Shown: piece by piece, positions 1 through 64,000 of the stretch
Position numbering within the stretch: position 1 is the stretch's first letter
How the letters are laid out: each line of letters starts with the position of its first letter
DNA from: a virus
Direction: 5' to 3' (one strand)
Virus record (IMG/VR): IMGVR_UViG_3300028392_000030
Span: 64,001 to 128,000 of that record
Length of the DNA stretch: 64,000 nt
Translations under genes and position numbers: made by a program
Notes under the pieces: generated by a model
Databases searched by the model: none
Told to the model about the DNA's origin: nothing
Seen by the model: the letters and a program-made list of their open reading frames with translations, nothing else

Positions 1-2
1 TG

Positions 3-452
3 GCCCAACATACACGTCAGCCGATAGAGATAGTGAACTACAAAGGTACACCCGAAATCCTAAGAGCAATTATGGGCAAAGAAATAGACCTGGCCTTGAT
101 AAGCAATGGTCCTAATGTAATGTCGTTAGTCAAGGCTGGAAAAATACACATTGTAGGCAGCACTTACCACACCGATCTAGTGCTGGATGGAATACCATTG
201 CTGTCTGTGAGTAAGCACACAGGAGCCCCAGGATTCAACAGTTTTGTTGGACTAGCCCTTAAACCCACACTGGACCCAGTGAAAAGTGCTTATCTTAAAC
301 GAGAACTATGGCGAGCTGTAAATACTGCTGAGATGAAAACCACTATAGAATCTTTTGCCGGAGTAGCCGATTCAACCAACAACAAGCAACAAATGTGGCA
401 ACAAATTACCTCGTTGAGAGAACGTGTTAAAAAATTCAACGTTAAAAAATAA
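3..452 (+). CDS. Bug/TctC-like (tripartite tricarboxylate transporter) periplasmic solute-binding protein, 5'-truncated by the window
   Basis: Frame is open from the window start (AQHTRQPIEIVNYKGTPEILRAIMGKEIDL). This resembles the VPYKG..pal.dllgG.iD segment of Bug/TctC proteins, and the C-terminal helix also fits. Confidence 0.65.
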   Translation, partial: AQHTRQPIEIVNYKGTPEILRAIMGKEIDLALISNGPNVMSLVKAGKIHIVGSTYHTDLVLDGIPLLSVSKHTGAPGFNSFVGLALKPTLDPVKSAYLKRELWRAVNTAEMKTTIESFAGVADSTNNKQQMWQQITSLRERVKKFNVKK

Positions 453-1604
453 ATGATAATTTTAGAAAACGACAAAAATTATTATGAGCAAATAATTGCC
501 AGTGAGTCGTCTACTGCTGATGTGGCATATACTATAAATGGTCAACGTGCAACCAATCGTCTCGAAGCAATAGAACTGGCCAACTATGATACTGGTAAGA
601 TAACTTATAGCTGGTTAGAAAATAGATTTGATCAAGTCAACTGGACTGTGGAGCCTGAAACATGCCTGAATGATCTTGTGGACCGTCATGTAATGAGCAT
701 ACGAGGTCTATATGATCATGTGGCTCTGCATTGGAGTGGTGGGTACGACAGCTATACTATACTAAAGGCTTTTTTAAGAAACAATGTCAAGATTGATGAA
801 TTGATAATTTATTCAAGAGATTGGTGGAACAAAGGTCAATTGAACTTTGATAATCAAATGGCCATCGACTCGGCAAATTTTGTAAAGACACACTGGATGC
901 CCGATTTAAAAATCACCCAGATTCGATGGGGTGATAAAAACATGTTGGTCAAGCACTTTAACAAGAACAAACTGGACTGGATCTACAACAATGGTGGCCA
1001 GTCAAAAATAAATCAAAATAGTCGTGCTATTTTAGGCACACAAAACGATGATGTGCGGAGGACCCAGGACCGGACCGGTCGCAGTATACAATTAAATGGC
1101 ATTGATAAACCTCGTGTTAATCTCAGAGATGGCCAATGGTACTCTGTGAGGAGTGATTCATGTGTGTTCCAAGAAGCTGACGACTGGAGTTTACATTTTT
1201 GGTATCTACCAGACCTATACCTAAAACAAACTTGGATGATGATACGTTGGCTAGAAACTCTCAAACAAACGTCTCATGAATTTGTGCATCAATTACAAGG
1301 ACACGGAATAGATGATTTTCTATATATGCAATGGAATTTGGCATTGGACAGAGAATTACCACTGTTTCCATATCTACGCGGGCTCACTGCAAAAAACTTA
1401 TTTGTTGGCTCTAGGGCCGAAGAAACCACAGATCTAATTAACAATATACAACTGTCTGACCCAGAAGTATATCATTGCTGGCTCACCGGTGTTGAGCAAA
1501 TTGAAACAATATTAGCCCGGGTAAAAAGTATAGGAAAGCCAAATGTGATCATGAGCAAAGAATACTTTGTAAAACCTTTTGATCTGCAAGCAACAGCACC
1601 GTAA
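453..1604 (+). CDS. PP-loop (adenine nucleotide alpha-hydrolase superfamily) ATP pyrophosphatase, asparagine-synthetase-C-like
   Basis: VALHWSGGYDSYTIL PP-loop motif; no N-terminal glutaminase domain visible. Confidence 0.65.
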   Translation: MIILENDKNYYEQIIASESSTADVAYTINGQRATNRLEAIELANYDTGKITYSWLENRFDQVNWTVEPETCLNDLVDRHVMSIRGLYDHVALHWSGGYDSYTILKAFLRNNVKIDELIIYSRDWWNKGQLNFDNQMAIDSANFVKTHWMPDLKITQIRWGDKNMLVKHFNKNKLDWIYNNGGQSKINQNSRAILGTQNDDVRRTQDRTGRSIQLNGIDKPRVNLRDGQWYSVRSDSCVFQEADDWSLHFWYLPDLYLKQTWMMIRWLETLKQTSHEFVHQLQGHGIDDFLYMQWNLALDRELPLFPYLRGLTAKNLFVGSRAEETTDLINNIQLSDPEVYHCWLTGVEQIETILARVKSIGKPNVIMSKEYFVKPFDLQATAP

Positions 1605-1613
1605 GAACTCCGG

Positions 1614-1642
1614 TTGACCATTAATGCCCGTTCAGCTATAAT
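1614..1642 (+). promoter_or_regulatory. sigma70-type promoter
   Basis: TTGACC (1614-1619), 17 bp, TATAAT (1637-1642). Confidence 0.85.
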
Positions 1643-1648
1643 ATGGGT

Positions 1649-1882
1649 ATGAACTTAAAAACAGACGATATTTTACAGTGGACTGGAGCAGTGTTTATCA
1701 TAGCAGGGCATGGTCTCAATGCCGTGGGTCCTGCGGCTTATCCTTACAATATACTTGCCTTCTTTTTAGGCACAATCCTGTTCATGGCATGGAGCATCCG
1801 TGTTGCAAATAAACCACAGTTGTTGGTCAATATTGTAGCCCTTGCAATTGGGTTTACAGGGCTGGTAAAAGCATTTGGTTGA
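1649..1882 (+). CDS. small membrane protein, probably from a leaderless mRNA
   Basis: Three hydrophobic segments. ATG 1649 lies 6 nt after the -10 box with no SD; the track's ATG 1643 abuts the -10 box. Confidence 0.7.
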   Translation: MNLKTDDILQWTGAVFIIAGHGLNAVGPAAYPYNILAFFLGTILFMAWSIRVANKPQLLVNIVALAIGFTGLVKAFG

Positions 1883-1907
1883 CCATTAATGCCCGATTCG
1901 CTATAAT
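1879..1907 (+). promoter_or_regulatory. sigma70-type promoter
   Basis: TTGACC (1879-1884), 17 bp, TATAAT (1902-1907); AAGGAG SD before GTG 1937. Confidence 0.85.
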
Positions 1908-1936
1908 ACTTGTATAGAAACTAAAAAGGAGCAGAC

Positions 1937-2203
1937 GTGAACATCAGCACACTAGAAGCCTATGTGGCCCAAAAGAATACCTGGGCTAAGATTTGGAATA
2001 AACGCGAATTGAGCCTACTCAATGCCAAAGATCGCCAGACCATTGCCAACAGTATCGACAGCGACATGAGTCCTGAAAATCTTACCTGTGATGGCGAACT
2101 GCCTCCTGCAATGGTGCGTGACAAGATGCGCCGTTTGACCCGTTGTGCCGAAGAATTGCTCAGACTTGATCCTACTGTCAGTTTCTACGAAATGGGTGTA
2201 TAA
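1937..2203 (+). CDS. hypothetical phage protein
   Basis: Promoter plus SD (AAGGAG) and GTG start; 88 aa. Confidence 0.75.
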   Translation: MNISTLEAYVAQKNTWAKIWNKRELSLLNAKDRQTIANSIDSDMSPENLTCDGELPPAMVRDKMRRLTRCAEELLRLDPTVSFYEMGV

Positions 2204-2204
2204 C

Positions 2205-2414
2205 ATGGCCTATACCGTTTTCAAGCACAACCAAGAATATGGTCCACGCAAGGGCCTGGAAGGTCCGTTCCACTACCCTAGTGGCGCCGTCTTGTATTAC
2301 GATCCCAAAGCTGGAGAGTATTACGACCCACGCACTGATTTTTATGTGGATCGTGATGATGTTGCTGTTTTGCAACAACAAATCATTGACAGATTGACGC
2401 AGAAGTCTGTTTAA
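2205..2414 (+). CDS. hypothetical phage protein (YYDP repeat-like)
   Basis: ATG 2205 follows the upstream stop directly; MAYTVFKHNQEYGPRKGLEGPF...LYYDPKAGEYYDPRTDFYV. Confidence 0.7.
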   Translation: MAYTVFKHNQEYGPRKGLEGPFHYPSGAVLYYDPKAGEYYDPRTDFYVDRDDVAVLQQQIIDRLTQKSV

Positions 2415-2422
2415 TATACAAT
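2394..2422 (+). promoter_or_regulatory. sigma70-type promoter of the AAA ATPase
   Basis: TTGACG (2394-2399), 17 bp, TACAAT (2417-2422). Confidence 0.75.
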
Positions 2423-2466
2423 AGCCATATAGCAATTAATTTTAACCGTAACCTAAGGACACAGCC

Positions 2467-3555
2467 ATGTCAGAAACAAGAACCGTCACTTCAGTGCAAG
2501 CTCGCAAGAGTCTGCTCAAAGCATTTAAAAAACAACGACCCTTATTCCTTTGGGGTCCTCCTGGCATCGGCAAGTCGGAATTGGTAGCCGACATCACTGC
2601 CGAGCTTGGCGGCTATATGATTGACCTGCGTTTGGGTCAGATGGAGCCTACAGACATTCGTGGTATTCCTTTTTACAACAAAGACATGGGCAAGATGGAT
2701 TGGGCTCCTCCAATTGAACTGCCCGATGAAGAACTTGCTGAACAGTATCCGCTGGTGGTGCTGTTCTTGGACGAACTTAATAGTGCCGCACCCAGTGTTC
2801 AAGCCGCGGCTTATCAGTTGATCCTGAATCGACGTATTGGCAAGTATGCACTGCCAAAAAATGTTGTAATGGTTGCCGCAGGCAATCGTGAAAGCGACAA
2901 AGGTGTTACTTATCGTATGCCAACTCCGCTGGCAAATCGTTTCATCCACCAAGAGATGAAAGTGGATTTTGCCAGTTACCAAGAGTGGGCAGTGAACAAC
3001 AATATCCACAAGGACGTGGTGGGTTACTTGAGTTTTGCCAAACAGGACCTGTACGACTTTGACGCCAAGAGTGCAAGCCGTGCATTTGCCACCCCACGCT
3101 CGTGGACCTTTGTGAGTGAATTGCTTGAAGACGAAGACAGCGACGACGACACCTTGATGAACTTGGTTGCTGGTACTATCGGTGAGGGCCTTGCTGTGAA
3201 GTTTATGGCACATCGTAAGATTGCCGGACGTATGCCCAAGCCCGAAGATATCTTGGCTGGCAAAGAAAAAGAACTCAATGTCAAAGAAGTGTCAGCCATG
3301 TATAGTTTAGTGATCTCCATGTGCTACGAGCTCAAAGGTGCTATTGAGCGCAAGACATCCGATAAACAGTTCCATGAAATGGCCGATAACTTCTTTGCTT
3401 ACATGATGAAGAACTTTGAAACTGAGTTGGTTGTTATGGGTGCTAGAATTGCACTTACCACATACAACCTACCGTTCCAGCCAACCAAGCTGAAGAACTT
3501 TGACGAGTTCCATCAGCGTTATGGCAAGTATATTTTACAGGCCAGCGACAAGTAA
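2467..3555 (+). CDS. MoxR-type AAA+ ATPase
   Basis: Walker A GPPGIGKS, Walker B LFLDEL, sensor AAGN, PLANRF arginine finger; vWA partner at 9861. Confidence 0.85.
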   Translation: MSETRTVTSVQARKSLLKAFKKQRPLFLWGPPGIGKSELVADITAELGGYMIDLRLGQMEPTDIRGIPFYNKDMGKMDWAPPIELPDEELAEQYPLVVLFLDELNSAAPSVQAAAYQLILNRRIGKYALPKNVVMVAAGNRESDKGVTYRMPTPLANRFIHQEMKVDFASYQEWAVNNNIHKDVVGYLSFAKQDLYDFDAKSASRAFATPRSWTFVSELLEDEDSDDDTLMNLVAGTIGEGLAVKFMAHRKIAGRMPKPEDILAGKEKELNVKEVSAMYSLVISMCYELKGAIERKTSDKQFHEMADNFFAYMMKNFETELVVMGARIALTTYNLPFQPTKLKNFDEFHQRYGKYILQASDK

Positions 3556-3564
3556 AATGGTTTA

Positions 3565-3618
3565 AAGAGGGTGGTGTTTTAATAACACGGGCTGTGTTCT
3601 CACCGCCCTCTTATCTTT
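3565..3618 (+). terminator. compound stem-loop after the AAA ATPase, probable terminator or structured RNA element
   Basis: AAGAGGGTGGTG (3565-3576) pairs with CACCGCCCTCTT (3601-3612) with one G-U; inner AACAC/GTGTT hairpin; T-rich tail. Confidence 0.6.
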
Positions 3619-3629
3619 TAAAATTCATC

Positions 3630-4313
3630 ATGATAGATAAATTTCAATCTCAATGCATTATTGTATATTATCCCAATGGCGCCGGCGGAAAATTTATTAT
3701 CAATAGTTTAGGGTTGAGCCAATATTGTGTGCCACATCATCCACAATTGGCTGTCTGGGATATGCAACAGACAATATTTAACGATACATATTATCAAAAA
3801 AAACTCGATCAGATTTTAAAGACTATTCCACCAATACATGATTTAAATAAGTGGCAAAAATACGAATTAGGTGTTGGTAATGAATGGGGTCCGTACGGTG
3901 CACAGACCGTGAATATGTCCTCGGCATTAATTGACATAGTTAATGCTAATAGACATTTTTGTTTAATTGTTCATAGCCCTGAAGAATTAAAACAAGCCAC
4001 AATGCAACATCCCAATCTTAATGTAATTAAATTAACAAACTACAGCCAATGGTTGGCAAGATCAAGTTTTAAAATGCTAGGTTTAGCAAACGATCTTGAT
4101 AATAAAGTAAATTATTGGAGTTTTATTGATCAACAGGAATTGAAAAATCCACAAATACCATATATACTAATAGATATAGATTCGACGATTGACGACCATA
4201 ATGCTATGCGAAATCAAATTGAAAATTTATATGATAGATTAAAATTTAATGATTTTAATAGTGGCCTTTGGGATCAATATTATCAAAAATATATTTCTGT
4301 TCATCCAAAATGA
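3630..4313 (+). CDS. hypothetical protein, AT-rich, N-terminal Gly-rich loop (YPNGAGGKF)
   Basis: ORF track; likely start ATG 3630; loosely similar N-terminus to 42329-43009. Confidence 0.6.
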   Translation: MIDKFQSQCIIVYYPNGAGGKFIINSLGLSQYCVPHHPQLAVWDMQQTIFNDTYYQKKLDQILKTIPPIHDLNKWQKYELGVGNEWGPYGAQTVNMSSALIDIVNANRHFCLIVHSPEELKQATMQHPNLNVIKLTNYSQWLARSSFKMLGLANDLDNKVNYWSFIDQQELKNPQIPYILIDIDSTIDDHNAMRNQIENLYDRLKFNDFNSGLWDQYYQKYISVHPK

Positions 4314-4564
4314 AATATACAGTTGAAGATACTGTTCCTAATGCACATTTTAAATATATAATTGACGTGGCACAAGTGTTAGAATTTCACAATGCCCGTA
4401 AATGGATGAGTGAAACGTATGGCTACAGTGAAGATCTAAAAAAGGACCGACCCGATACCAATCCAAATTGGGCATTTACTATCAATTGGCGCAATCATAA
4501 AATCTATCTTCGAGGCGATGAAGAATTATCGTGGTTTAAAATACGTTACGGTGATCCACTATAA
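4310..4564 (+). CDS. small phage protein with C-terminal F-x-[LI]-[KR]-[WYF] motif
   Basis: ATGA overlap with the upstream stop; ends EELSWFKIRYG. Confidence 0.65.
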   Translation: MKYTVEDTVPNAHFKYIIDVAQVLEFHNARKWMSETYGYSEDLKKDRPDTNPNWAFTINWRNHKIYLRGDEELSWFKIRYGDPL

Positions 4565-4576
4565 GTATAATGATCT

Positions 4577-6094
4577 ATGTTTAATAAAAAAATCCTATGC
4601 ATCGGCAATGAGACCGAACTGACAGATCAGTTGACCGGCACACTTGCTGCCAAAGACGCCACAACCAACTATGGACTGATATCCGCTGACAATTTTTCTC
4701 CTATCAAAGTTGGTTACTATCACACCAGTATAGTTGATATACCCATTGGTAGCATTGTTTTAAATTTGGCGCCAAAATTTGATCAAATTGTAATGCTAGA
4801 TCAAGGTATAGATTCTTATCCGCATTGGAAAAGTTTTGTAAACACTTTCAGGCTTATGTTAGAGCTAGAAGAAAAAGGATACAATACTGTATTCAGAAAT
4901 AATGCCAATAATAAAGACATTCTTTACTGGCATAACACGCTGAGAAATAACAAGGCGCTATGTGTGTTGCCGTTTATAAATTTAATAAACGATTACGGCT
5001 CAGCAGTCATGTGCATGAAATGTCCAGATCCTATTACTCAAATTGATCAAATTGATGATTGGTCAACCGATCCAGCCTTTGCTCCTATTAGAAATAACAT
5101 GCTGGCCGGAATTCAAATGCCTAATAAATGCAATATCTGCTACGAGAGAGAACAACACCATGGAGAAAGTGCCAGACAATTTGAGTCTTTAGAATGGGCC
5201 ATGGATCTCAGACTAACTAACGAGGACGATTTAAAAAATATAAAATATCCCGTTAGTTACGAAATACGTCCCAGTAATAAGTGCAATATCATGTGTCGCA
5301 TGTGTGACGATAAACACAGTCATTTGATTGAAGAAGAAAATATACGTCTCGGTATTCCTGTAGTAACTGACACTTGGAAATTTCAAGAGTTTCCATATGA
5401 TAAGATTGATTTTGACACTGCCAAAAGAATATATTGGGCCGGTGGCGAGCCTACTATTTTTCCTGAATTTTATGCGTTTCTACGACGTTGTATCAAACAA
5501 AATCAAACCGACTTTGATTTGAACATTGGAACTAATGCACAAAAAATCAGCAACACTTTGTTGGATCTGTTGAAAGAATTTCCTCGAGTAACTTTTAGTG
5601 TTAGTTTTGATGGCTACAAAAAAGTCAATGACTACATTCGATGGGGTAGTAACTTTGATACTATGAGAGACAATTGTTTCCGCATATTAGATCAAGGACA
5701 TGTATTGGCATTTCAAACGGTAATTAGTATGTGGAATGCTACCCGTGTTCATGAGATCTATGAATTTTATGATAGAGATTTTCCAGGGTGTAATACCCTA
5801 GTTCAACCAGCCGGTGATATCACCTCGCTGTTGGGGCCTTGGCATAACCCATTGCGTGAACAGGTAGTGGAATCAATGTATCGTTGCCAAGAAACTAAAG
5901 TTTATTACAATGTTGGAAGAAATACCAATCATATTATAAATGAAATTATTGATCGATTTAAAAATTACAATTATGATCCTAACATCTTAATTGAATTTTT
6001 TCGATATAACGATCGTTTAGATCAAGCTCGTAACAGTCAATTAGTTGATTACATTCCAGAACTAGAACAAGCAAGGCTATTGGTACTCCAATGA
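4577..6094 (+). CDS. radical SAM protein with N-terminal auxiliary Cys domain
   Basis: CNIMCRMC, WAGGEP, GTN, SFDG, YIRWGS; upstream CVLPF...CMKC...CNIC. Confidence 0.85.
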   Translation: MFNKKILCIGNETELTDQLTGTLAAKDATTNYGLISADNFSPIKVGYYHTSIVDIPIGSIVLNLAPKFDQIVMLDQGIDSYPHWKSFVNTFRLMLELEEKGYNTVFRNNANNKDILYWHNTLRNNKALCVLPFINLINDYGSAVMCMKCPDPITQIDQIDDWSTDPAFAPIRNNMLAGIQMPNKCNICYEREQHHGESARQFESLEWAMDLRLTNEDDLKNIKYPVSYEIRPSNKCNIMCRMCDDKHSHLIEEENIRLGIPVVTDTWKFQEFPYDKIDFDTAKRIYWAGGEPTIFPEFYAFLRRCIKQNQTDFDLNIGTNAQKISNTLLDLLKEFPRVTFSVSFDGYKKVNDYIRWGSNFDTMRDNCFRILDQGHVLAFQTVISMWNATRVHEIYEFYDRDFPGCNTLVQPAGDITSLLGPWHNPLREQVVESMYRCQETKVYYNVGRNTNHIINEIIDRFKNYNYDPNILIEFFRYNDRLDQARNSQLVDYIPELEQARLLVLQ

Positions 6095-6282
6095 AAGTGG
6101 CTAGTGTTATGGCACCCATAGTAAATTCTGATCCGATATCAGGACATAGATATCAAGGGTGGACTCCTTGTATTGAATGGTGTGATACCAACTGCGAAGG
6201 ACCGTGGTTGTTTGTCTCAGAAGGTGTGTTTGAATTCGAGTGGGACTCTGATTATATCATATTTATGTTGAGATGGGTCTAA
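6091..6282 (+). CDS. small phage protein with C-terminal F-x-L-R-W motif
   Basis: ATGA overlap; ends FEFEWDSDYIIFMLRWV. Confidence 0.6.
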   Translation: MKVASVMAPIVNSDPISGHRYQGWTPCIEWCDTNCEGPWLFVSEGVFEFEWDSDYIIFMLRWV

Positions 6283-6285
6283 ACA

Positions 6286-7422
6286 TCAGCAGTTAAAAAG
6301 ATAATCAAGTGTGTTGCTATACTGTTTTTCAAATTCAATTTGGCTAAACAATGGTAAATTTTTAGTGCGTATTCTTGTTCCATCACGTAACAACATTATA
6401 TAATTAGAAGATTTTAAAGCTGAGTATTTGGATGCATACCAGGCCAACTGCTGACTCCCTACCTTTTGTTTGTGTATTTGGTAATTTGAATCTTTGTCAT
6501 AACTGTAAATGAAGTCTTTGAGAAACTGTTTATAGGTGTTGTAGTTCTTGGATTTGATTATTGTATCCATGCGGTAGTAGGTGTAGGTTTCAAATTCTTC
6601 TGTGTCAAAAAATCCCACTGCCAATGGTTGATTATCATTCAACACTTTGGCATGACCTGGTGGGTATTTTTGTATTTTACACATGACATAAAACCACCAG
6701 CGGGCCTGTATCACTGTGTCAATAGGCAGTTGGCTAGTAGAAAAATACTGCTCGCAATAGTTGACAAAGTTCAAATTGTTTGTTTTTTTATAAAACAAAT
6801 CTTTCCAAGAATCGTGCAATCCTTTGAAGCCTACTTCATCAAAAAAACTCTGATCTAAACTGGCAGTTATATCATCTGCAACGTCAGCACTGACAAATAG
6901 GCCATCAAATGTTTGATTCATATACACGTCACCACCAAACTCAACCATTTCAATTTGAGAAATCTGCAATAAATCTAAAAAGAATCTAGGGTGTTCTTTC
7001 ACACTGTGGGAACTGTATATTATGCGTATCTGGTCTAAATTTTTACAATATTTCAAAAATCCCACAACCATTGCAGTTGAGTCTATTCCACCGCTCCATA
7101 ACAAATTTAATTTTTTATTATAAGTTGTTAAATCTGTTACACGTAGTTGAAAACATTCATCAAGCTCTACAGACTTGGATTTAGTAGACCATGGCCGATC
7201 AATGTGGAAATTAAACGGCATAGGTACCCGGCAGGTTCGGTCAATTATGTCACCACTGGGTCTAGTGGAAAAACACGAATTCATTTCGACCAAATAGTTG
7301 TATTCGTCAAAACCAGAAATTTTGTATTGATGTTCACCCACTGTGGTAAAGTTGATACCTCGATAGGTCAACAATGGTTTAAAAAATCCAGTCTGAGTTT
7401 GATACAGTAATGATTGACTCAT
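6286..7422 (-). CDS. PP-loop ATP pyrophosphatase, asparagine-synthetase-C-like
   Basis: LNLLWSGGIDSTAM motif; ATGA overlap with 7419-7688. Confidence 0.65.
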   Translation of the reverse strand: MSQSLLYQTQTGFFKPLLTYRGINFTTVGEHQYKISGFDEYNYLVEMNSCFSTRPSGDIIDRTCRVPMPFNFHIDRPWSTKSKSVELDECFQLRVTDLTTYNKKLNLLWSGGIDSTAMVVGFLKYCKNLDQIRIIYSSHSVKEHPRFFLDLLQISQIEMVEFGGDVYMNQTFDGLFVSADVADDITASLDQSFFDEVGFKGLHDSWKDLFYKKTNNLNFVNYCEQYFSTSQLPIDTVIQARWWFYVMCKIQKYPPGHAKVLNDNQPLAVGFFDTEEFETYTYYRMDTIIKSKNYNTYKQFLKDFIYSYDKDSNYQIHKQKVGSQQLAWYASKYSALKSSNYIMLLRDGTRIRTKNLPLFSQIEFEKQYSNTLDYLFNC

Positions 7423-7688
7423 GCTGATGTGTTGGTTATGGCAAGAATTTCGTTTGTGATGTTGGCCAATGCATAATCAAAATCAGAAGTAGTATCGGAT
7501 TCAAAATTATCAATTTTGGCAATCAAATCCTGTTCGTATTGACTCAACTGGGTAATCATTCGAATCCTTCGTGCATATCGAACTGGGTCTGCAGTATAGG
7601 CAACTAAATCTTGTAACAGCTCTGTTCGTTTTTCACTAGCTAATGTCAGACTTTGATAAATTAATCGAGTCTTGTAAAAATTGTTCAT
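7419..7688 (-). CDS. hypothetical helical protein
   Basis: ORF track; TATAAATA box 5 nt upstream of the ATG. Confidence 0.65.
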   Translation of the reverse strand: MNNFYKTRLIYQSLTLASEKRTELLQDLVAYTADPVRYARRIRMITQLSQYEQDLIAKIDNFESDTTSDFDYALANITNEILAITNTSA

Positions 7689-7693
7689 GCAAC

Positions 7694-7701
7694 TATTTAT
7701 A
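7694..7701 (-). promoter_or_regulatory. T4-like late promoter TATAAATA
   Basis: Exact TATAAATA on the minus strand, then GTTGC-ATG. Confidence 0.6.
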
Positions 7702-7712
7702 GACCAGTGCTG

Positions 7713-7741
7713 TTGACTTGTTAAAAGTAGAATGCTATAAT
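7713..7741 (+). promoter_or_regulatory. sigma70-type promoter with extended -10
   Basis: TTGACT (7713-7718), 17 bp, TGc-TATAAT (7736-7741); ATG 5 nt later. Confidence 0.85.
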
Positions 7742-7746
7742 ACGAT

Positions 7747-8748
7747 ATGACTTATTCAGTGTATCAACATTGGGATACTCTCAAAACTTGTGTAGTTGGG
7801 CGAAGCTATCCAGCCGAATTTTACAGTTTTATAAAAAATTCCAAAGCTCGTTCGGTAATGGAACGTATTGCCATAGAAACCGAAGAAGACTATCAACGAC
7901 TAGTCAACTTGTTGCAGGGTTTTGGTGTGGATACCTTCCGAATTTCGTTTGATGGTGATATCGAATCTTACCGCACAGGCGATAGGTATTTGCCTCCGCC
8001 TATGTGTCCTAGAGATTACATGAGTATGGTCGGTGATACATTTTATTTTGAGGAATCTCATTTCCGTCACGAGTATAGACACATACTGGATTGGATAAAA
8101 TTACAAGGCAATTCTATAGTATACAATCAAGGTATCAACGGTGCAGCAACTACCCGTATCGGACAGGACTTGTATTTTGGCACTACTCTTGGTACCACAG
8201 TAGTTAATCATGGCCAATATGCCAAACAGTTTCCAACCTATCGTACTCATGTGATTGACACACAAGGTCATAGCGATGCTACATTCTGTCCGGTTAAGCC
8301 TGGCTTGATTGTGAGCCTATATGATGTGCCCACCTATGCTGACACATTCCCAGACTGGGAGGTTGTGTATTTGCCAGGACAAAGTTGGTCGGCTATTCCT
8401 GAATTCCAAAAATTAAAACAACGGAATCAAGGACGGTGGTGGGTACCAGGTGAAGAGCTCAATGATGACTTTACTGACTATGTGGAAAGTTGGATGAATC
8501 ATTGGGTTGGCTATGTAGAAGAAACTGTGTTCGATGTAAATATGTTAGTGATTGATGAGAAAAATGTTGTGTGTAACAACTATAACCAACAGGTATTTGC
8601 GGCATTTGAACGGCACGGTATTACTCCACACGTGATAAACTTTAGACATAGATACTTTTGGGATGGTGGTTTGCATTGCATTACTTCTGACATTGACCGA
8701 GCCGGCATTTTAAAAGATTATTTTCCAAATAGAAATCTGCATGAGTAA
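7747..8748 (+). CDS. amidinotransferase-family protein (glycine/inosamine-phosphate amidinotransferase-like), paralog 1
   Basis: WDTLKTCVVG, PRD, GHSDATF, FDVNMLVIDEKNV, FWDGGLHCIT; matches the AGAT/StrB layout. Confidence 0.8.
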   Translation: MTYSVYQHWDTLKTCVVGRSYPAEFYSFIKNSKARSVMERIAIETEEDYQRLVNLLQGFGVDTFRISFDGDIESYRTGDRYLPPPMCPRDYMSMVGDTFYFEESHFRHEYRHILDWIKLQGNSIVYNQGINGAATTRIGQDLYFGTTLGTTVVNHGQYAKQFPTYRTHVIDTQGHSDATFCPVKPGLIVSLYDVPTYADTFPDWEVVYLPGQSWSAIPEFQKLKQRNQGRWWVPGEELNDDFTDYVESWMNHWVGYVEETVFDVNMLVIDEKNVVCNNYNQQVFAAFERHGITPHVINFRHRYFWDGGLHCITSDIDRAGILKDYFPNRNLHE

Positions 8749-9016
8749 AGACGAATACTACCGTGACCCCGCAGCTCGATTGGACACTATTATTGGAGGC
8801 GACACTCAACACTTCCTCAGACTACAACGAGTCAAGGATGAATACGATGAACTGGCGCATGCCGTACCCATTGGTCAAGGATTCCTGACCTTCTATGATT
8901 ATGTAAAAGAATACTACGGCATCAAATTGACCATGGACGGCGATAATATCAATTTGGATTATGCTGTCGTAGATGAAAAGAAGTATACCGTGTTTGTGCT
9001 AAAATTCAGTCGGTAA
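8741..9016 (+). CDS. small phage protein with C-terminal F-x-L-K-F motif
   Basis: ORF track; ends DEKKYTVFVLKFSR. Confidence 0.65.
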   Translation: MSKDEYYRDPAARLDTIIGGDTQHFLRLQRVKDEYDELAHAVPIGQGFLTFYDYVKEYYGIKLTMDGDNINLDYAVVDEKKYTVFVLKFSR

Positions 9017-9315
9017 TGAAAACCACAGTTAAAAAAAACTTGATCATATTCCATAGGCCCAGCGAGTGGGCTGAGTTGGCTGAACGTCTCAGGACCGAGT
9101 ATGGCCCAAGTGTGATGATTTCATTTACGTGCAAACGAAAACTGGGATTTACAGTGCGTCATCACAAAGGTTTGGTGCCACACGATGCGGTACAATGGGT
9201 ACAGCTAAAGGAAGAAGGATGGACACATCGTTACCATTATGAAGATCAAGTGCATCTGGATTTTTATAACGAAGCCCAACAGACTTGGTTTGTGCTAAAA
9301 TACTTGAATCTTTAG
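9016..9315 (+). CDS. small phage protein with C-terminal F-x-L-K-Y motif
   Basis: TAATG overlap; ends FYNEAQQTWFVLKYLNL. Confidence 0.7.
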   Translation: MKTTVKKNLIIFHRPSEWAELAERLRTEYGPSVMISFTCKRKLGFTVRHHKGLVPHDAVQWVQLKEEGWTHRYHYEDQVHLDFYNEAQQTWFVLKYLNL

Positions 9316-9318
9316 CGG

Positions 9319-9347
9319 TTGACCAGAAAATGTCTTTGTTGTATAAT
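9319..9347 (+). promoter_or_regulatory. sigma70-type promoter
   Basis: TTGACC (9319-9324), 17 bp, TATAAT (9342-9347); AAGGA SD before ATG 9373. Confidence 0.85.
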
Positions 9348-9372
9348 ATAGACTTAAACACTAAGGAATCTG

Positions 9373-9807
9373 ATGCAGTATCAAATTGAATGTCGTAGTA
9401 AAGCTCGTCAAGTTCTCATTGATTCACTGGTGCGAGTATTAATACCCGAACTCCGACTCACTCGCAGTCGTTTTAATCTATTGATCCGGACCGATCGCGG
9501 CTTGGCCCGACGTGATGGCATGCGTGGTGTTGTTGGACCAGATCCAGACAATCCAATGAGTATCATAATGCTGTTGGATTCTGCATTGGCTAGCGAGTCA
9601 TTGATTGACACGTTATGTCATGAGATGGTACATGTCAAGCAATTTGCCCTGGGCCAAGCACAGGTTAAATACCGTGGCGAAAAACCCACATTCTATTGGC
9701 TGGGGCGCAGAGTCCGAGCAGATTATTGGGACCAACCTTGGGAGCAAGAAGCATGGCGCAGAGAACGAGTGCTGGCCAGCAGAATTTACAAGATTCTTGC
9801 TGGTTGA
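9373..9807 (+). CDS. zincin-like (SprT-like) metallopeptidase-domain protein
   Basis: TLCHEMVHVKQ HExxH motif and downstream PWEQEA. Confidence 0.7.
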   Translation: MQYQIECRSKARQVLIDSLVRVLIPELRLTRSRFNLLIRTDRGLARRDGMRGVVGPDPDNPMSIIMLLDSALASESLIDTLCHEMVHVKQFALGQAQVKYRGEKPTFYWLGRRVRADYWDQPWEQEAWRRERVLASRIYKILAG

Positions 9808-9832
9808 CCGGAAAAGGCCTTTGTTGTATAAT
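9804..9832 (+). promoter_or_regulatory. sigma70-type promoter
   Basis: TTGACC (9804-9809, overlapping the upstream TGA), 17 bp, TATAAT (9827-9832); AAAGGA SD before ATG 9861. Confidence 0.85.
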
Positions 9833-9860
9833 TGTAGTATAAGTTAATAAAAGGATCACG

Positions 9861-11150
9861 ATGAGCACAGCCACTACAGCAAATAAAAAAGAATCCGACA
9901 AGTTTAAAAACCTGTTGGGTGCAACAGATCCTAAACTGGATCGCGAAGTGCGCGAAATACTGATAACTGCTCGTGTGGGCCTGTTGCTCCGTGCCAGCTT
10001 TTTTGGTAACTTGGCCACCCGTCTTAAATTAGTAAACGCCGACGAATGGTGTCCTACTGCCGCAACAGACGGTCGCAATTTCTATTACAATACCCGTTTT
10101 ATTAAAATGCTCAAGCCCAAAGAGGTTGAGTTCTTGTTTGGACACGAGGTTTTGCATTGTGTTTACGATCACTTTGGACGCAGAGGCGATAGAGACCCGC
10201 AACTGTTCAACATTGCCAATGACTATTGTGTTAACGCAGACTTGAAAAAACACCGTGTTGGCGAGTTTATTACTTCGGTTCCATGCTTGTACGATCCCAA
10301 GTATCAAGACATGAGTTCGGAAGAGATCTACGACATCTTGTATGAGAACGCAGAAAAGATCGACATTGGCAGTTTGATTGACAAAATGCTGGATGAGCAC
10401 TTGGATGGTGAAGGTGATGGTGAAGGGTCTGGCAAAGACGGTGACAAAGAAGGCAACGGCAATGGCCGTCCTAAATACAGTGCAGAAGAAAAACAAAAAA
10501 TCCGTGACGAGATCAAAGAAGCGGTATTAGCGGCCGCGGCTGCAAGTGATGGTGCAGGTAACTTGCCCGCTGGTGTCAAACGCATTATCCAGGACATGAC
10601 TGCACCTAAAATGAATTGGCGTGAGCTTATTCGTATGCAATTAGAGAGCACTATCAAAAGTGACTACACCTGGTTACGAAGCAGTCGTCGAGGCTGGCAC
10701 ATGGATGCTGTTATGCCCGGCATGAAACTGGATCCTATGATTGATATTGCCATCAGTATCGATGCGTCAGGTTCAATGGGCGAGGACATCCTGAAAGATG
10801 TGTTGGGCGAGGTAGCAGGTATTATGGAACAGTTCCCTAACTATCGTATCCATGTGGTATCGTTCGATACTGAAGTGTATAACCCACAACAATTTGACAG
10901 TGAAAACTTAGACGACATTACTGAGTATGAAGTAATGGGCGGCGGTGGCACTGACTTTGATTGTGTGTTTAACTATTTCAAAGCCAACGAAATCGAACCC
11001 AAGCGTCATATTATGTTTACAGATGGATACCCATGTGGTTCGTGGGGTGATGAGCAGTATTGCGATACAGTTTTTATCATGCACGGTACCACAACAATTG
11101 TTCCACCATTTGGTCAGTTTGCTTATTATGAAGAAGAAAAGAGCCACTAA
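9861..11150 (+). CDS. metallopeptidase-vWA protein (DUF2201-like), MoxR partner
   Basis: TAATDG, HEVLH, G/D/E-rich linker, MIDAS DASGS, GGGTDF, FTDG. Confidence 0.85.
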   Translation: MSTATTANKKESDKFKNLLGATDPKLDREVREILITARVGLLLRASFFGNLATRLKLVNADEWCPTAATDGRNFYYNTRFIKMLKPKEVEFLFGHEVLHCVYDHFGRRGDRDPQLFNIANDYCVNADLKKHRVGEFITSVPCLYDPKYQDMSSEEIYDILYENAEKIDIGSLIDKMLDEHLDGEGDGEGSGKDGDKEGNGNGRPKYSAEEKQKIRDEIKEAVLAAAAASDGAGNLPAGVKRIIQDMTAPKMNWRELIRMQLESTIKSDYTWLRSSRRGWHMDAVMPGMKLDPMIDIAISIDASGSMGEDILKDVLGEVAGIMEQFPNYRIHVVSFDTEVYNPQQFDSENLDDITEYEVMGGGGTDFDCVFNYFKANEIEPKRHIMFTDGYPCGSWGDEQYCDTVFIMHGTTTIVPPFGQFAYYEEEKSH

Positions 11151-11326
11151 TGCAACAAGAAGTAAACAGTTTCGATCGTATGCTTGTGGTACACGATTTG
11201 ATTAGACAAGGTATTGAAAACTACAGCATACAACCTGGGAACAATTGTGTTTGGGTCACGTATGGTCGTGTCAATTGCTACTATATCATCCGCGAAGGAC
11301 GTATAGTAGAAGTGCAGTTTGACTAA
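11150..11326 (+). CDS. 58-aa hypothetical protein (absent from the ORF track)
   Basis: Hand-translated: MQQEVNSFDRMLVVHDLIRQG...YYIIREGRIVEVQFD; TAATG overlap. Confidence 0.6.
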   Translation: MQQEVNSFDRMLVVHDLIRQGIENYSIQPGNNCVWVTYGRVNCYYIIREGRIVEVQFD

Positions 11327-11336
11327 GGAAATTAAA

Positions 11337-11978
11337 ATGACCTGTAAAACTCATCCAGACGCACCACATGGGTTTATGAGAGATGCTTCTCATTCAGCCG
11401 GAGAATATGTGTGCGAGTGTGCATTTTGGGAAGAACCTGTAGATGAAAGCAAATATATGATTACCGTAAAAGAATTTTTTGAAACATTTGGGCACCGCAT
11501 TACCGAAGGCAGCAATTACGGCTGGACCTGTTATGGCCCTGACAGTTACTCATTGAGCTACTGGAATGGCATTCACGGCGCGGGTGGTTTTGCTGGCAGC
11601 GTGGTATTTGATACTCATACACAAACTGTGTATGAGGCGGAAGTGTGCGATTACACCCGTGATCGTGCTTATCGTTTGATCAATCCTGCGTATCTTGAGG
11701 CGCATCGCAAAGAAGCCAAACAACTCAATGTCAACATGAGTCAAGCATGGGACGATGTGAACTTTGTTGATCTAGATGTCAAAGAAGATTGGTTGGAAAA
11801 GGCCCAGGCCATTGTGGCTGGCAAAGATTACGATGATCGTGTTCAGATGCCGTTGGATCTGGACAATGAGTTGCTGTTTGATTTGATGAAACGAGCACAC
11901 GAACAGGACATCACGCTGAATCAAATGATTGAACAGGTTCTTAGAGCCGCAATTGAACAGCATGAGAAAAATGGTTGA
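11337..11978 (+). CDS. hypothetical phage protein with N-terminal Cys/His motif
   Basis: CKTHPDAPHGF...SH...YVCEC; AAGGA SD before ATG 11337. Confidence 0.7.
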   Translation: MTCKTHPDAPHGFMRDASHSAGEYVCECAFWEEPVDESKYMITVKEFFETFGHRITEGSNYGWTCYGPDSYSLSYWNGIHGAGGFAGSVVFDTHTQTVYEAEVCDYTRDRAYRLINPAYLEAHRKEAKQLNVNMSQAWDDVNFVDLDVKEDWLEKAQAIVAGKDYDDRVQMPLDLDNELLFDLMKRAHEQDITLNQMIEQVLRAAIEQHEKNG

Positions 11979-12090
11979 GTGGTTGGTGATTGTTGGTATG
12001 TTCGTGGCACTGTATATCAACTGGACTGACTTTCCTCGACAGCGACAAATCGTAAGAGGACCGCTGATTAAAATTGAGATTGAAAAATGA
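11971..12090 (+). CDS. 39-aa putative membrane peptide (absent from the ORF track)
   Basis: MVEWLVIVGMFVALYINWTDFPRQRQIVRGPLIKIEIEK; fills the gap and overlaps both neighbours. Confidence 0.45.
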   Translation: MVEWLVIVGMFVALYINWTDFPRQRQIVRGPLIKIEIEK

Positions 12091-12272
12091 TCAAAGGCTT
12101 TGAACATGTCGGAACAGATCATCGGTGCAATGTATGTGCTTGTGACTTCACCGAAGACGAAGGTGGAGTCGTAGGTTACTTTGGTATTCTGCCTGTGGCT
12201 TTTTGTCCTACATGTTATAGCAGCATGGTGGATATGGTCTCGCAAGATTTAGACATTGGAGTTAAAGAATGA
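12087..12272 (+). CDS. small Zn-finger-like protein
   Basis: CNVC...CPTC. Confidence 0.6.
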   Translation: MIKGFEHVGTDHRCNVCACDFTEDEGGVVGYFGILPVAFCPTCYSSMVDMVSQDLDIGVKE

Positions 12273-12619
12273 GCGGTTGGAACACAATTGAAAGAATTCG
12301 ACGCATTGAAAAGCAAATCGATGCACTTGGCTTTAAGTTTAGCAAAGGTAACACCGCTTATAGCGATCACAGTACCGTGAGTCTTGTTCCAAAGGACTTA
12401 GAGTCATTGTCCATCTACAGTCGCGATGCTGAACTGTATATTGGCAGTTTGGAACAACTTGAAACATGGTTGCACGGTGTCGAATGGGCTCGCAACTATG
12501 ATCGTATGTTAAAAGTCAGCAATGATAAAAAACGATCCCAGGCTGAACAAAAAGAACGCAATCGCCAATTGATGCAGACCATTAAAACAGGTAAGCGTGT
12601 AGAAGGAACAATACGATGA
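12269..12619 (+). CDS. hypothetical phage protein
   Basis: ATGA overlaps at both ends; GGAG SD. Confidence 0.7.
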   Translation: MSGWNTIERIRRIEKQIDALGFKFSKGNTAYSDHSTVSLVPKDLESLSIYSRDAELYIGSLEQLETWLHGVEWARNYDRMLKVSNDKKRSQAEQKERNRQLMQTIKTGKRVEGTIR

Positions 12620-12837
12620 ACGAACGAATTAGGCGACTTATGGAACAGGCTGTTACGTCAATTGACGGACAAACTTTTGGTAAGACTCATATACCAGATG
12701 CTTTTACAGAAAAATTCGCTGAGTTGATTGTGCGGGAATGTGCCGCAGAGGCTGACCGGCAAACCATCTACTGTAGAGGTATTCCTTGGGGTCGATGGAT
12801 TCGAGAACATTTTGGAGTTGACTCAAAATTTGAATAA
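12616..12837 (+). CDS. small phage protein, EKFAELIVREC...HFGV family
   Basis: Paralogous to 15234-15494. Confidence 0.7.
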   Translation: MNERIRRLMEQAVTSIDGQTFGKTHIPDAFTEKFAELIVRECAAEADRQTIYCRGIPWGRWIREHFGVDSKFE

Positions 12838-12846
12838 TGCTATAAT
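12818..12846 (+). promoter_or_regulatory. sigma70-type promoter with extended -10
   Basis: TTGACT (12818-12823), 17 bp, TGc-TATAAT (12841-12846). Confidence 0.85.
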
Positions 12847-12875
12847 AACTTATACAAACACAAAGAAAGATTATA

Positions 12876-14816
12876 ATGTCTAAAATTTTTAAGGATTTCC
12901 GAACAAGACGCAACTCCTCTGCAGGAGATTTAATTGAGCTTCAAAGGACTCGAGTAATTGGTAATTGGCCTAATTTTAAACATTGTATCCAAAATAAATT
13001 ACCAATCTATGCGTTAGCGGATACCCAGTCTGGAAAAACTTTCTTCAAATTCTGGTTAGCAGATCAGGCATTAAAAGATGGTATTGTGGATAATGTTATC
13101 ATTAGCACTACAAATCTAACAGGGGCTATGACACAGATGTTTGATCGAGCGGTGGATTGGGGGAAAATGCACGGTCGCCAAATTAAAGGCACTACTGATA
13201 AAAATGCCTATATGGTTAAAGGCGACATCTTTATCAATATGACCAATGTAAATAGAACAAATCGAATTGATGCTATTGTTAATGATGCTGAAAAAACAGC
13301 AAAAAAACTTAATAAATCTGCTCCGAGGATTCTTGTAATAATGGACGAGGGGGAAGAATTTCATGAACTAACCGAAACAAGCCTGTGCGACACTGCACTA
13401 GGAAATTTATTAATCCACAGTCGGCATAATATCAGCAAAGTTTCTGTTAGTGCTACTTTGTTGAGCCATCTTCTTATTCACGGAAAATATAGTTCAGATC
13501 TTGGATATATCACTAAAGAACAAATCTATCAAATCCCAAATCACCCGGACTACAAAGGAATAACAAATTCAACTTTACAAAATCCGTTTATTGAACCTGT
13601 GCTTGTGTCAGAGGCAAACTTTAGCGGAGATTGCTATACTAAAAAGGCAAATCTCCGTAATACATCTAATATCAAGATTACAGTTGATCAAATTGAAACT
13701 TTAATTGCTGGACAAAAGCACATCGGAGACGATGCTCAGACTAAATCTTTGGTACAAATTGGAAATGTAGTATTTGGTCGTGTGAGAAGCGGACATTTAC
13801 AAGTTGCCGATATGTTTAGTAGGGCTTTTCAAAATAAAGGTAGGACAGTGTCATTATGGGATGGTGAAGATTTTAATCAACTTAATCATTCGTCAAATAT
13901 TGTTATTATGATTCATAACGGTCACGCCAAAGATCTTACAGTATCAGAAAAATTAACAGCAATTGCTCACGGCTGGAATCGAAATAACTTAAAGGCAATT
14001 ATTATTATTAGTAAAATGATGACTGGCAAAAGTATTACTGTAGAATGCGATAATTGGTACGAGCCGTCTAGTCCAGAATTTGGATTTTATGCTAATTTTA
14101 CAGCATACTACGGCCCACCAAAAGAAAATATTACTACCGGCATTCAAGCAATGCGGTGTACCGGCATTCGACCTTCTATTAAAAAAAATGTTATGTGGAC
14201 CACTGATGATACAAAGCAAGACATTGAAAACTACAAAGATCAAATTACAAGATTTATTGCTCATTTGAATACAGTAGGTACTATAAATCAGACACAGATT
14301 ATTGATTGGGTTATGGGAAATCGACCTGTTACTAAAGCTGCCGTACAGAAAAAACTAGGAATACTCAACGGCAGTAGTAATCGGAGTGCTAGTGAATTAA
14401 TAAATGATTCTGAAAGACATATAAGTGTAAAAGCAGATATGTTAATTAAAGTTTCCAATATAATATACAATAAAATACATACCAATGGAGCAGCAATTTG
14501 TCAGTTTGTTATTCAACAAGGGTTTAGCCCTGCAAGCACCAACTTAACTGAATGGGAAATTCGACAGGATAGACACTATCCTACTGATAACAGTGCCCGA
14601 CATGCTTTTAAAAATCACACAAGTGGCAAGATGGTTAAAGCACACTGGGTCAAAGAATCAAAAGGTTGGTTACTTTATGTTAAAAATAATATGAATGCTT
14701 TTCCCCGCGTAGAGCATGTTATCCATGCTATTAATAACATAGGTCGCCCTGTATTTAAAAATAGCCGATTCTATACAGGACATGATAAAGGTGCATACAC
14801 ATTCAAGGTGTCATAA
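12876..14816 (+). CDS. SF2-helicase-like / Z1-domain-like P-loop protein
   Basis: DTQSGKT (Walker A), IMDEGEE (Walker B), SVSAT (motif III), MMTGKSIT, IQAMRCTGIRP (motif VI-like). Confidence 0.55.
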   Translation: MSKIFKDFRTRRNSSAGDLIELQRTRVIGNWPNFKHCIQNKLPIYALADTQSGKTFFKFWLADQALKDGIVDNVIISTTNLTGAMTQMFDRAVDWGKMHGRQIKGTTDKNAYMVKGDIFINMTNVNRTNRIDAIVNDAEKTAKKLNKSAPRILVIMDEGEEFHELTETSLCDTALGNLLIHSRHNISKVSVSATLLSHLLIHGKYSSDLGYITKEQIYQIPNHPDYKGITNSTLQNPFIEPVLVSEANFSGDCYTKKANLRNTSNIKITVDQIETLIAGQKHIGDDAQTKSLVQIGNVVFGRVRSGHLQVADMFSRAFQNKGRTVSLWDGEDFNQLNHSSNIVIMIHNGHAKDLTVSEKLTAIAHGWNRNNLKAIIIISKMMTGKSITVECDNWYEPSSPEFGFYANFTAYYGPPKENITTGIQAMRCTGIRPSIKKNVMWTTDDTKQDIENYKDQITRFIAHLNTVGTINQTQIIDWVMGNRPVTKAAVQKKLGILNGSSNRSASELINDSERHISVKADMLIKVSNIIYNKIHTNGAAICQFVIQQGFSPASTNLTEWEIRQDRHYPTDNSARHAFKNHTSGKMVKAHWVKESKGWLLYVKNNMNAFPRVEHVIHAINNIGRPVFKNSRFYTGHDKGAYTFKVS

Positions 14817-15052
14817 TGAACCAGATTAGTCAGTATCTTGTCAGCATTGATCGGCCACCCTATGTGAATGGTAGGCGGGTAGGACAAGCGATCCCGTGTA
14901 CCAGTTATGGCGAGCCTGCTTGGTCCATCTCGTTCTATAATGGTTATACTATTACCAACAATCCTGTATTCACAGACGAAGACGGACTGAATGAAGCACC
15001 ATCAATTATAGAATTTGCAAACAACTTAGGATATAAACCATGTACCAATTAA
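14816..15052 (+). CDS. hypothetical protein
   Basis: TAATG overlap; 78 aa. Confidence 0.55.
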   Translation: MNQISQYLVSIDRPPYVNGRRVGQAIPCTSYGEPAWSISFYNGYTITNNPVFTDEDGLNEAPSIIEFANNLGYKPCTN

Positions 15053-15237
15053 TCTTTACATTTTTGGTTGTGACCAAAGCAGGGCTTCCGGGCTTTAATA
15101 TAGAACACATCAGTCAGTTTCGTGAAATAGAGGACTGTGAAAAGACCAAGACCGCCATGGTTGCATACATGGATCGGTTAGTGCGAGAGAACAAAATGTT
15201 TCCCGGCGTATTCGAATGTCAAAAGGTACAGCGATGA
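15040..15237 (+). CDS. small protein with hydrophobic N-terminus and CE...C pair
   Basis: MYQLIFTFLVV...DCEKTK...FECQK. Confidence 0.6.
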   Translation: MYQLIFTFLVVTKAGLPGFNIEHISQFREIEDCEKTKTAMVAYMDRLVRENKMFPGVFECQKVQR

Positions 15238-15494
15238 ACAAACAGATAGAACAATTTGCACTTGAATCGGGTGCTTGGAATCAAGTGTATGGCAACAGGA
15301 TGTTTATGATTGACGAACACTTTGATATTGAAAAGTTCGCCCGGTTGATTGTTCGGGAATGTATTGACAAGATTACAACCTATGATTTGGTTCCTGGACA
15401 TTCTGCCAAGTGGGAAGATATCTACGATATCCACACCAGATTGCTACAAGACTTGGGTGAAGAATTGAAAGAACATTTCGGAGTTGAACCGTGA
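15234..15494 (+). CDS. small phage protein, EKFARLIVREC...HFGVE family
   Basis: ATGA overlap; paralog of 12616-12837. Confidence 0.7.
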   Translation: MNKQIEQFALESGAWNQVYGNRMFMIDEHFDIEKFARLIVRECIDKITTYDLVPGHSAKWEDIYDIHTRLLQDLGEELKEHFGVEP

Positions 15495-15667
15495 ATGAAA
15501 TACTATTGGTGGCAATACTGACTTTGCCCAATACCGGACATGTGGTATACGAAGTGGCAGGTGCTTACCCCGATCGTCGAGCCTGCGAAACGGCCCGTCG
15601 TGAACAACAACGAATTCCACACGCAGTCAGAACTGGTTACATGTGCTTGCCCAGAGATCGAGTATAA
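15491..15667 (+). CDS. 58-aa protein with hydrophobic N-terminus and CE...C pair (absent from the ORF track)
   Basis: GTGA overlap; MNEILLVAILTLPNTGHVVYEVAGAYPDRRACETARREQQRIPHAVRTGYMCLPRDRV. Confidence 0.55.
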   Translation: MNEILLVAILTLPNTGHVVYEVAGAYPDRRACETARREQQRIPHAVRTGYMCLPRDRV

Positions 15668-15692
15668 AGGTTAATACAGTATCAGTTTAGCC

Positions 15693-15718
15693 AAAACACC
15701 TCTAAATGAGGTGTTTTT
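15693..15718 (+). terminator. rho-independent terminator
   Basis: AAAACACCTC-TAAAT-GAGGTGTTTT plus T tail. Confidence 0.8.
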
Positions 15719-15764
15719 GTTTGTGAAAATAAATCAACCTCACATATCGGTGTTAAATATCTAT

Positions 15765-15974
15765 ATGGAAAATAACACAATTACAATCTCTGATCTTGAC
15801 ACCGTCAAGAACATTATCAATTTGGCCTCCACACGTGGTGCATTCCGCGGTGAAGAACTCAGTATGGTGGGCACTGTGTATGACAAGCTCACTGCGTTTT
15901 TAGAAGCAGTAATCGAACAGGCGAAAGCCCAAGAAGCAAACAACGCTGTAGCCGGCGAAACTCAAGGAGAATAA
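15765..15974 (+). CDS. hypothetical phage protein (probably late, leaderless)
   Basis: TAAATA (15754-15759), 5 nt, ATG 15765. The track's longer start lies inside the terminator. Confidence 0.7.
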   Translation: MENNTITISDLDTVKNIINLASTRGAFRGEELSMVGTVYDKLTAFLEAVIEQAKAQEANNAVAGETQGE

Positions 15975-15975
15975 A

Positions 15976-16731
15976 ATGGCATTTATGAAACACGTAGGAA
16001 AACATGGAGACCGCAAAGTCTGCATCCTGTTCCGTCAGGTACCAGGCGAAGATCACATGTGCTTATGCATTTATCCAGAAGTATTGCCAGCACACTGGCA
16101 AGACTCAATTCAACGAGCACTGGAAAGTGAAGTGGCACAGCAGAGTGAAGAATTGGCCGATGCACTGCATCGCAGTTTCTTGCCAGATGGTCGACCAGTG
16201 CTGGAAACGCTACACCAAGAGCGTATGATCAAGAAGTTGCGTACCAGCGATGTTATTGTTACTCCAACCAACGAAGCCAAAATTCGCCTGGATGAACTCA
16301 ACAAGATGTTGAACGAAATGAAGCAAGGCGAAGCTGCTATCAAGAAGATGGCCGAGAACGATGCCAGTCGTGGCATGGTTGCTCCAGAAGTCAAACGCAA
16401 AGCCGAAGCTGCATACAAAGCTGGGCAGGTGGCCAAAGCCAATCCTGCTTATGTTGCACCCCCCACACTCAAGGCCGGTCAAGATGGTGCCCTAAGTGAC
16501 CGTGACATTGCGGCCAACATGTTGGCACAGGCCAAGACTATGGAAGTGAATGCCCGTGCTATGGTTGCCGAAGCAGCCCGTATGAAGAAGGATGCTGAGC
16601 GCATGGATCCTACTGTCACAGCTCGAGCCACTGCAACTGCTCCTGCAACTGAGTCTTTTGAAGCACCAAAAAAACGCACTCGTGGTCCTAACAAACCCAA
16701 AACTGTAACGGCAGATGCAACACACGGATGA
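15976..16731 (+). CDS. hypothetical phage protein with Ala/Lys-rich C-terminal half
   Basis: AAGGAG SD; 251 aa. Confidence 0.8.
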   Translation: MAFMKHVGKHGDRKVCILFRQVPGEDHMCLCIYPEVLPAHWQDSIQRALESEVAQQSEELADALHRSFLPDGRPVLETLHQERMIKKLRTSDVIVTPTNEAKIRLDELNKMLNEMKQGEAAIKKMAENDASRGMVAPEVKRKAEAAYKAGQVAKANPAYVAPPTLKAGQDGALSDRDIAANMLAQAKTMEVNARAMVAEAARMKKDAERMDPTVTARATATAPATESFEAPKKRTRGPNKPKTVTADATHG

Positions 16732-17017
16732 TTTTATAAGCCAATGGGAACTGATTCTTGCCGACGTAAACAAAACTGATGTACCACTAGAGTGCATTAA
16801 AAAAGTTGTGATCAAGCTGGCCGGCGGCAAGCAGAAAACCATCAACGTGCATACACTACTTAAACAAGGTCTGGACCTAGAAGAAGTCGAAAGCATGCTG
16901 ACTCGCTACTTTGGTGAGAATGACCATAACATTCGAGATGTGGACTTTGTGATAGATGTCTCGGCTGTGGCCAATCTCGTTCAACCCGAAACTGATAAAT
17001 TACTTGGAAAACTCTAA
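16715..17017 (+). CDS. hypothetical phage protein
   Basis: ORF track; overlaps the upstream gene. Confidence 0.7.
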   Translation: MQHTDDFISQWELILADVNKTDVPLECIKKVVIKLAGGKQKTINVHTLLKQGLDLEEVESMLTRYFGENDHNIRDVDFVIDVSAVANLVQPETDKLLGKL

Positions 17018-18026
17018 CCAGTTGTCTACGGCCGAGCAGGCATTAAACACACATGTTGGCGCACATTCTAATAAAAAATGGGCCCAACTCTGTGTTAAAT
17101 CAATAGGACAAGATCGAATATTTGACAAGACCAAATGGAATTGGCCCGTTGATGTTGACTCTGTTACAGCAGAATTAAAAAAAGGCCCATTGGTCGTGTT
17201 GATGGCTCAGGATCCTTTTAACAATCACGAAGAAAATACTGCTAAACAACTGTCACAAATAACCGATGATTTTGTAATACTGTCAGGCAATGCCAAACAT
17301 TTTTTAAATCCAAAAAAACACATTTGCTATTTGCCCTATTGGTATCTGACGCAAAAATCAAGATTCAACCCGGTACCGGCCGACAGCTATCAAAAACAGT
17401 ATATCGTATCTTCGTTAAATGGCCAATCTAAATATCATCGCATCGAAAACTTTATCAAGTTGAGAGCTAAACCATACTTCAATAAAATACTGTTTACAAT
17501 GCACAACAACTTTGACCTAGAAAGATGCAAACTAGAAACACAGGAAGAATTTTGGAACAGCGACATAGTCAAACAGTTTGAATCGTTGCTAGACTCTGAA
17601 GAATTGCAACAGGGATATACCAACGATCATTCGGCCGTTCATCCGGCCTACAGCGATGCTTATGTGAATTATGTAACAGAAACATCTATTAGAACTAGTG
17701 AAATTTTTTGCAGTGAAAAAACATGGAAACCCGTTATGACTGGACAATTTGGTATCTGGTTATCAAATCCCGGTCATGTAGAGTTTTTAAGAGCCATCGG
17801 ATTGGATGTGTTTGATGATGTATTTGCGAGACATGCCTATGATAGTAAACCCAATTTGAATCAAAGAATAGATTCTATTCATACATTAATTGACAGCATT
17901 ATGTCAACGGATCTAACATCTATATACCAAGACACCCTAGGAAGAAGACAAGCCAATATAAACTTATTATACAGCGACGAGTTTGAAAATTTATTAACTA
18001 AACAATGTGAAGAGTATCAATTATGA
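16956..18026 (+). CDS. glycosyltransferase-like protein (ET...[ST]EKxxKP family), start uncertain
   Basis: YVTETS...CSEKTWKP...GLDVFDDVF...YD; paralog of 24317, 31569 and 37722. Confidence 0.5.
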   Translation: MSRLWPISFNPKLINYLENSNQLSTAEQALNTHVGAHSNKKWAQLCVKSIGQDRIFDKTKWNWPVDVDSVTAELKKGPLVVLMAQDPFNNHEENTAKQLSQITDDFVILSGNAKHFLNPKKHICYLPYWYLTQKSRFNPVPADSYQKQYIVSSLNGQSKYHRIENFIKLRAKPYFNKILFTMHNNFDLERCKLETQEEFWNSDIVKQFESLLDSEELQQGYTNDHSAVHPAYSDAYVNYVTETSIRTSEIFCSEKTWKPVMTGQFGIWLSNPGHVEFLRAIGLDVFDDVFARHAYDSKPNLNQRIDSIHTLIDSIMSTDLTSIYQDTLGRRQANINLLYSDEFENLLTKQCEEYQL

Positions 18027-18691
18027 AAGCGACCCTAGTTTCGTCCAGCCAACCTAGCGCAGAATTAGCAGCCCAGGGCATAGTCAATGCTCAAGAATTG
18101 GTTGCTTACTGCGCTAGGGTTAGCAATCCTGCCAATCAAACCAATACTGACACCAGCGAGAAGCTGATACGTTATCTTATCAAACATGCTCATTGGAGCC
18201 CACTTGAAATGGTTTCGGCCTGCATAGAAATTGAAACCACTAGAGATATTGCTAGACAGATCCTTAGACATCGTAGTTTCAGCTTCCAAGAGTTCAGTCA
18301 ACGATATGCTGTAGCAGATCTTGGGTTTGAGTTCAAAGAAACTCGCTTACAAGATACCAAGAACAGACAAAACAGTTTGGCCACAGATGATCCAGAATTG
18401 GATCAATGGTGGCAAGCACAACAGGGATTTGTTAGCACTCATATAAATATGATATACAACAAAGCCATTGAGCTGGGCATTGCCAAAGAACAAGCTAGAG
18501 CTATCTTACCCGAGGGTATCACTACCAGCAGACTTTATATGCAAGGTACACTACGTAGCTGGTTACACTATATTGAATTGCGATCTGGGCCGGAAACCCA
18601 AAAAGAACATAGACTGGTAGCTCAAGCCTGCGCCGCTGCTTTAGAAAGAATCTTTCCAATGGTTAAAGAATTCGTTGCAAACGATCAATAA
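18023..18691 (+). CDS. thyX: FAD-dependent thymidylate synthase ThyX
   Basis: AHWSPLE, RQILRHRSFSFQEFSQRY signature, TQKEHR. Confidence 0.95.
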   Translation: MKATLVSSSQPSAELAAQGIVNAQELVAYCARVSNPANQTNTDTSEKLIRYLIKHAHWSPLEMVSACIEIETTRDIARQILRHRSFSFQEFSQRYAVADLGFEFKETRLQDTKNRQNSLATDDPELDQWWQAQQGFVSTHINMIYNKAIELGIAKEQARAILPEGITTSRLYMQGTLRSWLHYIELRSGPETQKEHRLVAQACAAALERIFPMVKEFVANDQ

Positions 18692-18703
18692 ACCTGTTAT
18701 ACT
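18675..18703 (+). promoter_or_regulatory. sigma70-type promoter with extended -10
   Basis: TTGCAA (18675-18680), 17 bp, TGt-TATACT (18698-18703); ATG 6 nt later. Confidence 0.65.
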
Positions 18704-18709
18704 ACTAGT

Positions 18710-19183
18710 ATGATATTCAACCACATACGTAAACTCAAAGAAGATGGTAAGAAAATCGGTATCACCTTTTCTACCTTTGACATGCTCCACGCAGGCCACA
18801 TTGCCATGTTAGCCGAAGCTAAGAATCATTGCGATTATTTGATCTGTGGCTTGCAAACAGATCCTACAATTGATAGACCCGACACTAAGAACAAACCGGT
18901 TCAGAGTATTGTAGAACGACAAATTCAATTGGCTGCTTGTCGTTATGTAGATGAAGTAGTAGTGTATCAAACAGAACAAGACTTAGTTGACTTGTTGTTA
19001 ATACTTCCTTTAGACATACGAGTGCTAGGAGTGGAATATCAAGACAAAGAGTTCACTGGCAGAGAAGAATGTTATATGCGTAACATTGAACTGGTGTTTA
19101 ACGGCCGTGACCATAGTTTCAGTTCTAGCAGTCTACGTAAACGTGTAGTAGAAGCAGAAACTGTCAAGCTACTTAAACAATAG
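18710..19183 (+). CDS. cytidylyltransferase (TagD/RfaE-like, HIGH superfamily)
   Basis: TFSTFDMLHAGH, SIVER, VDEV, SFSSSSLR. Confidence 0.85.
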   Translation: MIFNHIRKLKEDGKKIGITFSTFDMLHAGHIAMLAEAKNHCDYLICGLQTDPTIDRPDTKNKPVQSIVERQIQLAACRYVDEVVVYQTEQDLVDLLLILPLDIRVLGVEYQDKEFTGREECYMRNIELVFNGRDHSFSSSSLRKRVVEAETVKLLKQ

Positions 19184-19184
19184 C

Positions 19185-19514
19185 ATGAGTTTGACTCAAC
19201 CCGACGAGGATAATAAGTTATTTCAAGCACCTGAATGGAAGTTGATTGATGGTAAAGTAGTAAAAATATCCGATGTTAAAGTCCACGAATTTAATATGGG
19301 CGATGTTGAAGATCCAGACTTATATGCCGCCCAACCCTTGTACGAATGGCAACAAAGCGAAGCTGGTAAGTGGGTAATGGAGAATGCTGTCGTAACTCCG
19401 TTCTGGCACCGTACGACAGATCTGTATAATTATGGATACAAATACTATGTCATTGCTCGTTTAAAAGAGCAAGATCAAACTTATTGGACATTAAAATGGC
19501 AAAAAAAATCTTAG
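19185..19514 (+). CDS. hypothetical phage protein with C-terminal W-x-L-K-W motif
   Basis: GDVEDPDLYAA; ends DQTYWTLKWQ. Confidence 0.7.
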   Translation: MSLTQPDEDNKLFQAPEWKLIDGKVVKISDVKVHEFNMGDVEDPDLYAAQPLYEWQQSEAGKWVMENAVVTPFWHRTTDLYNYGYKYYVIARLKEQDQTYWTLKWQKKS

Positions 19515-20461
19515 TAACCGGAGGCTTAGGCCTTATTGGACACAACATTGTTCAGCGTCTTGAAGCGCAAGGACACGAAGTCTATATAACAGATATAAAG
19601 ACCAACTACGGACTGGTTCCACAAGAGGAACTGGATTATTTGTTAGTGGAACGGCGTAAAAAGATCGCAACAACCAGAATTCATGCAGTCGACATTGCAG
19701 ATCGAGACGGTATTGATTGGTTAGTCAATCACTACAAGCCAGATACTATACTACATTTGGCCAGTTTCCCAAGACAGAAAGTAGTTAATGTAAATCCGCA
19801 GATAGGCAGTAGAACAATGAGTGAAGGCCTACTTAACCTGCTGGAAGCCGCAAAGAAACACGCAGTAGGTAAATTTGTCTACATCAGTAGTTCAATGGTG
19901 TATGGTGACTTTGATAATGATGTTACGGAAGACGCGGCATGTCGGCCACAAGGTCAGTATGGTATTATGAAATTAGCTGGAGAATGGTTGGTCAAAGACT
20001 ATGCTCGTAGAACCGACATGAGCTACATGATCATACGACCCAGTGCTGTTTACGGTCCGCTTGATGTGGAGGATCGTGTTATTAGCAAATTCATTCTTGC
20101 TGCCATGCGTGATGGAGTAATACGAGTAAACGGTGCAAATGAAACCCTGGACTTTACCTATGTGGATGATGCTGCTGATGGCATTGTTGCGGCCACCGTA
20201 AGTGAACATAAGAACAAAACATATAACATTACCAAGAGCCATTCCAAGACCCTGTTAGAAGCCGCTCAATTGGCTGTTAAAATTGTGGGTCAAGGTACAA
20301 TAGAAGTGCGTGACAAAGATGCAGACTTTCCTAGTCGTGGAGCATTAAACATCAATGCGGCACGACAAGACTTAGGATTCAACCCTAAGGTTGATATCGA
20401 CGAAGGATTTCAAATATACTACAAATGGCTTAAAAATAGCGTTTACTGGAGCAATAAATGA
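19496..20461 (+). CDS. NAD-dependent NDP-sugar epimerase/dehydratase (extended SDR)
   Basis: LVTGGLGLIG, HLAS, ISSSMVYG, YGIMK, VYGP, DFTYVDD. Confidence 0.9.
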   Translation: MAKKILVTGGLGLIGHNIVQRLEAQGHEVYITDIKTNYGLVPQEELDYLLVERRKKIATTRIHAVDIADRDGIDWLVNHYKPDTILHLASFPRQKVVNVNPQIGSRTMSEGLLNLLEAAKKHAVGKFVYISSSMVYGDFDNDVTEDAACRPQGQYGIMKLAGEWLVKDYARRTDMSYMIIRPSAVYGPLDVEDRVISKFILAAMRDGVIRVNGANETLDFTYVDDAADGIVAATVSEHKNKTYNITKSHSKTLLEAAQLAVKIVGQGTIEVRDKDADFPSRGALNINAARQDLGFNPKVDIDEGFQIYYKWLKNSVYWSNK

Positions 20462-21477
20462 TCAATTCAAACTTTGGATTTACACCTCTTCGTGAAGTAT
20501 GGCTAGGCGACTGTTACCCTGAATCGTATTACGATCATTTACCAAATGAAATTGCCGACCCATTTAGACAAATAACTGCATGGACCAAAGAAGATACCGG
20601 CCGGTTACAGACATTCTTAGAGTCCAGAGGAATTGTAGTCAGGCGCCCTGTGTTTGACAGCATAGATAATCATGTCACCGATAATGGTACTTTGTCAAAA
20701 CCGCCAGTGACTCCGAGAGATGATTATTTGGTGTTAGATAAAACTCTATATAGTTTACATAATAAATTAAAAATTGATCCATGGAATCATTGGCTAAACT
20801 ATTATAAAGAACAAGGATTTGATATAAAAAAACCCAAGCATAAACCTATAAATTGTTTGTCTCCGCCATCGCTAGTGCGACTAGGAAAAGATATAATTGT
20901 AGATGCCGACACTCATAAACATGTTTGGGGGTATGTTTGTGAATGTTTAGTCAGTCAGTTTGGACGTAAATATAGAGTTAATATATGCAACACTAACGGA
21001 CACAGTGATGGCGTTTTTTGTCCGGTTGCACCTGGATTGATTGCATCAACGCATTATAAAACTGATTATAGTCAAAGTTTTCCTGGGTGGGAAGTGTTTA
21101 AAATTCCCGAAACTTTAGGTAATTGGGGTCATCCAAAAAATTGGTTGGCCGACGATGCTGCCATAGACGGAAATAAAGCATTTGACCAACATCTACAAAC
21201 AACGGCAAAAGATTGGGTGGGTAATTTTAAAGAAACAGTATTTGAAGTTAATATGCTAGTGCTGGATGAAAAGAATGTTGTGGCCATGAAAGACTATCCT
21301 CCATTAACTCAGTGGCTAGACGAACGTGGTATTACTGTTCATTTTTTTGACCTACGAACTAGAAGTTTCTGGGATGGCGGGTGGCATTGCTTTACATTAG
21401 ATATACACAGAGAAGATACTCAAACAGATTTATTTCCTGAACGTGGTGAAAACGGTGTATATTGGAGGTTGAGTTGA
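20458..21477 (+). CDS. amidinotransferase-family protein, paralog 2
   Basis: PLREVWLG, TPRD, GHSDGVF, FEVNMLVLDEKNV, FWDGGWHCFT. Confidence 0.8.
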   Translation: MINSNFGFTPLREVWLGDCYPESYYDHLPNEIADPFRQITAWTKEDTGRLQTFLESRGIVVRRPVFDSIDNHVTDNGTLSKPPVTPRDDYLVLDKTLYSLHNKLKIDPWNHWLNYYKEQGFDIKKPKHKPINCLSPPSLVRLGKDIIVDADTHKHVWGYVCECLVSQFGRKYRVNICNTNGHSDGVFCPVAPGLIASTHYKTDYSQSFPGWEVFKIPETLGNWGHPKNWLADDAAIDGNKAFDQHLQTTAKDWVGNFKETVFEVNMLVLDEKNVVAMKDYPPLTQWLDERGITVHFFDLRTRSFWDGGWHCFTLDIHREDTQTDLFPERGENGVYWRLS

Positions 21478-22559
21478 ATGGCTTAAAGATTCCGTTCACT
21501 GGTCTCAAAAAGCAGTATAACACACTACGAACAGAAATACTGGATGTTACAGATGAAGTCCTGCGTAGTGGACAACTCATGCAGGGCAATTATACCGCTG
21601 AGTTTGAAGCGTGGTTGGCCAAACGAAATCATTCTAGTTATGCCGTAACTTGTCACTCAGGTAGTCAAGCATTAGAAATAATTGCTGAGTTTTATCGAGT
21701 CCAATCCAGTGTAAACCCACCCAGAGTAGTTGTTCCGTCAATGACCTATGTGGCCACGGCCAATGCATTTATACGTGCCGGGTGGGAAGTATACATTGCT
21801 GACACTGACTCGCACGGTATTTTAAACACGCAAAAGATACCACAGGATCTCAGTGTGCAGGCCACAGTGTTGGTTGGTCTATACGGTGCCGCAGTCAATG
21901 CCAATCAATTCTGGGCTACAGACCTTGTGATCGAAGATGGCGCCCAACATTGGCTCAGCAACAAGTGTGCTAGAATTGGTTCAGCCACAGCTATCAGTTT
22001 CGATCCAATGAAAAATCTCAATGCTTACGGCAATGGTGGTGCTGTGGTCACTGATGACCAAGCGTTAGCATGGTTTGCACGAGAGTGGATCAATAATGGC
22101 AAACCCGGACATGCCACGATAGGAACCAACAGTAGAATGAGTGAGACCGAGTGCGGCCAAATGATGGTCAAGACTCGTTACATAGATGCATGGCAACTGC
22201 GTCGTAAGACCATTGCGGCTTATTGGATAGAACGACTAAAGAAGTCCGGCATTAGAACACTAATCAATGACAGCAATTTTGAAACACATTGCTACCACAA
22301 GTTTGTTATCGATGTAGACAATCGTGACATCGTAGCACGTAACCTAGCCATCAAAGGTATCGAAACAAAGGTACATTACAAAGAGCCCTTGCACGAGTTG
22401 CCTGCTTATACTCGTTATCCCGGACCCGACCTGTTGAGTTCTGCCAGTGCCCTGGCACGTAGAGTATTGAGTTTGCCTATCTATCCCGAGCTAACGGATC
22501 TAGAAGTTGAATACGTTATTGATGCTGTGTTAGATTGCGCTTCAGCAAAGCATAGCTAG
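21474..22559 (+). CDS. DegT/DnrJ/EryC1/StrS-family PLP sugar aminotransferase
   Basis: SGSQAL, TYVATAN, IEDGAQ, SFDPMKNL (PLP lysine), GNGG, LSLPIYP. TTG 21474 follows a GGAGG SD. Confidence 0.9.
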   Translation: MNGLKIPFTGLKKQYNTLRTEILDVTDEVLRSGQLMQGNYTAEFEAWLAKRNHSSYAVTCHSGSQALEIIAEFYRVQSSVNPPRVVVPSMTYVATANAFIRAGWEVYIADTDSHGILNTQKIPQDLSVQATVLVGLYGAAVNANQFWATDLVIEDGAQHWLSNKCARIGSATAISFDPMKNLNAYGNGGAVVTDDQALAWFAREWINNGKPGHATIGTNSRMSETECGQMMVKTRYIDAWQLRRKTIAAYWIERLKKSGIRTLINDSNFETHCYHKFVIDVDNRDIVARNLAIKGIETKVHYKEPLHELPAYTRYPGPDLLSSASALARRVLSLPIYPELTDLEVEYVIDAVLDCASAKHS

Positions 22560-24318
22560 CCAACCAGGCCCAGTCGTAGCTCTTTTTAAGCTCGGCAAAA
22601 TCTCCACCAACCGCATCATAATACTCAAGAGCATCTTGGGCACCTATACTGCTCCACTGAGCATTGGCTCCTTCACCATTGGTGCACCAACGATTGAGTC
22701 TATATTGACTTTCAACGTCATCGCTACTTTTTAACTTTAACACTTCACGGAACGCCGTGCGCCACGCCATCCATGGTGTATCGGCGTATTCAGCTGTGCC
22801 GCTTAATACAGGAACTACTTCATGGGCGCTATCCAATGTAAAGTCTAGACCTACACCAGTATTGCTCAATACCAATTCTCGATTATAAGCAATCATTGCC
22901 TGGTGACCGTATGTCAGACCATTGGTAGGATTAAATGCGTGGAATATATAATGCTTGGGCTCCTGTAGTCGGTCTGGTTGCCATGCCCAATCAAACGTTG
23001 GATTTACTCGTAATTTAGCAAACACAGCAAAGAACCAAGGTGTTTGACTTAATTCTGCGGCTGCTTGGTATGCAGCAACACGACCGTTGACGCCGCTACT
23101 GCGATGCACCCTGTTTAGTAAATTGTAGGTCTCACTGTTAAGGTGTGTAAAGTTAACCTCGGCTCGTGGTTCTCCGTTGTCGATAAACACAATATCTAAA
23201 GGCTCGTCTGTTGACATATGACGCTGTGTGCGATCTATGTAGGGATAATCGTAAGCCTGCGTCTTTATATATGGAACTGCTGTCTTGGGCACAACGACTC
23301 GGCTGGCACCGGCGCTTAAAGGCACAATGGTCTTGGTCTTTTCTCGCCATAGCGGAACTGTAGGTATCTCCCCTACGCTATCGTCTGTGCTGAACACTGC
23401 CAGTGGACCTGGCCAGTCCATAGTTTTAATTGCCGCCACATGAGTATCATATGTATGTTGTATAACGGGCAAGGGTCTGCGTGGCACACCAGGACCAACA
23501 AAGTTTACATCATACCAATCCAACAGTTCAAATTGTCCTATACGACGTTTAAAGCTGGGCACATGCATATAGAATGTATCACCAAACTTTTCTCCAGAAC
23601 TGGCAAATACATGTAACATGGTATTTTGCCATAGCTCTGGATGCCAGCTAAAATCAAACGTGGTATAATCACAACAGCTACTTACAATCCAAATATACTC
23701 GTGTTCCGAAGTATTGGCAATTCTAGTTAGGATATCTTTGTAGTTGTCAAAGTAACGCACAGTGGCAACAACACCTGGCACTTGGCCAGCATTGCCATCC
23801 ATATGGTTAATTTCAACTATGGGCGTTGCGTTTGATTTAGCACTGCCCTTGACTTGATCGCAAAATTTTAAATCTGTTGCTCCAGGTAAAATATACTGTG
23901 GGCCACCGGTACGTTGATGCTGTGTGCCAAATTGGTATATGTAACCGGGTTCAGTAGGGTCCGGGTGCCACGACCAATCAAAACTGCCGGTATCAAAGTT
24001 GTCAGGAACTTTCCACGAATATAAATCCGGCAGTCGTTTTAGTATCGAGTCTTTTCTGTAGTTAGTTTCTGTATAGCCCGATTTAGGAACTAGATATGTT
24101 TCTGCATCCTTTTGCCACTGACTAGGCCATGCATGACGTTGGTGCGATTCCCAGGGCACAGGCTCATATAAAAAATCAAACTCTGTATAGTCAGTTAAAT
24201 AGTTGGTCCACCAAAAATACCTAGTACGACTCAACTCCCTAGCATGATCAATACTATCAGCCTGTTGCTCATGAGCAAATCGATTTGGTTTTGTTCCAGA
24301 ATAAAATACGTCAAACAT
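22516..24318 (-). CDS. glycosyltransferase-like protein with internal FD(F/W)xW(H/E)P repeats
   Basis: C-terminal DIVFI..GE...GVNGRVAAYQAAA...AWRTAFRE is homologous to 43009-43941; three N-terminal repeats. Confidence 0.55.
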   Translation of the reverse strand: MFDVFYSGTKPNRFAHEQQADSIDHARELSRTRYFWWTNYLTDYTEFDFLYEPVPWESHQRHAWPSQWQKDAETYLVPKSGYTETNYRKDSILKRLPDLYSWKVPDNFDTGSFDWSWHPDPTEPGYIYQFGTQHQRTGGPQYILPGATDLKFCDQVKGSAKSNATPIVEINHMDGNAGQVPGVVATVRYFDNYKDILTRIANTSEHEYIWIVSSCCDYTTFDFSWHPELWQNTMLHVFASSGEKFGDTFYMHVPSFKRRIGQFELLDWYDVNFVGPGVPRRPLPVIQHTYDTHVAAIKTMDWPGPLAVFSTDDSVGEIPTVPLWREKTKTIVPLSAGASRVVVPKTAVPYIKTQAYDYPYIDRTQRHMSTDEPLDIVFIDNGEPRAEVNFTHLNSETYNLLNRVHRSSGVNGRVAAYQAAAELSQTPWFFAVFAKLRVNPTFDWAWQPDRLQEPKHYIFHAFNPTNGLTYGHQAMIAYNRELVLSNTGVGLDFTLDSAHEVVPVLSGTAEYADTPWMAWRTAFREVLKLKSSDDVESQYRLNRWCTNGEGANAQWSSIGAQDALEYYDAVGGDFAELKKSYDWAWLASYALLKRNLTQHQ

Positions 24319-25435
24319 GATTAGAATAGATGAAATTTACAACCATACATTTTGGCCTTGGTTTAGAGACAACCGGCCCGGAACCAGACTGTTCTTTTGT
24401 GATCCACCTGGCAATACCAGCCCAGACGCTTTATTTAACTTGGGCACAGACAGCATAGTAGAAAACGACTATGTGTTTATGCATGATCAAGAACCGATAC
24501 ATTTGGATACGTTTGAGTCATTATTCAATGAGGTAATGAGGAGAAATACCGATGTTTGGTGGCCAAATAAACCAACTCCTTTTGGGCACATTGTAGTAAG
24601 CGAACGCGGCGAGTATGTGGAAGAACTTTGTAAAAAATATGAGTGGACTCCGCATTATTATTTCTATCACGGGTGGGCATGTTTGGATTGGTTTCGCGGG
24701 TATGACCGAACATTTTTAATTGCCAGAGCACGTGATCGTCGGCCTACTAGAACTTTCATGAGTCCCAATCGTATTGTGGCAGGCAAGCGTGATCATCGTG
24801 TGTTGTTTTTATACAATGTCTTTAAACAAGGACTAGGAAACAATCATATTAGCGCACCCAGGATATGCCAATACGAACGTGTGGATATATCTAGTATAGC
24901 ACAAAAATATAAGAATGTATACCAGGACATTGCCGATGTGTTTGATCGTGCAGAACTTCCTAGACTATTTGCCGGAGAAGCTCAACAGGAAATGCACAGT
25001 TATCAATTGGGTAATTTTGTTGAGGCTCAAGATAGTTTAGTATATGTGCCAACCGAAACTGTTTACTTTGGGCGTAGGACTCATTTGACTGAAAAGACAT
25101 TCAAGGCCATAGCGTTGGAAATGCCGTTTGTGTTGGTAGCTCCGGCAGAGAGTTTGAGTTATCTTAGAGAATATGGCTTTCGAACATTTGCAGATGTATT
25201 TGATGAAAGCTATGACATCGAAACTGATGATATTCGCCGCATTGAAAAAGTTACACAGTTACTAAAAGACTTAAATAATTTGTCTCTGGCAGAAAGACAA
25301 CGAATACATCAGGCCTGTTTGCCCATAGTTGAGCATAATTATAATCATTTTTATTCAGGTGCATTTGCTAATCGATTATGGACGGAATTAAATCAAATGT
25401 TAACAAAATTTACCATACAAAAAGGACCACAATGA
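24317..25435 (+). CDS. glycosyltransferase-like protein (ET...TEKxxK family)
   Basis: VPTET...LTEKTFKA...PFVL...GFRTFADVFDESYD. Confidence 0.55.
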   Translation: MIRIDEIYNHTFWPWFRDNRPGTRLFFCDPPGNTSPDALFNLGTDSIVENDYVFMHDQEPIHLDTFESLFNEVMRRNTDVWWPNKPTPFGHIVVSERGEYVEELCKKYEWTPHYYFYHGWACLDWFRGYDRTFLIARARDRRPTRTFMSPNRIVAGKRDHRVLFLYNVFKQGLGNNHISAPRICQYERVDISSIAQKYKNVYQDIADVFDRAELPRLFAGEAQQEMHSYQLGNFVEAQDSLVYVPTETVYFGRRTHLTEKTFKAIALEMPFVLVAPAESLSYLREYGFRTFADVFDESYDIETDDIRRIEKVTQLLKDLNNLSLAERQRIHQACLPIVEHNYNHFYSGAFANRLWTELNQMLTKFTIQKGPQ

Positions 25436-26451
25436 TCAGCAGTTATACCAGTTGGCAACCACTTGAAGAAGTCATAGTAGGACGAGCCTATACTCCAGAC
25501 TATTTTGATTTTATTGACAACGCACAAGTGCGTAATCAGTTACAACAAATATTAGCCGAGACTGATGAAGATCTTAACAACCTCCAACGCACTATAGAAC
25601 AATACGGTGCAAAGGTCCTTAGACCTACACTGATGTCCAAACAAAATTTTGAACGCCTACAGATTACCGACGACGGTGCACCGTTGCCGCCGCTGACTCC
25701 AAGAGATTGGCAAATTAGTTTAGGACAAAAATTATTGCGTGTCCTTGAAATGCAGGAACTAGACGAAATTTGCGACAAATACTCAGACCAAGTTGTTAAC
25801 CCGCACAAAAACAATTATGATTCAGACTGTATCTTAAACGGCGCCAGTGCCAGTTGTATTGTGCGTGTAGGACGTGATGTGTTCTTTGACAACAGTGATT
25901 ACTTGCGACCCGAGCAAACACGCTGGATCGTAGATAACGTATTAGGACCAGACTATCGCATACACGAAGCTGTGACAGATGGTCACGGTGATGCTGTATT
26001 TGCTATCCTTAAGCCCGGAGTTATATTAAGCAGCAAACACGACATGCATTTACACTTAGCCGAGGACTTTCCGGGTTGGGAAGTTTGTAAAGTTTGGGAT
26101 TCAAGCATCTGGGCTGCAATGGAAGTGGGCAAATTTAAATACACTGCCAATCCTGGCGCTTGGTATGTTCAGGGACAAACTCCTACAGCAGAGTTTACCA
26201 GTTTTGTAGATACCTACTTGAACAAATGGACAGGGTTTGTAGCCGAAACAGTGTTTGATGTCAACTGTTTGGTACTGGATGAAGAAAATGTTATCTTCAG
26301 TGCGTATAATAAACCCGTGTTTGATTTTTGTAAAAAGCACCGAATCAATCCTATCATAAGTGAACTACGACACAGTTACTTTTGGGATGGTGGTATCAGT
26401 TGTTGCACACAAGACCTGCGACGCAGAGGCGGATTAGAAACTTATCTATGA
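25432..26451 (+). CDS. amidinotransferase-family protein, paralog 3
   Basis: SYTSWQPLEEVIVGRA, TPRD, GHGDAVF, FDVNCLVLDEENV, FWDGGISCCT...RRRGGLETYL. Confidence 0.85.
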   Translation: MISSYTSWQPLEEVIVGRAYTPDYFDFIDNAQVRNQLQQILAETDEDLNNLQRTIEQYGAKVLRPTLMSKQNFERLQITDDGAPLPPLTPRDWQISLGQKLLRVLEMQELDEICDKYSDQVVNPHKNNYDSDCILNGASASCIVRVGRDVFFDNSDYLRPEQTRWIVDNVLGPDYRIHEAVTDGHGDAVFAILKPGVILSSKHDMHLHLAEDFPGWEVCKVWDSSIWAAMEVGKFKYTANPGAWYVQGQTPTAEFTSFVDTYLNKWTGFVAETVFDVNCLVLDEENVIFSAYNKPVFDFCKKHRINPIISELRHSYFWDGGISCCTQDLRRRGGLETYL

Positions 26452-27695
26452 CCGTCGACAAGTTATATGCGACATATGGAGAAAAGATGTGTCTTGCTCC
26501 ATTTGTCAATAGCTTTTATTCTACCTGCGGAGTAGTCGATCCAGACCAAACTGTTGCAAACTTTGTGCGTCCTTGTAGTGTTATACAGGCTGGTCCTGAA
26601 TGGAACGTTCAAGATTCGAACATTACTGCGACAAGAAATACTCGGGTTTGGAAAGACCTACGTCAATCTTTTTTAGATGGCCGTATGCCTATGTCATGTG
26701 GCACATGTATCAACGCAGAACGAGTAGGAGCAAGTAGTCCCAGACAACTCAATAACGCATATCTGTTTGAGCATTTAGATATAGATATACTGGAAGAAGT
26801 TCAACGTATAGTTGACGCAGAGTTAACGGCCAACAGCATATATGCATTGGACTACATGCCCAGTAACTACTGTAATTATGCTTGTGTGATGTGTTATTCA
26901 GGCGCCAGTAGTCAACGATATACATTTGACCTTCAACAAGGAAGAAAAATAAAGTATGAAATCAACTCAGTTGATCATGACTTTTTTGATATAATTAAAG
27001 ACGTAAAGATCCTGGGCTTTACCGGCGGTGAAACTATCCTACAGCCCGAAGTCAATCGCTTAATTGATTATGTAATTGAACACGATTTAGCCAAGGACAT
27101 GATTATAACTATCTTAACTAATGCAAGTGACTTTCCTGACCGATTAGTTGAAAAGTTCAAACAGTTTAAACGAGTATTGTATACCGTAAGTATTGATGGT
27201 GTAGGTGCAGTGATAGAATATCAACGCCGCGGAGCACGATGGGACTCTATTGTAGAGAATGTAGCAAAGATACAAGCAAGTCCTGTCCACGAGGTAGTTA
27301 ATCATGTGGTCACTGCTGTTAATATACTCGGTGCCATGGACTTTGTTGATTGGTGCTATAGCAACAATTTAAAGTATACCAGTATCAGTCATGTGTTCCA
27401 AGAACATTTGGGCATCTGTGCCTTGCCACCTGAATTAAAAGCTGTGGCATTAGAAAGATTACATGCCGGCAGGAAACGGTACGAGCATTGGGCAATGCCG
27501 GAATATAGTAATCATGAAAAGGGCCATTATGTGCAGACTATAGATAGACTGATTAGCACTGTAGAAAGCATTGAGTTTAAACCTGCGGCATTAGCAAAGT
27601 TTATCGAGCATATTCGAACAGAAGACTCAGTCAGTAAACGACCACTTTGCAAAGTGGTTCCGGAATGGGCACCTTGGTTTAACTACAAACTTTAA
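26448..27695 (+). CDS. radical SAM protein with N-terminal auxiliary Cys domain
   Basis: CNYACVMC, FTGGET, LTNAS, VSIDG; upstream CLAPF...PCS...CGTC. Confidence 0.85.
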   Translation: MTVDKLYATYGEKMCLAPFVNSFYSTCGVVDPDQTVANFVRPCSVIQAGPEWNVQDSNITATRNTRVWKDLRQSFLDGRMPMSCGTCINAERVGASSPRQLNNAYLFEHLDIDILEEVQRIVDAELTANSIYALDYMPSNYCNYACVMCYSGASSQRYTFDLQQGRKIKYEINSVDHDFFDIIKDVKILGFTGGETILQPEVNRLIDYVIEHDLAKDMIITILTNASDFPDRLVEKFKQFKRVLYTVSIDGVGAVIEYQRRGARWDSIVENVAKIQASPVHEVVNHVVTAVNILGAMDFVDWCYSNNLKYTSISHVFQEHLGICALPPELKAVALERLHAGRKRYEHWAMPEYSNHEKGHYVQTIDRLISTVESIEFKPAALAKFIEHIRTEDSVSKRPLCKVVPEWAPWFNYKL

Positions 27696-29157
27696 CGCCA
27701 TATAACTGTTCAAAACGATCAGCATCTGCTCTATCATTGACCATGGGCTCACCACGTATGTTCAAACTGGTGTTGAGCAACATAGGGCACCCTGTTAACA
27801 CATACCATTTTTCTAACAATTCTCTTATGCCCGAACCGTCTTTCGCCACAGTTTGCACTCGACTGGTGCCATCAACATGACATATAGCAGGAGTAAGGTC
27901 AGGCTGGCGACACTTAGCGACTGACTGCATATAAGGACTATGATGCCAACCCACTGGCATATCAAAATAGTCATTAGCCACCTCAGCCAATATGACCGGG
28001 GCAAACGGCCTAAACTGTTGTCTACGTTTGATCGCATTCACTTTCTCCTTGATCTCGCAGCCTCTAGGGTCTGCAAGGAGGCTACGGTTTCCAAGTGCGC
28101 GGGGGCCGAACTCGGCTCTTCCTGATGCCACTCCGACAATTTTGTCACTAAGAAGCCGGTCCAACAACTCATTAACAGGATAAACACCTGGAATGCAATG
28201 GCCGAGATAACTGTTGTGCCAGTTAATTCTACGCCCAAAAGCCAAAGCGGCAGCACCGAGACTGCTACCAGCGTCACCGGGGCAAGGCATAATCCAGATT
28301 TTGTCAAAGTAATCTCCTAACATACGGTTGGCTGTGCAATTTAAAGCCACCCCACCCATATATACCAGATTATGACTAAATTCAAAGTTTCTAGCACGAA
28401 TCATCACCTGCTTTATAAGATCCTCTGCTACTAATTGTCCAGCAGCTGCAATGTTTTCATTACTAGAACCCTTTAGAAAATCTGCACTCATACCTGTGTG
28501 GAAGTTTTGCTTTAGTCTTATATCACGATCGTTGGCAATCACATGCTTGCGCATGTCGTGATACCATGTGTTGCGACCCCAAGCAGCCATGCCCATGGTA
28601 ATGTATTCTTCGTCTAAGGGATGTAGGCCAACTCGTTCTGTGACAGCACTGTAGAACAACCCTATGCTGTGCGGATAAACCTGTCTCCATAATCTTTTAT
28701 ACCGAGCCACGCCTTTTCGATCATATTCTGCACCCCATATTGATATTGTGTCCCATTCGCCTATTGCATCTATTACTACCACTGTGGCATGATCAAACGG
28801 GCTTGTTTGAAAGCCTGCGGCAGCGTGGCTCAAATGATGATTAAAACTATGCACCTTTGTGGGTTCAATCTGTCCTCCCAGTTGCTTGTGCAGTATTTGC
28901 CGGGTAGTAAGTTTTGACCATTCAATGCCTTGACCTGCGTACCATTGTCTAAATTGTTTGTTCCAAGGACGTTCATAATAGGCCACAATCTCAGGACCAT
29001 ACTCTGCAACTTCGTCTAGCAAACCCTGACAAAAGTCAGCGTCATTTTTCCGTTTACTATAACGTTCTGAATGGCCGGCGAACAATATCTCGCCGCGAGG
29101 ATCGATCACTGTGGCCGCGGCGTCATGAAAGCCGGCACTAATACCTAGGATATTCAT
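27679..29157 (-). CDS. carbamoyltransferase, NodU/CmcH/TobZ family
   Basis: ILGISAGFHDAA, HHLSHAA, DAIGE, GGVALNC, DAGSSLG, EFGPRALGNRS, RPFAP, HVDGTSRVQTV, LNTSLN. Confidence 0.95.
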   Translation of the reverse strand: MNILGISAGFHDAAATVIDPRGEILFAGHSERYSKRKNDADFCQGLLDEVAEYGPEIVAYYERPWNKQFRQWYAGQGIEWSKLTTRQILHKQLGGQIEPTKVHSFNHHLSHAAAGFQTSPFDHATVVVIDAIGEWDTISIWGAEYDRKGVARYKRLWRQVYPHSIGLFYSAVTERVGLHPLDEEYITMGMAAWGRNTWYHDMRKHVIANDRDIRLKQNFHTGMSADFLKGSSNENIAAAGQLVAEDLIKQVMIRARNFEFSHNLVYMGGVALNCTANRMLGDYFDKIWIMPCPGDAGSSLGAAALAFGRRINWHNSYLGHCIPGVYPVNELLDRLLSDKIVGVASGRAEFGPRALGNRSLLADPRGCEIKEKVNAIKRRQQFRPFAPVILAEVANDYFDMPVGWHHSPYMQSVAKCRQPDLTPAICHVDGTSRVQTVAKDGSGIRELLEKWYVLTGCPMLLNTSLNIRGEPMVNDRADADRFEQLYGVKVCS

Positions 29158-29255
29158 TTGTAGATAAATGGATCTCGTTTACGTAGTTCTTTTAGCTTTT
29201 TACGATAGCGTATTTCTAGACGAATTCGATTGTATAAGTTTTTGATCCAGTTCAT
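29154..29255 (-). CDS. 33-aa basic peptide coupled to the carbamoyltransferase (absent from the ORF track)
   Basis: MNWIKNLYNRIRLEIRYRKKLKELRKRDPFIYK; fills the gap exactly, with an ATGA overlap onto the carbamoyltransferase. Confidence 0.75.
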   Translation of the reverse strand: MNWIKNLYNRIRLEIRYRKKLKELRKRDPFIYK

Positions 29256-29256
29256 G

Positions 29257-30309
29257 TCAGTTTCCTTGTTGTAATACTGCTATTTGTTGCGCCATATAGT
29301 CTGAATCGTTCCAACGATATGGATATGTAACTTCTGCATCGCTGGTGCGAATTGCTGTTACATTGAGTCGTGTATTTAACTGGGTCCATATGTCATGATA
29401 ATCTTCTGTGCCAAAACTTTTGAGCAATTTAACTTGACCTACTTGTGGATGTCCAATAGTAAGAGACTTGTCCTCTGGATCAAACCCATTGTTGATTAAC
29501 CAAGTTCTAAAATTGGTCAAGTTACGAGTTTGCCACGGCGCACCAGCTGGATTTTGCGCCCATTCTATATCAAAGTCCCCAGCAGCTTCTGTTTGTGGTT
29601 TTAAGGTTGATGTAGTCAATGAGTCTGTGCGATGCTCAGGGTTGTAATGAGCTTCGTCGACAAATACTTCCCAATGATGTTTGCCCACTGCTTTGTTGAC
29701 TCCTACAAATACCCCGCCGGTTGGTCGGTTGATACTTTCTATGCCAAACAGTTCATAATCATCGTCGTCTAACACAAAGCGTGGACTGTTTAACCAGCAC
29801 ATGAGTTGACTAGGTCGCATCCATTCTGGTGCGGTGTGTTTTTTATTCCAACTCTGGGCCCAACTTTCAAACTCATGACACAGTCCATTTAGTTGCCTGA
29901 TATGCCAGCGTGTTTCACTGTTGGCCTTTGTATAAAATGGGCTCATTTTTCCGCTGACGCCTTGAAGGTCTTCGAAATAACTGTGTAGTCGATTAAAACG
30001 GTCGTGAACAATTTTGCGATTATTATCTAACACTGAGTCTAGTGTAAAGTGATCATCAATTTGATATCCTATGTTTTCAGCATTAATAGCCAAAATACTG
30101 GCATTAATTTGATCTATTAAATAATTACCGTTACGAACACTGTCAGCAAACCCAAAAAAACAGTAGTTCTTTTCCAAGTGATAGTTGTTGGCAACAAGCG
30201 TGTTTAGGCTGGCCAACCATTTGCGACTTAAACTGGAGTCGTATACATCTACGTATACCGTTAGATCTTCTAGGTCTATTTCTACTACATCAAGTAACAA
30301 TCGATTCAT
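29257..30309 (-). CDS. hypothetical protein of the modification cluster
   Basis: Long ORF in the coupled operon; probable start 30309 (track gives 30336); no recognised motif. Confidence 0.75.
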   Translation of the reverse strand: MNRLLLDVVEIDLEDLTVYVDVYDSSLSRKWLASLNTLVANNYHLEKNYCFFGFADSVRNGNYLIDQINASILAINAENIGYQIDDHFTLDSVLDNNRKIVHDRFNRLHSYFEDLQGVSGKMSPFYTKANSETRWHIRQLNGLCHEFESWAQSWNKKHTAPEWMRPSQLMCWLNSPRFVLDDDDYELFGIESINRPTGGVFVGVNKAVGKHHWEVFVDEAHYNPEHRTDSLTTSTLKPQTEAAGDFDIEWAQNPAGAPWQTRNLTNFRTWLINNGFDPEDKSLTIGHPQVGQVKLLKSFGTEDYHDIWTQLNTRLNVTAIRTSDAEVTYPYRWNDSDYMAQQIAVLQQGN

Positions 30310-31585
30310 ACCATTCCAATAGTTCGTTGTCTGCACTCAGTATGTCTTTGAGAGTATAAGTATCACCACGCACCTGTTCTAGTCGCAACACACGTTCTTT
30401 TCCTTTGACTAACCCCGCCGGATATTCCTCAGGCCACTGTTCTGCAAACGTCGGACGATTCTTTAACTGTAACAGTATATCTCTGAGCGCACCTGTATTT
30501 AAGTTGGCTACCAGAGCATCGACCTTTTTATCTAGCAATTGTCTAGGCAGGGCCAACGGACTCATTATAATGTCCGGAGTAAACCCAAATACAACTTTGG
30601 CCAATACGTCTACACCAAGCTCGTGAGCCAATGCTTGTATGTTGGCCACTTCAAATAGTCCAGGCAACGTAAGTGTAAAGTCTATACGCATTTGTCTACG
30701 ATTGGTGGCAACAGCTACACCTTGACGGAAATTCTCTTGCCATTGTTGGTAGTTGAGCCCAGTTCGAATATACTCGCCTACAGCGCCTGTGCCATCCAGA
30801 CTGGCACAAACTTGCCAGTCCCGCAAATGCGCCAAGATGTCACGATAAAGATTAACACCTCGATAATCAACCCTGCTGAGATTAGTATTGTATCTTGCAT
30901 AGACACGCCGACCATCACCTTGATCTACTATTTGTTTCATGTAGCGCCAATGCTGTTCAAACATTAGCGGCTCTCCACCTACCCAGTATATTTCTTCTAC
31001 GCGATGTTCTGCCACTGCTTGGGCAAATTCTGCTTCAATTTGTGTGTCTTGGAACTGACTTATTTCTTCTCGGACTGCAGGTCGCATCCAGTTGTTTTTG
31101 GGATTAGCCCAGTTGATCATGTTGTTGGCACGTTGCTCTGATTCCCAACTACTACTCAGCATATCCCCGCAGGTGCGACATTTAAAGTTACATAAATTAC
31201 TAAAGCGATAATCCCAACTAACTGGCTTGACAGTAGTTGAGCCATCTGCTGCAGTATTTGCCATTGCATCCGCATACTTGTGTGCAAATAGTCGATTAAA
31301 GTAACTACGGTAAACATCTGTGTTCAACAGCTTGTTGTTACATACGTCACATTCTGGTAATGTTTCTCCAGCCATCATTCTACGTCGAACACTTTTCATG
31401 TGTTCACTGTTCCAATGTTGGTCCAGCGAAACTGGATTATACTTACCAGTTCCGGAACTGGTATCTATATACTGTTCAAAACTTTGTGCAGGCTCACGGC
31501 TAGCACAGCACATTCTACGCTCGGTCTGTGGGGAGAGATAGGTATGCGTCCATGGCGCCATGCATAGGTTATCTGGTTTCTGCAT
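30290..31585 (-). CDS. radical SAM protein with N-terminal auxiliary Cys domain
   Basis: CNFKCRTC, WVGGEP, YNTN, ASLDG, YIRTG; upstream CMAPW...MCC...CDVC. Confidence 0.9.
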   Translation of the reverse strand: MQKPDNLCMAPWTHTYLSPQTERRMCCASREPAQSFEQYIDTSSGTGKYNPVSLDQHWNSEHMKSVRRRMMAGETLPECDVCNNKLLNTDVYRSYFNRLFAHKYADAMANTAADGSTTVKPVSWDYRFSNLCNFKCRTCGDMLSSSWESEQRANNMINWANPKNNWMRPAVREEISQFQDTQIEAEFAQAVAEHRVEEIYWVGGEPLMFEQHWRYMKQIVDQGDGRRVYARYNTNLSRVDYRGVNLYRDILAHLRDWQVCASLDGTGAVGEYIRTGLNYQQWQENFRQGVAVATNRRQMRIDFTLTLPGLFEVANIQALAHELGVDVLAKVVFGFTPDIIMSPLALPRQLLDKKVDALVANLNTGALRDILLQLKNRPTFAEQWPEEYPAGLVKGKERVLRLEQVRGDTYTLKDILSADNELLEWYESIVT

Positions 31586-32489
31586 ACGCTAATAAAGGGT
31601 TGATAATTTCTTCTTGTATGCGTTGACAAACTAATGTGCTGTCAAAAAATCTAGCACGATTGTGTTCAATACGTTCCAAAGTTTCAGCTGTATACGGTTC
31701 TTGTGCAAACTCACGCAAATTCTGTTGTATCTTTAGTAAACGATCGGCACCGGCCAATAGGTCATACGATTCATCAAACATGTTATTGTAAGTTACGAAT
31801 CCCTGCGCTTGTATATACTGCAAGGTACCAGGTGCACCTTGTATCTGAAATGGGTGTTGAAAGGCCATGGGTTTAAATGACTTTTCAGTTACAAATGGTA
31901 TGCCGCTGGCCGGCAATTCTTCTGTTGTTTCGACCACTAGACTAAAATAAGTTGAGTTGTACCAGTCTGGACAAAAATATCTTTGCCAATGTATATGATT
32001 GCGTGGAAGATCATTGGGCAATATCTTGTTTCGGTAACTGTAGAGAATACTGTGTAGGTCAGGTGTCATCTGTTCGATCACTCGATCTCTACAGTCATTG
32101 GGTCTGTTAATAGGCATAAATGCCAGGTGTTGATATGTTCTATCGGGTTGGTAGTTTCGATAGCCCAGTTGGTCGTACCACAACGACTCATTATACCAAA
32201 ACCAGTTGGTGTTTAACAAGCAATAGGCCCAGTCGTAATCAGTATCCACTCTTTCCCAAAGATTATTGATCACTACCCGGTGTCCAGATTTAGATAATTG
32301 TTGTGCCCATTGCCGAATAGTTGTGTTGTTTAAATCCACAACATCGATTACGTAAATGTCATTTAGATCTTCTACGCCATTGAATCTACAAGTCTGAAAA
32401 TACGTTTCAAACAACGGTTGTATGTAGTTTGGCCATATCGAGCGCCGAAACGATGGATGCGTGACTAGTTTTACACGATTCATTGTCAT
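31569..32489 (-). CDS. glycosyltransferase-like protein (ET...TEKxxKP family)
   Basis: FSLVVET...VTEKSFKP...HPF...GFVTYNNMFDESYD. Confidence 0.55.
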   Translation of the reverse strand: MTMNRVKLVTHPSFRRSIWPNYIQPLFETYFQTCRFNGVEDLNDIYVIDVVDLNNTTIRQWAQQLSKSGHRVVINNLWERVDTDYDWAYCLLNTNWFWYNESLWYDQLGYRNYQPDRTYQHLAFMPINRPNDCRDRVIEQMTPDLHSILYSYRNKILPNDLPRNHIHWQRYFCPDWYNSTYFSLVVETTEELPASGIPFVTEKSFKPMAFQHPFQIQGAPGTLQYIQAQGFVTYNNMFDESYDLLAGADRLLKIQQNLREFAQEPYTAETLERIEHNRARFFDSTLVCQRIQEEIINPLLAYAETR

Positions 32490-33718
32490 TGCCCGTGTGG
32501 GTTCTCTGGGCTGATATAACCAATCAATTTAGCAAACTCGGGCTGAACTGCGACCAAGTTTTGGCTGCGTCTACGATCTAAGTTGCCAACTTCTCTACGT
32601 AATTGTTCGCCATCTAGACTGGCTCCACGATTCATAAAATCTGCCACACGTCGAAATTCTTCTTGAACGTGGTTTGGAACATCAGCTGCAAGAAGTCGTT
32701 CGGTAATCACTTGTTTAGCATGTTCTGGCAGGCTACTGATACTAAAGAAGTATGCATCGTGCATCATATTCCAGTAGATAAAATCCATCTGTTGTTCTAA
32801 AATCCACAGTGCTACAGTTTCTAAATAGTAAACGTTAAACACATTTATAGTGCAACAAATTTGTAAACGAATATTCTTGTGTTGGCCACGTAGCTCACGG
32901 AACCGAGCAACGTTGTTGACCACTTCGATCCATACTGCATTTGATCTTTGATATTCAAAGCGTTCACCTACATCGTCGATACTGAATGCTATTTCTACTA
33001 TCTTAAAATGCCGCCAAATCTCTTCGGCGTTGTCGGGCCACTGAGTACCGTTGGTGTTGTAATGTATTTCTATATTGCCAGCCAATCCACGATCAACCAG
33101 GCCTTGTAACATGTTAAAATGCTCTTGGATCATAAAAGGTTCGCCGCCGGTAAACTCTATATACTGTATTTGATCCGATATGCCGGCTATTTCGTTCCAA
33201 AACTTTTGATTTTCTCTGGGCCAAGCGCCTTGACGCAGCATATGATAATGATGATTATCTTTTCTATCTTCATTACGCATTAGATGCTGTAGTTCTTCAG
33301 CAGCATACGTGCTGGAACTCCACGAGCCGCAGATGCGACATTTAAGATTGCAAATATTACCCAATTTAAGATCAACAAACATCAAGGGTTTTGCATCCGC
33401 AGTCCAATCTTGATCGGGCAACATGTGTTTAAGACGATCTAATGTGTGCATACGTTTGCTGGTGCGGCCAGCACGTTCTTCCTTCCAACACTTGCGACAT
33501 GTGTTGGGTTGTTTGCCATCAACAAATTCCTGACGCAGTGCTCGCATGTTGGCACTGTTTTGTATTGCTTTAAAATCAGCAGTGGCCAAATTAAACTTGT
33601 CGCCAGCATCATCTACCAATTCATCGTCGGCTAAACAACAAGGACGCACAGTACCAATAGGACTGGCTTCTAAACTGACCCAAGGTAATACGCAAAATTT
33701 ATCGTGTGGTATTTTCAT
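32486..33718 (-). CDS. radical SAM protein with N-terminal auxiliary Cys domain
   Basis: CNLKCRIC, FTGGEP, YNTNG, FSIDD; upstream CVLPW...PCC...CRKC. Confidence 0.9.
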   Translation of the reverse strand: MKIPHDKFCVLPWVSLEASPIGTVRPCCLADDELVDDAGDKFNLATADFKAIQNSANMRALRQEFVDGKQPNTCRKCWKEERAGRTSKRMHTLDRLKHMLPDQDWTADAKPLMFVDLKLGNICNLKCRICGSWSSSTYAAEELQHLMRNEDRKDNHHYHMLRQGAWPRENQKFWNEIAGISDQIQYIEFTGGEPFMIQEHFNMLQGLVDRGLAGNIEIHYNTNGTQWPDNAEEIWRHFKIVEIAFSIDDVGERFEYQRSNAVWIEVVNNVARFRELRGQHKNIRLQICCTINVFNVYYLETVALWILEQQMDFIYWNMMHDAYFFSISSLPEHAKQVITERLLAADVPNHVQEEFRRVADFMNRGASLDGEQLRREVGNLDRRRSQNLVAVQPEFAKLIGYISPENPHGQ

Positions 33719-35043
33719 CTAAGCGGTATCCTTGTGTCTCGGGGTCGATATTCCGCAATGGCTGCCAGTTCTGGAACTACACTCAATAAACTTTCTGAGC
33801 GGCTCCAATCTAAATCATTGACAGTTTCCCAAAAGCGCGGCAACAAATGACTGTTGTCTGTGGCCATCATAAAGGCAATTGCACCTTCAAAACCGCCGAT
33901 AGCTCGGTGTATAGGATCTTTGTCTTGTAACCACGCAATATGCTGTTCAAACTCCTGTTTAAATTGCAATTTAATAGGCATAGGCAACAGATCAATTCTA
34001 TAATTATCTGGTCCTTGCAAGATGTTTAGATTAAAATCTTTGGCCTGAATAAAGCCAGACTCCACCATGTAACGATGGAATCGTGTAAAATTCCAAATGT
34101 TCATTATGCTGAGTGTGGGACTAATCATAAAGTCAATGTGCGGGCATTCGCGTTTGAGGTCTCGTATGTTTTGTTCTACCTGCGCCCAATCAGTGCCCGA
34201 GCGTATAATAGCTGCACGGTCGCCCATGTCATCCAAACTGGCTGCTACACAGATAGTAGGAAAATGCTTCCACAAGTCCAACACATTTTGTTTTTTAAAT
34301 TTAAGTTCAGTCAAATTGGTGTTGTAGACCAAACGCACACGAGTGTTGCCTTTTTTAATCAGCAATTTAAGTATGCGATTGTGTTCTTCCATGATCAAGG
34401 GTTCGCCGCCGGCAAAGTATATTTGATCCAGATGTGGCACATGCTCTTGCATTTGTTCCCAAACATCTTCTTCGTGACGCCCAGCAAATTGCACACGTGG
34501 GCGCAGTTCCTTACCCCACAGTCGAACATCATCGTCGTACCACCGGCTTGAGAATATGCTGCCACAACTGCGACATTTGAGATTGCATATATTACTGAAG
34601 CGCACATCCCAATAGTGTAACCGCATATCGGGCAAACTACCATCAGGCAAAGTATTGTTAATTTCTGCAACATGGTGACCGAAACTCTTGTTGCTGTTGT
34701 TGCGCATACTGGTAAAGCCAGCGGCTTCTTGTTCGTAACAGTCTCCACACTCTAAGCAAGGTTTGTCCTCCAGCATGTTTTGACGCATCAACCGCATAGG
34801 ATCATCATTCCATATTTCACGCATACTCTTTTCTTTAAAGTTACCCACCGGATGTTTAGCTCGACCCAAACAGCACGGATAAGCCCTACCATCCGGCCAA
34901 GCATGTAAATGTATCCAAGGTAACATACAGAAGTTTTCAGACTCCATTAACCGGTAACGTTGTTCTTCAGTTAGCTCTTCTAATTTGATATAATTAGGTA
35001 TGCGATCTTTCCAATTGTATTTGCCTATAATTTTATCAGTCAT
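33715..35043 (-). CDS. radical SAM protein with N-terminal auxiliary Cys domain
   Basis: CNLKCRSC, FAGGEP, YNTN, ASLDD; upstream CMLPW...PCC...CGDC. Confidence 0.9.
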   Translation of the reverse strand: MTDKIIGKYNWKDRIPNYIKLEELTEEQRYRLMESENFCMLPWIHLHAWPDGRAYPCCLGRAKHPVGNFKEKSMREIWNDDPMRLMRQNMLEDKPCLECGDCYEQEAAGFTSMRNNSNKSFGHHVAEINNTLPDGSLPDMRLHYWDVRFSNICNLKCRSCGSIFSSRWYDDDVRLWGKELRPRVQFAGRHEEDVWEQMQEHVPHLDQIYFAGGEPLIMEEHNRILKLLIKKGNTRVRLVYNTNLTELKFKKQNVLDLWKHFPTICVAASLDDMGDRAAIIRSGTDWAQVEQNIRDLKRECPHIDFMISPTLSIMNIWNFTRFHRYMVESGFIQAKDFNLNILQGPDNYRIDLLPMPIKLQFKQEFEQHIAWLQDKDPIHRAIGGFEGAIAFMMATDNSHLLPRFWETVNDLDWSRSESLLSVVPELAAIAEYRPRDTRIPLR

Positions 35044-36371
35044 AGTGTATCATACCAGGTTTTTAATACAGGAAAGGTTTCAACAAAATTTTTACCACGT
35101 CGTTGATCGTATTGTTGATGAAACTGTTTAAAGTCGTTGTGTAGTTTGGGCATTTCAAATGTGTCGCTGTGCGGGGTTTTAACACGATCCAAATACTCAA
35201 TCAGTCTGCTGAGATGATTGATTTCATGTTCGTGCATATATAATTGATCCTGGTGTTGGGTTACCCACATGATCAATCGATTGCGATAATACAGCAACAG
35301 GTGTTCTGGTAGAACCAATGGGCTTTGAAAACTAGGGAAACGCAGAATATTAAGAGTAAAACTCACACGCTCGCGTCCGTACATTTTCTTCAGTTCAACC
35401 AGTTTGTCTAACAGGGTATCTAGACTGTTGAGACACAGTGCATTGATGGTACACATACAATGCACCGCACGAATACAGTCAGACTCGAGTAATTTCTCTA
35501 CGTTCTGTAACCAAGCAGGGTAGTCCAGCCCATCTCGAATATACTCGGCTTGATCGTCAACAGCTTCCATGGATGTATAGATATCTACTTCTAAACCCGT
35601 GATGCTGTCTAACAAGCGGTCTACATCTACGTCTACACCTAAGTTGCTGTTGATAGCCAGGCGTGTTGTGCTCTTGCCTTGATTGTTTTTAAACCAATCC
35701 AGCAGTTTCCAAGTCTCGCCCGACATGAGTGGCTCACCGCCGGTGATTCTTAGCTCTTGGAGTGTTTGATGGAGGTCGGATTCCCACCACTTAAAGAACG
35801 CTTCAACATACGGATTTGTCTCACCAAACCGGTATAGTTGAGCACTATCGTGGCTGTGAGTAAAGTGGTTACGCCCATCAGACACCAGGCGCTCATAAGG
35901 GCCGTTTCGCTTGATATCGTTAACCCATGTGCTGCTGAAAGCAGGGTTACAATAGCTACAAGCAAATTGGCAAGTGCGGTCGAATGCGATTTCAAGCGTT
36001 CGAAGATTGACATCTTCTTGACTGGGTGTGTTGTATGCTTCATTTAATGACTCCAATGGATAAATTTTACTTTTGTATACACGGTCGCTGACGGCATCTA
36101 CGCCCATGTCTTCAATCTTCCAACAGTATTCACAACCTGCGGGACGATTACCAGCCTGCATCATAGCACGATCCAATTTTTTAGTTGGAGTATTGTGTAT
36201 GGCTCGAGGATTTGTTTTTAATGCTTCTCGATCTATTGCGTGTGCTGGAGGGTGATGACAACTGGTACTCTGTCCTGAGCCCAACCATATAGTAGCGTTG
36301 TACCATTTGGCCGCGCAAAAGCTGGCACTTTTAGTGTCAAGAACTTGTTGACGAAACTCTAGATCATTCAT
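35040..36371 (-). CDS. radical SAM protein with N-terminal auxiliary Cys domain
   Basis: CQFACSYC, ITGGEP, INSN, YIRDG; upstream CAAKW...SCHHP...CEYC. Confidence 0.9.
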   Translation of the reverse strand: MNDLEFRQQVLDTKSASFCAAKWYNATIWLGSGQSTSCHHPPAHAIDREALKTNPRAIHNTPTKKLDRAMMQAGNRPAGCEYCWKIEDMGVDAVSDRVYKSKIYPLESLNEAYNTPSQEDVNLRTLEIAFDRTCQFACSYCNPAFSSTWVNDIKRNGPYERLVSDGRNHFTHSHDSAQLYRFGETNPYVEAFFKWWESDLHQTLQELRITGGEPLMSGETWKLLDWFKNNQGKSTTRLAINSNLGVDVDVDRLLDSITGLEVDIYTSMEAVDDQAEYIRDGLDYPAWLQNVEKLLESDCIRAVHCMCTINALCLNSLDTLLDKLVELKKMYGRERVSFTLNILRFPSFQSPLVLPEHLLLYYRNRLIMWVTQHQDQLYMHEHEINHLSRLIEYLDRVKTPHSDTFEMPKLHNDFKQFHQQYDQRRGKNFVETFPVLKTWYDTL

Positions 36372-37129
36372 TGTGCGTAAGTCTCAGTATTTTCTATTTC
36401 TTTAACAACAATATCTGCCCATAATTTTCCTGCTCGAGCATCAGGGTGTATATTGTCGCTCCTGTATAAATTTCGATCTTTTGCAAGTTCAAAAATTCCA
36501 TTTTTTGCAGCGTCAGTGAATGTAAATTTGTCAAAATTAATTTTATCTATCAATACATCTAATTCTAAATTTTTAACACTTGGATATTCAAATCCATTTT
36601 CAAAATAACTATCGTTCCAATAGTTCATAAAACTCATAAATCTATAATTGATATTTTTTGATTCCAACCATGACTGTAGTTTCAACATGTTCAACAGCGA
36701 CTGAAACACCAGCTCTCTTATTCCACCAAATTTTATAATCGGTTTGGCTATGTCCGACATTGGAAATTTAGGATTATCTCCAATACCGCAGTGTCCATAA
36801 TACACGTCTAATTCATTACGATTTTTAAACTTCCAAAATTGTCCCCAGGTCATCTCATTGATTGCCATATCAATCCTGGTCAAGCCACTCCACATGATCA
36901 ACACCAAATCATAATCAAACTTTATGGTGTTTACTATGGTTGAATCACATATCCACTGGTTACCTGCAGCAAAACTGGCTATGTTTGTTACTTTCCAATC
37001 GGAAGGTAAATGTTCAGGCCAATTTTTATGACTGGATTGTGCATTGCCCTCTGAGGCAGTAAAACTACAACCGTTGACCAAAACTTTTTTTGTTTTAGGA
37101 AAATTTTGTTTAAACTCTAAACTATTCAT
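36368..37129 (-). CDS. SGNH/GDSL-hydrolase-like protein (possible O-acyl esterase/transferase)
   Basis: Block I VNGCSF, block II AAGNQWI, block V DNIHP. Confidence 0.65.
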   Translation of the reverse strand: MNSLEFKQNFPKTKKVLVNGCSFTASEGNAQSSHKNWPEHLPSDWKVTNIASFAAGNQWICDSTIVNTIKFDYDLVLIMWSGLTRIDMAINEMTWGQFWKFKNRNELDVYYGHCGIGDNPKFPMSDIAKPIIKFGGIRELVFQSLLNMLKLQSWLESKNINYRFMSFMNYWNDSYFENGFEYPSVKNLELDVLIDKINFDKFTFTDAAKNGIFELAKDRNLYRSDNIHPDARAGKLWADIVVKEIENTETYAQ

Positions 37130-37725
37130 ATTATTTCCCTTAGACGAGATAATACTTCATCGTATGCTGTAATTTTAGGAAAGCGATCAATATCAGATCC
37201 ACTTAAATCTGGTTCAATTTTTTCGTAAGACAAGGTAGTGTCAAAATATTCTTTGCAGTCATTCCACACAGCCAGAGTTTCGCGCACAGTTTGAACAAAT
37301 GGTAATAATTGCCCATTGGTCAACTGCAACGCAAAATCACGGCTGGCGAATACAGAATCGGCATTTCTATCCTGCTGCCATTTTCCTAAACGATACGATA
37401 TAGCGTAACTCAATGCTTGAGCCGCAATATCTTCTCGATACAATCCAATTATATAAGAGTTATTAAACAAAGAATCCCATTGGTCTTCTGGAGGCATATG
37501 ATTTGGCATAATTTTTACTATGCTCTGCTGAGCAGAATCATATACATGCGGCCTTGACGAGTGATTGTAATGAAACACTTCTCCTAAAAAAGGCAATCCA
37601 GTAATTTTACTCAACAGGTTTCCAAAGGCGGTGCTGCCAGTTCGGTAATTGGCCATTAACACTATACTCCAGTTGCCTGGAATTTCAAACTCGTGGTTGG
37701 TAAGTGTTATCTTAAAGTCGTTCAT
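37126..37725 (-). CDS. sulfotransferase-like (Stf0-like) P-loop protein
   Basis: YRTGST (5'-PSB-like), R-E-D...AQALS (3'-PB-like), LSYEKI. Confidence 0.55.
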   Translation of the reverse strand: MNDFKITLTNHEFEIPGNWSIVLMANYRTGSTAFGNLLSKITGLPFLGEVFHYNHSSRPHVYDSAQQSIVKIMPNHMPPEDQWDSLFNNSYIIGLYREDIAAQALSYAISYRLGKWQQDRNADSVFASRDFALQLTNGQLLPFVQTVRETLAVWNDCKEYFDTTLSYEKIEPDLSGSDIDRFPKITAYDEVLSRLREII

Positions 37726-38906
37726 TTGATATATTGATTGATAAATTTGTGGAACTGATTGGGTAACTCTCTAGGAACTTGGTGCCGCATTTCGGTATAC
37801 AATGCTTGGTTGTATTTACATACATTATAACACTCTTTGTAGAAACTTGCAAGGTCTTGTTGACACAAGTCTTCAACCACTTTGGCTATACGTTCAATTC
37901 GATCTTGACTACTATCTATTAGATCAAACGATTCGTCTACCACATGACCAAATGTTCGAAATCCTAGATTCTGTATATCTCGATAAAAACCACGATTGGC
38001 CACAGCTATAAATGGATGTCCTACAGCAATGGGTTTCCAAATCTTTTCTGTTCTAAAACTGTATGGGTAATTGAACACTGTTTCGGTTACCAGACTAAAG
38101 TAAGTATCTCTATATGCCGAGCCATCAACTACAGCATCGCCCCAAGTATTGTTAAACAAGTTAAATTTAACAGTACCAGCAGAGGGCAAATGATCTATGT
38201 TGTTTCTAAATGCAGGTGTTTCATACTGTTTGGGTAACAAGTGTAGATCAATTGGCCGTTCCATGCGATCTGTACCATCTTGGTCAAACGTCAATTTGAT
38301 CACGTTCATGTTGTTAAAATTCTGCCAACGTGCCTGCGGCAAAGTTGTTACTAATCTAAGATCAGTGTCAAGGTTTGTCCATAGACTTTGGTCTAACAAG
38401 TTGTTTACTTGGAATCTTTCCAACAGATATTTTCTATGGCTACGCATACGGCCATTTAGAAACAAGAACTTGTATGGCTTATTGGTAATTGCAAAATATT
38501 CATCTATACGGTTGCCTGCCTCAACATTTTCGTCAAAGTCAAATATCTTAGGTAAAAAATATTCATAACTCATGTAGGGCCATTTTTCAGGATCCATGGC
38601 GCCGCCACCGATTAACAGTATTCGACCTTCTTCAATCAGATTGATTAGTCCTTTGACAAAGCACCAAGTGACCAGTGTTTCACTTCCTTCTGCAGCATTG
38701 TCTAATATCACTGTCACTTGTCCTGTGCGAGCTAGCTCTTGTATTTCATAATTATAGTTATTGACCTGTTCTCTGCACATGACATACACAGCACCTGGAA
38801 CTATTTTATGTTGCTTGATATCCCAAAACTCACCGTCGGCCCAAGGTAATAATTCTCTATATACTTCGCTGTGTGTGTCTAATATAAGTTTATGATTTCC
38901 TAGCAT
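37722..38906 (-). CDS. glycosyltransferase-like protein (ET...TEKxxKP family)
   Basis: FSLVTET...RTEKIWKP...HPFI...GFRTFGHVVDESFD. Confidence 0.55.
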   Translation of the reverse strand: MLGNHKLILDTHSEVYRELLPWADGEFWDIKQHKIVPGAVYVMCREQVNNYNYEIQELARTGQVTVILDNAAEGSETLVTWCFVKGLINLIEEGRILLIGGGAMDPEKWPYMSYEYFLPKIFDFDENVEAGNRIDEYFAITNKPYKFLFLNGRMRSHRKYLLERFQVNNLLDQSLWTNLDTDLRLVTTLPQARWQNFNNMNVIKLTFDQDGTDRMERPIDLHLLPKQYETPAFRNNIDHLPSAGTVKFNLFNNTWGDAVVDGSAYRDTYFSLVTETVFNYPYSFRTEKIWKPIAVGHPFIAVANRGFYRDIQNLGFRTFGHVVDESFDLIDSSQDRIERIAKVVEDLCQQDLASFYKECYNVCKYNQALYTEMRHQVPRELPNQFHKFINQYIK

Positions 38907-39830
38907 TTATAATTGTTCTTTGAAATAATTAATGGTTTTGAGTAGCCCTTGGTCGAGATCAATCTCTGGGCGCCAACCCAATAAAGTGTTGGCTAAATTA
39001 ATGTCTGGCCGGCGTTGTTTAGGATCATCTGCGATAGGCGGCAAATGTATTATGCTACTCAAGGATTCTGTTAACTTGATTATTTTTTTAGCCATATCAA
39101 TCATTGTGTATTCACTAGGGTTGCCAATATTGACCGGACCTATTTCTCCTGAGTTCATTAGAGCTATTAGTCCTCTCACAGTGTCAGACACATAGCAAAA
39201 TGAACGAGTTTGCAATCCTTTGCCATAAACAGTTAAGTCCTGATTGGTCAATGCTTGCATAATAAAATTACTAATTACTCGGCCATCATTCTTTGACAAG
39301 TGTGGACCAAATGTATTGAATATCCTAGCAATTTTAATATCAACGTGGTGTTCTTTGTGATAGTTTATAAAAAGACTTTCAGCACAACGTTTGCCCTCGT
39401 CATAACAGCTCCTTATTCCTAAAGGATTTACATTTCCCCAATAATCCTCTGTTTGGGGCGATACCAGTGGATCTCCATAAACTTCGGAGGTGCTGGTTTG
39501 TAATATGCGAGCTCCGGTGTTGTGTGCCAATTTTAACATATTAATTGCACCTAACACACACGTCTGGATTGTATTAACTGGATCTTTTTGATACCACTTT
39601 GGGCTTGCCGGGCAGGCCAAATTATAAATTTGATCTACAGCAAGTGTTATGGGTTCTTTTACATCGTGTTTAATGAAATCAAATCTAGGATGGTCGCGCA
39701 GTAATTTAATATTGTCAAGACTGCTTGATAGTAAATTATCTAAACAATAAACAGTATGGTCCATTGCTAATAGTTCACGGCATAAATGACTTCCAATAAA
39801 CCCGCTACCACCAGTAACTAATATTTTCAT
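38907..39830 (-). CDS. UDP-glucuronate decarboxylase (UXS/ArnA-DH-like SDR)
   Basis: ILVTGGSGFIGSHL, YNLACPASP, TSTSEVYGDP, RSCYDEGKR, ARIFNTFGP, TRSFCYVSD, DDPKQRRPDI. Confidence 0.85.
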   Translation of the reverse strand: MKILVTGGSGFIGSHLCRELLAMDHTVYCLDNLLSSSLDNIKLLRDHPRFDFIKHDVKEPITLAVDQIYNLACPASPKWYQKDPVNTIQTCVLGAINMLKLAHNTGARILQTSTSEVYGDPLVSPQTEDYWGNVNPLGIRSCYDEGKRCAESLFINYHKEHHVDIKIARIFNTFGPHLSKNDGRVISNFIMQALTNQDLTVYGKGLQTRSFCYVSDTVRGLIALMNSGEIGPVNIGNPSEYTMIDMAKKIIKLTESLSSIIHLPPIADDPKQRRPDINLANTLLGWRPEIDLDQGLLKTINYFKEQL

Positions 39831-41239
39831 TGCTGGCTCCAATAGCGACATTCTGCCCACCAAGCTGTCATCTCAGGAAATGTCTTTAAAAAATCAGTTC
39901 CGTGTCTACGATCCGCTTCAGCAAAGAAGCGATAAAAGTCTGCTTTGTTACGATTGATATGTGCAGGATCCAACCGTTGCCCGTCGCGCATCCATGCAAT
40001 GTCTCTATCCAGTCTGGCAATTTCATAATCCTTAAAACCTTGAAATCTTGTCTCTTCTGTTTCAATGTTCTTCATCATGAATGCCCAGACCAGTTCGAGT
40101 TGGTCTACATAACTTTCTGGCAATAGTTGTAGGCTTTGCCATGTGGGTTGACGCAATACCGGAGTATCAAACCATATGCGTTGATATGTCGTGCTGTAGA
40201 TTTTTCTAAGTCCCAAGATACCACTGAACAGTTTGCCTAGCCCTGTTACACTGAGATTATTCATGGTAACAATAAAGGTAATTGAATTACGTCCAGGAAT
40301 ATCTGTTAGAAATTGATTAACACGATCCCACAGTAAACCAAAATCTAACCCATGTCTGATGTATTCAGCCTGTTCCATCCACGAATCTAAACTAACAAAT
40401 TGCATGAAGTGTTCAATCTTTTCGCCTTCACATAATTCTTTAACATAGCCCTTATACTTCTGCCAACTTTTTTCATCTACACTGAAGTTTGACGTTACAT
40501 TTAGATGTAAGTCGGGTTTGGGATTGGCCAACACATAGTCAAATACACGATAGGTGTTCTTGTCTAACAAGGGCTCACCGCCGGTCATGCGGAAGTGTTG
40601 TAGTTCTAGATACAGGGTTGGCCACCACTCCCAGAAAGCATCTACATAAGGGTTGTCTTCACGAACTGGTATAGGCCTATTACGGCCAACAAAATGACTA
40701 GGATCGTTATGAGGAGATGAGGTAGGGTAAGCTCCAAATCTCTCGGTTTCCGCTTGCCAACTGCTACTAAATTGCGGACTACAGTAGGAACACACAAGAT
40801 TACAAGCGTGATTAAAATTAACTTCAACATAGCTAGGAATAACATCTTCATCTCCATTTGAATTTACTACAACATCAAAGTCTTTGGCGGCCCAAGGTTC
40901 GCCCGAACGATAGTGACGGTCGCTTAACTTATTATTGTCTTCCATGGTCCAGCAATAGCTACACTCGCTAGGACGTTCTTGCTTTAACATAATCTTACGT
41001 TGTTCTTTCTTGTAAGGAGTATTATGTAATGCTGACGGATTGTCCGTTAATAGTTCTGCTGGTATTGCATGTAAGGGCGGATGGTAACAACTGTTGTTCA
41101 GTCCTGTAGGCAAGTGTAGACTAACTTGTTTCCACTTGGCCAAGCAAAGTGCAGTACCAAGATTTGCCTTCATGAACTCTGCATCGCCTAGGAACTTTGA
41201 TTTAAAGTCGATTGCAACTTCATCGCCTTTGTTATTCAT
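39827..41239 (-). CDS. radical SAM protein with N-terminal auxiliary Cys domain
   Basis: CNLVCSYC, MTGGEP, VTSN, YIRHG; upstream CLAKW...SCYHP...CSYC; closest to 35040-36371. Confidence 0.9.
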   Translation of the reverse strand: MNNKGDEVAIDFKSKFLGDAEFMKANLGTALCLAKWKQVSLHLPTGLNNSCYHPPLHAIPAELLTDNPSALHNTPYKKEQRKIMLKQERPSECSYCWTMEDNNKLSDRHYRSGEPWAAKDFDVVVNSNGDEDVIPSYVEVNFNHACNLVCSYCSPQFSSSWQAETERFGAYPTSSPHNDPSHFVGRNRPIPVREDNPYVDAFWEWWPTLYLELQHFRMTGGEPLLDKNTYRVFDYVLANPKPDLHLNVTSNFSVDEKSWQKYKGYVKELCEGEKIEHFMQFVSLDSWMEQAEYIRHGLDFGLLWDRVNQFLTDIPGRNSITFIVTMNNLSVTGLGKLFSGILGLRKIYSTTYQRIWFDTPVLRQPTWQSLQLLPESYVDQLELVWAFMMKNIETEETRFQGFKDYEIARLDRDIAWMRDGQRLDPAHINRNKADFYRFFAEADRRHGTDFLKTFPEMTAWWAECRYWSQQ

Positions 41240-42332
41240 ATTCGTGATTTCGTAAAATGTTGTCAATGGCAAAAGATTTAAACGGCAATAATTTAAATAA
41301 TTTTTCGCCTCGTAAATTATCCAACAGCAATATGTGTGCAATGGTCTGTTGAAACAAAACTTGATTAATATTGTTGCTAATCAAATTTCTGATGTGCAAT
41401 ATTGTATTATTGTCAATGTTATGATTGTGTTCAAGTTGATCAACTTTATCCAAGGCCAATGATTTCAATGATTCAGGTATTACATCCAACGCCAGATAAT
41501 CTGGCCCTGTCAGTATAATCAAATTGATAGAGATATTATTTAATTTGGCATAATCGTACAAGTCGTTGATAAACCAAATATTTAAAATACTTAATACCGG
41601 ACTGAGAGTAACGTTAATATTTGAGTCGTGTGTGATTGTCAATAACTTTTGTAAATTTGAGTTTATTTTCTCCCAATTGGTTCCAGATCGAATATATTCC
41701 AATGGCTCGCCAACAGCATCTATACTGCACTGTATATTAACTTGTTTAAATTTTTTCCAGAGATCAATGATATTTTTATCTTTATATTTTATTGTAGTTA
41801 GATTGGTGTTATACATTAGTTCTATCTTGCTGGCTTGTCCGCTGTCAACCAGTTCGTCGAGCAATGCCCAGTGTTCGCTATTGATCAATGGTTCGCCGCC
41901 GGTAAAATACATCCATTGCAAGGAGCCAGTGAATAGTATGTCTTTGTAATTGGCCAGATCTTGATTTTCTATAATAGGAAATCTACCAAGCTCTTCAGCC
42001 CATTGGCTGCTAAAATGTGGCCCGCAATACCTACATTTTAAATTGCAAAGATTGGTATTCCTAATGTCAACAAATTGTAAGCCCGGAGCTGCTGTTACTT
42101 TTTTATTAAATCCATTTCTATAGCTGGATAATCCATGGTATTCTGCCACTGCACATTTATTACACGGGTGGTCTGGTGGGCAGTCTTGAGTTTTTAAATC
42201 TACGAATCTGTTTGGATTTGATAATTCAGATATGGGCTTGGAGTAACTGCTGTCAATTTGACAACAAGGACCAATTTTCCCATTGGGGAAAACGGTTACT
42301 CCGTGATCAATTGCCGCACAAGTCCAGGTCAC
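41232..42332 (-). CDS. radical SAM protein with N-terminal auxiliary Cys domain, AT-rich
   Basis: CNLKCRYC, FTGGEP, YNTN, CSIDA, YIRSG; upstream CAAI...PCC...CNKC. Confidence 0.9.
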   Translation of the reverse strand: MTWTCAAIDHGVTVFPNGKIGPCCQIDSSYSKPISELSNPNRFVDLKTQDCPPDHPCNKCAVAEYHGLSSYRNGFNKKVTAAPGLQFVDIRNTNLCNLKCRYCGPHFSSQWAEELGRFPIIENQDLANYKDILFTGSLQWMYFTGGEPLINSEHWALLDELVDSGQASKIELMYNTNLTTIKYKDKNIIDLWKKFKQVNIQCSIDAVGEPLEYIRSGTNWEKINSNLQKLLTITHDSNINVTLSPVLSILNIWFINDLYDYAKLNNISINLIILTGPDYLALDVIPESLKSLALDKVDQLEHNHNIDNNTILHIRNLISNNINQVLFQQTIAHILLLDNLRGEKLFKLLPFKSFAIDNILRNHEYE

Positions 42333-43009
42333 GACACAAACTCACTTGCCAAGTCGACAATAGGAGCATTCGGACCAACGTCGTTGAACATGTTCCAGGC
42401 AAACTCAAAGTTGGCATTTTTAATATAAAAGTTTTGCATGTGTTTTTGATAATGAATTGTATACACTTCTTTAGCTTCTTGTAAAAATTTTATTTTTAGA
42501 TAATCTTCGATTAATTTAAAATTGTCAATTACAGACTTAAAATCTAAACACAATACATTACAGTGCTGATTATTTCTACCAGACTCAGTATAATAGTTTA
42601 GGTTATAATCAATCCAATCCCATGCCGATAAAATACTAGCAATTGAAATTTCTGTTGTGTTTGTATTATTTACTAACCATTGTCTTTGTATTCCATAATA
42701 TTCATCGGCAGGATTACAATCTAACATGATACATTGACTATCAGGAAATTTATATGAGATTAATTCCGAGTTTAAACAATGCAATTGTATAATGTCGCTT
42801 GGCGTTATTTCTTTTGTGAACTTAATGGGATTATTTTTAGTTATTGTGCAATCGATACTCTCCAGTGGCCAATTGACCACATGAAACGTATTGTTTTTTG
42901 GCAATTTGACACGACCGGTCCTCGACGACTCAATCGCTGACGCTAAAGCGTTTCCGAATGTTCCTCCGAGATAAGATAATACAATACTTCCAGGAAAACT
43001 GTAAAACAT
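42329..43009 (-). CDS. hypothetical protein, AT-rich, N-terminal Gly-rich loop (YLGGTFG)
   Basis: TAATG overlap at 43009; loosely like 3630-4313. Confidence 0.65.
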   Translation of the reverse strand: MFYSFPGSIVLSYLGGTFGNALASAIESSRTGRVKLPKNNTFHVVNWPLESIDCTITKNNPIKFTKEITPSDIIQLHCLNSELISYKFPDSQCIMLDCNPADEYYGIQRQWLVNNTNTTEISIASILSAWDWIDYNLNYYTESGRNNQHCNVLCLDFKSVIDNFKLIEDYLKIKFLQEAKEVYTIHYQKHMQNFYIKNANFEFAWNMFNDVGPNAPIVDLASEFVS

Positions 43010-43941
43010 TACCAACCTTCTTGCTGTCTGATTACATCCATTTCGCGGGTCATGACTCCGCGATTGTGCCAGTTACTACGATAGTGTTGTTTGAAAAATG
43101 CACTTTCGTTTTCTTGCATCATATTAACGGGCAGGTCTAATTGTGCGATCAGGTCTTCTGCAACACGGCCGGCTAACAGCTCTGGATCTGAATCTTTTAC
43201 TGTGTTCCAGAGTTGTTCTAGTTCAGCAAAGTCTTGCACCACACGATGATCCCATGTGGGAGTAATCATGGTCATGTAGGTGCCCATACGGCTGCCGGCT
43301 ATGGCCCAGATACCGTGTTCAACATCGCGGCCAACGTTATGCCATATGGTCAAGTGATCAAGGTTGCGTTGATGCACACGGTCACGGAATTCACTCACAG
43401 TGGGTCTAGTGCCACGATTCAAACACATCTTGACTCCTTCTCGGAATCCGGCACGCCAGGCATGGAATGCTGACCCATTGGGGTATGTGGTTGAATAGCA
43501 GTCATACATGGGCCAATATAAGGGATCAAAACAAAACTCCACTTCGGTTTCTGCTGAGCCGTTGGTGGCTTCGTGCGTTTTCATATTGTTTACAAATGCA
43601 CGAGTCCAGCTACTAAGTCCTCCGTTGCCATACATCAAGCCATTGACATGATTACGTGCTCGCCAGCGGAATACGGCATTTTCCCATTCACTGTCAGGAA
43701 ACTGCATTGTGAGGTTAAAGAATTTTGCATCTGGCATATTGTCGCCGTCGATTAGGATAAAGCGTTCAGTGTCACTGGCAGCAGCTGCGGCCTTGTGTGC
43801 GGCGTCCGACCCTTTAACTCCGTCTACTCGTTTGGCCCAAGGAATCATATTGCGTATCTTTACCCAAAATTCTTCCTTTTGCGGTTCGTCATATGTCAAG
43901 TAAATGCAGTCTAAATCTGCTATATCAATTTGTTTGGTCAT
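43009..43941 (-). CDS. glycosyltransferase-like (GT-A-like, DxD) protein
   Basis: DCIYLTYDEP, GVKGSDAAHKAAA, FILIDGDN, AWRAGFREG. Confidence 0.55.
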   Translation of the reverse strand: MTKQIDIADLDCIYLTYDEPQKEEFWVKIRNMIPWAKRVDGVKGSDAAHKAAAAASDTERFILIDGDNMPDAKFFNLTMQFPDSEWENAVFRWRARNHVNGLMYGNGGLSSWTRAFVNNMKTHEATNGSAETEVEFCFDPLYWPMYDCYSTTYPNGSAFHAWRAGFREGVKMCLNRGTRPTVSEFRDRVHQRNLDHLTIWHNVGRDVEHGIWAIAGSRMGTYMTMITPTWDHRVVQDFAELEQLWNTVKDSDPELLAGRVAEDLIAQLDLPVNMMQENESAFFKQHYRSNWHNRGVMTREMDVIRQQEGW

Positions 43942-44296
43942 GTGGTGGGTCCTGATGTTTTAAACTCCATTTGGTGTGCGGCTGATCCGTGTCCACTACT
44001 ACACAAACATTCCTAGGATCGCAGGCCTGTCCGTATCCCACAGGCACTATTTTTTTGGCAAAATTGGTTTGATATACTACCAATTTTCCATTCAATACTC
44101 TGATGTGTTTAGGACTGTTAAGGTATGTTTCTTGATCAACAACTATGTAATTACCAGGCAACTGCTCCATACTGAAAAATAACGGAAATCCGTTTTCATC
44201 ATAGTATAATCGATACTCCGGAGCACCGTGAACAGCAGACACTTGGCTTTGCCATATACTGAAAAATTCCTCTTCAGTCATTGGGGTTGTCATCAT
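43925..44296 (-). CDS. hypothetical phage protein
   Basis: YRLYYDENG motif; in the coupled operon. Confidence 0.7.
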   Translation of the reverse strand: MMTTPMTEEEFFSIWQSQVSAVHGAPEYRLYYDENGFPLFFSMEQLPGNYIVVDQETYLNSPKHIRVLNGKLVVYQTNFAKKIVPVGYGQACDPRNVCVVVDTDQPHTKWSLKHQDPPHDQTN

Positions 44297-44549
44297 CGAC
44301 CTTTTGATTGTTACGTTTTTCTTGAATAGTTAACTTATCTTTATGTGTCTTACGAGGGTTTCCACATAGGTAACATTCAGGATTACCACAATCCATTGCG
44401 TGATGTTTGGCCAGACGGTGTGGTTCTGCTACTATAGGATCGTTTTTTGTGAGTCCGTGTGCCTTGGCTATTTTAATTTGTTTTTTTATAGCGTTTTCAT
44501 CTTTTAATAACCGTTTGCTATGTTTGATTTTATCTTCGTCTCGGCTCAT
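44274..44549 (-). CDS. small basic Cys/His protein
   Basis: HHAMDCGNPECYLCGNPRK; GGAGG SD and ATGA overlap at 44549. Confidence 0.75.
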   Translation of the reverse strand: MSRDEDKIKHSKRLLKDENAIKKQIKIAKAHGLTKNDPIVAEPHRLAKHHAMDCGNPECYLCGNPRKTHKDKLTIQEKRNNQKVDDDNPND

Positions 44550-45319
44550 GCTATCCTCCAATCCTTAATGTAATAATGGACAAATCCTGATTGTGCTACA
44601 GTATGTATCCTAAGCCCTGGATCAGTTGCTTCCCAAACTAGTTCTTGAGTCCAATCTTCTGTTAGAGTAGGTATAATATATCTTTTCATATGAGTAATCA
44701 TGGGGCCCATTCCTTTGGGTAGCGTAACGTTTTCTACGCCAATGATCGTTGCAGCCATGGCATAGACCACATCTGTTGTTGCCTGCTCGTCTGGAAATTT
44801 TAGTAAGGTTTTAAACAGATTCCAATTTTCAAATATGTTTCTTACTAAATCAAAAAACTCTTTGGCACGGGCACTGAGTCTCCAATATGTAACAGCGTTA
44901 TACACATCTGGTAAAGCATTGACATCAAATAGTTTACGATAGGTTCTATTATCACTGGGCTGATTGGTTAAATCTTTACATCCTTGACTAATCACAACAT
45001 CACGTTTTTCAAACAAGGTCCACCAATGGTCTATAGGCGTGGCCACCAACATATCAGCTTCTAATTTAATAGTTTGCCTATATGGACTAGCGGCAAAACA
45101 TTGCCAGTCGTTGGCAAAGCCACCTAGGTCACCATGTGGCAAAGGAACTACATGATCAAACACTGGATCGTCGCATCGCTTGACTGTAATCACAGCAATA
45201 TTGGCATCAGGATGCCACTGGCGAATTGACCCGGCAAGTTGTCGAGCACAAGCCAAATAGTCCACTGATTCTGTATCAATGGCCGGTATCAGATAACCGC
45301 GTTCAGCAAGGATTGGCAA
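44546..45319 (-). CDS. nucleotide-diphospho-sugar transferase-like (GT-A) protein
   Basis: RGYLI, SPYRQTIKLEADM, YNAVTYW, TDVVYAMA; paralog of 45303-46112. Confidence 0.55.
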   Translation of the reverse strand: MPILAERGYLIPAIDTESVDYLACARQLAGSIRQWHPDANIAVITVKRCDDPVFDHVVPLPHGDLGGFANDWQCFAASPYRQTIKLEADMLVATPIDHWWTLFEKRDVVISQGCKDLTNQPSDNRTYRKLFDVNALPDVYNAVTYWRLSARAKEFFDLVRNIFENWNLFKTLLKFPDEQATTDVVYAMAATIIGVENVTLPKGMGPMITHMKRYIIPTLTEDWTQELVWEATDPGLRIHTVAQSGFVHYYIKDWRIA

Positions 45320-46112
45320 CTATTGCTCCTAATGCTTGTTTGCCCATGGCATGAAAGTCTTGCTGTTTTAACACAATCCATCTAGGTTTATCGTCGCCAG
45401 TGATATATTGTATTTTATATGTGTCTGGTCCAAGCTGAGTCAACGTAGCGTTGGCCGTAATACTGGCCAAATTCCATGGAATAGATGGTGTGCTTAATGT
45501 ATGACCGTCAACAATATTCATAGCAATACTTAATGCAAAATCATTACGGAATGTATTTTCACTCACACTGTATAATTGTCTGTAATGTGTCCAATTATCT
45601 CTAATCATTTGCATGGTATCAAATATCATTTGGGCTTTTTTACTTCGACGAAAACACATGACTGTGGCCCAACTCATTGGCATCTTGTATGTGCCAAACC
45701 AATTGTTATCGTGAAACGCAGTAAACCCAGTGACATCATATGCTATACGATGTGCAATAAAATCTTGATTAATATCAAATAATCTTTTTAACTGATCGGA
45801 TGCAACAACAAAGTCAGCGTCTAGCACCAATGTATGATCCCATGGGCTTAGGTCATGCACACTGGATCTATTTGTATTATGCCAAGTGGCACTGACTTTA
45901 TAATCGTAAAAATATCTATGTTGCTGTGTCAGTTGAGGTTCGGTTAAAACAACCTGGTCAAAATCAGCGGTGCGGGCAGTATCTGTTACGTCGGTAATTA
46001 CGCAAACTGGCAAATCTAAATGCCTGCGAATATTACTAGCTGACCAAGCGGCCATGGCCAGATAATCAATCCGCTCATTATTAAACGCAAATATTGTTAC
46101 ACCACGAGTCAT
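45303..46112 (-). CDS. nucleotide-diphospho-sugar transferase-like (GT-A) protein
   Basis: RGVTI, SPWDHTLVLDADF (DxD), WATVMCF, RNDFALSIA. Confidence 0.6.
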   Translation of the reverse strand: MTRGVTIFAFNNERIDYLAMAAWSASNIRRHLDLPVCVITDVTDTARTADFDQVVLTEPQLTQQHRYFYDYKVSATWHNTNRSSVHDLSPWDHTLVLDADFVVASDQLKRLFDINQDFIAHRIAYDVTGFTAFHDNNWFGTYKMPMSWATVMCFRRSKKAQMIFDTMQMIRDNWTHYRQLYSVSENTFRNDFALSIAMNIVDGHTLSTPSIPWNLASITANATLTQLGPDTYKIQYITGDDKPRWIVLKQQDFHAMGKQALGAIVANPC

Positions 46113-46414
46113 CTTTTTTGATTCAACTCTTCATATTCTACTAACCAAGCATTCATCTGTTCTTGCCAGCGTTGTTGACTTAATGTCATTAGTTCTCTAG
46201 TATCAACTTTAACAGGGGTTTCATATAAGTCTAGCAATACTGCTTCTATGCCAGGGCAGGTCAATAATGTATTTTGTAATTCTGGTCCTGCTCGCCACAT
46301 GCCACCAGCATAAGTAAAAGTTAATTTGGCTTGATATTTTTCTTTGAGGGTAATGCGAGCTTGGTGATGGTCAAAGCGAGCACGGCTGTGGGAAATAAGT
46401 TCATCGGTATTCAT
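46109..46414 (-). CDS. hypothetical phage protein, first gene of the ~18.7 kb minus-strand operon
   Basis: ORF track; ATG 6 nt after a TATAAT box. Confidence 0.75.
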   Translation of the reverse strand: MNTDELISHSRARFDHHQARITLKEKYQAKLTFTYAGGMWRAGPELQNTLLTCPGIEAVLLDLYETPVKVDTRELMTLSQQRWQEQMNAWLVEYEELNQKR

Positions 46415-46420
46415 AGATTT

Positions 46421-46449
46421 ATTATACTACAAAAAGCAGATAAGGTAAA
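46421..46449 (-). promoter_or_regulatory. sigma70-type promoter heading the minus-strand modification operon
   Basis: TTTACC (46449-46444), 17 bp, TATAAT (46426-46421), 6 nt, ATG. Confidence 0.7.
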
Positions 46450-46467
46450 GGGGCCAACGCCCCTTTT
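46447..46467 (-). terminator. rho-independent terminator after the virion genes
   Basis: AAAGGGGC-caac-GCCCCTTT hairpin with A/T flanks on both sides. Confidence 0.7.
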
Positions 46468-46488
46468 GGTAAGACTGAATGTTGTTAA

Positions 46489-47466
46489 TTAATATCCAGG
46501 TGAGCTTACGCTACTAGCAACGGTAGGTGTGCCCCAAGTATTGGTTAGATAAGTTGATTCTGGTGGGAAGTACGTGACTACTGTAGTTGGTGCTGTTCCA
46601 AATGTAATGCCCGTTGTAGCAGTTCCTCCACTGATGTAGCGACTTGATCCAGACGTGGCACGAGCCGCAGAGAACCAAGTGGTGACCAAGGTCAACACAG
46701 TGCTTGATGTTTTTGTTGCTGTGACCTGGACATAGTCACCGGTATAGGTATATCCAGTATCAAATTGTTGATAAATGGTTGTTGGGCTACCGGTTAATTG
46801 ATTCCAACCTGTGCCTGTTGCTACTGTGGTTGGTGTGCCTGACCCGCCGACTACCTTAGTGCCTAAATATGTAACGTTGGCAATAACTTTACTACTAGCA
46901 TCAGATGTAAAATACACCGTGCCACATACAGTGTTAATAAAGTTGTTCCAGTCTGGGTCTGCGTCTGATCCGGTGCTGGTTTTGCTAAATTGGATTTTCA
47001 TGTAACCACCACCACCCCAGAAGTTTGTGGCTGCAGTGGCATTAGGGAAAGTCACAGTGTCAGTGAATGTAATTGTCCAGGCAGTATTGGTATGTCCAGT
47101 TGCGCCAGTTTGGCTAGCTGTTCCAGTCCAACCTGTGTATTGTGAACCGCTAGCATAAGCATAATAACGATTGGTATAGCACGAAGTAATATCTGTGTTA
47201 AGATTACTTAAAATAGCGATGGTATTACCAGCACTGGGACTGGTACGGCTGGTAAGAGCAGTGGCTTGATGATTACCCAAGCTGGTCAAGGTATTATTCA
47301 GTGAGGCCCACTGTGTGGCAGTAACTGTGCCGCCTGTAGACACAGTTGACAATGCAGTTTGTCCGTATGTGCTACTCCAAGTGGCATTGATATTAGCGCC
47401 TACTGTTGTGCTAACAAACCCGTTGTAGTCTGTTGCCTGTATTAATCCACCTACTGAATAAGTCAT
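46489..47466 (-). CDS. virion structural protein (Thr/Ser/Gly-rich, tail/baseplate associated)
   Basis: MTYSVGGLIQATDYN start; T/S/G-rich beta composition; in the structural block. Confidence 0.6.
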   Translation of the reverse strand: MTYSVGGLIQATDYNGFVSTTVGANINATWSSTYGQTALSTVSTGGTVTATQWASLNNTLTSLGNHQATALTSRTSPSAGNTIAILSNLNTDITSCYTNRYYAYASGSQYTGWTGTASQTGATGHTNTAWTITFTDTVTFPNATAATNFWGGGGYMKIQFSKTSTGSDADPDWNNFINTVCGTVYFTSDASSKVIANVTYLGTKVVGGSGTPTTVATGTGWNQLTGSPTTIYQQFDTGYTYTGDYVQVTATKTSSTVLTLVTTWFSAARATSGSSRYISGGTATTGITFGTAPTTVVTYFPPESTYLTNTWGTPTVASSVSSPGY

Positions 47467-47555
47467 TTTATTTTGTTTCCCTTTGTATTAGTTGATCAAT
47501 TTCAACGCAATTATTGTCAATAATCGCTGGGTGATTTTAATCCTGTCGTGCATAT

Positions 47556-48845
47556 TTATTTAATTGTAACAATAGCTTCGACGTAGGCTTCGCCTTCGTC
47601 TATTTTGTCTCGTAACGCACGGCCAATCACGTTGAATGCAGTGGCTTCACCGGACTTTGCTGCTCTGGCCAGGCCGTTACCTGCACTCACTAGTCTATCG
47701 CCTTTACGCACTTGACCAATGGTCCTAACAGGAACTCGTCCAGTCATTGCTACTGGAGGATGTGTGGCATTTGTTCCGGCAGCACCATTCATCATATATG
47801 CCGCTCTGGTACTTATGACTCCAAACACATTTTCGCTTAGATCCGAGTCGACTTGTGTGATTTCTGCTGAGCCGCCCAGTTCGACCACTGTGCCTGGACT
47901 CAATTCTGTATCTGACGCAAACCGTTCTGCCAAGTCAGCATAATTGGCATTGATTCCAGTTGCGCTACTAACAATTCCACTGGCGCCACTGATAGTCAAC
48001 ACTGTGGTAGGTGTTCCGGCAATGTTCGCGCCAAAGTTGATGTTGCCATTGGTGTCATTATTGCTGATGTTTATATCGGATCCTGCGACTGCAACAGTAA
48101 AGTCACCGTTTGATCCTACTGATAATCCTTGGTTGTTGGTGGTAGTTATTTTACCAGTGGTAGTTGCGGCAGCATCTGCTCGCATAAAGCTAGTGGCAGC
48201 AAGGCTAGAAGGTCCTAGAGTATCAGCATTGGTAATTGAGCCTTGGAATACGTAGGCCGCGCTGACTGTGCTGAGTTGTAAGCCAGGTTTAATGGTAGCA
48301 AATCCAGCGATAGCAGGACTAGGAGTAAATGCAGTGGTGTCTTTGCTCATGATACCCATCAAAACACCGCCAACATAAAGTTGTAAAATAGTATGTGCAA
48401 CAGCACTGTTATCTGTTACTGTGGCAGGAATAGCACCAGTAGTGCCTTGTGCATTGGTGAAAGCCGGACCGACCAAGATCCATGTTGTACCAGAATAAAC
48501 ATTTAATTGTTGGTTAGTGGTATCATACCACAAGTCGCCTTGGACATTTGAACTAGGTGCAGAAGCACTGGATGTTGCTGAACTGATTGTTTTCCAAACT
48601 GTGCCGTTCCACACACTCATTATTTTGTTCGTACTATTCCACCACAACTGACCAATCAATGGTGTTGTTGGCGCTGTGCTGTTGGAACTGTTTTCTAATA
48701 GATGGACAAAATTGTCATCTAAATATATGCCATAACCGGCGTAGTTTTTACCCGGTAAAGCCATGCTACAAGCGGTAGTATTAAGAGTACCATCTGCAAT
48801 GGTGGTTAATACTGATCCATTTGTTAAGTTAATTATGTATGACAT
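47556..48845 (-). CDS. tail fibre/baseplate protein with C-terminal peptidase-G2-type intramolecular chaperone domain
   Basis: N-terminal GKNYAGYG...NFVHLLENS...GQLWWN; C-terminal ANYADLAERF...GVIST...PVAMTGRVPV...KGDRLV. Confidence 0.65.
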   Translation of the reverse strand: MSYIINLTNGSVLTTIADGTLNTTACSMALPGKNYAGYGIYLDDNFVHLLENSSNSTAPTTPLIGQLWWNSTNKIMSVWNGTVWKTISSATSSASAPSSNVQGDLWYDTTNQQLNVYSGTTWILVGPAFTNAQGTTGAIPATVTDNSAVAHTILQLYVGGVLMGIMSKDTTAFTPSPAIAGFATIKPGLQLSTVSAAYVFQGSITNADTLGPSSLAATSFMRADAAATTTGKITTTNNQGLSVGSNGDFTVAVAGSDINISNNDTNGNINFGANIAGTPTTVLTISGASGIVSSATGINANYADLAERFASDTELSPGTVVELGGSAEITQVDSDLSENVFGVISTRAAYMMNGAAGTNATHPPVAMTGRVPVRTIGQVRKGDRLVSAGNGLARAAKSGEATAFNVIGRALRDKIDEGEAYVEAIVTIK

Positions 48846-48868
48846 TCTTGTTCACTCCGTCCTATTCT

Positions 48869-48899
48869 TATTTATGCGACCTTAATATACTCATATTTA
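48869..48899 (-). promoter_or_regulatory. tandem TAAATA late-type boxes upstream of the tail fibre gene
   Basis: TAAATA at 48899-48894 and 48874-48869; GGAG SD before ATG 48845. Confidence 0.45.
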
Positions 48900-49514
48900 T
48901 GCAGCACTTAGGTTAGTAAGTGTCTGAATACGTAGGGTATATTCAATTTGAATCTGGCGATTTAAACTCTTTTGCACAGGATGAAAAATCACATGAGTAA
49001 TCAACATTAAATCAGTTGCACTACCGGCCCAACTCTTGAGTCCCAGCTCATCAAATACGTATTCGCCATTAAAATTCGTACTGTTGTCAAATGCTTGTTG
49101 TCCAGCAGGTTCGCCGTAATCTAACAAACAAGTCACTAAAATATCTGTATAGGGCATGCCAGTGGTATGAATTACTGTCATATAGTTGTTTGCAGGATCT
49201 ACATCTGCTGCGCTGTTGTCGTCTACAACTTTGGCATAAGTTTCGTTATATAAGTCGGCATTTTGGCCAGTTATGTTGGGCGGCAAATATGTAATTACGC
49301 CAGTTGGATCCACGCTTGATCCACCATTGCCAAATGCCATTTCGTAAATCCAGCCGCCACCTTGGGCACTGGTGCGGTTGCTCAAAGTCTGAGCCATTGC
49401 AATACTGATATTCTCGTAATGAATTGCGTTCTTTTTATCTACTAGAACTTCGCCGGAGTTAGGGTCAGTTATTTTGACAAAACCTTCAATTTTGGCCAGG
49501 CCTGGTTGAATCAT
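48897..49514 (-). CDS. virion/baseplate-associated protein
   Basis: FGNGG...ITYLPPN, CLLDYGEP...QQAFDN, FDELGL, THVIFHPVQKSLNR; in the structural block. Confidence 0.6.
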   Translation of the reverse strand: MIQPGLAKIEGFVKITDPNSGEVLVDKKNAIHYENISIAMAQTLSNRTSAQGGGWIYEMAFGNGGSSVDPTGVITYLPPNITGQNADLYNETYAKVVDDNSAADVDPANNYMTVIHTTGMPYTDILVTCLLDYGEPAGQQAFDNSTNFNGEYVFDELGLKSWAGSATDLMLITHVIFHPVQKSLNRQIQIEYTLRIQTLTNLSAA

Positions 49515-49660
49515 GCTCGTTTCTCCACAAATGTCTCTTTGGTTTTAGGATCAAATATTTTTACAAACCCTTCGACTGATATGGCACTGGTTTCGTTGGG
49601 CCGTTTGGGCTTAGTAGCCGTCGGCTTTTGTTGTGCGGATTGTTGGGTATTTTTTTCCAT
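49511..49660 (-). CDS. 49-aa protein resembling the N-terminus of the next gene (absent from the ORF track)
   Basis: MEKNTQQSAQQKPTATKPKRPNETSAISVEGFVKIFDPKTKETFVEKRA; TAAATA box 6 nt upstream; ATGA overlap. Confidence 0.75.
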   Translation of the reverse strand: MEKNTQQSAQQKPTATKPKRPNETSAISVEGFVKIFDPKTKETFVEKRA

Positions 49661-49679
49661 GTATATTATTTACCTTGAA

Positions 49680-52600
49680 TTATCGTCCCTGTAAAAACCT
49701 TGCACATATAGTGTCAGTTTCATTGAGTGGCAAGTCTGGTGTTGCTAAATTATACCAAGTGTGTGCTCGTTTAACTAAAATAGCTACCTCGTAACCAGTA
49801 GGTGGTGCTGTGTTAAACTCCACAGTAACAGGATTATCAGCAGTGATCGTGTAGTCAGTATCAGGAATTCTGGTTCCACCTATGTATACTTCTACTGACT
49901 CATCACGTGTTGCACTGGGCTCTTGACTGATGTCAATGTCAGCGGTAAATTCAACAGTTGTTCCGTCACCTAGGTTTACACCAGACTCTAGCGGGTTGGT
50001 TATGTTTGATACAATATAATTCTGGCAAGTAAGTGGCATTAAGTTTTCACGTCCCATGTTGTAAACCGCTGTGCCCGCTGTATGGATAGTGATTGCTGTT
50101 CCTGCTGTTCCGCGTAATAATCCGCTGACTGTGTTGGCCACAGTGTCTCTATGACGATACATGATCCGTTCACCGTTGATGGTAAGAATTCCCCAGATGT
50201 TTGCAGCTCCGTCAGTTACGATCCAGTAATCAGTGTCGGTTGGCAAGTGGCCAACAGTAGGCTCAATGGCTTGGTAAAAACCATCACCATACATGACCAC
50301 ATCACCAACGACATAAGAAATGTTATTGTTGTAAGCTGTGGCAAGATTTGGGTCGCCCAATGCGGTTGCATCCTCTACATAGATAATGTCATCAAGAACT
50401 GCAACTGATTGAACTAAAGTGGTCGTAGTGCTGGGTGTTATTCTGTAGGTGGCTTGAACTTGACGCATGTCTTGGAATATGCGGAAAGCAGTTGGATTTG
50501 GTACTACCCTATTGGTAAACAGTGTAATGGCCAGCACATCTGTTGATATAATAGTCTGTCCTGAAATAGTTATACTAGTGCCGTTCAGTATGTAGTCGAT
50601 TCCGTTGAACAAGTAGTAACCATTTAGTGTCACTAACATTCGTGCTGGGTTGGTAATTTCACGTCCGATATCAAATGTATTATTGTTGATTGAGCCAGGG
50701 CCTACAAATACTTCGGTCAACAGGTCTTGTTCAGCAGTGTCGTTCCAAGTTATTATGTCAATACTGTCACCATCAGCTGGTATGCTGCCAGGTAAGAATG
50801 TTAACGAATTGTTGTATACTCGATATCCACAATCAGTTGCAACTGACAATAATATTTTAGATCCAGTTACTGGAGCAGTAGTAAATGTTATGGTTCTGTA
50901 ATTAGAGATCCCATCGTACGCATCAACAACATAATCTGTATCTTGAATTAATTTAATATTATCAACAAATACGAGTACGTCGTTATCAGACACTAGTGCA
51001 GGATTGTATCCATAGCTGTTGGGCAACTGATATACATCTGTAACTCCGTCGCCTAGGTATTCACTGCCTTGATAAGGGTTCATTCTATTGCCGTTAAACG
51101 ATACAACAAGATTAACTTGATTGGTTCCTTGCATACTGTTGATCAAATCAACAGTGGTAGTATTGCCATCGGATATAAAACTTTGATCCACGGGCAGGCT
51201 CCAACTATGAGTTATACCATCAACGGCATACCCAAGCACAGCCAAGTTAATACGAGCTGTATTATCGTATGTAGTAGCAAACGTGATAGTAGTTGACCCA
51301 CCACTGCTGGTAACAGTATAATCAGTTCCTACAATCAATTGATTCTCGCCGTTGTAAATCAATATCCCAGGGTAAGTCATAACGTCATTGACTATAGTTG
51401 TATAGATGACGGCACCTTTTGATATCAATGTCCATCCAACTAAATTAACTGGAAGATTACCAGTGGTCACTGCGGTAGCACGATAAAAATCATCACCATA
51501 AGAAACCACATCACCTTGAACGTATGTTGTGGCAATATTGTAAGCAGATGCCACTGCAAACGGCACTGTCACTTCATCAAGCATCTCTTGATTATATGTG
51601 TTGAGGTACAGTTGGTTGCCACCGCCAACTCCGGTCACATAAAGATCTATAATATCACCGTCAGTTTCAGTTAGGCCTAGTGTGACTTCATAGTTGACCC
51701 AATCAAAATTAACTGGTTGAATGGCCAAGCCCAGCGTTGTGTTAAACACAACAACTGTAAATGGGTACTCTAATAATCCAGCAAAGCTCGATACAGGGGC
51801 TGCTGAATTGTATACATATCTCTGAGAAACGGCTGGGAACCCGTGTCCAAGACCAGTGTTATCAAATCCTGGAGCGGTGTAAACACGGAAATCTAAAGTG
51901 TCAAACTCACTGCCCGGAACCAACTCTTCTGGTGCGTAACTGCTGAATACATCAATGTATCCACCACCATCGACATTGATATCAGTGGGTCTAGTTCCTA
52001 AGAATACGTCATCAAACGAACTTGAATAGGCAGCATCTAACAGGGCAGGATCATAGGTTGGAAAACCTTCTGGGCTAATGCTGATATTATCAAAAGGATT
52101 GATATCATAATTGCCCACATCATATCCAGTGTTGTATGAAAAGTCCAAGGCATACACTTGAACACCTGGGTAGTTAAGACCATCTATTAACAATGGCAAA
52201 CTACGACCAGGCTGGTTAACTGTGGGCAGATAAAAACCTTGTGTTCGGTCGATACCACTCAACGTGCTGGCCGACACTCTGTTCCATTCTTCAATGATAA
52301 ATGGGTTGTAGAAATTCACAGGTTCCAAGTTGATCGACTGTAATACTGCACGACTAATTGTTACAACGTTGTCAACATCGTTGATTAAAGTAACAGTTGT
52401 GTCTGCTGGTATTCCAAGGCCGGTTACGATCATACCTGTGGTCAATCCTGTAGTCGACGGCACAGTTAATGTGTATGCTACGGCCGTTCCTATTGAATCA
52501 AGCACAATTGGTGTATTAGTTACTGTATCAATTGCTTGCCACACAGTATTTGCAAATCGAACTTGAGTGTTGGCAGGATAACTAGCTACCAAATAGTCCC

Positions 52601-55600
52601 AGTCAGTGATGGTGCTCAAGTATTCATAGCGGTCATACTTAATAGTCATGTTGAATTCGCGCACAAGCGGATTGCCCATGTTTGCTCGGGCTTGTGCCCC
52701 TATGCCAGTATCACTTACAAATGTTATCACAGGGTTTGTAGTATACCCAGAACCTTCATTGACGACATTGACTGCTATTACTTGTAATGAAGAATTAATA
52801 ACTGCCACTGCGGTAGCTGGTGTTCCAACATAGGCCAAAGTAGCTGTTCCGACCAGTTGACTACCTGTTGTAAATTCTGGCGGGATATCAGCAGAAGTTC
52901 CAGATATGGTCACTGAATATAAATTAGATCCGTAAAATACCTGTTGGCCCACGGTGTATGCTGTATCAGCTGTCCACTTGGTTCCAATCACCACTTCTGG
53001 TTCTGCAGCATAACCTGATCCGGTTGCAGTAACACTAACTGACATTAAACTCAACAAATAATTGTTAAACCATTCTTGCCAAGGTGTTGTTGCCCAAATT
53101 TCTGCATCCGCCGGAGTGTCTGCAATGTCGCTGGCCTTGCCAGTTCCTGTTGCAGTGCTCTTGGTATACGGTAATAAAATTGGACTGACAAACTGCGGTA
53201 TTTCCAGTGCAGTATCGTAATAAGATGGGTTGTCAAAGTCAGTAGCAAATCCCGGATAGTCATCTTGTCCTTTATACACTAGATTAAACTGTTTGACCTG
53301 CACATGGTATGGCTTGACTTCTTGCAAGTAATCAGACACAAAGTCTTGATTGTCTCGACGATAGGTCGGAAACGGCAACAATGATCTAATGTCGTGACGA
53401 ACATTAATAAAGCTGGTCTTCATTAGCCAATCTGGCGCTTGTTCTTCAGTCAATATAAATTTGAACATGAGAATCAACAGTTGATTCTTAAAGATGGCTA
53501 GATCATTTATAAACAATTCAGTGTTGATTGCTTGTATGATATTGCGTGTTTCTATTGCTGGTTCTTGGTCATAGTATTGAGCGTCATATACTTCTGCATC
53601 AAACCCATAACGTCCTGCAGCATAATCCCACAATGTGTTATCAAAAGCAATGGTACCGTCTTGTAGCCCAACACGCTCCCATCCGGTGGCGGTCTTAACA
53701 TAAATTTCCCATTTATTTTGTGCATTAGCTGTGACTTTGACACTGGCTCCTACAGACACATCAAGTGTTACAAGACTAGAATAATTTGGAACTTGAGCAA
53801 CCGGTACGGTCGATGAGTTATAACCTAGTTTGTACCAGTCAATGTAATTCCAGTAATTTTTTGTATTGAAATTCTGAATTCTAACCAACTGCGGAACTCT
53901 AGGTGCTGCCGAAGCATTGGATTCCAACACAACCTCATAAATTGTCCAAGCGCCATTGTAGGTGCTGTCCGACAAAATCAAATACTTGTATCCCAATGGA
54001 ACTTGATAGAAGTTTTGGTAACTCAACTGTTCAATATTGTCCAATACTTTGTTGTATTGTTCACTGCCAGCGGCTGGAATAGGTTCGCTAGAATTTAACA
54101 ATATAAATCTGCGTTGTTCGACAATGGGCAAATACTTTAGTATTTCGTTGGTTCTTGTCAAATAGTTTTCTAATGCCATTAAGCGATCAACAAACAAACT
54201 TTGACGAGGACTAAATGCTACCCCATACTGTTCAGGAGGACTCAAGAATGGATCTGGAACCTGTGCACCATTTTGATTGTATCCACAGAAACTGTCTTGT
54301 AACTTTTGATAAAGATTATCGGCAAGGAAACTGGTTGGATCACCATCAGCAATCAATTGGAATTCAGTATGAATATTGGCATCTGATAATTCTTGTGAAA
54401 AATCTACATGCAGGATAGTGTCAGAAGCCGAAAGATATTGCGACCCATTATAGATTGCCACTGTGCTGGCATCAAGCGCCGCAATATAAGGTATACCACT
54501 ACTGCGTGGCTCTTCGACGTATCTGGCAATACCAGTTGTGCTGAGAGTTTTCCCTTCGTTGACAGCAATGGTTGTGATTCCTGAAACCCAGAAATAATAA
54601 ACAGTTTCAAATGTGCCAGTGGCGTTTAAATGTGCTCTTACTGAATAGCTGGTAGTGTTTAATGGTTGACCTTCGCTGGCGTAACCAGCTGGCGGTGTTG
54701 AGCTAGCAACCCATTGATAAATGTCTACTGTGCTGCCAGGAAATAACTGTCCCCAGCGACGGCTAGCATACACAATATCATCTTGATTGGGATCAATAAA
54801 TCGTGCATTTGTTGTATCCCACCAAATTGTTCCCACACGTTCGGATCCCCAGAAGTTACCAATATTGTTGATTGGCCCAAAATTATATTGAGCTGGATTT
54901 ACTTGACTGATAAAATCAATATTTTGTCTAGCAACTCCTAATATTTTACCTTGCAACGGATCAATGAAATCAAAGAAATAAGTTTCTTGACTTTGTAACT
55001 TGTTATACATGTATACACTGTTCAACAACTCAACATCGACCACTGGTTGTTGTTGACGCAATATTTTCCAAGCAGGCAATCGATCTAAGTTAACAAATTG
55101 TCCAACCCGGCCGTAGTTGTCTGCGCCAGTTGGACTTCCTATCAGTAGTTTACCTGTGGTATAATTAACAGCTGAGCCCCATTGGTCTAGTGGGTCTGTC
55201 AAGTTATCGTATATTTGTTGGCCAAAGACAAAATTTCCAGGATTTGTCACTGAGTCAGTGGCACTGGGTAAGTAATCAAAAGTATATACTACACCACTTT
55301 CTACAATACCGTTAAAGAATGTAGTGCTACGGTCATCAAAATATGTAGTTCCGTTGTCAAAAATTACAGCTTCGTATAAATCACCACGTGGTGCACCAAC
55401 AACCAATGTCAATGCTGTTGTATCAATGTTTAATGCGGCACCAAAGTTTGCACTGGCAGTAGGATTTGGACTGGTTATAGTCTGGGTATAGGCGTACGAG
55501 TTAAATCCAAGATCAGCAAATGCTGTACCAGTAATACCTGGCCACACTGTTAATCTATTATAGGCGTCGGCGGCCGCAACATTAACTATGCTGATAGTCA

Positions 55601-58600
55601 ACAATCCATTAGACGCAGAGGCTGTAACATTGGGTATAGCCGCATCAATGATAGCTTGCGCCAAGCCTTCGACAGTATTGTCTGGACCGGCAGGAACTGC
55701 CACCGGCATATTATTGACACGTATAGTGTTGCCTGCGGTCAATGTAGGATTGCTATTAGTAGACGTTGTTGTTCCATAAACACGAGCCTGGTTAACATTT
55801 CGTTGCACCGAACCAGCTGCTACAAGAATTGTTCCGTCTACTGGGGCACCTGTATAGATACTACAATTGTTTGGGCAAACATCAACTGCGGTGCCAAATG
55901 CGGATTCGTCATACGGCGTATCAGGTACTATCTTTTGCACTTGAGTAAAGATATTGCTTTCAATTTCTAATATATCGCCTACATTCAACACCACATCTAA
56001 TACTACATCGCCACCGGTTACTGCAAATTGCCCATTGATATATTGAGCACTATTGGTCAAGTATACATTATTTAAAACTACTGCCACAGGATCTTGGTAG
56101 CCCGCTGGTAATGTATAGGTGAGTTGTGAGGTATCGCTTATGATGTAACGTGTTACGCTGCGATCAAATACATACACGGCTCCACAATGTGCAACAGGTG
56201 CAGATGAGTCGTTGTTGGCACCAATGATAATTTGACGACCATCTGTTGTGGTATGAATGCTAGAGCCAAATCTTGCGCTTGCAGGACCTTCAATGGCCGC
56301 CATTGGTTGCCAATAAGTTCCAGATATTATTTTAATTGCACTGTCAAGATCTGGAGCGGTTGCAAATGTTATTGGGCTATTGCCCGAGGTAGAGAATGTA
56401 TAATCAACATCTGGAACTTGTATCACGTCATTGACATACACAATAAAACTATAGATATTGTCAGCAGTGTATAGATACGGTCCTAGATCAAACACAGTTT
56501 CAACTCCGTCACCAACATAATCTTGTTGGACTTTACGAGTTACAAATAATTTTTCGTTAGCTGGCGGTATTCCTGCCAGGTTAATTACAGTGCCGCCTAC
56601 AGTATAATCGACACCAATGGTCAACAGATTGTTGTTTAGCACCACTGCTAACTGTAATTCGTTGTCAAATTCAATTATACCACCCACATTATAAACTTGG
56701 TAAACACCCGGAGTAATAAATTCTGCTTGTTGACGTGGTATTGTGATACGACCATATGGATATACTTTGTTTTGACCCGGAGCCGACACATACATCCATT
56801 GCTCGTCCTGACTTATGGTTACACTATATCCAAATTCAGCATTGCTAAAATCACCATCAGGCGAAGTTAATAATTGACGTTCTTCAAATGCTGTGCTGCC
56901 TGTGGCTCGATATATTGCCACAGCATAACCTTGATTACCATTGCTTGCACTGGCACCGACTACTGCCCAGTTTTGGTATCCTATCTGCATAGCATTACCG
57001 AAGCCGAGTGTGTCAGCAGCGCTCAATGATAAGATAGAATTTTCAGAATAGTTGTCGTTGACATCTTTAACATAGGTATAGATGGCACCGGTAGCATCGT
57101 CGCCTCCTGTTGGGGCTCCTATCATAGCAATAATATTTTGATATCCTTGTGCGACAGAGCTGCCATAACCTGAATTAACTACCGGAACTTTTGGTGTTAT
57201 TGCTCCAGCATCAGTAAAAGGGTCAGTCTTTTCTAAAACTTCCCAAAGTCCAGATCCGTTATTATCTACCCAAACTTTAGCACCCGGTACCAGTGCATCC
57301 GCATAAGGAAGCGTTATCACATCGCTGGCCTGACTTACACGCATGGTTTGCAGACTAAATCCTAGACCAGAACCAGTTACAGCATTTGTTATAGTTAATG
57401 CGATAGCTACTGACGTTAACCCTGGCAATGCCAGCACACGATATACACCATCAACTGTGGTGTCTAAGAATCTGATTATAACTATGTCACCTACCACCAA
57501 TCCAGGTGGGCGTGTAAATGTTACGATTGTGGTACCATTGAGGTTCGGCGTAGCAGAACTTATATACCCAGGTACTTCGGTGCATCTATAAACATTCCAA
57601 TCGTAGGCATTGCTTTTTGCTGCCCAGACTGTGGTCCCAATACCAATTGTGTTTAAAACGCCAGTGGCCAAGCCCAGTTGACCCTCAAGATCAAATACTG
57701 TTATATCTACATCTTGTAAATTTACATATCCTGCGCTGGGCAATGCAGAATCTGCCACTGGCATAACGGCAGTCGGAAAGATATCTGGACTGGTTACATT
57801 GTAGCTTTCTCTCCACAAGTCTGCATACAGTATAGTCTGATCAGCTATACTAGATTCTTGAGGAGCAATGATTTGCACCGTTCCTGGGTTTGCAGTCAAC
57901 AATGCTTCGTTGAGTCGCATCTCAACAAACCGACGGTTGGCATTGGCACCATATATACCACGCTGGATTCCCCAGTTTTCGTATATCTGATACTGTGCAG
58001 TTTCTTTGTTAAGATTAGCATTGGTCAACAAACGCACACTGTTGAGCGTGCCTTTGTCCTGAATCAACTGTTGATACAAGTTGACTTGACTTATATCGCC
58101 TAGGTTCAAATCAACCATATACTGACGTGGCCTGAATCCAATCAAGCCAAAGGCAAACAAATCTTGTTCAAGTTGTAGATTGGCTTGATTGACATCGTAA
58201 CTGTTGGCCAATTGGTTGGACAACAATGGAATATTTTGTAATAGGCCGCCTTGTATTTTGGTGTAATTGCTCTGCGACCAAAGAGATTGATTCCATTGGG
58301 CAGAAGGTTGCACAATGTCAAGGGCTTGCCAATAGTTATTTTTGTAAATAACAATTTCGCCTTTGGTGTATTTCTGCAAAGGTTGCCATTCTTTTACTGT
58401 TTGTGTATTGTTGTTTATAAATCCTTGTGCATCCAGCTGGCCGTTCCAGTCAGCAGCAACTGTTGCTATGACCGTGACACGACTTTGTCTTGCACCTGTG
58501 GCAGGATCATACAATAGATCACCAAACACACTGACATTGTCTAATATGACCAAGCTCTCGTAACTGGTTTGACGTAGCGCAATATAACTTATAGTTTGTT

Positions 58601-61600
58601 CATTTAAACTGTTTACTCTAAACGTGTTTTCATAACGATCTATCACCAACTGAGCTGTAGGAATTGTAGTTCTGTTTTGATCTAGAATTAAATTTTCTGG
58701 AGTTTGTGTAACAATCGAATCAACCACTGCTTCAGCGGTAACCAAGGTCAACTGTTGAGCTGTAGGATTTAAACTGATCACACTGCCGGTCATCCATCCT
58801 TGGTTAGCCCAATACAAGTATTCTTGAACCATTTGATTCCAGTCCAAGGTTTTACCGTTCTCTCTAGCATCAAACACTAGTCCTTGACTTTCTAATAAGG
58901 CTCCGTAGCTCAACAAGAAGTCAGCCACAACCGTTTGATTGGTAAACACATATCCATACGGCACCTGCACAATGTTTTGACTGTATGTAGTTGGCACCGT
59001 AACTCGAGTGCCACCAGCGGTAATAACCCGTGTTGGTCCTCCAGTACGACTGGCTAATATTTCAAAGTATGGGTTGGTTAAACTATACCCAGTAACTGAC
59101 CAGCCGCCCGCAACCACTTGAACAATAACAGCACTGTATAAAGTCTGACTGAATGGTTGGTTCTTGTATACCAATAGATTGTAACTGTTGTCTGGTATCA
59201 ATAGACTACTATTTGTGCTGTCAGGGCTGGCAGTTTCTGCGACAATCTCAAGATATTGTTTGTCTGTAAACGTGCCCATTCTGTAGCACAGTCTTACATC
59301 AAGCAAAGACAGATCTGCTGTTAGTTTGTCAGTGGAGTTTATGCCCAACTGACGGTTATAGTCAACAATCCAATCAATATAGCTGGCTTTACTGAGTCCG
59401 TTGCCGTATACCTCTACACCATTGGCATCTAGTCTATAACGTTGATTATATAAGAATTGTTCAAGATCTGCATCATACTTGTAAAGGTCTCTGTCAGCAA
59501 ATAAACTAAAGAATTTAGCAGGGCGTGTAAGTGCCAACAATCGCATGACCGCAAACGGAAATGCAGAACTGGTGCGCCAGCTGTATTCAACCGGGCCTTC
59601 ATCACCAAACACCCAGCTCTTTTGCCATTGACTTGAATCATATTGTCCTACTACACTGATAAACGGACTTAATAATTGGCCTTCACTGTCAACGGGAATT
59701 ACTTGGGCCAAGCCCGGGCGAGCATATTTAGGTCTGTAGTATGTGCCTGCAGGATCTGCGACTTTTCCAGCAGCTAGGTCATCCCATAACACCAAGTTGC
59801 CCGAGGTATAAGGAGCAGGACCATACACTTCAGTCCACCAGGTAGGCTCTTGACTGAAGCCTAGCATTTCCCATGGTGTGGCCTGTGGAGTTGGTGTGTC
59901 GTAGAAATATTGATAGATGCCACGCCAGGCGCCAACCGGCATAGGCGATTCGCTACTAGTAGTTGACCCTGTGAGCTTGTTGCCTGCGGCACTGTAATTC
60001 CATGTAAATTGATTTGCGGAATTGTAAGTTTGTTCTGAATAGGTCAGCTTATTCCAGCCCAGCCAGTTTAAAAAGCTAGGTGCTAGTATTTGATTAATTT
60101 CAGCAAGACTATATCCAGTAGATCTAAACTGTCCAGGAGTGACATCAGTTATGGTCAATGGTATTTCAGATTTAATTTTTAAGTTGTTGAAAATTCTAGT
60201 TTCAAACTCCAACAGCAGTTGATCTCTAAAATCACCAAATGCCAATGTTAAACTTCCGTCGTGTCCCTGAATTACCCAGGCGGGATTAACATAAGTTGTA
60301 TCATAATATATCTTGGGTTGGAACGCAGGATACAGTCCTAACTTGGTAGGAGTATTAGGAACGAATGTTCCATAGGTAGTGGCATATTCCTGAATAACAA
60401 TCACATCGCCTGCTGACAGTGGCACGGTTATAGTCAATGTAGGAGTGTCGGTGCTGACAACATAGTCATAGCCAGACTGTAAAAGAACATCATTGACATA
60501 GACCAATACACTCTGATAATTTGAACTGGTAAAGTTGTAGGTGGTATTAAGATTAAATGTCGGTGTTGAAATCTGTGAATAAGTTGTAGTGGTTGTAGTA
60601 TACACCGGATTAGCCGGCAACATATCTGTCCAATAGAACGGATTCGTTTGGGTGCGTCCAGCAACCAGCTGCGTAACAATAGCTGTCAACATTGCTGGAA
60701 CTGTATAATTTGTATAATCCGTAGTCACAGCCGCATTTAGCAATTGTGCTTTATACTGTTCATATTCTCTACTGCTGTAGGCCAATGAATCAAAAATATT
60801 ATATTGCTTTGACCTCATGAAATAACCAGCCAGGGTCATTGGCGAACTATTTTGTATAATGTTGGTGCCGTAAGGTATGATATTACCTAGGTCTCGAGTA
60901 TTATTATTTCCATTGATTGGGCCAACTAATCCCAACAAGTTTTCACAAATTGATTCGTAGTGTGTTCTTGCAGTGCCTACAGTAAAGTATGGACTATTAA
61001 CATTGAGTGGATTATTTTCAAGGTTAATAGGAACTTGATAGAATGCCACTTTGCTCGATTGATCACTCAGCACAAGAACTTCGACAACGTCGCCGGCGGC
61101 AAATACTGTGCCATTGTTGTATTTTGCGTCTACCCAGGTTATTGTGGTACTGTTGTCTGTTGTCGCTACTGAATATTTGTAGGATTCTTGGAATTCACTG
61201 CTTACATATAATTGAATGCCCGGAACTGTAGTATCTGGCAAAGCGGCAACATCGAGTTGCAACGGGCGCCCATCATAGCTAAACTGAAACTGCTGTCTTG
61301 CGCGACTTGGAACCGCTGCTGTTTGCCATCCTAATTCACGCTTATAAGCAAGTCGATCCAGATATTCTCGAACAAAACCCAAACTGATATTTTTAGTATA
61401 CCCTACACTATCTATAGTATAGTTAAAAGTGTCGGTATATAAGTTGTTGTCAAACACTATGTCGCCAATGTTTGATAGGCTTAGATACTTGATGGCAAAT
61501 CCCAATACAGGATCTTTGCCGTTGCTAGACGGAGCATAGGAAAATAACTTAGATCCTCTAAAATTGCTACTGGGATACACAACAGGATCAGAAAAACTTA

Positions 61601-63998
61601 CACCGTTGGCGTCATATATATTGAACAGAGGTGCTTGGTTAGTTGAAGTTTTTTGCTGAGCGGCGATCCAACTAACTCCGTTGAACCAAAAACTTTTACC
61701 TTGTAATGTAAGTCCACTGAGACATACTACACTATTATCAACTACTATGTTACCATTGGTGGCTGGTACCAAATTGATCACTGGTTCGGCCAGCAACGGA
61801 GGCACAGTGTCAGGTGTGATAAATTCCACTACATATATTTTATCACGCACATCCGGATCGTCATCTACTGCAAATATAATACGACTACCGTTTATTAAAT
61901 TGTAGCCATCAACACCATACCCAGTGGCTCCGTTGACTGTGCTGAGCGCATCTGTATTTGAAAAGTCAATAATATCTACTGGTTGTTTGCTTTTTGTACC
62001 AAAATCAAATAATCGAGTTCCACTTCGAAATTCTAGTATAGGACGGCGGGCTCGTAAAGCATTATCTACAACCAGCACACTGTTATTGTATGCAGCTGAT
62101 TGTTCAATTACACTAATATGGAACCAACGGTTGCTTCTGGTCCACGGGTTTAAATCTGGGCTTGCACGATTGATTGTCAAATAGTCTGGCACTGCTGGTT
62201 GATTTAAACTGGCATCATAGTTGCCAAAATCATAAAGAGTGCTGTCGTATGGTACAGAGCTACTTTGTGTGTAGGTCTCGGGCGTTACAAAGTCTGTAAC
62301 CAACAACAACTGTATGGCTGTGCCTACACCTTCAACATAATAACTATTTCCTTGGTAACTGGCCGGAACAACAGATCCAATGAATTGAACTTTAAGACCA
62401 TTGGTAAAAATCACCCCATTGGGACTGGTGTAATTTTTCTTGCCAAGTATATCTAAAATATCTAATGCATCAGCGGCACTTTGATTGATGAGATTTATTT
62501 CACCAAAGATACCAGGATCAATACCATCCTGATAATATAGTCTATTTCTTGTTGCGGCCAACAATGGAATTTGTTGGAAAGCGCCAAGTTCATCTTTATA
62601 CCAACTGGTATTGGAATATACTGTGCCAAATTGTATGTTAAATTTATACAAGTCCGGTATGTCGTATACACTGGTCAAACGCATATACTGGCCGCCACCT
62701 TCGGCGGTTATGTATTGTATTTGCCAAACACTACGCTGAATTGCTACATCCGCAATTGGTGTGGTTTGATCAAAGTCCAAGCTGTCAAACGAACCTGGTC
62801 CTGCCAACACAGGATCTTCAGGCGGTGCTGTTCTAACCAATGGGTCAAACTGTGATTTGATTAGCCAGCCGCCGGCTGAAGGATCAGGATCAGGTTCTGT
62901 GAATACAATCGTGCGGCCTTCCAAGTTTGTAATACCGTCAATTCCGGTAGGATTTTCAGCTAAGAACTGATCAACAAACACATTATTAAGTTGATCAAAT
63001 TGCAAATTAGTTATGAGACCTACTTGACCGCCGTTGGTGTCAATGTAAGGAAGATCATAATAAAAATCTTGGGCGTTACTGAAAGGGACATCAAAAGTTA
63101 TTGTGCCAAGATCAATACCGTTGTTGGTTACTCCATTGACTGGTCCAAGACGGCTACTGATATTTGGAGTGCTGGGTATGCGACCGTTTACTCCAGGGTC
63201 TGTTTGAATCCAGAAATCAGGACCTGTACCAGGAGTAGCGTCTACAATAGTAAACACGCCTTGCATGTTCATCTGTGTAGAATTATTGTAGTATAGGGTA
63301 TCCGGAGCATTTTGCGGCACTGTAAAAGTAATTGTTCCTGTGGCAGCACCATTGTTGATAACACCTTCGGTGAACAAATTGTTAATGCCCAGTGTTTGTT
63401 GTGTCTTGATATAAAACGGCAATGCTGGCGTAGATACCAGTGTAAATGTGTAGGTGTTCCCACGCACCAAGGTCAAGGTAGGATTGATGTCGTAATCAAT
63501 TACCCAGGCACTGGTGCCTTGGTTTGAAACACGGAAATTGACACTACTTGTTTCATTTTGTGCCACTTGGAAAGTATAACTTCCACCACGAACCAATGTC
63601 AGTGTAGGATTCTCACCAGATACACCTGTGAATGTATAAGCACCGTTGTCTCTAGTAACTACAAAATTGTCAGTAAGCGGCACGGCTCCAGTAAACACAT
63701 CAACTGCATTTGGGCCACCTGGTAACCAGTAATACTGTGCATAATTGACATACTTGTCAAAATCTACAAAAGGATCCCAAGCATAATATTCGCTGGTATA
63801 AAGTTGATCAGCATTTTGAGTAACAGCGCCTTGCAGATTCAACGCATCAGTTATGCCAGGATATGTTATAGCATCAACTACCTTCTTACTGTTGGTTGGA
63901 TCGATCTGAACTACGCCTGGCTCGAGTTGATAATTGGTTCGAGTTGCTGTGGGTTCTGTGACATAATAATCTCCCGGAATGACTCCAGGACCAACACG
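49680..63998 (-). CDS. giant (>4,770 aa) baseplate-wedge/tail-associated virion protein, 5'-truncated by the window
   Basis: Frame stays open from 63842 to the window edge (RVGPGVIPGDYYV...NYQLEPGVV); KPYHVQVK and EELVPGSEFDTLDFRV segments; FG-GAP-like and CBM-like repeats. Confidence 0.75.
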   Translation of the reverse strand, partial: RVGPGVIPGDYYVTEPTATRTNYQLEPGVVQIDPTNSKKVVDAITYPGITDALNLQGAVTQNADQLYTSEYYAWDPFVDFDKYVNYAQYYWLPGGPNAVDVFTGAVPLTDNFVVTRDNGAYTFTGVSGENPTLTLVRGGSYTFQVAQNETSSVNFRVSNQGTSAWVIDYDINPTLTLVRGNTYTFTLVSTPALPFYIKTQQTLGINNLFTEGVINNGAATGTITFTVPQNAPDTLYYNNSTQMNMQGVFTIVDATPGTGPDFWIQTDPGVNGRIPSTPNISSRLGPVNGVTNNGIDLGTITFDVPFSNAQDFYYDLPYIDTNGGQVGLITNLQFDQLNNVFVDQFLAENPTGIDGITNLEGRTIVFTEPDPDPSAGGWLIKSQFDPLVRTAPPEDPVLAGPGSFDSLDFDQTTPIADVAIQRSVWQIQYITAEGGGQYMRLTSVYDIPDLYKFNIQFGTVYSNTSWYKDELGAFQQIPLLAATRNRLYYQDGIDPGIFGEINLINQSAADALDILDILGKKNYTSPNGVIFTNGLKVQFIGSVVPASYQGNSYYVEGVGTAIQLLLVTDFVTPETYTQSSSVPYDSTLYDFGNYDASLNQPAVPDYLTINRASPDLNPWTRSNRWFHISVIEQSAAYNNSVLVVDNALRARRPILEFRSGTRLFDFGTKSKQPVDIIDFSNTDALSTVNGATGYGVDGYNLINGSRIIFAVDDDPDVRDKIYVVEFITPDTVPPLLAEPVINLVPATNGNIVVDNSVVCLSGLTLQGKSFWFNGVSWIAAQQKTSTNQAPLFNIYDANGVSFSDPVVYPSSNFRGSKLFSYAPSSNGKDPVLGFAIKYLSLSNIGDIVFDNNLYTDTFNYTIDSVGYTKNISLGFVREYLDRLAYKRELGWQTAAVPSRARQQFQFSYDGRPLQLDVAALPDTTVPGIQLYVSSEFQESYKYSVATTDNSTTITWVDAKYNNGTVFAAGDVVEVLVLSDQSSKVAFYQVPINLENNPLNVNSPYFTVGTARTHYESICENLLGLVGPINGNNNTRDLGNIIPYGTNIIQNSSPMTLAGYFMRSKQYNIFDSLAYSSREYEQYKAQLLNAAVTTDYTNYTVPAMLTAIVTQLVAGRTQTNPFYWTDMLPANPVYTTTTTTYSQISTPTFNLNTTYNFTSSNYQSVLVYVNDVLLQSGYDYVVSTDTPTLTITVPLSAGDVIVIQEYATTYGTFVPNTPTKLGLYPAFQPKIYYDTTYVNPAWVIQGHDGSLTLAFGDFRDQLLLEFETRIFNNLKIKSEIPLTITDVTPGQFRSTGYSLAEINQILAPSFLNWLGWNKLTYSEQTYNSANQFTWNYSAAGNKLTGSTTSSESPMPVGAWRGIYQYFYDTPTPQATPWEMLGFSQEPTWWTEVYGPAPYTSGNLVLWDDLAAGKVADPAGTYYRPKYARPGLAQVIPVDSEGQLLSPFISVVGQYDSSQWQKSWVFGDEGPVEYSWRTSSAFPFAVMRLLALTRPAKFFSLFADRDLYKYDADLEQFLYNQRYRLDANGVEVYGNGLSKASYIDWIVDYNRQLGINSTDKLTADLSLLDVRLCYRMGTFTDKQYLEIVAETASPDSTNSSLLIPDNSYNLLVYKNQPFSQTLYSAVIVQVVAGGWSVTGYSLTNPYFEILASRTGGPTRVITAGGTRVTVPTTYSQNIVQVPYGYVFTNQTVVADFLLSYGALLESQGLVFDARENGKTLDWNQMVQEYLYWANQGWMTGSVISLNPTAQQLTLVTAEAVVDSIVTQTPENLILDQNRTTIPTAQLVIDRYENTFRVNSLNEQTISYIALRQTSYESLVILDNVSVFGDLLYDPATGARQSRVTVIATVAADWNGQLDAQGFINNNTQTVKEWQPLQKYTKGEIVIYKNNYWQALDIVQPSAQWNQSLWSQSNYTKIQGGLLQNIPLLSNQLANSYDVNQANLQLEQDLFAFGLIGFRPRQYMVDLNLGDISQVNLYQQLIQDKGTLNSVRLLTNANLNKETAQYQIYENWGIQRGIYGANANRRFVEMRLNEALLTANPGTVQIIAPQESSIADQTILYADLWRESYNVTSPDIFPTAVMPVADSALPSAGYVNLQDVDITVFDLEGQLGLATGVLNTIGIGTTVWAAKSNAYDWNVYRCTEVPGYISSATPNLNGTTIVTFTRPPGLVVGDIVIIRFLDTTVDGVYRVLALPGLTSVAIALTITNAVTGSGLGFSLQTMRVSQASDVITLPYADALVPGAKVWVDNNGSGLWEVLEKTDPFTDAGAITPKVPVVNSGYGSSVAQGYQNIIAMIGAPTGGDDATGAIYTYVKDVNDNYSENSILSLSAADTLGFGNAMQIGYQNWAVVGASASNGNQGYAVAIYRATGSTAFEERQLLTSPDGDFSNAEFGYSVTISQDEQWMYVSAPGQNKVYPYGRITIPRQQAEFITPGVYQVYNVGGIIEFDNELQLAVVLNNNLLTIGVDYTVGGTVINLAGIPPANEKLFVTRKVQQDYVGDGVETVFDLGPYLYTADNIYSFIVYVNDVIQVPDVDYTFSTSGNSPITFATAPDLDSAIKIISGTYWQPMAAIEGPASARFGSSIHTTTDGRQIIIGANNDSSAPVAHCGAVYVFDRSVTRYIISDTSQLTYTLPAGYQDPVAVVLNNVYLTNSAQYINGQFAVTGGDVVLDVVLNVGDILEIESNIFTQVQKIVPDTPYDESAFGTAVDVCPNNCSIYTGAPVDGTILVAAGSVQRNVNQARVYGTTTSTNSNPTLTAGNTIRVNNMPVAVPAGPDNTVEGLAQAIIDAAIPNVTASASNGLLTISIVNVAAADAYNRLTVWPGITGTAFADLGFNSYAYTQTITSPNPTASANFGAALNIDTTALTLVVGAPRGDLYEAVIFDNGTTYFDDRSTTFFNGIVESGVVYTFDYLPSATDSVTNPGNFVFGQQIYDNLTDPLDQWGSAVNYTTGKLLIGSPTGADNYGRVGQFVNLDRLPAWKILRQQQPVVDVELLNSVYMYNKLQSQETYFFDFIDPLQGKILGVARQNIDFISQVNPAQYNFGPINNIGNFWGSERVGTIWWDTTNARFIDPNQDDIVYASRRWGQLFPGSTVDIYQWVASSTPPAGYASEGQPLNTTSYSVRAHLNATGTFETVYYFWVSGITTIAVNEGKTLSTTGIARYVEEPRSSGIPYIAALDASTVAIYNGSQYLSASDTILHVDFSQELSDANIHTEFQLIADGDPTSFLADNLYQKLQDSFCGYNQNGAQVPDPFLSPPEQYGVAFSPRQSLFVDRLMALENYLTRTNEILKYLPIVEQRRFILLNSSEPIPAAGSEQYNKVLDNIEQLSYQNFYQVPLGYKYLILSDSTYNGAWTIYEVVLESNASAAPRVPQLVRIQNFNTKNYWNYIDWYKLGYNSSTVPVAQVPNYSSLVTLDVSVGASVKVTANAQNKWEIYVKTATGWERVGLQDGTIAFDNTLWDYAAGRYGFDAEVYDAQYYDQEPAIETRNIIQAINTELFINDLAIFKNQLLILMFKFILTEEQAPDWLMKTSFINVRHDIRSLLPFPTYRRDNQDFVSDYLQEVKPYHVQVKQFNLVYKGQDDYPGFATDFDNPSYYDTALEIPQFVSPILLPYTKSTATGTGKASDIADTPADAEIWATTPWQEWFNNYLLSLMSVSVTATGSGYAAEPEVVIGTKWTADTAYTVGQQVFYGSNLYSVTISGTSADIPPEFTTGSQLVGTATLAYVGTPATAVAVINSSLQVIAVNVVNEGSGYTTNPVITFVSDTGIGAQARANMGNPLVREFNMTIKYDRYEYLSTITDWDYLVASYPANTQVRFANTVWQAIDTVTNTPIVLDSIGTAVAYTLTVPSTTGLTTGMIVTGLGIPADTTVTLINDVDNVVTISRAVLQSINLEPVNFYNPFIIEEWNRVSASTLSGIDRTQGFYLPTVNQPGRSLPLLIDGLNYPGVQVYALDFSYNTGYDVGNYDINPFDNISISPEGFPTYDPALLDAAYSSSFDDVFLGTRPTDINVDGGGYIDVFSSYAPEELVPGSEFDTLDFRVYTAPGFDNTGLGHGFPAVSQRYVYNSAAPVSSFAGLLEYPFTVVVFNTTLGLAIQPVNFDWVNYEVTLGLTETDGDIIDLYVTGVGGGNQLYLNTYNQEMLDEVTVPFAVASAYNIATTYVQGDVVSYGDDFYRATAVTTGNLPVNLVGWTLISKGAVIYTTIVNDVMTYPGILIYNGENQLIVGTDYTVTSSGGSTTITFATTYDNTARINLAVLGYAVDGITHSWSLPVDQSFISDGNTTTVDLINSMQGTNQVNLVVSFNGNRMNPYQGSEYLGDGVTDVYQLPNSYGYNPALVSDNDVLVFVDNIKLIQDTDYVVDAYDGISNYRTITFTTAPVTGSKILLSVATDCGYRVYNNSLTFLPGSIPADGDSIDIITWNDTAEQDLLTEVFVGPGSINNNTFDIGREITNPARMLVTLNGYYLFNGIDYILNGTSITISGQTIISTDVLAITLFTNRVVPNPTAFRIFQDMRQVQATYRITPSTTTTLVQSVAVLDDIIYVEDATALGDPNLATAYNNNISYVVGDVVMYGDGFYQAIEPTVGHLPTDTDYWIVTDGAANIWGILTINGERIMYRHRDTVANTVSGLLRGTAGTAITIHTAGTAVYNMGRENLMPLTCQNYIVSNITNPLESGVNLGDGTTVEFTADIDISQEPSATRDESVEVYIGGTRIPDTDYTITADNPVTVEFNTAPPTGYEVAILVKRAHTWYNLATPDLPLNETDTICARFLQGR

Positions 63999-64000
63999 GC

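What the first reader, a model, noticed from the sequence alone, without database searches (positions are those of the whole stretch)
16956..46414. ~29-kb phage-encoded cluster for a heavily modified sugar/glycan: amidino-, amino-, carbamoyl-, sulfo-transferases plus a radical SAM array
Seen: two tightly coupled blocks converge at 27.7 kb: a mostly plus-strand block (15.8-27.7 kb, with one minus-strand gene at 22.5-24.3 kb) and a minus-strand operon (46.4-27.7 kb). Together they encode a cytidylyltransferase, two NDP-sugar SDRs, a DegT aminotransferase, two amidinotransferases, a NodU/TobZ carbamoyltransferase, seven radical SAM enzymes, an SGNH hydrolase, a sulfotransferase-like protein and about eight GT-like proteins. 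The cluster abuts the tail/baseplate genes. Established: DegT plus amidinotransferase builds guanidino groups in streptidine (StsC/StrB1), and NodU/TobZ enzymes O-carbamoylate sugars. Inference: the phage makes its own unusual glycan to decorate the virion, its DNA or the host surface. I know of no characterised phage pathway with this combination.
Basis: partly seen in the sequence, partly recalled or inferred. Interest (0 to 1): 0.9.

Follow-up and report, generated by a model that had tools for sequence, protein, structure and literature searches.

The report
Jumbo-phage radical-SAM sugar-tailoring gene island
An uncultured giant lake phage carries, beside its tail-fibre genes, about 30 kb of soluble sugar-building, sugar-transferring, radical SAM, amidino- and carbamoyl-adding enzymes; hundreds of related phages keep them in the same order, and they probably build an unusual sugar decoration whose product and target nobody has tested.

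Summary
The window lies in a 197-kb fragment of a T4-like jumbo phage, with a Gp23 capsid gene, a baseplate wedge gene and a 4.8k-residue virion protein.

Window 15.7-46.4 kb encodes:
- two NDP-hexose dehydratase-like SDRs, a DegT aminotransferase and a small nucleotidyltransferase;
- two amidinotransferase-like proteins (Cys and His kept, Asp not);
- a NodU-type carbamoyltransferase coupled to an invariant 33-residue peptide;
- seven N-terminal-twitch radical SAM enzymes (NF033640; 11 in the 197 kb);
- about eight glycosyltransferase-like proteins.

No protein has a membrane helix. The core gene order recurs in 316-572 viral contigs. A minimal version sits in the cultured Ralstonia phage RsoM2USA.

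My best reading (about 0.5) is a phage-made, heavily edited amino/guanidino/carbamoyl sugar chain put on a cytoplasmic acceptor, most plausibly a virion fibre protein. The product and target are unproven. The operon has its own sigma-70-like promoter behind a hairpin, so it is not an extension of the late fibre operon.

DNA glycosylation is unlikely. ThyX is an ordinary thymidylate synthase, and ThyA takes the same place in relatives.

This scan has already found the same module in at least eight other phage genomes. Published genome papers list parts of it without a function.

The parts
15693..15717 (+). Terminator-like hairpin marking the left edge of the plus-strand block
   Evidence: 10-bp stem followed by a T run. 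Sequence read.
15976..16731 (+). u251, a conserved unknown protein at the outer end of the block
   Evidence: phrog_15894, E 4.7e-14. It sits at the same end of the block in relatives.
16956..18026 (+). X1a, an accessory paralogue of the X1 family (possible GT10-like transferase)
   Evidence: Its C-terminal ~100 residues match X1b and X1d. It has no orthologue in the 80 carbamoyltransferase-anchored loci.
18023..18691 (+). ThyX thymidylate synthase; a neighbour, probably not a pathway enzyme
   Evidence: PF02511, E 8e-42. ThyA takes the same place next to SDR1 in relative L039.
18710..19183 (+). Small nucleotidyltransferase (sugar-phosphate or glycerol-phosphate activating type); accessory
   Evidence: PF01467, E 2.4e-12. 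rfaE domain II E 2e-22 and glycerol-3-P cytidylyltransferase E 3.5e-16, both below cut-off. Absent from relatives.
19185..19514 (+). u109, a conserved small unknown protein next to SDR1
   Evidence: Present in 30 of 80 loci, always beside SDR1. No Pfam match.
19484..20461 (+). SDR1, an NDP-hexose 4,6-dehydratase/epimerase-like enzyme (core)
   Evidence: PF01370, E 1e-45. TIGR01181 E 4e-37, below cut-off. Found in 47 of 80 loci.
20458..21477 (+). AmT1, an amidinotransferase-like protein (accessory paralogue)
   Evidence: PDB AGAT 2jdx, E 2.6e-8. Paralogue of AmT2, E 1.6e-38.
21462..22559 (+). DegT-family sugar aminotransferase (core)
   Evidence: PF01041, E 2.4e-54. Best NCBIfam matches are PseC and 4-amino-4,6-dideoxyhexose transaminases.
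22516..24318 (-). u600, a multi-domain GT-A-fold protein with four FDxSWHPD-like motifs (core; 534-1262 residues in relatives)
   Evidence: AlphaFold model, pLDDT 89.5. Foldseek matches K4CP, LH3 and Mimivirus R699. VIA Z 10-11.5 to B4GALNT1, WrtF, SpsA and STIV A197 for residues ~370-512, with a second domain at 164-330. More than 5000 metagenomic relatives, none annotated.
24317..25435 (+). X1b, the core member of the X1 family (possible GT10-like transferase); its start shares CATG with u600
   Evidence: ESM Atlas lead to GT10, score 0.79 only. HLTEKTFK motif. No PDB or Pfam match. CATG read.
25378..26451 (+). AmT2, an amidinotransferase-like protein conserved in about a third of relatives
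   Evidence: AGAT E 6.1e-17 in three segments, with His (GHGD) and Cys (GGISC) aligned. The Asp254 equivalent is not conserved. 29 of 80 loci, at about 79% identity.
26382..27695 (+). rS1, an N-terminal-twitch radical SAM enzyme (accessory)
   Evidence: PF04055, E 1.9e-12. NF033640 at 224.7 bits, above the 170-bit cut-off.
27679..29157 (-). NodU/CmcH/TobZ-type carbamoyltransferase (core anchor)
   Evidence: PF16861 E 5.9e-49 and PF02543 E 1.5e-33. Relatives in 316 viral contigs.
29154..29255 (-). 33-residue basic micropeptide ending in DPFIYK, ATGA-coupled to the carbamoyltransferase
   Evidence: Read and conserved in relatives. 213 representative clusters, almost all free-standing at 30-75 residues. 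A distant member is again coupled to a carbamoyltransferase. An unannotated copy lies in RsoM2USA.
29257..30336 (-). u359, a core unknown protein: cyclophilin-like barrel with a four-helix insert
   Evidence: Model pLDDT 87. VIA Z about 9 to cyclophilins, which is borderline. BFVD matches only uncharacterised phage proteins.
30290..31585 (-). rS2, an N_Twi radical SAM enzyme (core)
   Evidence: SPASM match at the N-terminus plus a Radical_SAM match. NF033640 at 288.7 bits. 71 of 80 loci, at about 70% identity.
31569..32489 (-). X1c, an X1-family paralogue in a variable slot
   Evidence: Paralogy. Present in some relatives between rS3 and rS2.
32486..33718 (-). rS3, an N_Twi radical SAM enzyme (core)
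   Evidence: NF033640 at 344.4 bits.
33715..35043 (-). rS4, an N_Twi radical SAM enzyme (core)
   Evidence: NF033640 E 6.9e-121, 404 bits against a 170-bit cut-off.
35040..36371 (-). rS5, an N_Twi radical SAM enzyme (core; 51% identical orthologue in RsoM2USA)
   Evidence: NF033640 E 2.3e-87. RsoM2USA match.
36368..37129 (-). SGNH-hydrolase-like protein (accessory)
   Evidence: DUF6071 E 0.0012, below cut-off. GCS and DxxHP motifs read. SGNH-like genes also sit in the RsoM2USA module.
37126..37725 (-). Sulfotransferase-like protein (accessory; motif-level only)
   Evidence: YRTGST P-loop-like motif. No HMM match.
37722..38906 (-). X1d, an X1-family member (near-core, between rS6 and rS5)
   Evidence: 69 of 80 loci.
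38907..39863 (-). SDR2, an NDP-sugar dehydratase/decarboxylase-like enzyme (accessory)
   Evidence: PF01370, E 1.6e-48. TIGR01181 E 6e-41 and UDP-xylose-synthase-like E 2.8e-27.
39827..41341 (-). rS6, an N_Twi radical SAM enzyme (core; 34% identical orthologue in RsoM2USA beside its fibre genes)
   Evidence: NF033640 at 293.8 bits..
41232..42332 (-). rS7, an N_Twi radical SAM enzyme (accessory, in a variable slot)
   Evidence: PF04055, E 5.7e-12. NF033640 at 247 bits.
42329..43015 (-). u228, an accessory unknown protein
   Evidence: No match in any library. Absent from relatives.
43009..43941 (-). u310, a GT-A-like protein with a DGD motif (core; 75-95% identical in relatives)
   Evidence: Homologous to the u600 C-terminal GT-A domain, E 2e-8. 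Relatives in 572 viral contigs. 42% identical to RsoM2USA ORF350.
43925..44561 (-). u123 and u95, small unknown proteins; u123 is conserved in 80 of 80 loci and u95 is found in 30 of 80
   Evidence: u123 in 80 of 80 loci, u95 in 30 of 80.
44546..46112 (-). u257 and u269, paralogous proteins with a DxD-like motif (possible GT-A/GT8-like); core
   Evidence: Paralogy. LVLDADFV and KLEADMLV motifs read. 80 of 80 loci. Present in RsoM2USA. No HMM match.
46109..46414 (-). u101, the first gene of the enzyme operon
   Evidence: 79 of 80 loci.
46421..46466 (-). GC-rich hairpin followed by a TTTACC-17-TATAAT promoter-like site, 6 nt before the u101 ATG
   Evidence: The hairpin occurs in 50 of 59 distinct relatives and the promoter-like site in 51 of 59. 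The stems vary by compensatory changes.
46489..47466 (-). u325, a Ser/Thr-rich fibre-like protein and candidate glycan acceptor
   Evidence: S+T is 33.8%, against 14.3% for the genome. 78 of 80 loci.
47556..48845 (-). Tail-fibre-like protein, with an ATAAATA late-promoter-like motif upstream
   Evidence: PHROG matches to virion and tail-fibre proteins. Weak Peptidase_G2 match at the C-terminus. Motif located.
49680..63998 (-). Giant virion structural protein (4817 residues in the genome), followed by the baseplate wedge gene
   Evidence: phrog_10938, E 1.3e-284. The next gene matches phrog_10646 (baseplate wedge), E 2.7e-278.
4577..6094 (+). rS0, an extra N_Twi radical SAM paralogue outside the cluster
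7747..8748 (+). AmT0, a third amidinotransferase-like paralogue outside the cluster
   Evidence: phrog_25854, shared with AmT1. Alignment.

Best explanation
This is a phage-encoded, entirely soluble pathway that builds and tailors a sugar chain.

Inferred steps:
1. SDR1 turns a host NDP-hexose into an NDP-4-keto-6-deoxyhexose.
2. DegT aminates that intermediate.
3. Amidinotransferase-like enzymes and the carbamoyltransferase, with its 33-residue partner peptide, add guanidino or carbamoyl groups.
4. Several GT-A-type transferases (u310, u600, u257, u269), and possibly the GT10-like X1 proteins, assemble a sugar chain on an acceptor in the cytoplasm.
5. The N-terminal-twitch radical SAM enzymes (five core, two extra here) edit the sugars by radical chemistry, for example alcohol oxidation ahead of amination as BtrN does, epimerisation or deoxygenation.

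The most plausible acceptor is a virion surface protein encoded next door: the Ser/Thr-rich fibre-like protein, the tail fibre or the giant baseplate protein.

Shown here: the enzyme families, the folds, the co-conservation and the operon structure. Inferred: the order of steps, the radical SAM reactions, the product and the acceptor.
For: Enzyme families are established. GT-A folds are shown in u600, and u310 is homologous to one of them and keeps DGD.

No cluster protein has a predicted membrane helix. This points to a cytoplasmic acceptor rather than a lipid-linked export route.

Twenty-one genes run with overlapping or abutting ends.

The core gene order is conserved. It runs from the giant protein through the fibre genes, u101, u269, u257, u123, u310, rS6, X1d, rS5, rS4, rS3, rS2, u359, the peptide and the carbamoyltransferase, then X1b, u600, DegT and SDR1. 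It recurs in 80 of 80 loci sampled from each of 572 and 316 viral contigs. Fixed junctions alternate with variable slots that hold extra tailoring genes.

The cultured phage RsoM2USA keeps a minimal version directly after its fibre genes.

The neighbouring fibre-like protein is 34% Ser+Thr.

Some bacterial NF033640 genes sit with GT4 glycosyltransferases.
Against: No product, acceptor or radical SAM reaction is known.

The enzyme operon starts behind a conserved hairpin with its own sigma-70-like promoter. It is not simply co-transcribed with the late fibre genes.

Related families (11 NF033640 genes, 7 X1-like proteins, 4 SDRs) are scattered over the genome, some between gp47- and gp46-like genes. 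The radical SAM enzymes therefore need not all serve one glycan.

Most bacterial NF033640 genes have no conserved neighbours.

Several GT calls rest on weak evidence. The amidinotransferase-like proteins lack the AGAT Asp254 equivalent.

Only one sugar-activating enzyme is present, and it is accessory.
Confidence: 0.5

Rival explanations
1. Host-surface remodelling. The enzymes make modified NDP-sugars and add them to host lipid-linked O-antigen or capsule units during infection. This would block superinfection or keep progeny from sticking to cell debris.
For: The authors of PMC7029224 favour this reading for glycosyltransferases in pelagimyophage host recognition clusters. The sigma-70-like promoter would allow early expression. 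O-antigen glycosyltransferases are usually soluble or peripheral.
Against: None of the roughly 32 proteins is a flippase, polymerase, ligase, Gtr-type or polyprenyl-phosphate transferase, or has any membrane helix. The module stays locked to the fibre genes across hundreds of phages whose hosts probably differ.
Confidence: 0.17
2. A peptide or small-molecule product. The 33-residue peptide, or another small conserved protein, is a ribosomal precursor that the twitch-domain radical SAM enzymes cross-link and the transferases glycosylate and carbamoylate. Alternatively the cluster makes a free aminoglycoside-like guanidino sugar that acts on the host or on competitors.
For: SPASM/twitch radical SAM enzymes are typically peptide maturases (family names). 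The peptide's C-terminus is invariant and its pairing with the carbamoyltransferase holds in distant contigs. u600 resembles the S-glycosyltransferases SunS and ThuS, Z 9.3-9.9. The combination of DegT, amidinotransferase, carbamoyltransferase and a twitch radical SAM enzyme mirrors aminoglycoside logic (established knowledge of StsC, StrB1, TobZ and BtrN). The authors of PMC12801897 call similar cyanophage genes 'antibiotic synthesis genes'.
Against: The peptide has no Cys and no variable core. It is translationally coupled to the carbamoyltransferase alone, which looks more like a subunit. The cluster has no protease or exporter. It also lacks a cyclitol synthase.
Confidence: 0.15
3. Protein maturation unrelated to sugars. 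The radical SAM array modifies virion proteins directly, for example by cross-links, epimerisation or formylglycine-type oxidation. The sugar genes are a separate, merely adjacent function.
For: NF033640 paralogues occur outside the sugar cluster, including between gp47- and gp46-like genes. Most bacterial members have no sugar-related neighbours.
Against: The radical SAM genes interleave with X1 and SDR genes, and their ends overlap in one operon. That order is conserved.
Confidence: 0.1
4. DNA hypermodification. The glycan or cationic groups are attached to phage DNA bases to evade restriction or help packaging.
For: ThyX lies inside the cluster. Phage glycosyltransferases are known to glycosylate hydroxymethylated bases (Pyle et al. 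2024, as cited in PMC12619734).
Against: The 197-kb fragment has no ThyA-like hydroxymethylase. Three relatives that are 97-100% complete have a single canonical ThyA, E about 1e-106. That ThyA occupies ThyX's place, so the gene is an ordinary thymidylate synthase. The module sits with fibre genes, not replication genes.
Confidence: 0.05

Closest known systems
Host recognition cluster of pelagimyophages and cyanomyophages (PMC7029224); Pelagibacter phage Mosig EXVC030M annotation (MT647606)
   Same: It is an island beside the giant VrlC-type baseplate protein and the tail-fibre genes of T4-like aquatic phages. It holds glycosyltransferases, radical SAM cassettes, a DegT aminotransferase, an epimerase and a Nol-like carbamoyltransferase.
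   Different: Those islands are described as hypervariable and have only been annotated. Here a long core keeps its order in hundreds of contigs, with 7 NF033640 enzymes (11 in the fragment). The u600, u359, X1 and u310 families and the 33-residue peptide are additional. Mosig's radical SAM genes did not match ours by tblastn.
NCBIfam NF033640, N_Twi_rSAM (twitch domain-containing radical SAM protein)
   Same: All seven cluster enzymes score above the curated cut-off. Each has an N-terminal Cys-rich domain and a CxxxCxxC motif.
   Different: I found no paper assigning the family a reaction. Bacterial members are mostly single genes without conserved neighbours. Here they form an array.
Virus-encoded virion glycosylation: mycobacteriophage capsid and tail-tube glycans (Freeman et al. 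2023, cited in PMC12619734) and chlorovirus/mimivirus glycan machinery (Mimivirus R699, STIV A197 structures)
   Same: The virus carries its own soluble glycosyltransferases and sugar-nucleotide tailoring enzymes. u600 matches multi-domain GT-A enzymes, including R699 and A197.
   Different: None of those systems is known to use radical SAM arrays, amidinotransferases or a peptide-coupled carbamoyltransferase. Glycosylation of this phage's virion is untested.
Aminoglycoside and guanidino-cyclitol logic (StsC/StrB1 of streptomycin, BtrN of butirosin, TobZ of tobramycin; SxtG/SxtI of saxitoxin)
   Same: The enzyme families are the same: a DegT aminotransferase, AGAT/StrB1/SxtG-like amidinotransferases, a NodU/TobZ carbamoyltransferase and a twitch-type radical SAM enzyme.
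   Different: There is no cyclitol synthase. The twitch domain is N-terminal. The AGAT Asp254 equivalent is absent. Many glycosyltransferases are present, and the setting is a phage structural region.
Ralstonia jumbo phage RsoM2USA (MG752970; PMC8504454)
   Same: It is the only cultured phage in the collection with homologues of u310 and the u600 domain, and the only one with clear orthologues of rS5 and rS6 (two Vibrio phages give weak radical SAM matches). It also has a 46% identical carbamoyltransferase and the micropeptide, and the same order from giant protein through fibre genes to u101, u269, u257, u310 and rS6.
   Different: It is a minimal version split over two loci, with 2 radical SAM enzymes. 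I found no DegT, amidinotransferase, X1 or u359 homologue in the two stretches searched. All these genes are annotated as hypothetical.

Membership tests
NF033640 N_Twi_rSAM | Score above the curated whole-protein cut-off (170 bits) | tested here: met
   rS4 404 bits and rS5 294 bits. All seven cluster genes score 225-404 bits, and 11 genes in the 197-kb record pass.
NF033640 N_Twi_rSAM | CxxxCxxC radical SAM motif, with the Cys-rich twitch/SPASM domain N-terminal to it | tested here: met
   Invariant C153, C157 and C160, with upstream C39, C99 and C102, in the eight-paralogue alignment. PF13186 matches at residues 8-100, ahead of PF04055.
NF033640 N_Twi_rSAM | Reductive SAM cleavage and a defined substrate | not testable with these tools
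   I found no reaction described for the family.
NodU/CmcH/TobZ carbamoyltransferase | Both Pfam domains (Carbam_trans_N and Carbam_trans_C) above gathering score | tested here: met
   117 and 166 bits, against cut-offs of 24 and 27.
NodU/CmcH/TobZ carbamoyltransferase | Equivalence to NodU itself (NF041651 cut-off, 1000 bits) | tested here: not met
   138 bits only. It is a family member, not a NodU orthologue.
Amidinotransferase (AGAT/StrB1/SxtG) | Significant sequence similarity over the fold | tested here: met
   AmT2 against AGAT, E 6.1e-17 in three segments; StrB1 1.1e-11; SxtG 1.8e-10. AmT1 against AGAT, 2.6e-8. Pfam gives no match.
Amidinotransferase (AGAT/StrB1/SxtG) | Catalytic Cys (AGAT Cys407) and His (His303) | tested here: met
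   GGISC aligns to GGFHC and GHGD to MHID. Both residues are invariant in the three paralogues.
Amidinotransferase (AGAT/StrB1/SxtG) | Catalytic Asp (AGAT Asp254) | tested here: not met
   By my count, the position just before the aligned segment is Ser in AmT2. None of the three paralogues has an acidic residue there. The alignment edge is uncertain.
DegT/DnrJ/EryC1 sugar aminotransferase | Full-length Pfam match above cut-off | tested here: met
   185 bits, covering 3-359 of 360 profile positions.
NDP-sugar 4,6-dehydratase (extended SDR) | Extended-SDR fold match, and equivalog-level match to a named dehydratase | tested here: inconclusive
   PF01370 and PF16363 match strongly. TIGR01181 scores 128 and 140 bits, against a cut-off of 365.
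GT-A fold glycosyltransferase (u600, u310) | GT-A Rossmann-like fold | tested here: met
   Z 10-11.5, rmsd about 3 A over 130-140 residues, to B4GALNT1, WrtF, SpsA and A197. Two-domain matches to K4CP, LH3 and R699. Nucleotidyltransferases with the same fold score Z 9-10 as well.
GT-A fold glycosyltransferase (u600, u310) | DxD metal and nucleotide-sugar motif | tested here: inconclusive
   u310 has DGD. The aligned position in the u600 C-terminal domain reads AKL. The u600 middle domain has CDY.
GT10 fucosyltransferase-like (X1a-d) | Match to PF00852 or a solved GT10 structure | tested here: not met
   No Pfam match at E up to 10. The profile found nothing in the PDB. Only an ESM Atlas feature lead (0.79) and an xTEK motif support it. 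I do not file X1 as GT10.
Sulfotransferase (37126-37725) | Match to a sulfotransferase profile | tested here: not met
   No family in Pfam, PHROGs or NCBIfam. Only a PAPS-loop-like YRTGST motif was read by eye.
SGNH hydrolase (36368-37129) | Profile match, plus block I Ser and block V DxxH | tested here: inconclusive
   DUF6071 E 0.0012, 18.9 bits against a cut-off of 27. NGCS and DNIHP motifs are present.
Host recognition cluster of T4-like aquatic myophages | Located beside the giant VrlC-type baseplate protein and tail-fibre genes, and carrying glycosyltransferases and radical SAM cassettes | tested here: met
   The far boundary (neck protein gp14) was not checked.

The most novel reading that the evidence does not exclude
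The N-terminal-twitch radical SAM enzymes are a new class of carbohydrate- or glycopeptide-editing enzymes. Working in series with GT-A transferases, amidinotransferase-like enzymes and a peptide-dependent carbamoyltransferase, they would give a widespread clade of freshwater jumbo phages a hypermodified cationic glycoconjugate on the tail apparatus. That would be a virus-made surface chemistry with no characterised counterpart, and it would control adsorption or host range.
Probability: 0.3. Interest if true: 0.9.

Novelty: new variant of a known kind. Interest (0 to 1): 0.7.

Why it matters
Phage-encoded glycosylation of virions is known from only a few systems, and none of them uses radical SAM chemistry. 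Here a very common group of uncultured freshwater jumbo phages spends about 10% of its genome on such enzymes. More than 5000 protein clusters exist for single members of the module.

Working out the product would do three things:
- assign a first reaction to a catalogued but unstudied radical SAM family (NF033640);
- explain a recurrent 'dark' island beside the tail-fibre genes of aquatic T4-like phages;
- possibly reveal a new way in which phages tune adsorption, host range or resistance to host defences.

A cultured relative, RsoM2USA, carries a minimal version, so the question can be tested at the bench.

Tried and rejected
- Megablast of the flank against GenBank phages found nothing. There are no tRNAs and no Rfam families in the window.
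- Profile searches of u359, u600 and the X1 family against PDB sequences gave only noise. Foldseek of u359 against the PDB found nothing. Its cyclophilin-like match by VIA (Z about 9) is borderline.
- ESM Atlas gave no usable lead for u359.
- Pfam at E up to 10 gave nothing for the GT8-like, X1, sulfotransferase-like and u228 proteins.
- The T4 late promoter TATAAATA is not enriched in the window. The shorter ATAAATA is enriched upstream of structural genes but not upstream of the enzyme operon.
- The first genome-contig scan, with a single radical SAM protein, found no relative, and an eight-paralogue alignment was too divergent to search with. The second scan found 311 relatives. The top five loci are phage contigs binned into MAGs, and the true bacterial loci share no neighbourhood, so bacterial context did not reveal a substrate.
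- I recalled that the micropeptide might be SxtK/DUF5989-like. Pfam gave no match, so I dropped the idea.
- I considered and rejected ThyX as a hydroxymethylase for DNA modification.
- Literature searches for 'N-terminal twitch' and for jumbo phage plus radical SAM plus glycosyltransferase returned nothing. The 'moraphage' paper (PMC12619734) mentions glycosyltransferases, but none of radical SAM, carbamoyl or RsoM2USA occurs in its text.

Full report
**What the window is.** The window is bases 64001-128000 of a single 197,025-bp record. IMG/VR classes the record as a virus, and CheckV rates it 57% complete. It encodes a T4-type major capsid protein (PF07068, E 2e-98). To the right of the finding lie a tail-fibre-like protein and a giant virion structural protein of 4817 residues (phrog_10938, E 1e-284). 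Next come a baseplate wedge subunit (E 3e-278) and a gp5-like hub protein. The contig is therefore a phage, probably about 345 kb when whole. Near-complete relatives measure 338-357 kb.

**Check of the observation.** All the ORFs exist as described.

*Well supported.* The matches cover:
- a cytidylyltransferase-like protein, two extended SDRs, a DegT aminotransferase and a two-domain carbamoyltransferase;
- seven radical SAM proteins.

The two candidate amidinotransferases have no Pfam match. They do match human arginine:glycine amidinotransferase, StrB1, HsvA and SxtG in the PDB, at E 2.6e-8 and 6.1e-17.

*Radical SAM enzymes.* All-against-all BLAST shows one paralogous family: seven members in the cluster and one more at 4577-6094. 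All score above the curated cut-off of NCBIfam NF033640, 'twitch domain-containing radical SAM protein'. In that family the auxiliary Cys-rich domain precedes the CxxxCxxC core. The 197-kb record holds 11 such genes above the cut-off; 14 control genomes hold none.

*Weaker claims.* The SGNH and sulfotransferase calls rest on motifs and one sub-threshold match.

*The 'about eight GT-like proteins'.* Support for these is uneven:
- The 600-residue protein folds with high confidence (pLDDT 89.5) into at least two GT-A domains. Foldseek matches the two-domain enzymes K4CP, LH3 and Mimivirus R699. VIA-align gives Z 10-11.5 to B4GALNT1, WrtF, SpsA and STIV A197.
- The 310-residue protein is homologous to the C-terminal domain of that protein and keeps a DGD motif.
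- The 257/269-residue pair shows only a DxD-like motif.
- The four 'X1' paralogues have only a weak GT10 lead and fail a direct Pfam test.

*Shared properties.* None of the cluster proteins has a predicted membrane helix. From 46414 down to 27679, 21 genes follow each other with gaps of +1 nt or less.

**Conservation.** A scan of IMG/VR with the carbamoyltransferase found 316 contigs; a scan with the 310-residue GT-A protein found 572. In the 160 loci fetched, the gene order is essentially fixed. On one strand it runs:
- giant protein, 205-residue structural protein, tail fibre, Ser/Thr-rich fibre-like protein;
- u101, u269, u257, (u95), u123, u310;
- [variable slot], rS6, X1d, rS5, rS4, rS3, (X1c), rS2, u359, carbamoyltransferase.

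On the other strand come (AmT2), X1b, u600, DegT, SDR1, u109, a thymidylate synthase and u251.

Some junctions are fixed: rS5 to rS4 (median 0 nt), rS2 to u359 (about 50 nt) and u359 to the carbamoyltransferase (about 110 nt). Others are slots that take up to 5-7 kb of extra genes.

The genes particular to this phage sit in or beside such slots. They are X1a, the nucleotidyltransferase, AmT1, rS1, the SGNH-like and sulfotransferase-like proteins, SDR2, rS7 and u228. The island is thus a conserved core plus swappable tailoring cassettes. Single members are very abundant in metagenomes: more than 5000 clusters at 90% identity each for u600 and rS4, none with an informative name.

**Cultured relatives and prior mentions.** In GenBank phages, u310 and u600 match only Ralstonia jumbo phage RsoM2USA.

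*RsoM2USA.* This 343.8-kb phage has the same layout after its giant protein and fibre genes: u101, u269, u257, one ORF, u310, an rS6-like radical SAM gene and a GT-A protein (ORF354-348). A second locus holds an rS5 orthologue (51% identity), SGNH-like genes and a 46% identical carbamoyltransferase. All of these are annotated as hypothetical. The paper describing the phage does not discuss them (PMC8504454).

*Other phages.*
- Nol-like carbamoyltransferases are common in cyanomyophages and pelagimyophages (140 records).
- In Pelagibacter phage Mosig the carbamoyltransferase lies beside MoaA-like radical SAM genes and a DegT aminotransferase, close to VrlC.
- The pelagimyophage paper describes a 'host recognition cluster' with glycosyltransferases and radical SAM cassettes, and favours modification of the host O-chain (PMC7029224).
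- The S-SCSM2R paper lists an aminotransferase, a radical SAM 'maturase' and an inosamine amidinotransferase as unexplained 'antibiotic synthesis genes' (PMC12801897).

So parts of this island have been seen and named, but none has been characterised.

*Earlier work in this scan.* The scan has reported the same module in at least eight other phage genomes, with the same reading.

**New anatomical points.**

*(1) A 33-residue gene.* It lies between u359 and the carbamoyltransferase and shares an ATGA overlap with the latter. Its consensus is MNWxKxLWxRIxLEIRYRKKLKELRKRDPFIYK, and the last 20 residues are almost invariant.
- A profile search of 1.84 billion representatives found 213 clusters. 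Almost all are free-standing peptides of 30-75 residues that end at the motif.
- A distant member is again coupled to a carbamoyltransferase, in a contig that also carries an asparagine synthase and a DegT gene.
- RsoM2USA has an unannotated copy.
- I read it as a partner of the carbamoyltransferase. A substrate role is not excluded.

*(2) The junction before the enzyme operon.* The gap between the fibre-like gene and u101 holds a GC-rich hairpin. The hairpin is followed directly by TTTACC-17-TATAAT, which ends 6 nt before the ATG.
- Among 59 distinct relatives, 50 keep a perfect hairpin, with stems that differ by compensatory changes.
- 51 of the 59 keep the promoter-like site.
- The enzyme operon is therefore its own transcription unit, with a sigma-70-like promoter and almost no leader.
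- By contrast, the ATAAATA late-type motif sits upstream of the tail fibre, the baseplate wedge and other structural genes.

*(3) Interlocked genes.* u600 and X1b start back to back in a shared CATG. u600 also overlaps the end of DegT by 44 nt. The lone minus-strand gene is thus locked inside the plus-strand block with no room for a promoter.

*(4) Thymidylate synthase.* ThyX is replaced by a canonical ThyA at the same position next to SDR1 in relative L039. Three near-complete relatives have only that one ThyA-family gene.

**Mechanism.**

*Shown.* The families present can convert an NDP-hexose into an NDP-4-keto-6-deoxy sugar (SDR) and then into a 4-amino sugar (DegT). The best family matches are 4,6-dehydratases and 4-aminotransferases. 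Several GT-A-type transferases are available, and everything is soluble.

*Inferred.*
- The amidinotransferase-like proteins convert an amine to a guanidine. The Cys and His are kept, but by my count the AGAT Asp254 equivalent is Ser, Pro or Ala, so this step is uncertain.
- The carbamoyltransferase and its peptide add a carbamoyl group.
- The radical SAM enzymes edit sugar carbons. By analogy with BtrN, a twitch-domain radical SAM dehydrogenase could make the keto groups that an aminotransferase then aminates. This is established knowledge of the butirosin pathway, not something tested here.

*The acceptor.* It is unknown. I favour a virion protein for three reasons:
- the module is locked to the fibre and baseplate genes in every relative, including RsoM2USA;
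- the adjacent fibre-like protein is 34% Ser+Thr, against 14% genome-wide;
- no lipid-linked or export machinery is present.

*Against that reading.*
- The operon has its own early-type promoter.
- Paralogues of the same families are scattered over the genome. Two radical SAM genes sit beside the gp47- and gp46-like genes.
- Bacterial NF033640 genes have no conserved neighbourhood.

**Verdict.** The module is a new variant of virus-encoded glycan machinery, with an unprecedented radical SAM component. Its parts have been noted in genome papers and found repeatedly in this scan, and its chemistry and target remain open.

Noticed in passing
window 29154-29255 (-): An unannotated 33-residue basic peptide gene ending in DPFIYK, ATGA-coupled to the carbamoyltransferase. 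The family has 213 representative clusters, almost all free-standing. A copy lies unannotated in RsoM2USA (L169, about 14010-14125).
   Followed up: yes
window 46421-46466 (-): A conserved GC hairpin with compensatory stem changes, followed directly by a TTTACC-17-TATAAT site that ends 6 nt before the first ATG of the operon. This suggests a terminator and promoter junction and a nearly leaderless first gene. Several other genes in this genome also have TATAAT 4-11 nt before their start.
   Followed up: partly
window 24316-24319 and 22516-22559: The divergent genes u600 (-) and X1b (+) share their start codons in one CATG, and u600 overlaps the 3' end of DegT by 44 nt. The two strands form interlocked operons with no intergenic promoter space, and the arrangement is conserved in relatives.
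   Followed up: partly
window 18023-18691; L039:17873-18778: ThyX here is replaced by a canonical ThyA at the same position next to SDR1 in a complete relative. This is a non-orthologous swap of thymidylate synthases at a fixed locus.
   Followed up: yes
G000 141472-145277 (L082:13472-17277): Two further NF033640 radical SAM genes sit around the gp47-like (Metallophos) gene and just before the gp46-like (SMC/AAA_23) recombination gene. This is far from any sugar gene.
   Followed up: partly
window 2467-3555 and 9861-11150: A MoxR/CobS-like AAA ATPase (phrog_1297) and a DUF2201 metallopeptidase/VWA protein (phrog_1314) form a CobS/CobT-like pair of the kind seen in cyanophages. They flank the extra radical SAM and amidinotransferase-like paralogues.
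   Followed up: no
L172-L175 (genome contigs): Contigs filed under MAGs named Legionellales, Haliscomenobacter and Verrucomicrobia TMED56 carry the full phage module, including fibre genes. They are phage contigs binned into bacterial MAGs, not bacterial copies.
   Followed up: partly
window 22516-24318 (-) and its orthologues in L001-L080: Orthologues of the multi-GT-A protein range from 534 to 1262 residues, apparently by gain of extra domains. All carry repeated FDxSWHPD-like motifs.
   Followed up: partly
window 16715-17017 (+): A 100-residue ORF with protein-like sequence bridges the apparent 224-nt gap between u251 and X1a and overlaps the called X1a start. The true X1a start may lie further downstream.
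   Followed up: no

Follow-up and report, generated by a model that had tools for sequence, protein, structure and literature searches.

The genome of an uncultured giant lake phage raises the question of what a virus would do with an array of radical SAM enzymes that all belong to one kind. Within the stretch analysed here (the window, 64,000 nucleotides of IMG/VR record IMGVR_UViG_3300028392_000030), eight ORFs encode radical SAM proteins with an N-terminal twitch domain (N_Twi). All eight lie where the first-pass annotation had placed them (Table 1), although the count is too low for the contig as a whole, whose 197 kb hold 11 copies of family NF033640 above the cut-off and a weaker twelfth.

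NF033640 (N_Twi_rSAM, "twitch domain-containing radical SAM protein") is matched end to end by all eight proteins, at 210.5-404.1 bits against a curated cut-off of 170 bits and with matches that span model positions of about 1-3 to 386-398. Alignment of the eight bore out the earlier description of a cysteine set ahead of the CxxxCxxC core and of a C-terminus that is not cysteine-rich. Every protein has four N-terminal cysteines in the arrangement C-x17-18-C-x33-52-CxxC; the first is invariant, the second follows 17-18 residues on, then comes the CxxC, and the CxxxCxxC lies about 50 residues further. C153, C157 and C160 together with G212, G213 and E214 do not vary in alignment A1 or among the 98 sequences of alignment A2, and the GGE motif and the core positions N, S and R are invariant in the eight proteins. 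Downstream of the core the alignment of the eight contains no conserved cysteine, and their C-terminal 80-130 residues are helical and likewise have none.

The proposed homology of the N-terminal cysteine domain to SPASM/Twitch holds. Pfam SPASM (PF13186) is found N-terminal of Radical_SAM, above the gathering score, in three of the eight proteins (in core paralog 3, SPASM at residues 39-102 and Radical_SAM at 148-306), and in NCBIfam matches residues 50-116 align with the C-terminal SPASM regions of StsB, NirJ and NirJ2. From these motifs we infer that each protein is a two-cluster enzyme in which the four N-terminal cysteines would fully ligate one auxiliary [4Fe-4S] cluster. A third cluster in core paralog 2 (Cys 299, 305, 307 and 313) was considered and ruled out, since those cysteines are not kept in the orthologs; only seven cysteines of this paralog are conserved.

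In the SPASM/Twitch subgroup (SFLD 17, RadicalSAM.org Megacluster-1-1) the domain that carries the auxiliary cluster is classically a C-terminal extension of the barrel (PMC9012708, PMC9477430), whereas here it is N-terminal. The first-pass annotation had named an earlier characterisation of the family with this architecture as grounds for refutation, and this applies in part, since NF033640 is already curated and RadicalSAM.org has remarked briefly on the N-terminal twitch order (PMC9477430). The inverted domain order is thus catalogued and is not a discovery. The eight proteins are members of the catalogued family with intact motifs; they have its order of Twitch, radical SAM core and helical tail and its seven cysteines, and do not differ from it at family level. 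No NF033640 member with a biochemical characterisation, an assigned reaction or a solved structure was found.

Table 1 Radical SAM genes of the array and the genes around them (positions within the window)
Feature	Position	Strand	Evidence
N_Twi radical SAM core paralog 1, CxxKW..SCxHP type	39827-41341	-	NF033640 293.5 bits
N_Twi radical SAM core paralog 2, CxxKW..SCxHP type	35040-36371	-	NF033640 293.7 bits
N_Twi radical SAM core paralog 3, CxxPW..CC type	33715-35043	-	NF033640 404 bits, best match to the family
N_Twi radical SAM core paralog 4	32486-33718	-	NF033640 344.6 bits, SPASM N-terminal
N_Twi radical SAM core paralog 5	30290-31585	-	NF033640 289 bits
Divergent accessory N_Twi radical SAM, short Twitch	41232-42332	-	NF033640 247.7 bits
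Accessory N_Twi radical SAM, convergent strand	26448-27695 (open from TTG at 26382)	+	NF033640 224.7 bits
Distant N_Twi radical SAM	4577-6094	+	NF033640 210.5 bits over residues 126-498
Amidinotransferase	25378-26451	+	phmmer vs PDB: AGAT 6e-17, StrB1 1e-11, SxtG 2e-10
NodU/CmcH-type carbamoyltransferase, last operon gene	27679-29157	-	Pfam Carbam_trans_N and Carbam_trans_C
Conserved module protein	29257-30336	-	In 25/29 phage loci; no family or PDB match
Protein between radical SAM genes	37722-38906	-	In 29/29 phage loci
SDR NDP-sugar 4,6-dehydratase/epimerase-like, variable insert	38907-39863	-	Pfam Epimerase and GDP_Man_Dehyd
Highly conserved protein, DGD motif	43009-43941	-	Mean identity 80% across 21 phages
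Two paralogous proteins, conserved LDAD motif	44546-45319, 45303-46112	-	Alignment A3: D100 invariant
Ser/Thr/Gly-rich protein	46489-47466	-	Upstream of module
Fibre-like protein	47556-48845	-	PHROG virion structural and tail fibre matches

The paralogs had been described as a family expanded in the phage. The tree instead places them as old lineages that are common to bacteria, not as a phage-specific expansion. Orthologs from different phages are 66-86% identical, compared with 21-32% between paralogs. Each of the five core paralogs has its own orthologs across 29 related phage loci and in the chromosomal arrays of Bdellovibrionota, and each falls in a separate starred clade together with one specific copy of such an array. 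Recent duplication within the phage is not the origin of the copies. Core paralog 1, with orthologs in all 29 phage loci (67-86% identity), groups with a Bacteriovoracaceae array copy (starred support 99), core paralog 2 (orthologs 72-77% identical) with copies L034, L075 and L026 (starred, 100) and core paralog 5 with copies L026 and L075 (starred, 100), while core paralog 4 has its own clade of phage and bacterial copies (starred, 98). Core paralog 3 has hundreds of metagenome orthologs at 80% identity or more. The proposed division into two subgroups survives in one half: the CxxKW..SCxHP pair (core paralogs 1 and 2) is a fully supported clade, whereas the CxxP[WF]..CC group has a motif in common but falls into three separate clades. 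The five genes (39827, 35040, 33715, 32486 and 30290) are a fixed, anciently diverged and non-redundant set that is inherited as a module. The probable true start of the first of these is the ATG at 41239.

The other copies in the window are less constant. The 41232 copy, on a long branch, is an insert particular to this phage and is missing at that position in related loci, and an ortholog of the 26448 copy occurs in just a part of the relatives, among them L019 (75%). The 4577 protein is extended at its N-terminus by a domain of about 125 residues, of unassigned fold, that gave no matches, PDB sequences included.

The carriers of the five-gene module are a clade of T4-like freshwater phages of roughly 320-345 kb. 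Megablast of the region against GenBank phages returned nothing, and with tblastn the family turned up in no more than four phage records, cultured or partial. Vibrio phage K566/K567 and Ralstonia phage RsoM2USA are cultured carriers; KVP40, through its protein Q6WHP4, is a possible further one on a structural lead only. Related loci were recovered with a profile of alignment A2; a single-protein query gave nothing and A1 yielded no usable pattern. The family as a whole comprises about 1,400 clusters at 50% identity with E 1e-30 or better, and N_Twi arrays are common in Bdellovibrionota and Elusimicrobia. Pelagimyophages, which are T4-like aquatic phages, carry cassettes of glycosyltransferase and radical SAM genes by their tail-fibre genes, downstream of a giant structural gene (PMC7029224). 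These cassettes resemble the present locus in gene type and position, with radical SAM genes beside tail-fibre genes; their description (Zaragoza-Solas et al. 2020, PMC7029224) is a brief mention without analysis of family, architecture or function.

Successive ORFs between 43941 and 29257 overlap or abut, in most cases by 4 bases, and the five core genes, the carbamoyltransferase and several other proteins are predicted to form one translationally coupled operon. The operon faces the amidinotransferase gene and has fibre-like virion genes directly upstream, an order kept in 21-22 of the 29 phage loci. The carbamoyltransferase is present in 26 of these loci and in eight bacterial ones. The amidinotransferase has paralogs at 7747-8748 and 20458-21477 and is 83-88% identical in related phages. 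The sugar-nucleotide genes closest to the array (the SDR gene at 38907, and those at 36368 and 37126) are variable inserts, found in 0-6 of 29 related loci. The best NCBIfam match of the SDR protein, dTDP-glucose 4,6-dehydratase, is below the model cut-off; the gene recurs in a single one of the 29 phage loci but in eight Bacteroidota loci, where SDR sugar enzymes stand beside single N_Twi copies. Genes for a DegT, for two SDRs and for a cytidylyltransferase also lie in the window. No enrichment was seen for the T4 late-promoter word TATAAATA, and scans for sigma-70 promoters and terminators stayed at chance level. Genes for Fe-S assembly, ferredoxin or flavodoxin are absent from the 197-kb record.

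Several conserved module proteins gave nothing significant in profile searches against PDB sequences and nothing in PHROGs or NCBIfam. The DGD-motif protein has no Pfam or PDB sequence match; its Atlas neighbour cluster is auto-named GT2-like, which makes a glycosyltransferase-like function a lead only. The protein at 37722-38906 shares its C-terminal 100 residues with those at 16956-18026, 24317-25435 and 31569-32489, and GT10 is a weak Atlas lead for it (0.80), with no Pfam GT10 match in the genome. Since Pfam GT2, GT8 and GT10 have no match anywhere in the contig, we do not call these proteins glycosyltransferases. A GT-A-like reading of the paired LDAD-motif proteins is likewise only a lead; the NleB match (E 0.56) is not significant.

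Bacterial neighbourhoods repeat part of this company. Among ten Bdellovibrionota genomes, a member of the carbamoyltransferase family lies within 20 kb of N_Twi genes in six, and DegT aminotransferases are adjacent or within 5 kb in four. GT4, GT2-like and SGNH genes also occur in two examined Bacteroidota loci that bear the family, and one Paenibacillus member lies within an ACP/ketosynthase cluster. Overall the neighbourhoods are heterogeneous: when Pfam families were pooled over 143 proteins encoded near bacterial copies, no partner family was dominant.

An AF2 model of core paralog 3 with the 98-sequence alignment as input reached pLDDT 93.4 and pTM 0.91; that alignment was needed for a confident model, as single-sequence AlphaFold gave a pLDDT of only 32. 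BFVD contains full-length structural twins from uncultured phages (TM up to 0.89), and solved structures match only the core (residues about 142-400). The best core matches, BlsE (7vob, top at Z 12.6), CteB, SkfB and anSME, range from Z 11.8 to 12.6 over 211-230 residues, and MoaA also matches. The four belong to the SPASM/Twitch subgroup but are only 14-18% identical to the phage protein, and their auxiliary domains are C-terminal where the phage one is N-terminal. BlsE is a cytosylglucuronate decarboxylase, and the phage enzymes resemble it by core fold alone. The ranking of the four is a tie, which does not distinguish a sugar from a peptide substrate.

BtrN (butirosin 2-deoxy-scyllo-inosamine dehydrogenase) is the founding Twitch enzyme, and its cysteine spacing resembles that of the N-terminal set in the phage proteins. 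Its single auxiliary [4Fe-4S] cluster is bound by four cysteines and has been proposed as the electron acceptor in a sugar-type oxidation (PMC9012708). The Twitch cluster predicted in the phage proteins would likewise have four cysteine ligands, and BtrN chemistry would suit pairing with a DegT aminotransferase. The two differ in that the BtrN Twitch domain is C-terminal to the core; BtrN has no detectable close sequence relationship to the phage proteins and is absent among the structural matches listed.

We propose, with moderate confidence, that the module enzymes carry out a stepwise radical tailoring of a sugar-like substrate, the product of which is possibly meant for a fibre protein. 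A sugar-like substrate seems the most likely because the fixed set travels with amidino- and carbamoyltransferases behind tail-fibre genes; of the two targets suggested in the first-pass annotation, sugar positions and virion proteins, the former is the best guess from gene context. The carbamoyltransferase and DegT neighbours in Bdellovibrionota, the SDR sugar enzymes beside Bacteroidota copies and a GT2 fusion of a family member (P0202) speak for the same reading. In each enzyme the [4Fe-4S] site at CxxxCxxC would cleave SAM to give the 5'-deoxyadenosyl radical, and each would contribute a radical step of its own on a common scaffold (an NDP-sugar or a glycan) that may be destined for the fibre protein. 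The likeliest steps would be oxidation of hydroxyls as in BtrN, epimerisation or similar redox tailoring, with the closed auxiliary cluster as the electron acceptor; they would create positions that could then be aminated, amidinated or carbamoylated.

Several observations speak against a sugar: the variability of the sugar-nucleotide genes, the missing glycosyltransferase match, the TPR/Sel1 fusions, the Paenibacillus member in its ACP/ketosynthase cluster, the heterogeneous bacterial context, the lack of Wzx near the arrays and the tie among the core structures. The fusions bear on a second explanation, direct modification of a protein or peptide. The target could be the neighbouring virion proteins, Ser/Thr-rich or fibre-like, or else a precursor that escaped recognition, and the chemistry could be cross-linking, epimerisation or oxidation of side chains, for which RiPP maturases and anSME are the models. 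NF033640-family proteins are often joined to TPR or Sel1 repeats, and in one Elusimicrobia genome most of the more than 50 N_Twi copies are fused to TPR repeats. Such protein-binding repeats point to protein partners, peptides or proteins are the substrates of most SPASM/Twitch enzymes characterised so far, CteB, SkfB and anSME share the top core matches with BlsE, and fibre-like genes precede the module. We nevertheless consider this explanation somewhat unlikely. Neither RRE nor PqqD is among the Pfam/NCBIfam matches of the eight copies, whose N-terminus is taken by Twitch; the gaps read between genes hold no conserved small Cys- or Ser-rich precursor ORF; and the recurrent partners (carbamoyl-, amidino- and aminotransferases) are typically enzymes of small molecules or sugars.

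The same partners allow a wider proposal, which we regard as unlikely: a mobile five-enzyme relay, common to abundant aquatic jumbo phages and predatory Bdellovibrionota, may build a new polycationic guanidino/carbamoyl glycan or a free aminoglycoside-like compound, for fibres or against host and competitors. Each enzyme would oxidise or rearrange another position of a single sugar-like scaffold, to which the amino-, amidino- and carbamoyltransferases could then add nitrogen groups. Production solely of a free small molecule with guanidino or carbamoyl groups, akin to aminoglycosides, aminocyclitols or saxitoxin and directed at host or competitors, is less probable still. The amidinotransferase is homologous to StrB1 and SxtG, the carbamoyltransferase is of the TobZ/NodU type, DegT and BtrN-like Twitch enzymes complete the resemblance, and a similar trio was named 'antibiotic synthesis genes' in a cyanophage paper (PMC12801897). 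Wzx flippases, moreover, were never found near the bacterial N_Twi arrays. The aminocyclitol idea is weakened, however, as six phage genomes (two of them complete) have no 2-deoxy-scyllo-inosose synthase/DHQS or inositol-phosphate synthase; neither a PKS nor an exporter was seen, and the place behind the tail-fibre genes better suits a role at the virion or surface. Hypermodification of bases in the DNA or RNA of the phage, perhaps through synthesis of a modified sugar or its transfer to DNA, is very improbable: T4-like phages are known for sugar-modified DNA, ThyX and a cytidylyltransferase lie in the adjoining plus-strand cluster and the nucleotide-acting Viperin and MoaA are among the nearest cores, but the module bears no signature of a base-hydroxymethylase or DNA glycosyltransferase, the same five-subfamily set occurs in bacterial chromosomes, and the linkage is to fibre genes and not to replication genes.

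The family is very large, and multiple copies are found in abundant jumbo phages of fresh water and the sea as well as in several phyla of bacteria. Five diverged paralogs that move as a unit suggest a multi-step radical pathway, placed where phages keep their host-recognition genes. Solving one member would show whether an auxiliary cluster at the front of the protein works like the usual C-terminal one, and would give the chemistry for thousands of genes.

All eight radical SAM (rSAM) proteins of the window, named here by their start coordinates, match the NCBIfam model NF033640 (N_Twi_rSAM, "twitch domain-containing radical SAM protein") at 210–404 bits with near-full coverage of the model, whose curated cut-off is 170 bits. 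ORF reading and an eight-way alignment bear out the first-pass annotation, which had described eight rSAM ORFs with a cysteine set ahead of CxxxCxxC. Four pre-core cysteines are present in every protein, spaced C-x17-18-C-x33-52-CxxC and followed after roughly 35–55 residues by the core motif. The alignment is invariant at the first Cys, at the CxxC, at all three Cys of the core, at GGE and at three other core residues; the second N-terminal Cys is shifted by one column in some rows. No Cys C-terminal of the core is conserved among the eight, and a patch of four Cys in the 35040 protein, considered as a possible third cluster, is missing in its orthologs, so the claim that there is no Cys-rich C-terminus also holds. 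The number of copies had been put too low: the 197-kb IMG/VR parent record (57% complete by CheckV), whose bases 64001-128000 make up the window, carries 11 above the NF033640 cut-off and a weaker twelfth.

In three of the eight proteins SPASM (PF13186) scores above the Pfam gathering threshold N-terminal of Radical_SAM, and weaker NCBIfam matches pair residues 50–116 of the 33715 protein with SPASM regions at the C-termini of StsB, NirJ and NirJ2. These matches identify the N-terminal domain as a homolog of the auxiliary-cluster domain that usually lies at the C-terminus. SPASM and Twitch domains were defined as C-terminal extensions (PMC9012708), and RadicalSAM.org mentions in passing that some members of its SPASM/Twitch megacluster carry the extra Cys N-terminal to the barrel and that these lack solved structures (PMC9477430). 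The proposed domain order is thus real but not new, since NF033640 is curated and the RadicalSAM.org remark exists. Literature searches for the N-terminal SPASM/twitch architecture and for the family by accession or model name came back empty, and papers using the product name concern other enzymes; the architecture is catalogued, and no tested member turned up in the searched literature. Three points were not met in the searchable literature: that five subfamilies form the fixed module described here, that jumbo phages share it with Bdellovibrionota, and that it is linked to amidino- and carbamoyl-transferases.

Orthologs of the 33715 protein with at least 80% identity occur on hundreds of metagenome contigs. 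Gene order is conserved across the compared phage loci (29 from IMG/VR; Table), five of which lie in genomes of 317–344 kb, two with terminal repeats; each of these genomes carries 7–10 family members above the cut-off. Relative to the shared frame, the window has as inserts rSAM 41232 with 42329, the SDR 38907, 37126, 36368 and 31569. The ORFs from 43941 down to 29257 abut or overlap, mostly by four bases, which makes them a single translationally coupled unit. Immediately upstream of the fibre-like genes and the array, an ORF (49680-63998, minus strand) that encodes over 4,700 residues runs past the window end; the central portion of its product is similar to virion structural proteins from the jumbo phages Atu_ph07, PA5oct and Phosso. 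A pelagimyophage survey recorded, unanalysed, glycosyltransferase and radical SAM cassettes in a similar tail-fibre hypervariable region (PMC7029224). The module order, fibre-like genes included, is also seen on two contigs of a RefSeq 'Haliscomenobacter sp.' MAG (NZ_JBBAKG010000001.1, 183 kb; NZ_JBBAKG010000003.1, 148 kb). They probably represent jumbo-phage sequence sorted into the bacterial bin; alternatively, they hint at the host.

Coordinates of the rSAM ORFs (all with CxxxCxxC), the conserved module and the domains modelled for the 33715 protein
Feature	Position	Strand	Place in module order
Fibre-like protein	47556		1
Ser/Thr-rich protein	46489		2
Two paralogous unknowns	45303, 44546		3
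Unknowns	43925, 43009		4
rSAM	41232-42332	-	
rSAM	39827-41341 (ATG start probable at 41239)	-	5
Unknown	37722		6
rSAM	35040-36371	-	7
rSAM	33715-35043	-	7
rSAM	32486-33718	-	7
rSAM	30290-31585	-	7
Unknown	29257		8
Carbamoyltransferase	27679		9
rSAM	26382-27695 (first-pass ATG at 26448)	+	
Amidinotransferase 25378 with 24317	25378, 24317	convergent	10
rSAM	4577-6094	+	
N-terminal hairpin-plus-helices domain (model)	residues ~37-130		
Radical SAM core (model)	residues ~143-350		
Helical C-terminal bundle (model)	residues 355-432		

The paralogs share only 21–32% identity with each other, against 66–86% with their phage orthologs. In a maximum-likelihood tree of 87 rows (quick search, LG+G4; the weak twelfth copy and locus ORFs below E 1e-20 left out) the window's copies do not group as a single clade. 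The five core paralogs (39827, 35040, 33715, 32486 and 30290) fall into five separate, strongly supported clades, each of which unites the phage orthologs of that paralog with one particular bacterial-array copy; the arrays concerned are above all those of a Bacteriovoracaceae MAG (eight genes) and an Oligoflexia MAG (four genes). By this topology, the five-subfamily set is older than its spread and travels as a module. The suggestion that the family had expanded in the phage does not survive as a recent event, each core paralog being placed with bacterial-array copies. The tree is compatible with transfer in either direction between phage and bacteria. The divergent copies 41232 and 4577, and 77472 and -40789 outside the window, sit on long branches and their placement is unsure.

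At 50% identity the family falls into about 1,400 clusters (E 1e-30 or better). Carriers in a species-level genome collection include Bdellovibrionota, Elusimicrobiota, Bacteroidota and Paenibacillus, and the genes are often in tandem. Among 121 sampled Bdellovibrionota genomes, 26 carry the family, with up to 11 copies; one seven-gene array lies within a contig of more than 2.6 Mb, which shows that the arrays there are chromosomal. The family is expanded far more in a 2.9-Mb Elusimicrobia MAG, with over 50 copies, than in any phage here. Most of these copies form the C-terminal parts of head-to-tail proteins of 560–1,200 residues, behind long TPR arrays. The family also includes Sel1 fusions and a single GT2 fusion.

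AlphaFold modelled the 33715 protein with high confidence (pLDDT 93.4, pTM 0.91; 98-sequence alignment from the full HMMER scan). PDB matches to the model (Foldseek and exhaustive VIA-align) are confined to the core, with BlsE the best (Z 12.6), followed by CteB, SkfB, anSME, MoaA and viperin (Z 11–12), all at 14–18% identity; a profile search of PDB sequences likewise gave distant cores only. These matches tie and so say nothing about the class of substrate. In BFVD, about 20 proteins of uncultured phages share the entire fold (TM up to 0.89). Two BFVD entries named 'MoaA/nifB/pqqE family protein', Q6WHP4 of Vibrio phage KVP40 and I6XCF1 of phi-pp2, are more distant matches over nearly their full length (TM 0.53–0.71), and these proteins of cultured T4-like vibriophages could offer a laboratory handle on the family.

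A carbamoyltransferase is present in 26 of the 29 phage loci and an amidinotransferase in 19. The nearest solved relatives of amidinotransferase 25378, which is 83–88% conserved among related phages, are AGAT (6e-17), StrB1 and SxtG. The window has three amidinotransferase paralogs (7747-8748, 20458-21477, 25378-26451; 30–34% mutual identity). Four unknowns (16956-18026, 24317-25435, 31569-32489, 37722-38906) are related through a conserved C-terminal domain roughly 100 residues long, and at least one protein with this domain accompanies the array in all 29 loci; a language model gives a weak lead that they are GT10-like. Pfam GT2, GT8 and GT10 match nowhere in the contig. A ThyX thymidylate synthase beside a small cytidylyltransferase-like protein (18023-19183) heads a plus-strand SDR/amidinotransferase/DegT cluster. 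At 2467-3555 and 9861-11150 the window encodes a MoxR-type AAA ATPase and a DUF2201 metallopeptidase/VWA protein, respectively, which commonly co-occur in large phages. In ten Bdellovibrionota genomes, counted by eye, a gene of the carbamoyltransferase family is found no more than 20 kb from the N_Twi genes in six, a DegT aminotransferase adjoins them or lies within 5 kb in four, and a Wzx flippase is near them in none. A sugar-nucleotide SDR is near a family member in eight Bacteroidota loci, and SGNH hydrolase, GT4, GT2-like, HTTM and PhyH genes occur in two of the closely examined Bacteroidota loci that carry the family. In Paenibacillus, a single N_Twi gene stands between an acyl carrier protein and a ketoreductase, two ketosynthases, a GT2, a thioesterase and a PPTase, neighbours that suggest that this branch acts on an acyl or glycolipid substrate. 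With these differing neighbourhoods, and no dominant partner family in a pooled tally of 143 bacterial neighbours, the family as a whole is probably functionally diverse. The array-forming subset is linked to enzymes that add nitrogen and carbamoyl groups to hydroxylated small molecules, typically sugars.

SAM-binding and two-cluster motifs are intact in all copies, and sequence comparison shows each core paralog to be under long-term conservation. We propose that each enzyme makes a 5'-deoxyadenosyl radical and removes a hydrogen atom at a particular site on a shared scaffold. The predicted auxiliary cluster, being fully Cys-ligated, could not bind substrate directly and would instead accept electrons or pass them on, as has been proposed for BtrN (PMC9012708); this role would favour net oxidation (hydroxyl to ketone), epimerisation or related steps. 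The resulting ketones would be substrates for the DegT aminotransferase, the amines so formed for the amidinotransferase, and leftover hydroxyls for the NodU-type carbamoyltransferase. This stepwise oxidation, amination and amidino- or carbamoyl-transfer is offered as a coherent and testable pathway. The place of the array behind the fibre genes suggests that its product decorates the virion fibre or the surface of the infected cell, which is the weakest link in the proposal.

The main alternative is direct modification of proteins. The TPR fusions, the structural neighbours that act on peptides and the position of the array beside fibre genes all speak in its favour, but the Pfam and NCBIfam matches of the eight proteins include no RRE, the intergenic gaps that were read contain no obvious precursor ORF, and the partner enzymes are of small-molecule type. 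Those partners would also fit a free metabolite resembling an aminoglycoside or saxitoxin, although a search of six phage genomes, two of which are complete, turned up no cyclitol synthase. Support for DNA hypermodification is slight.
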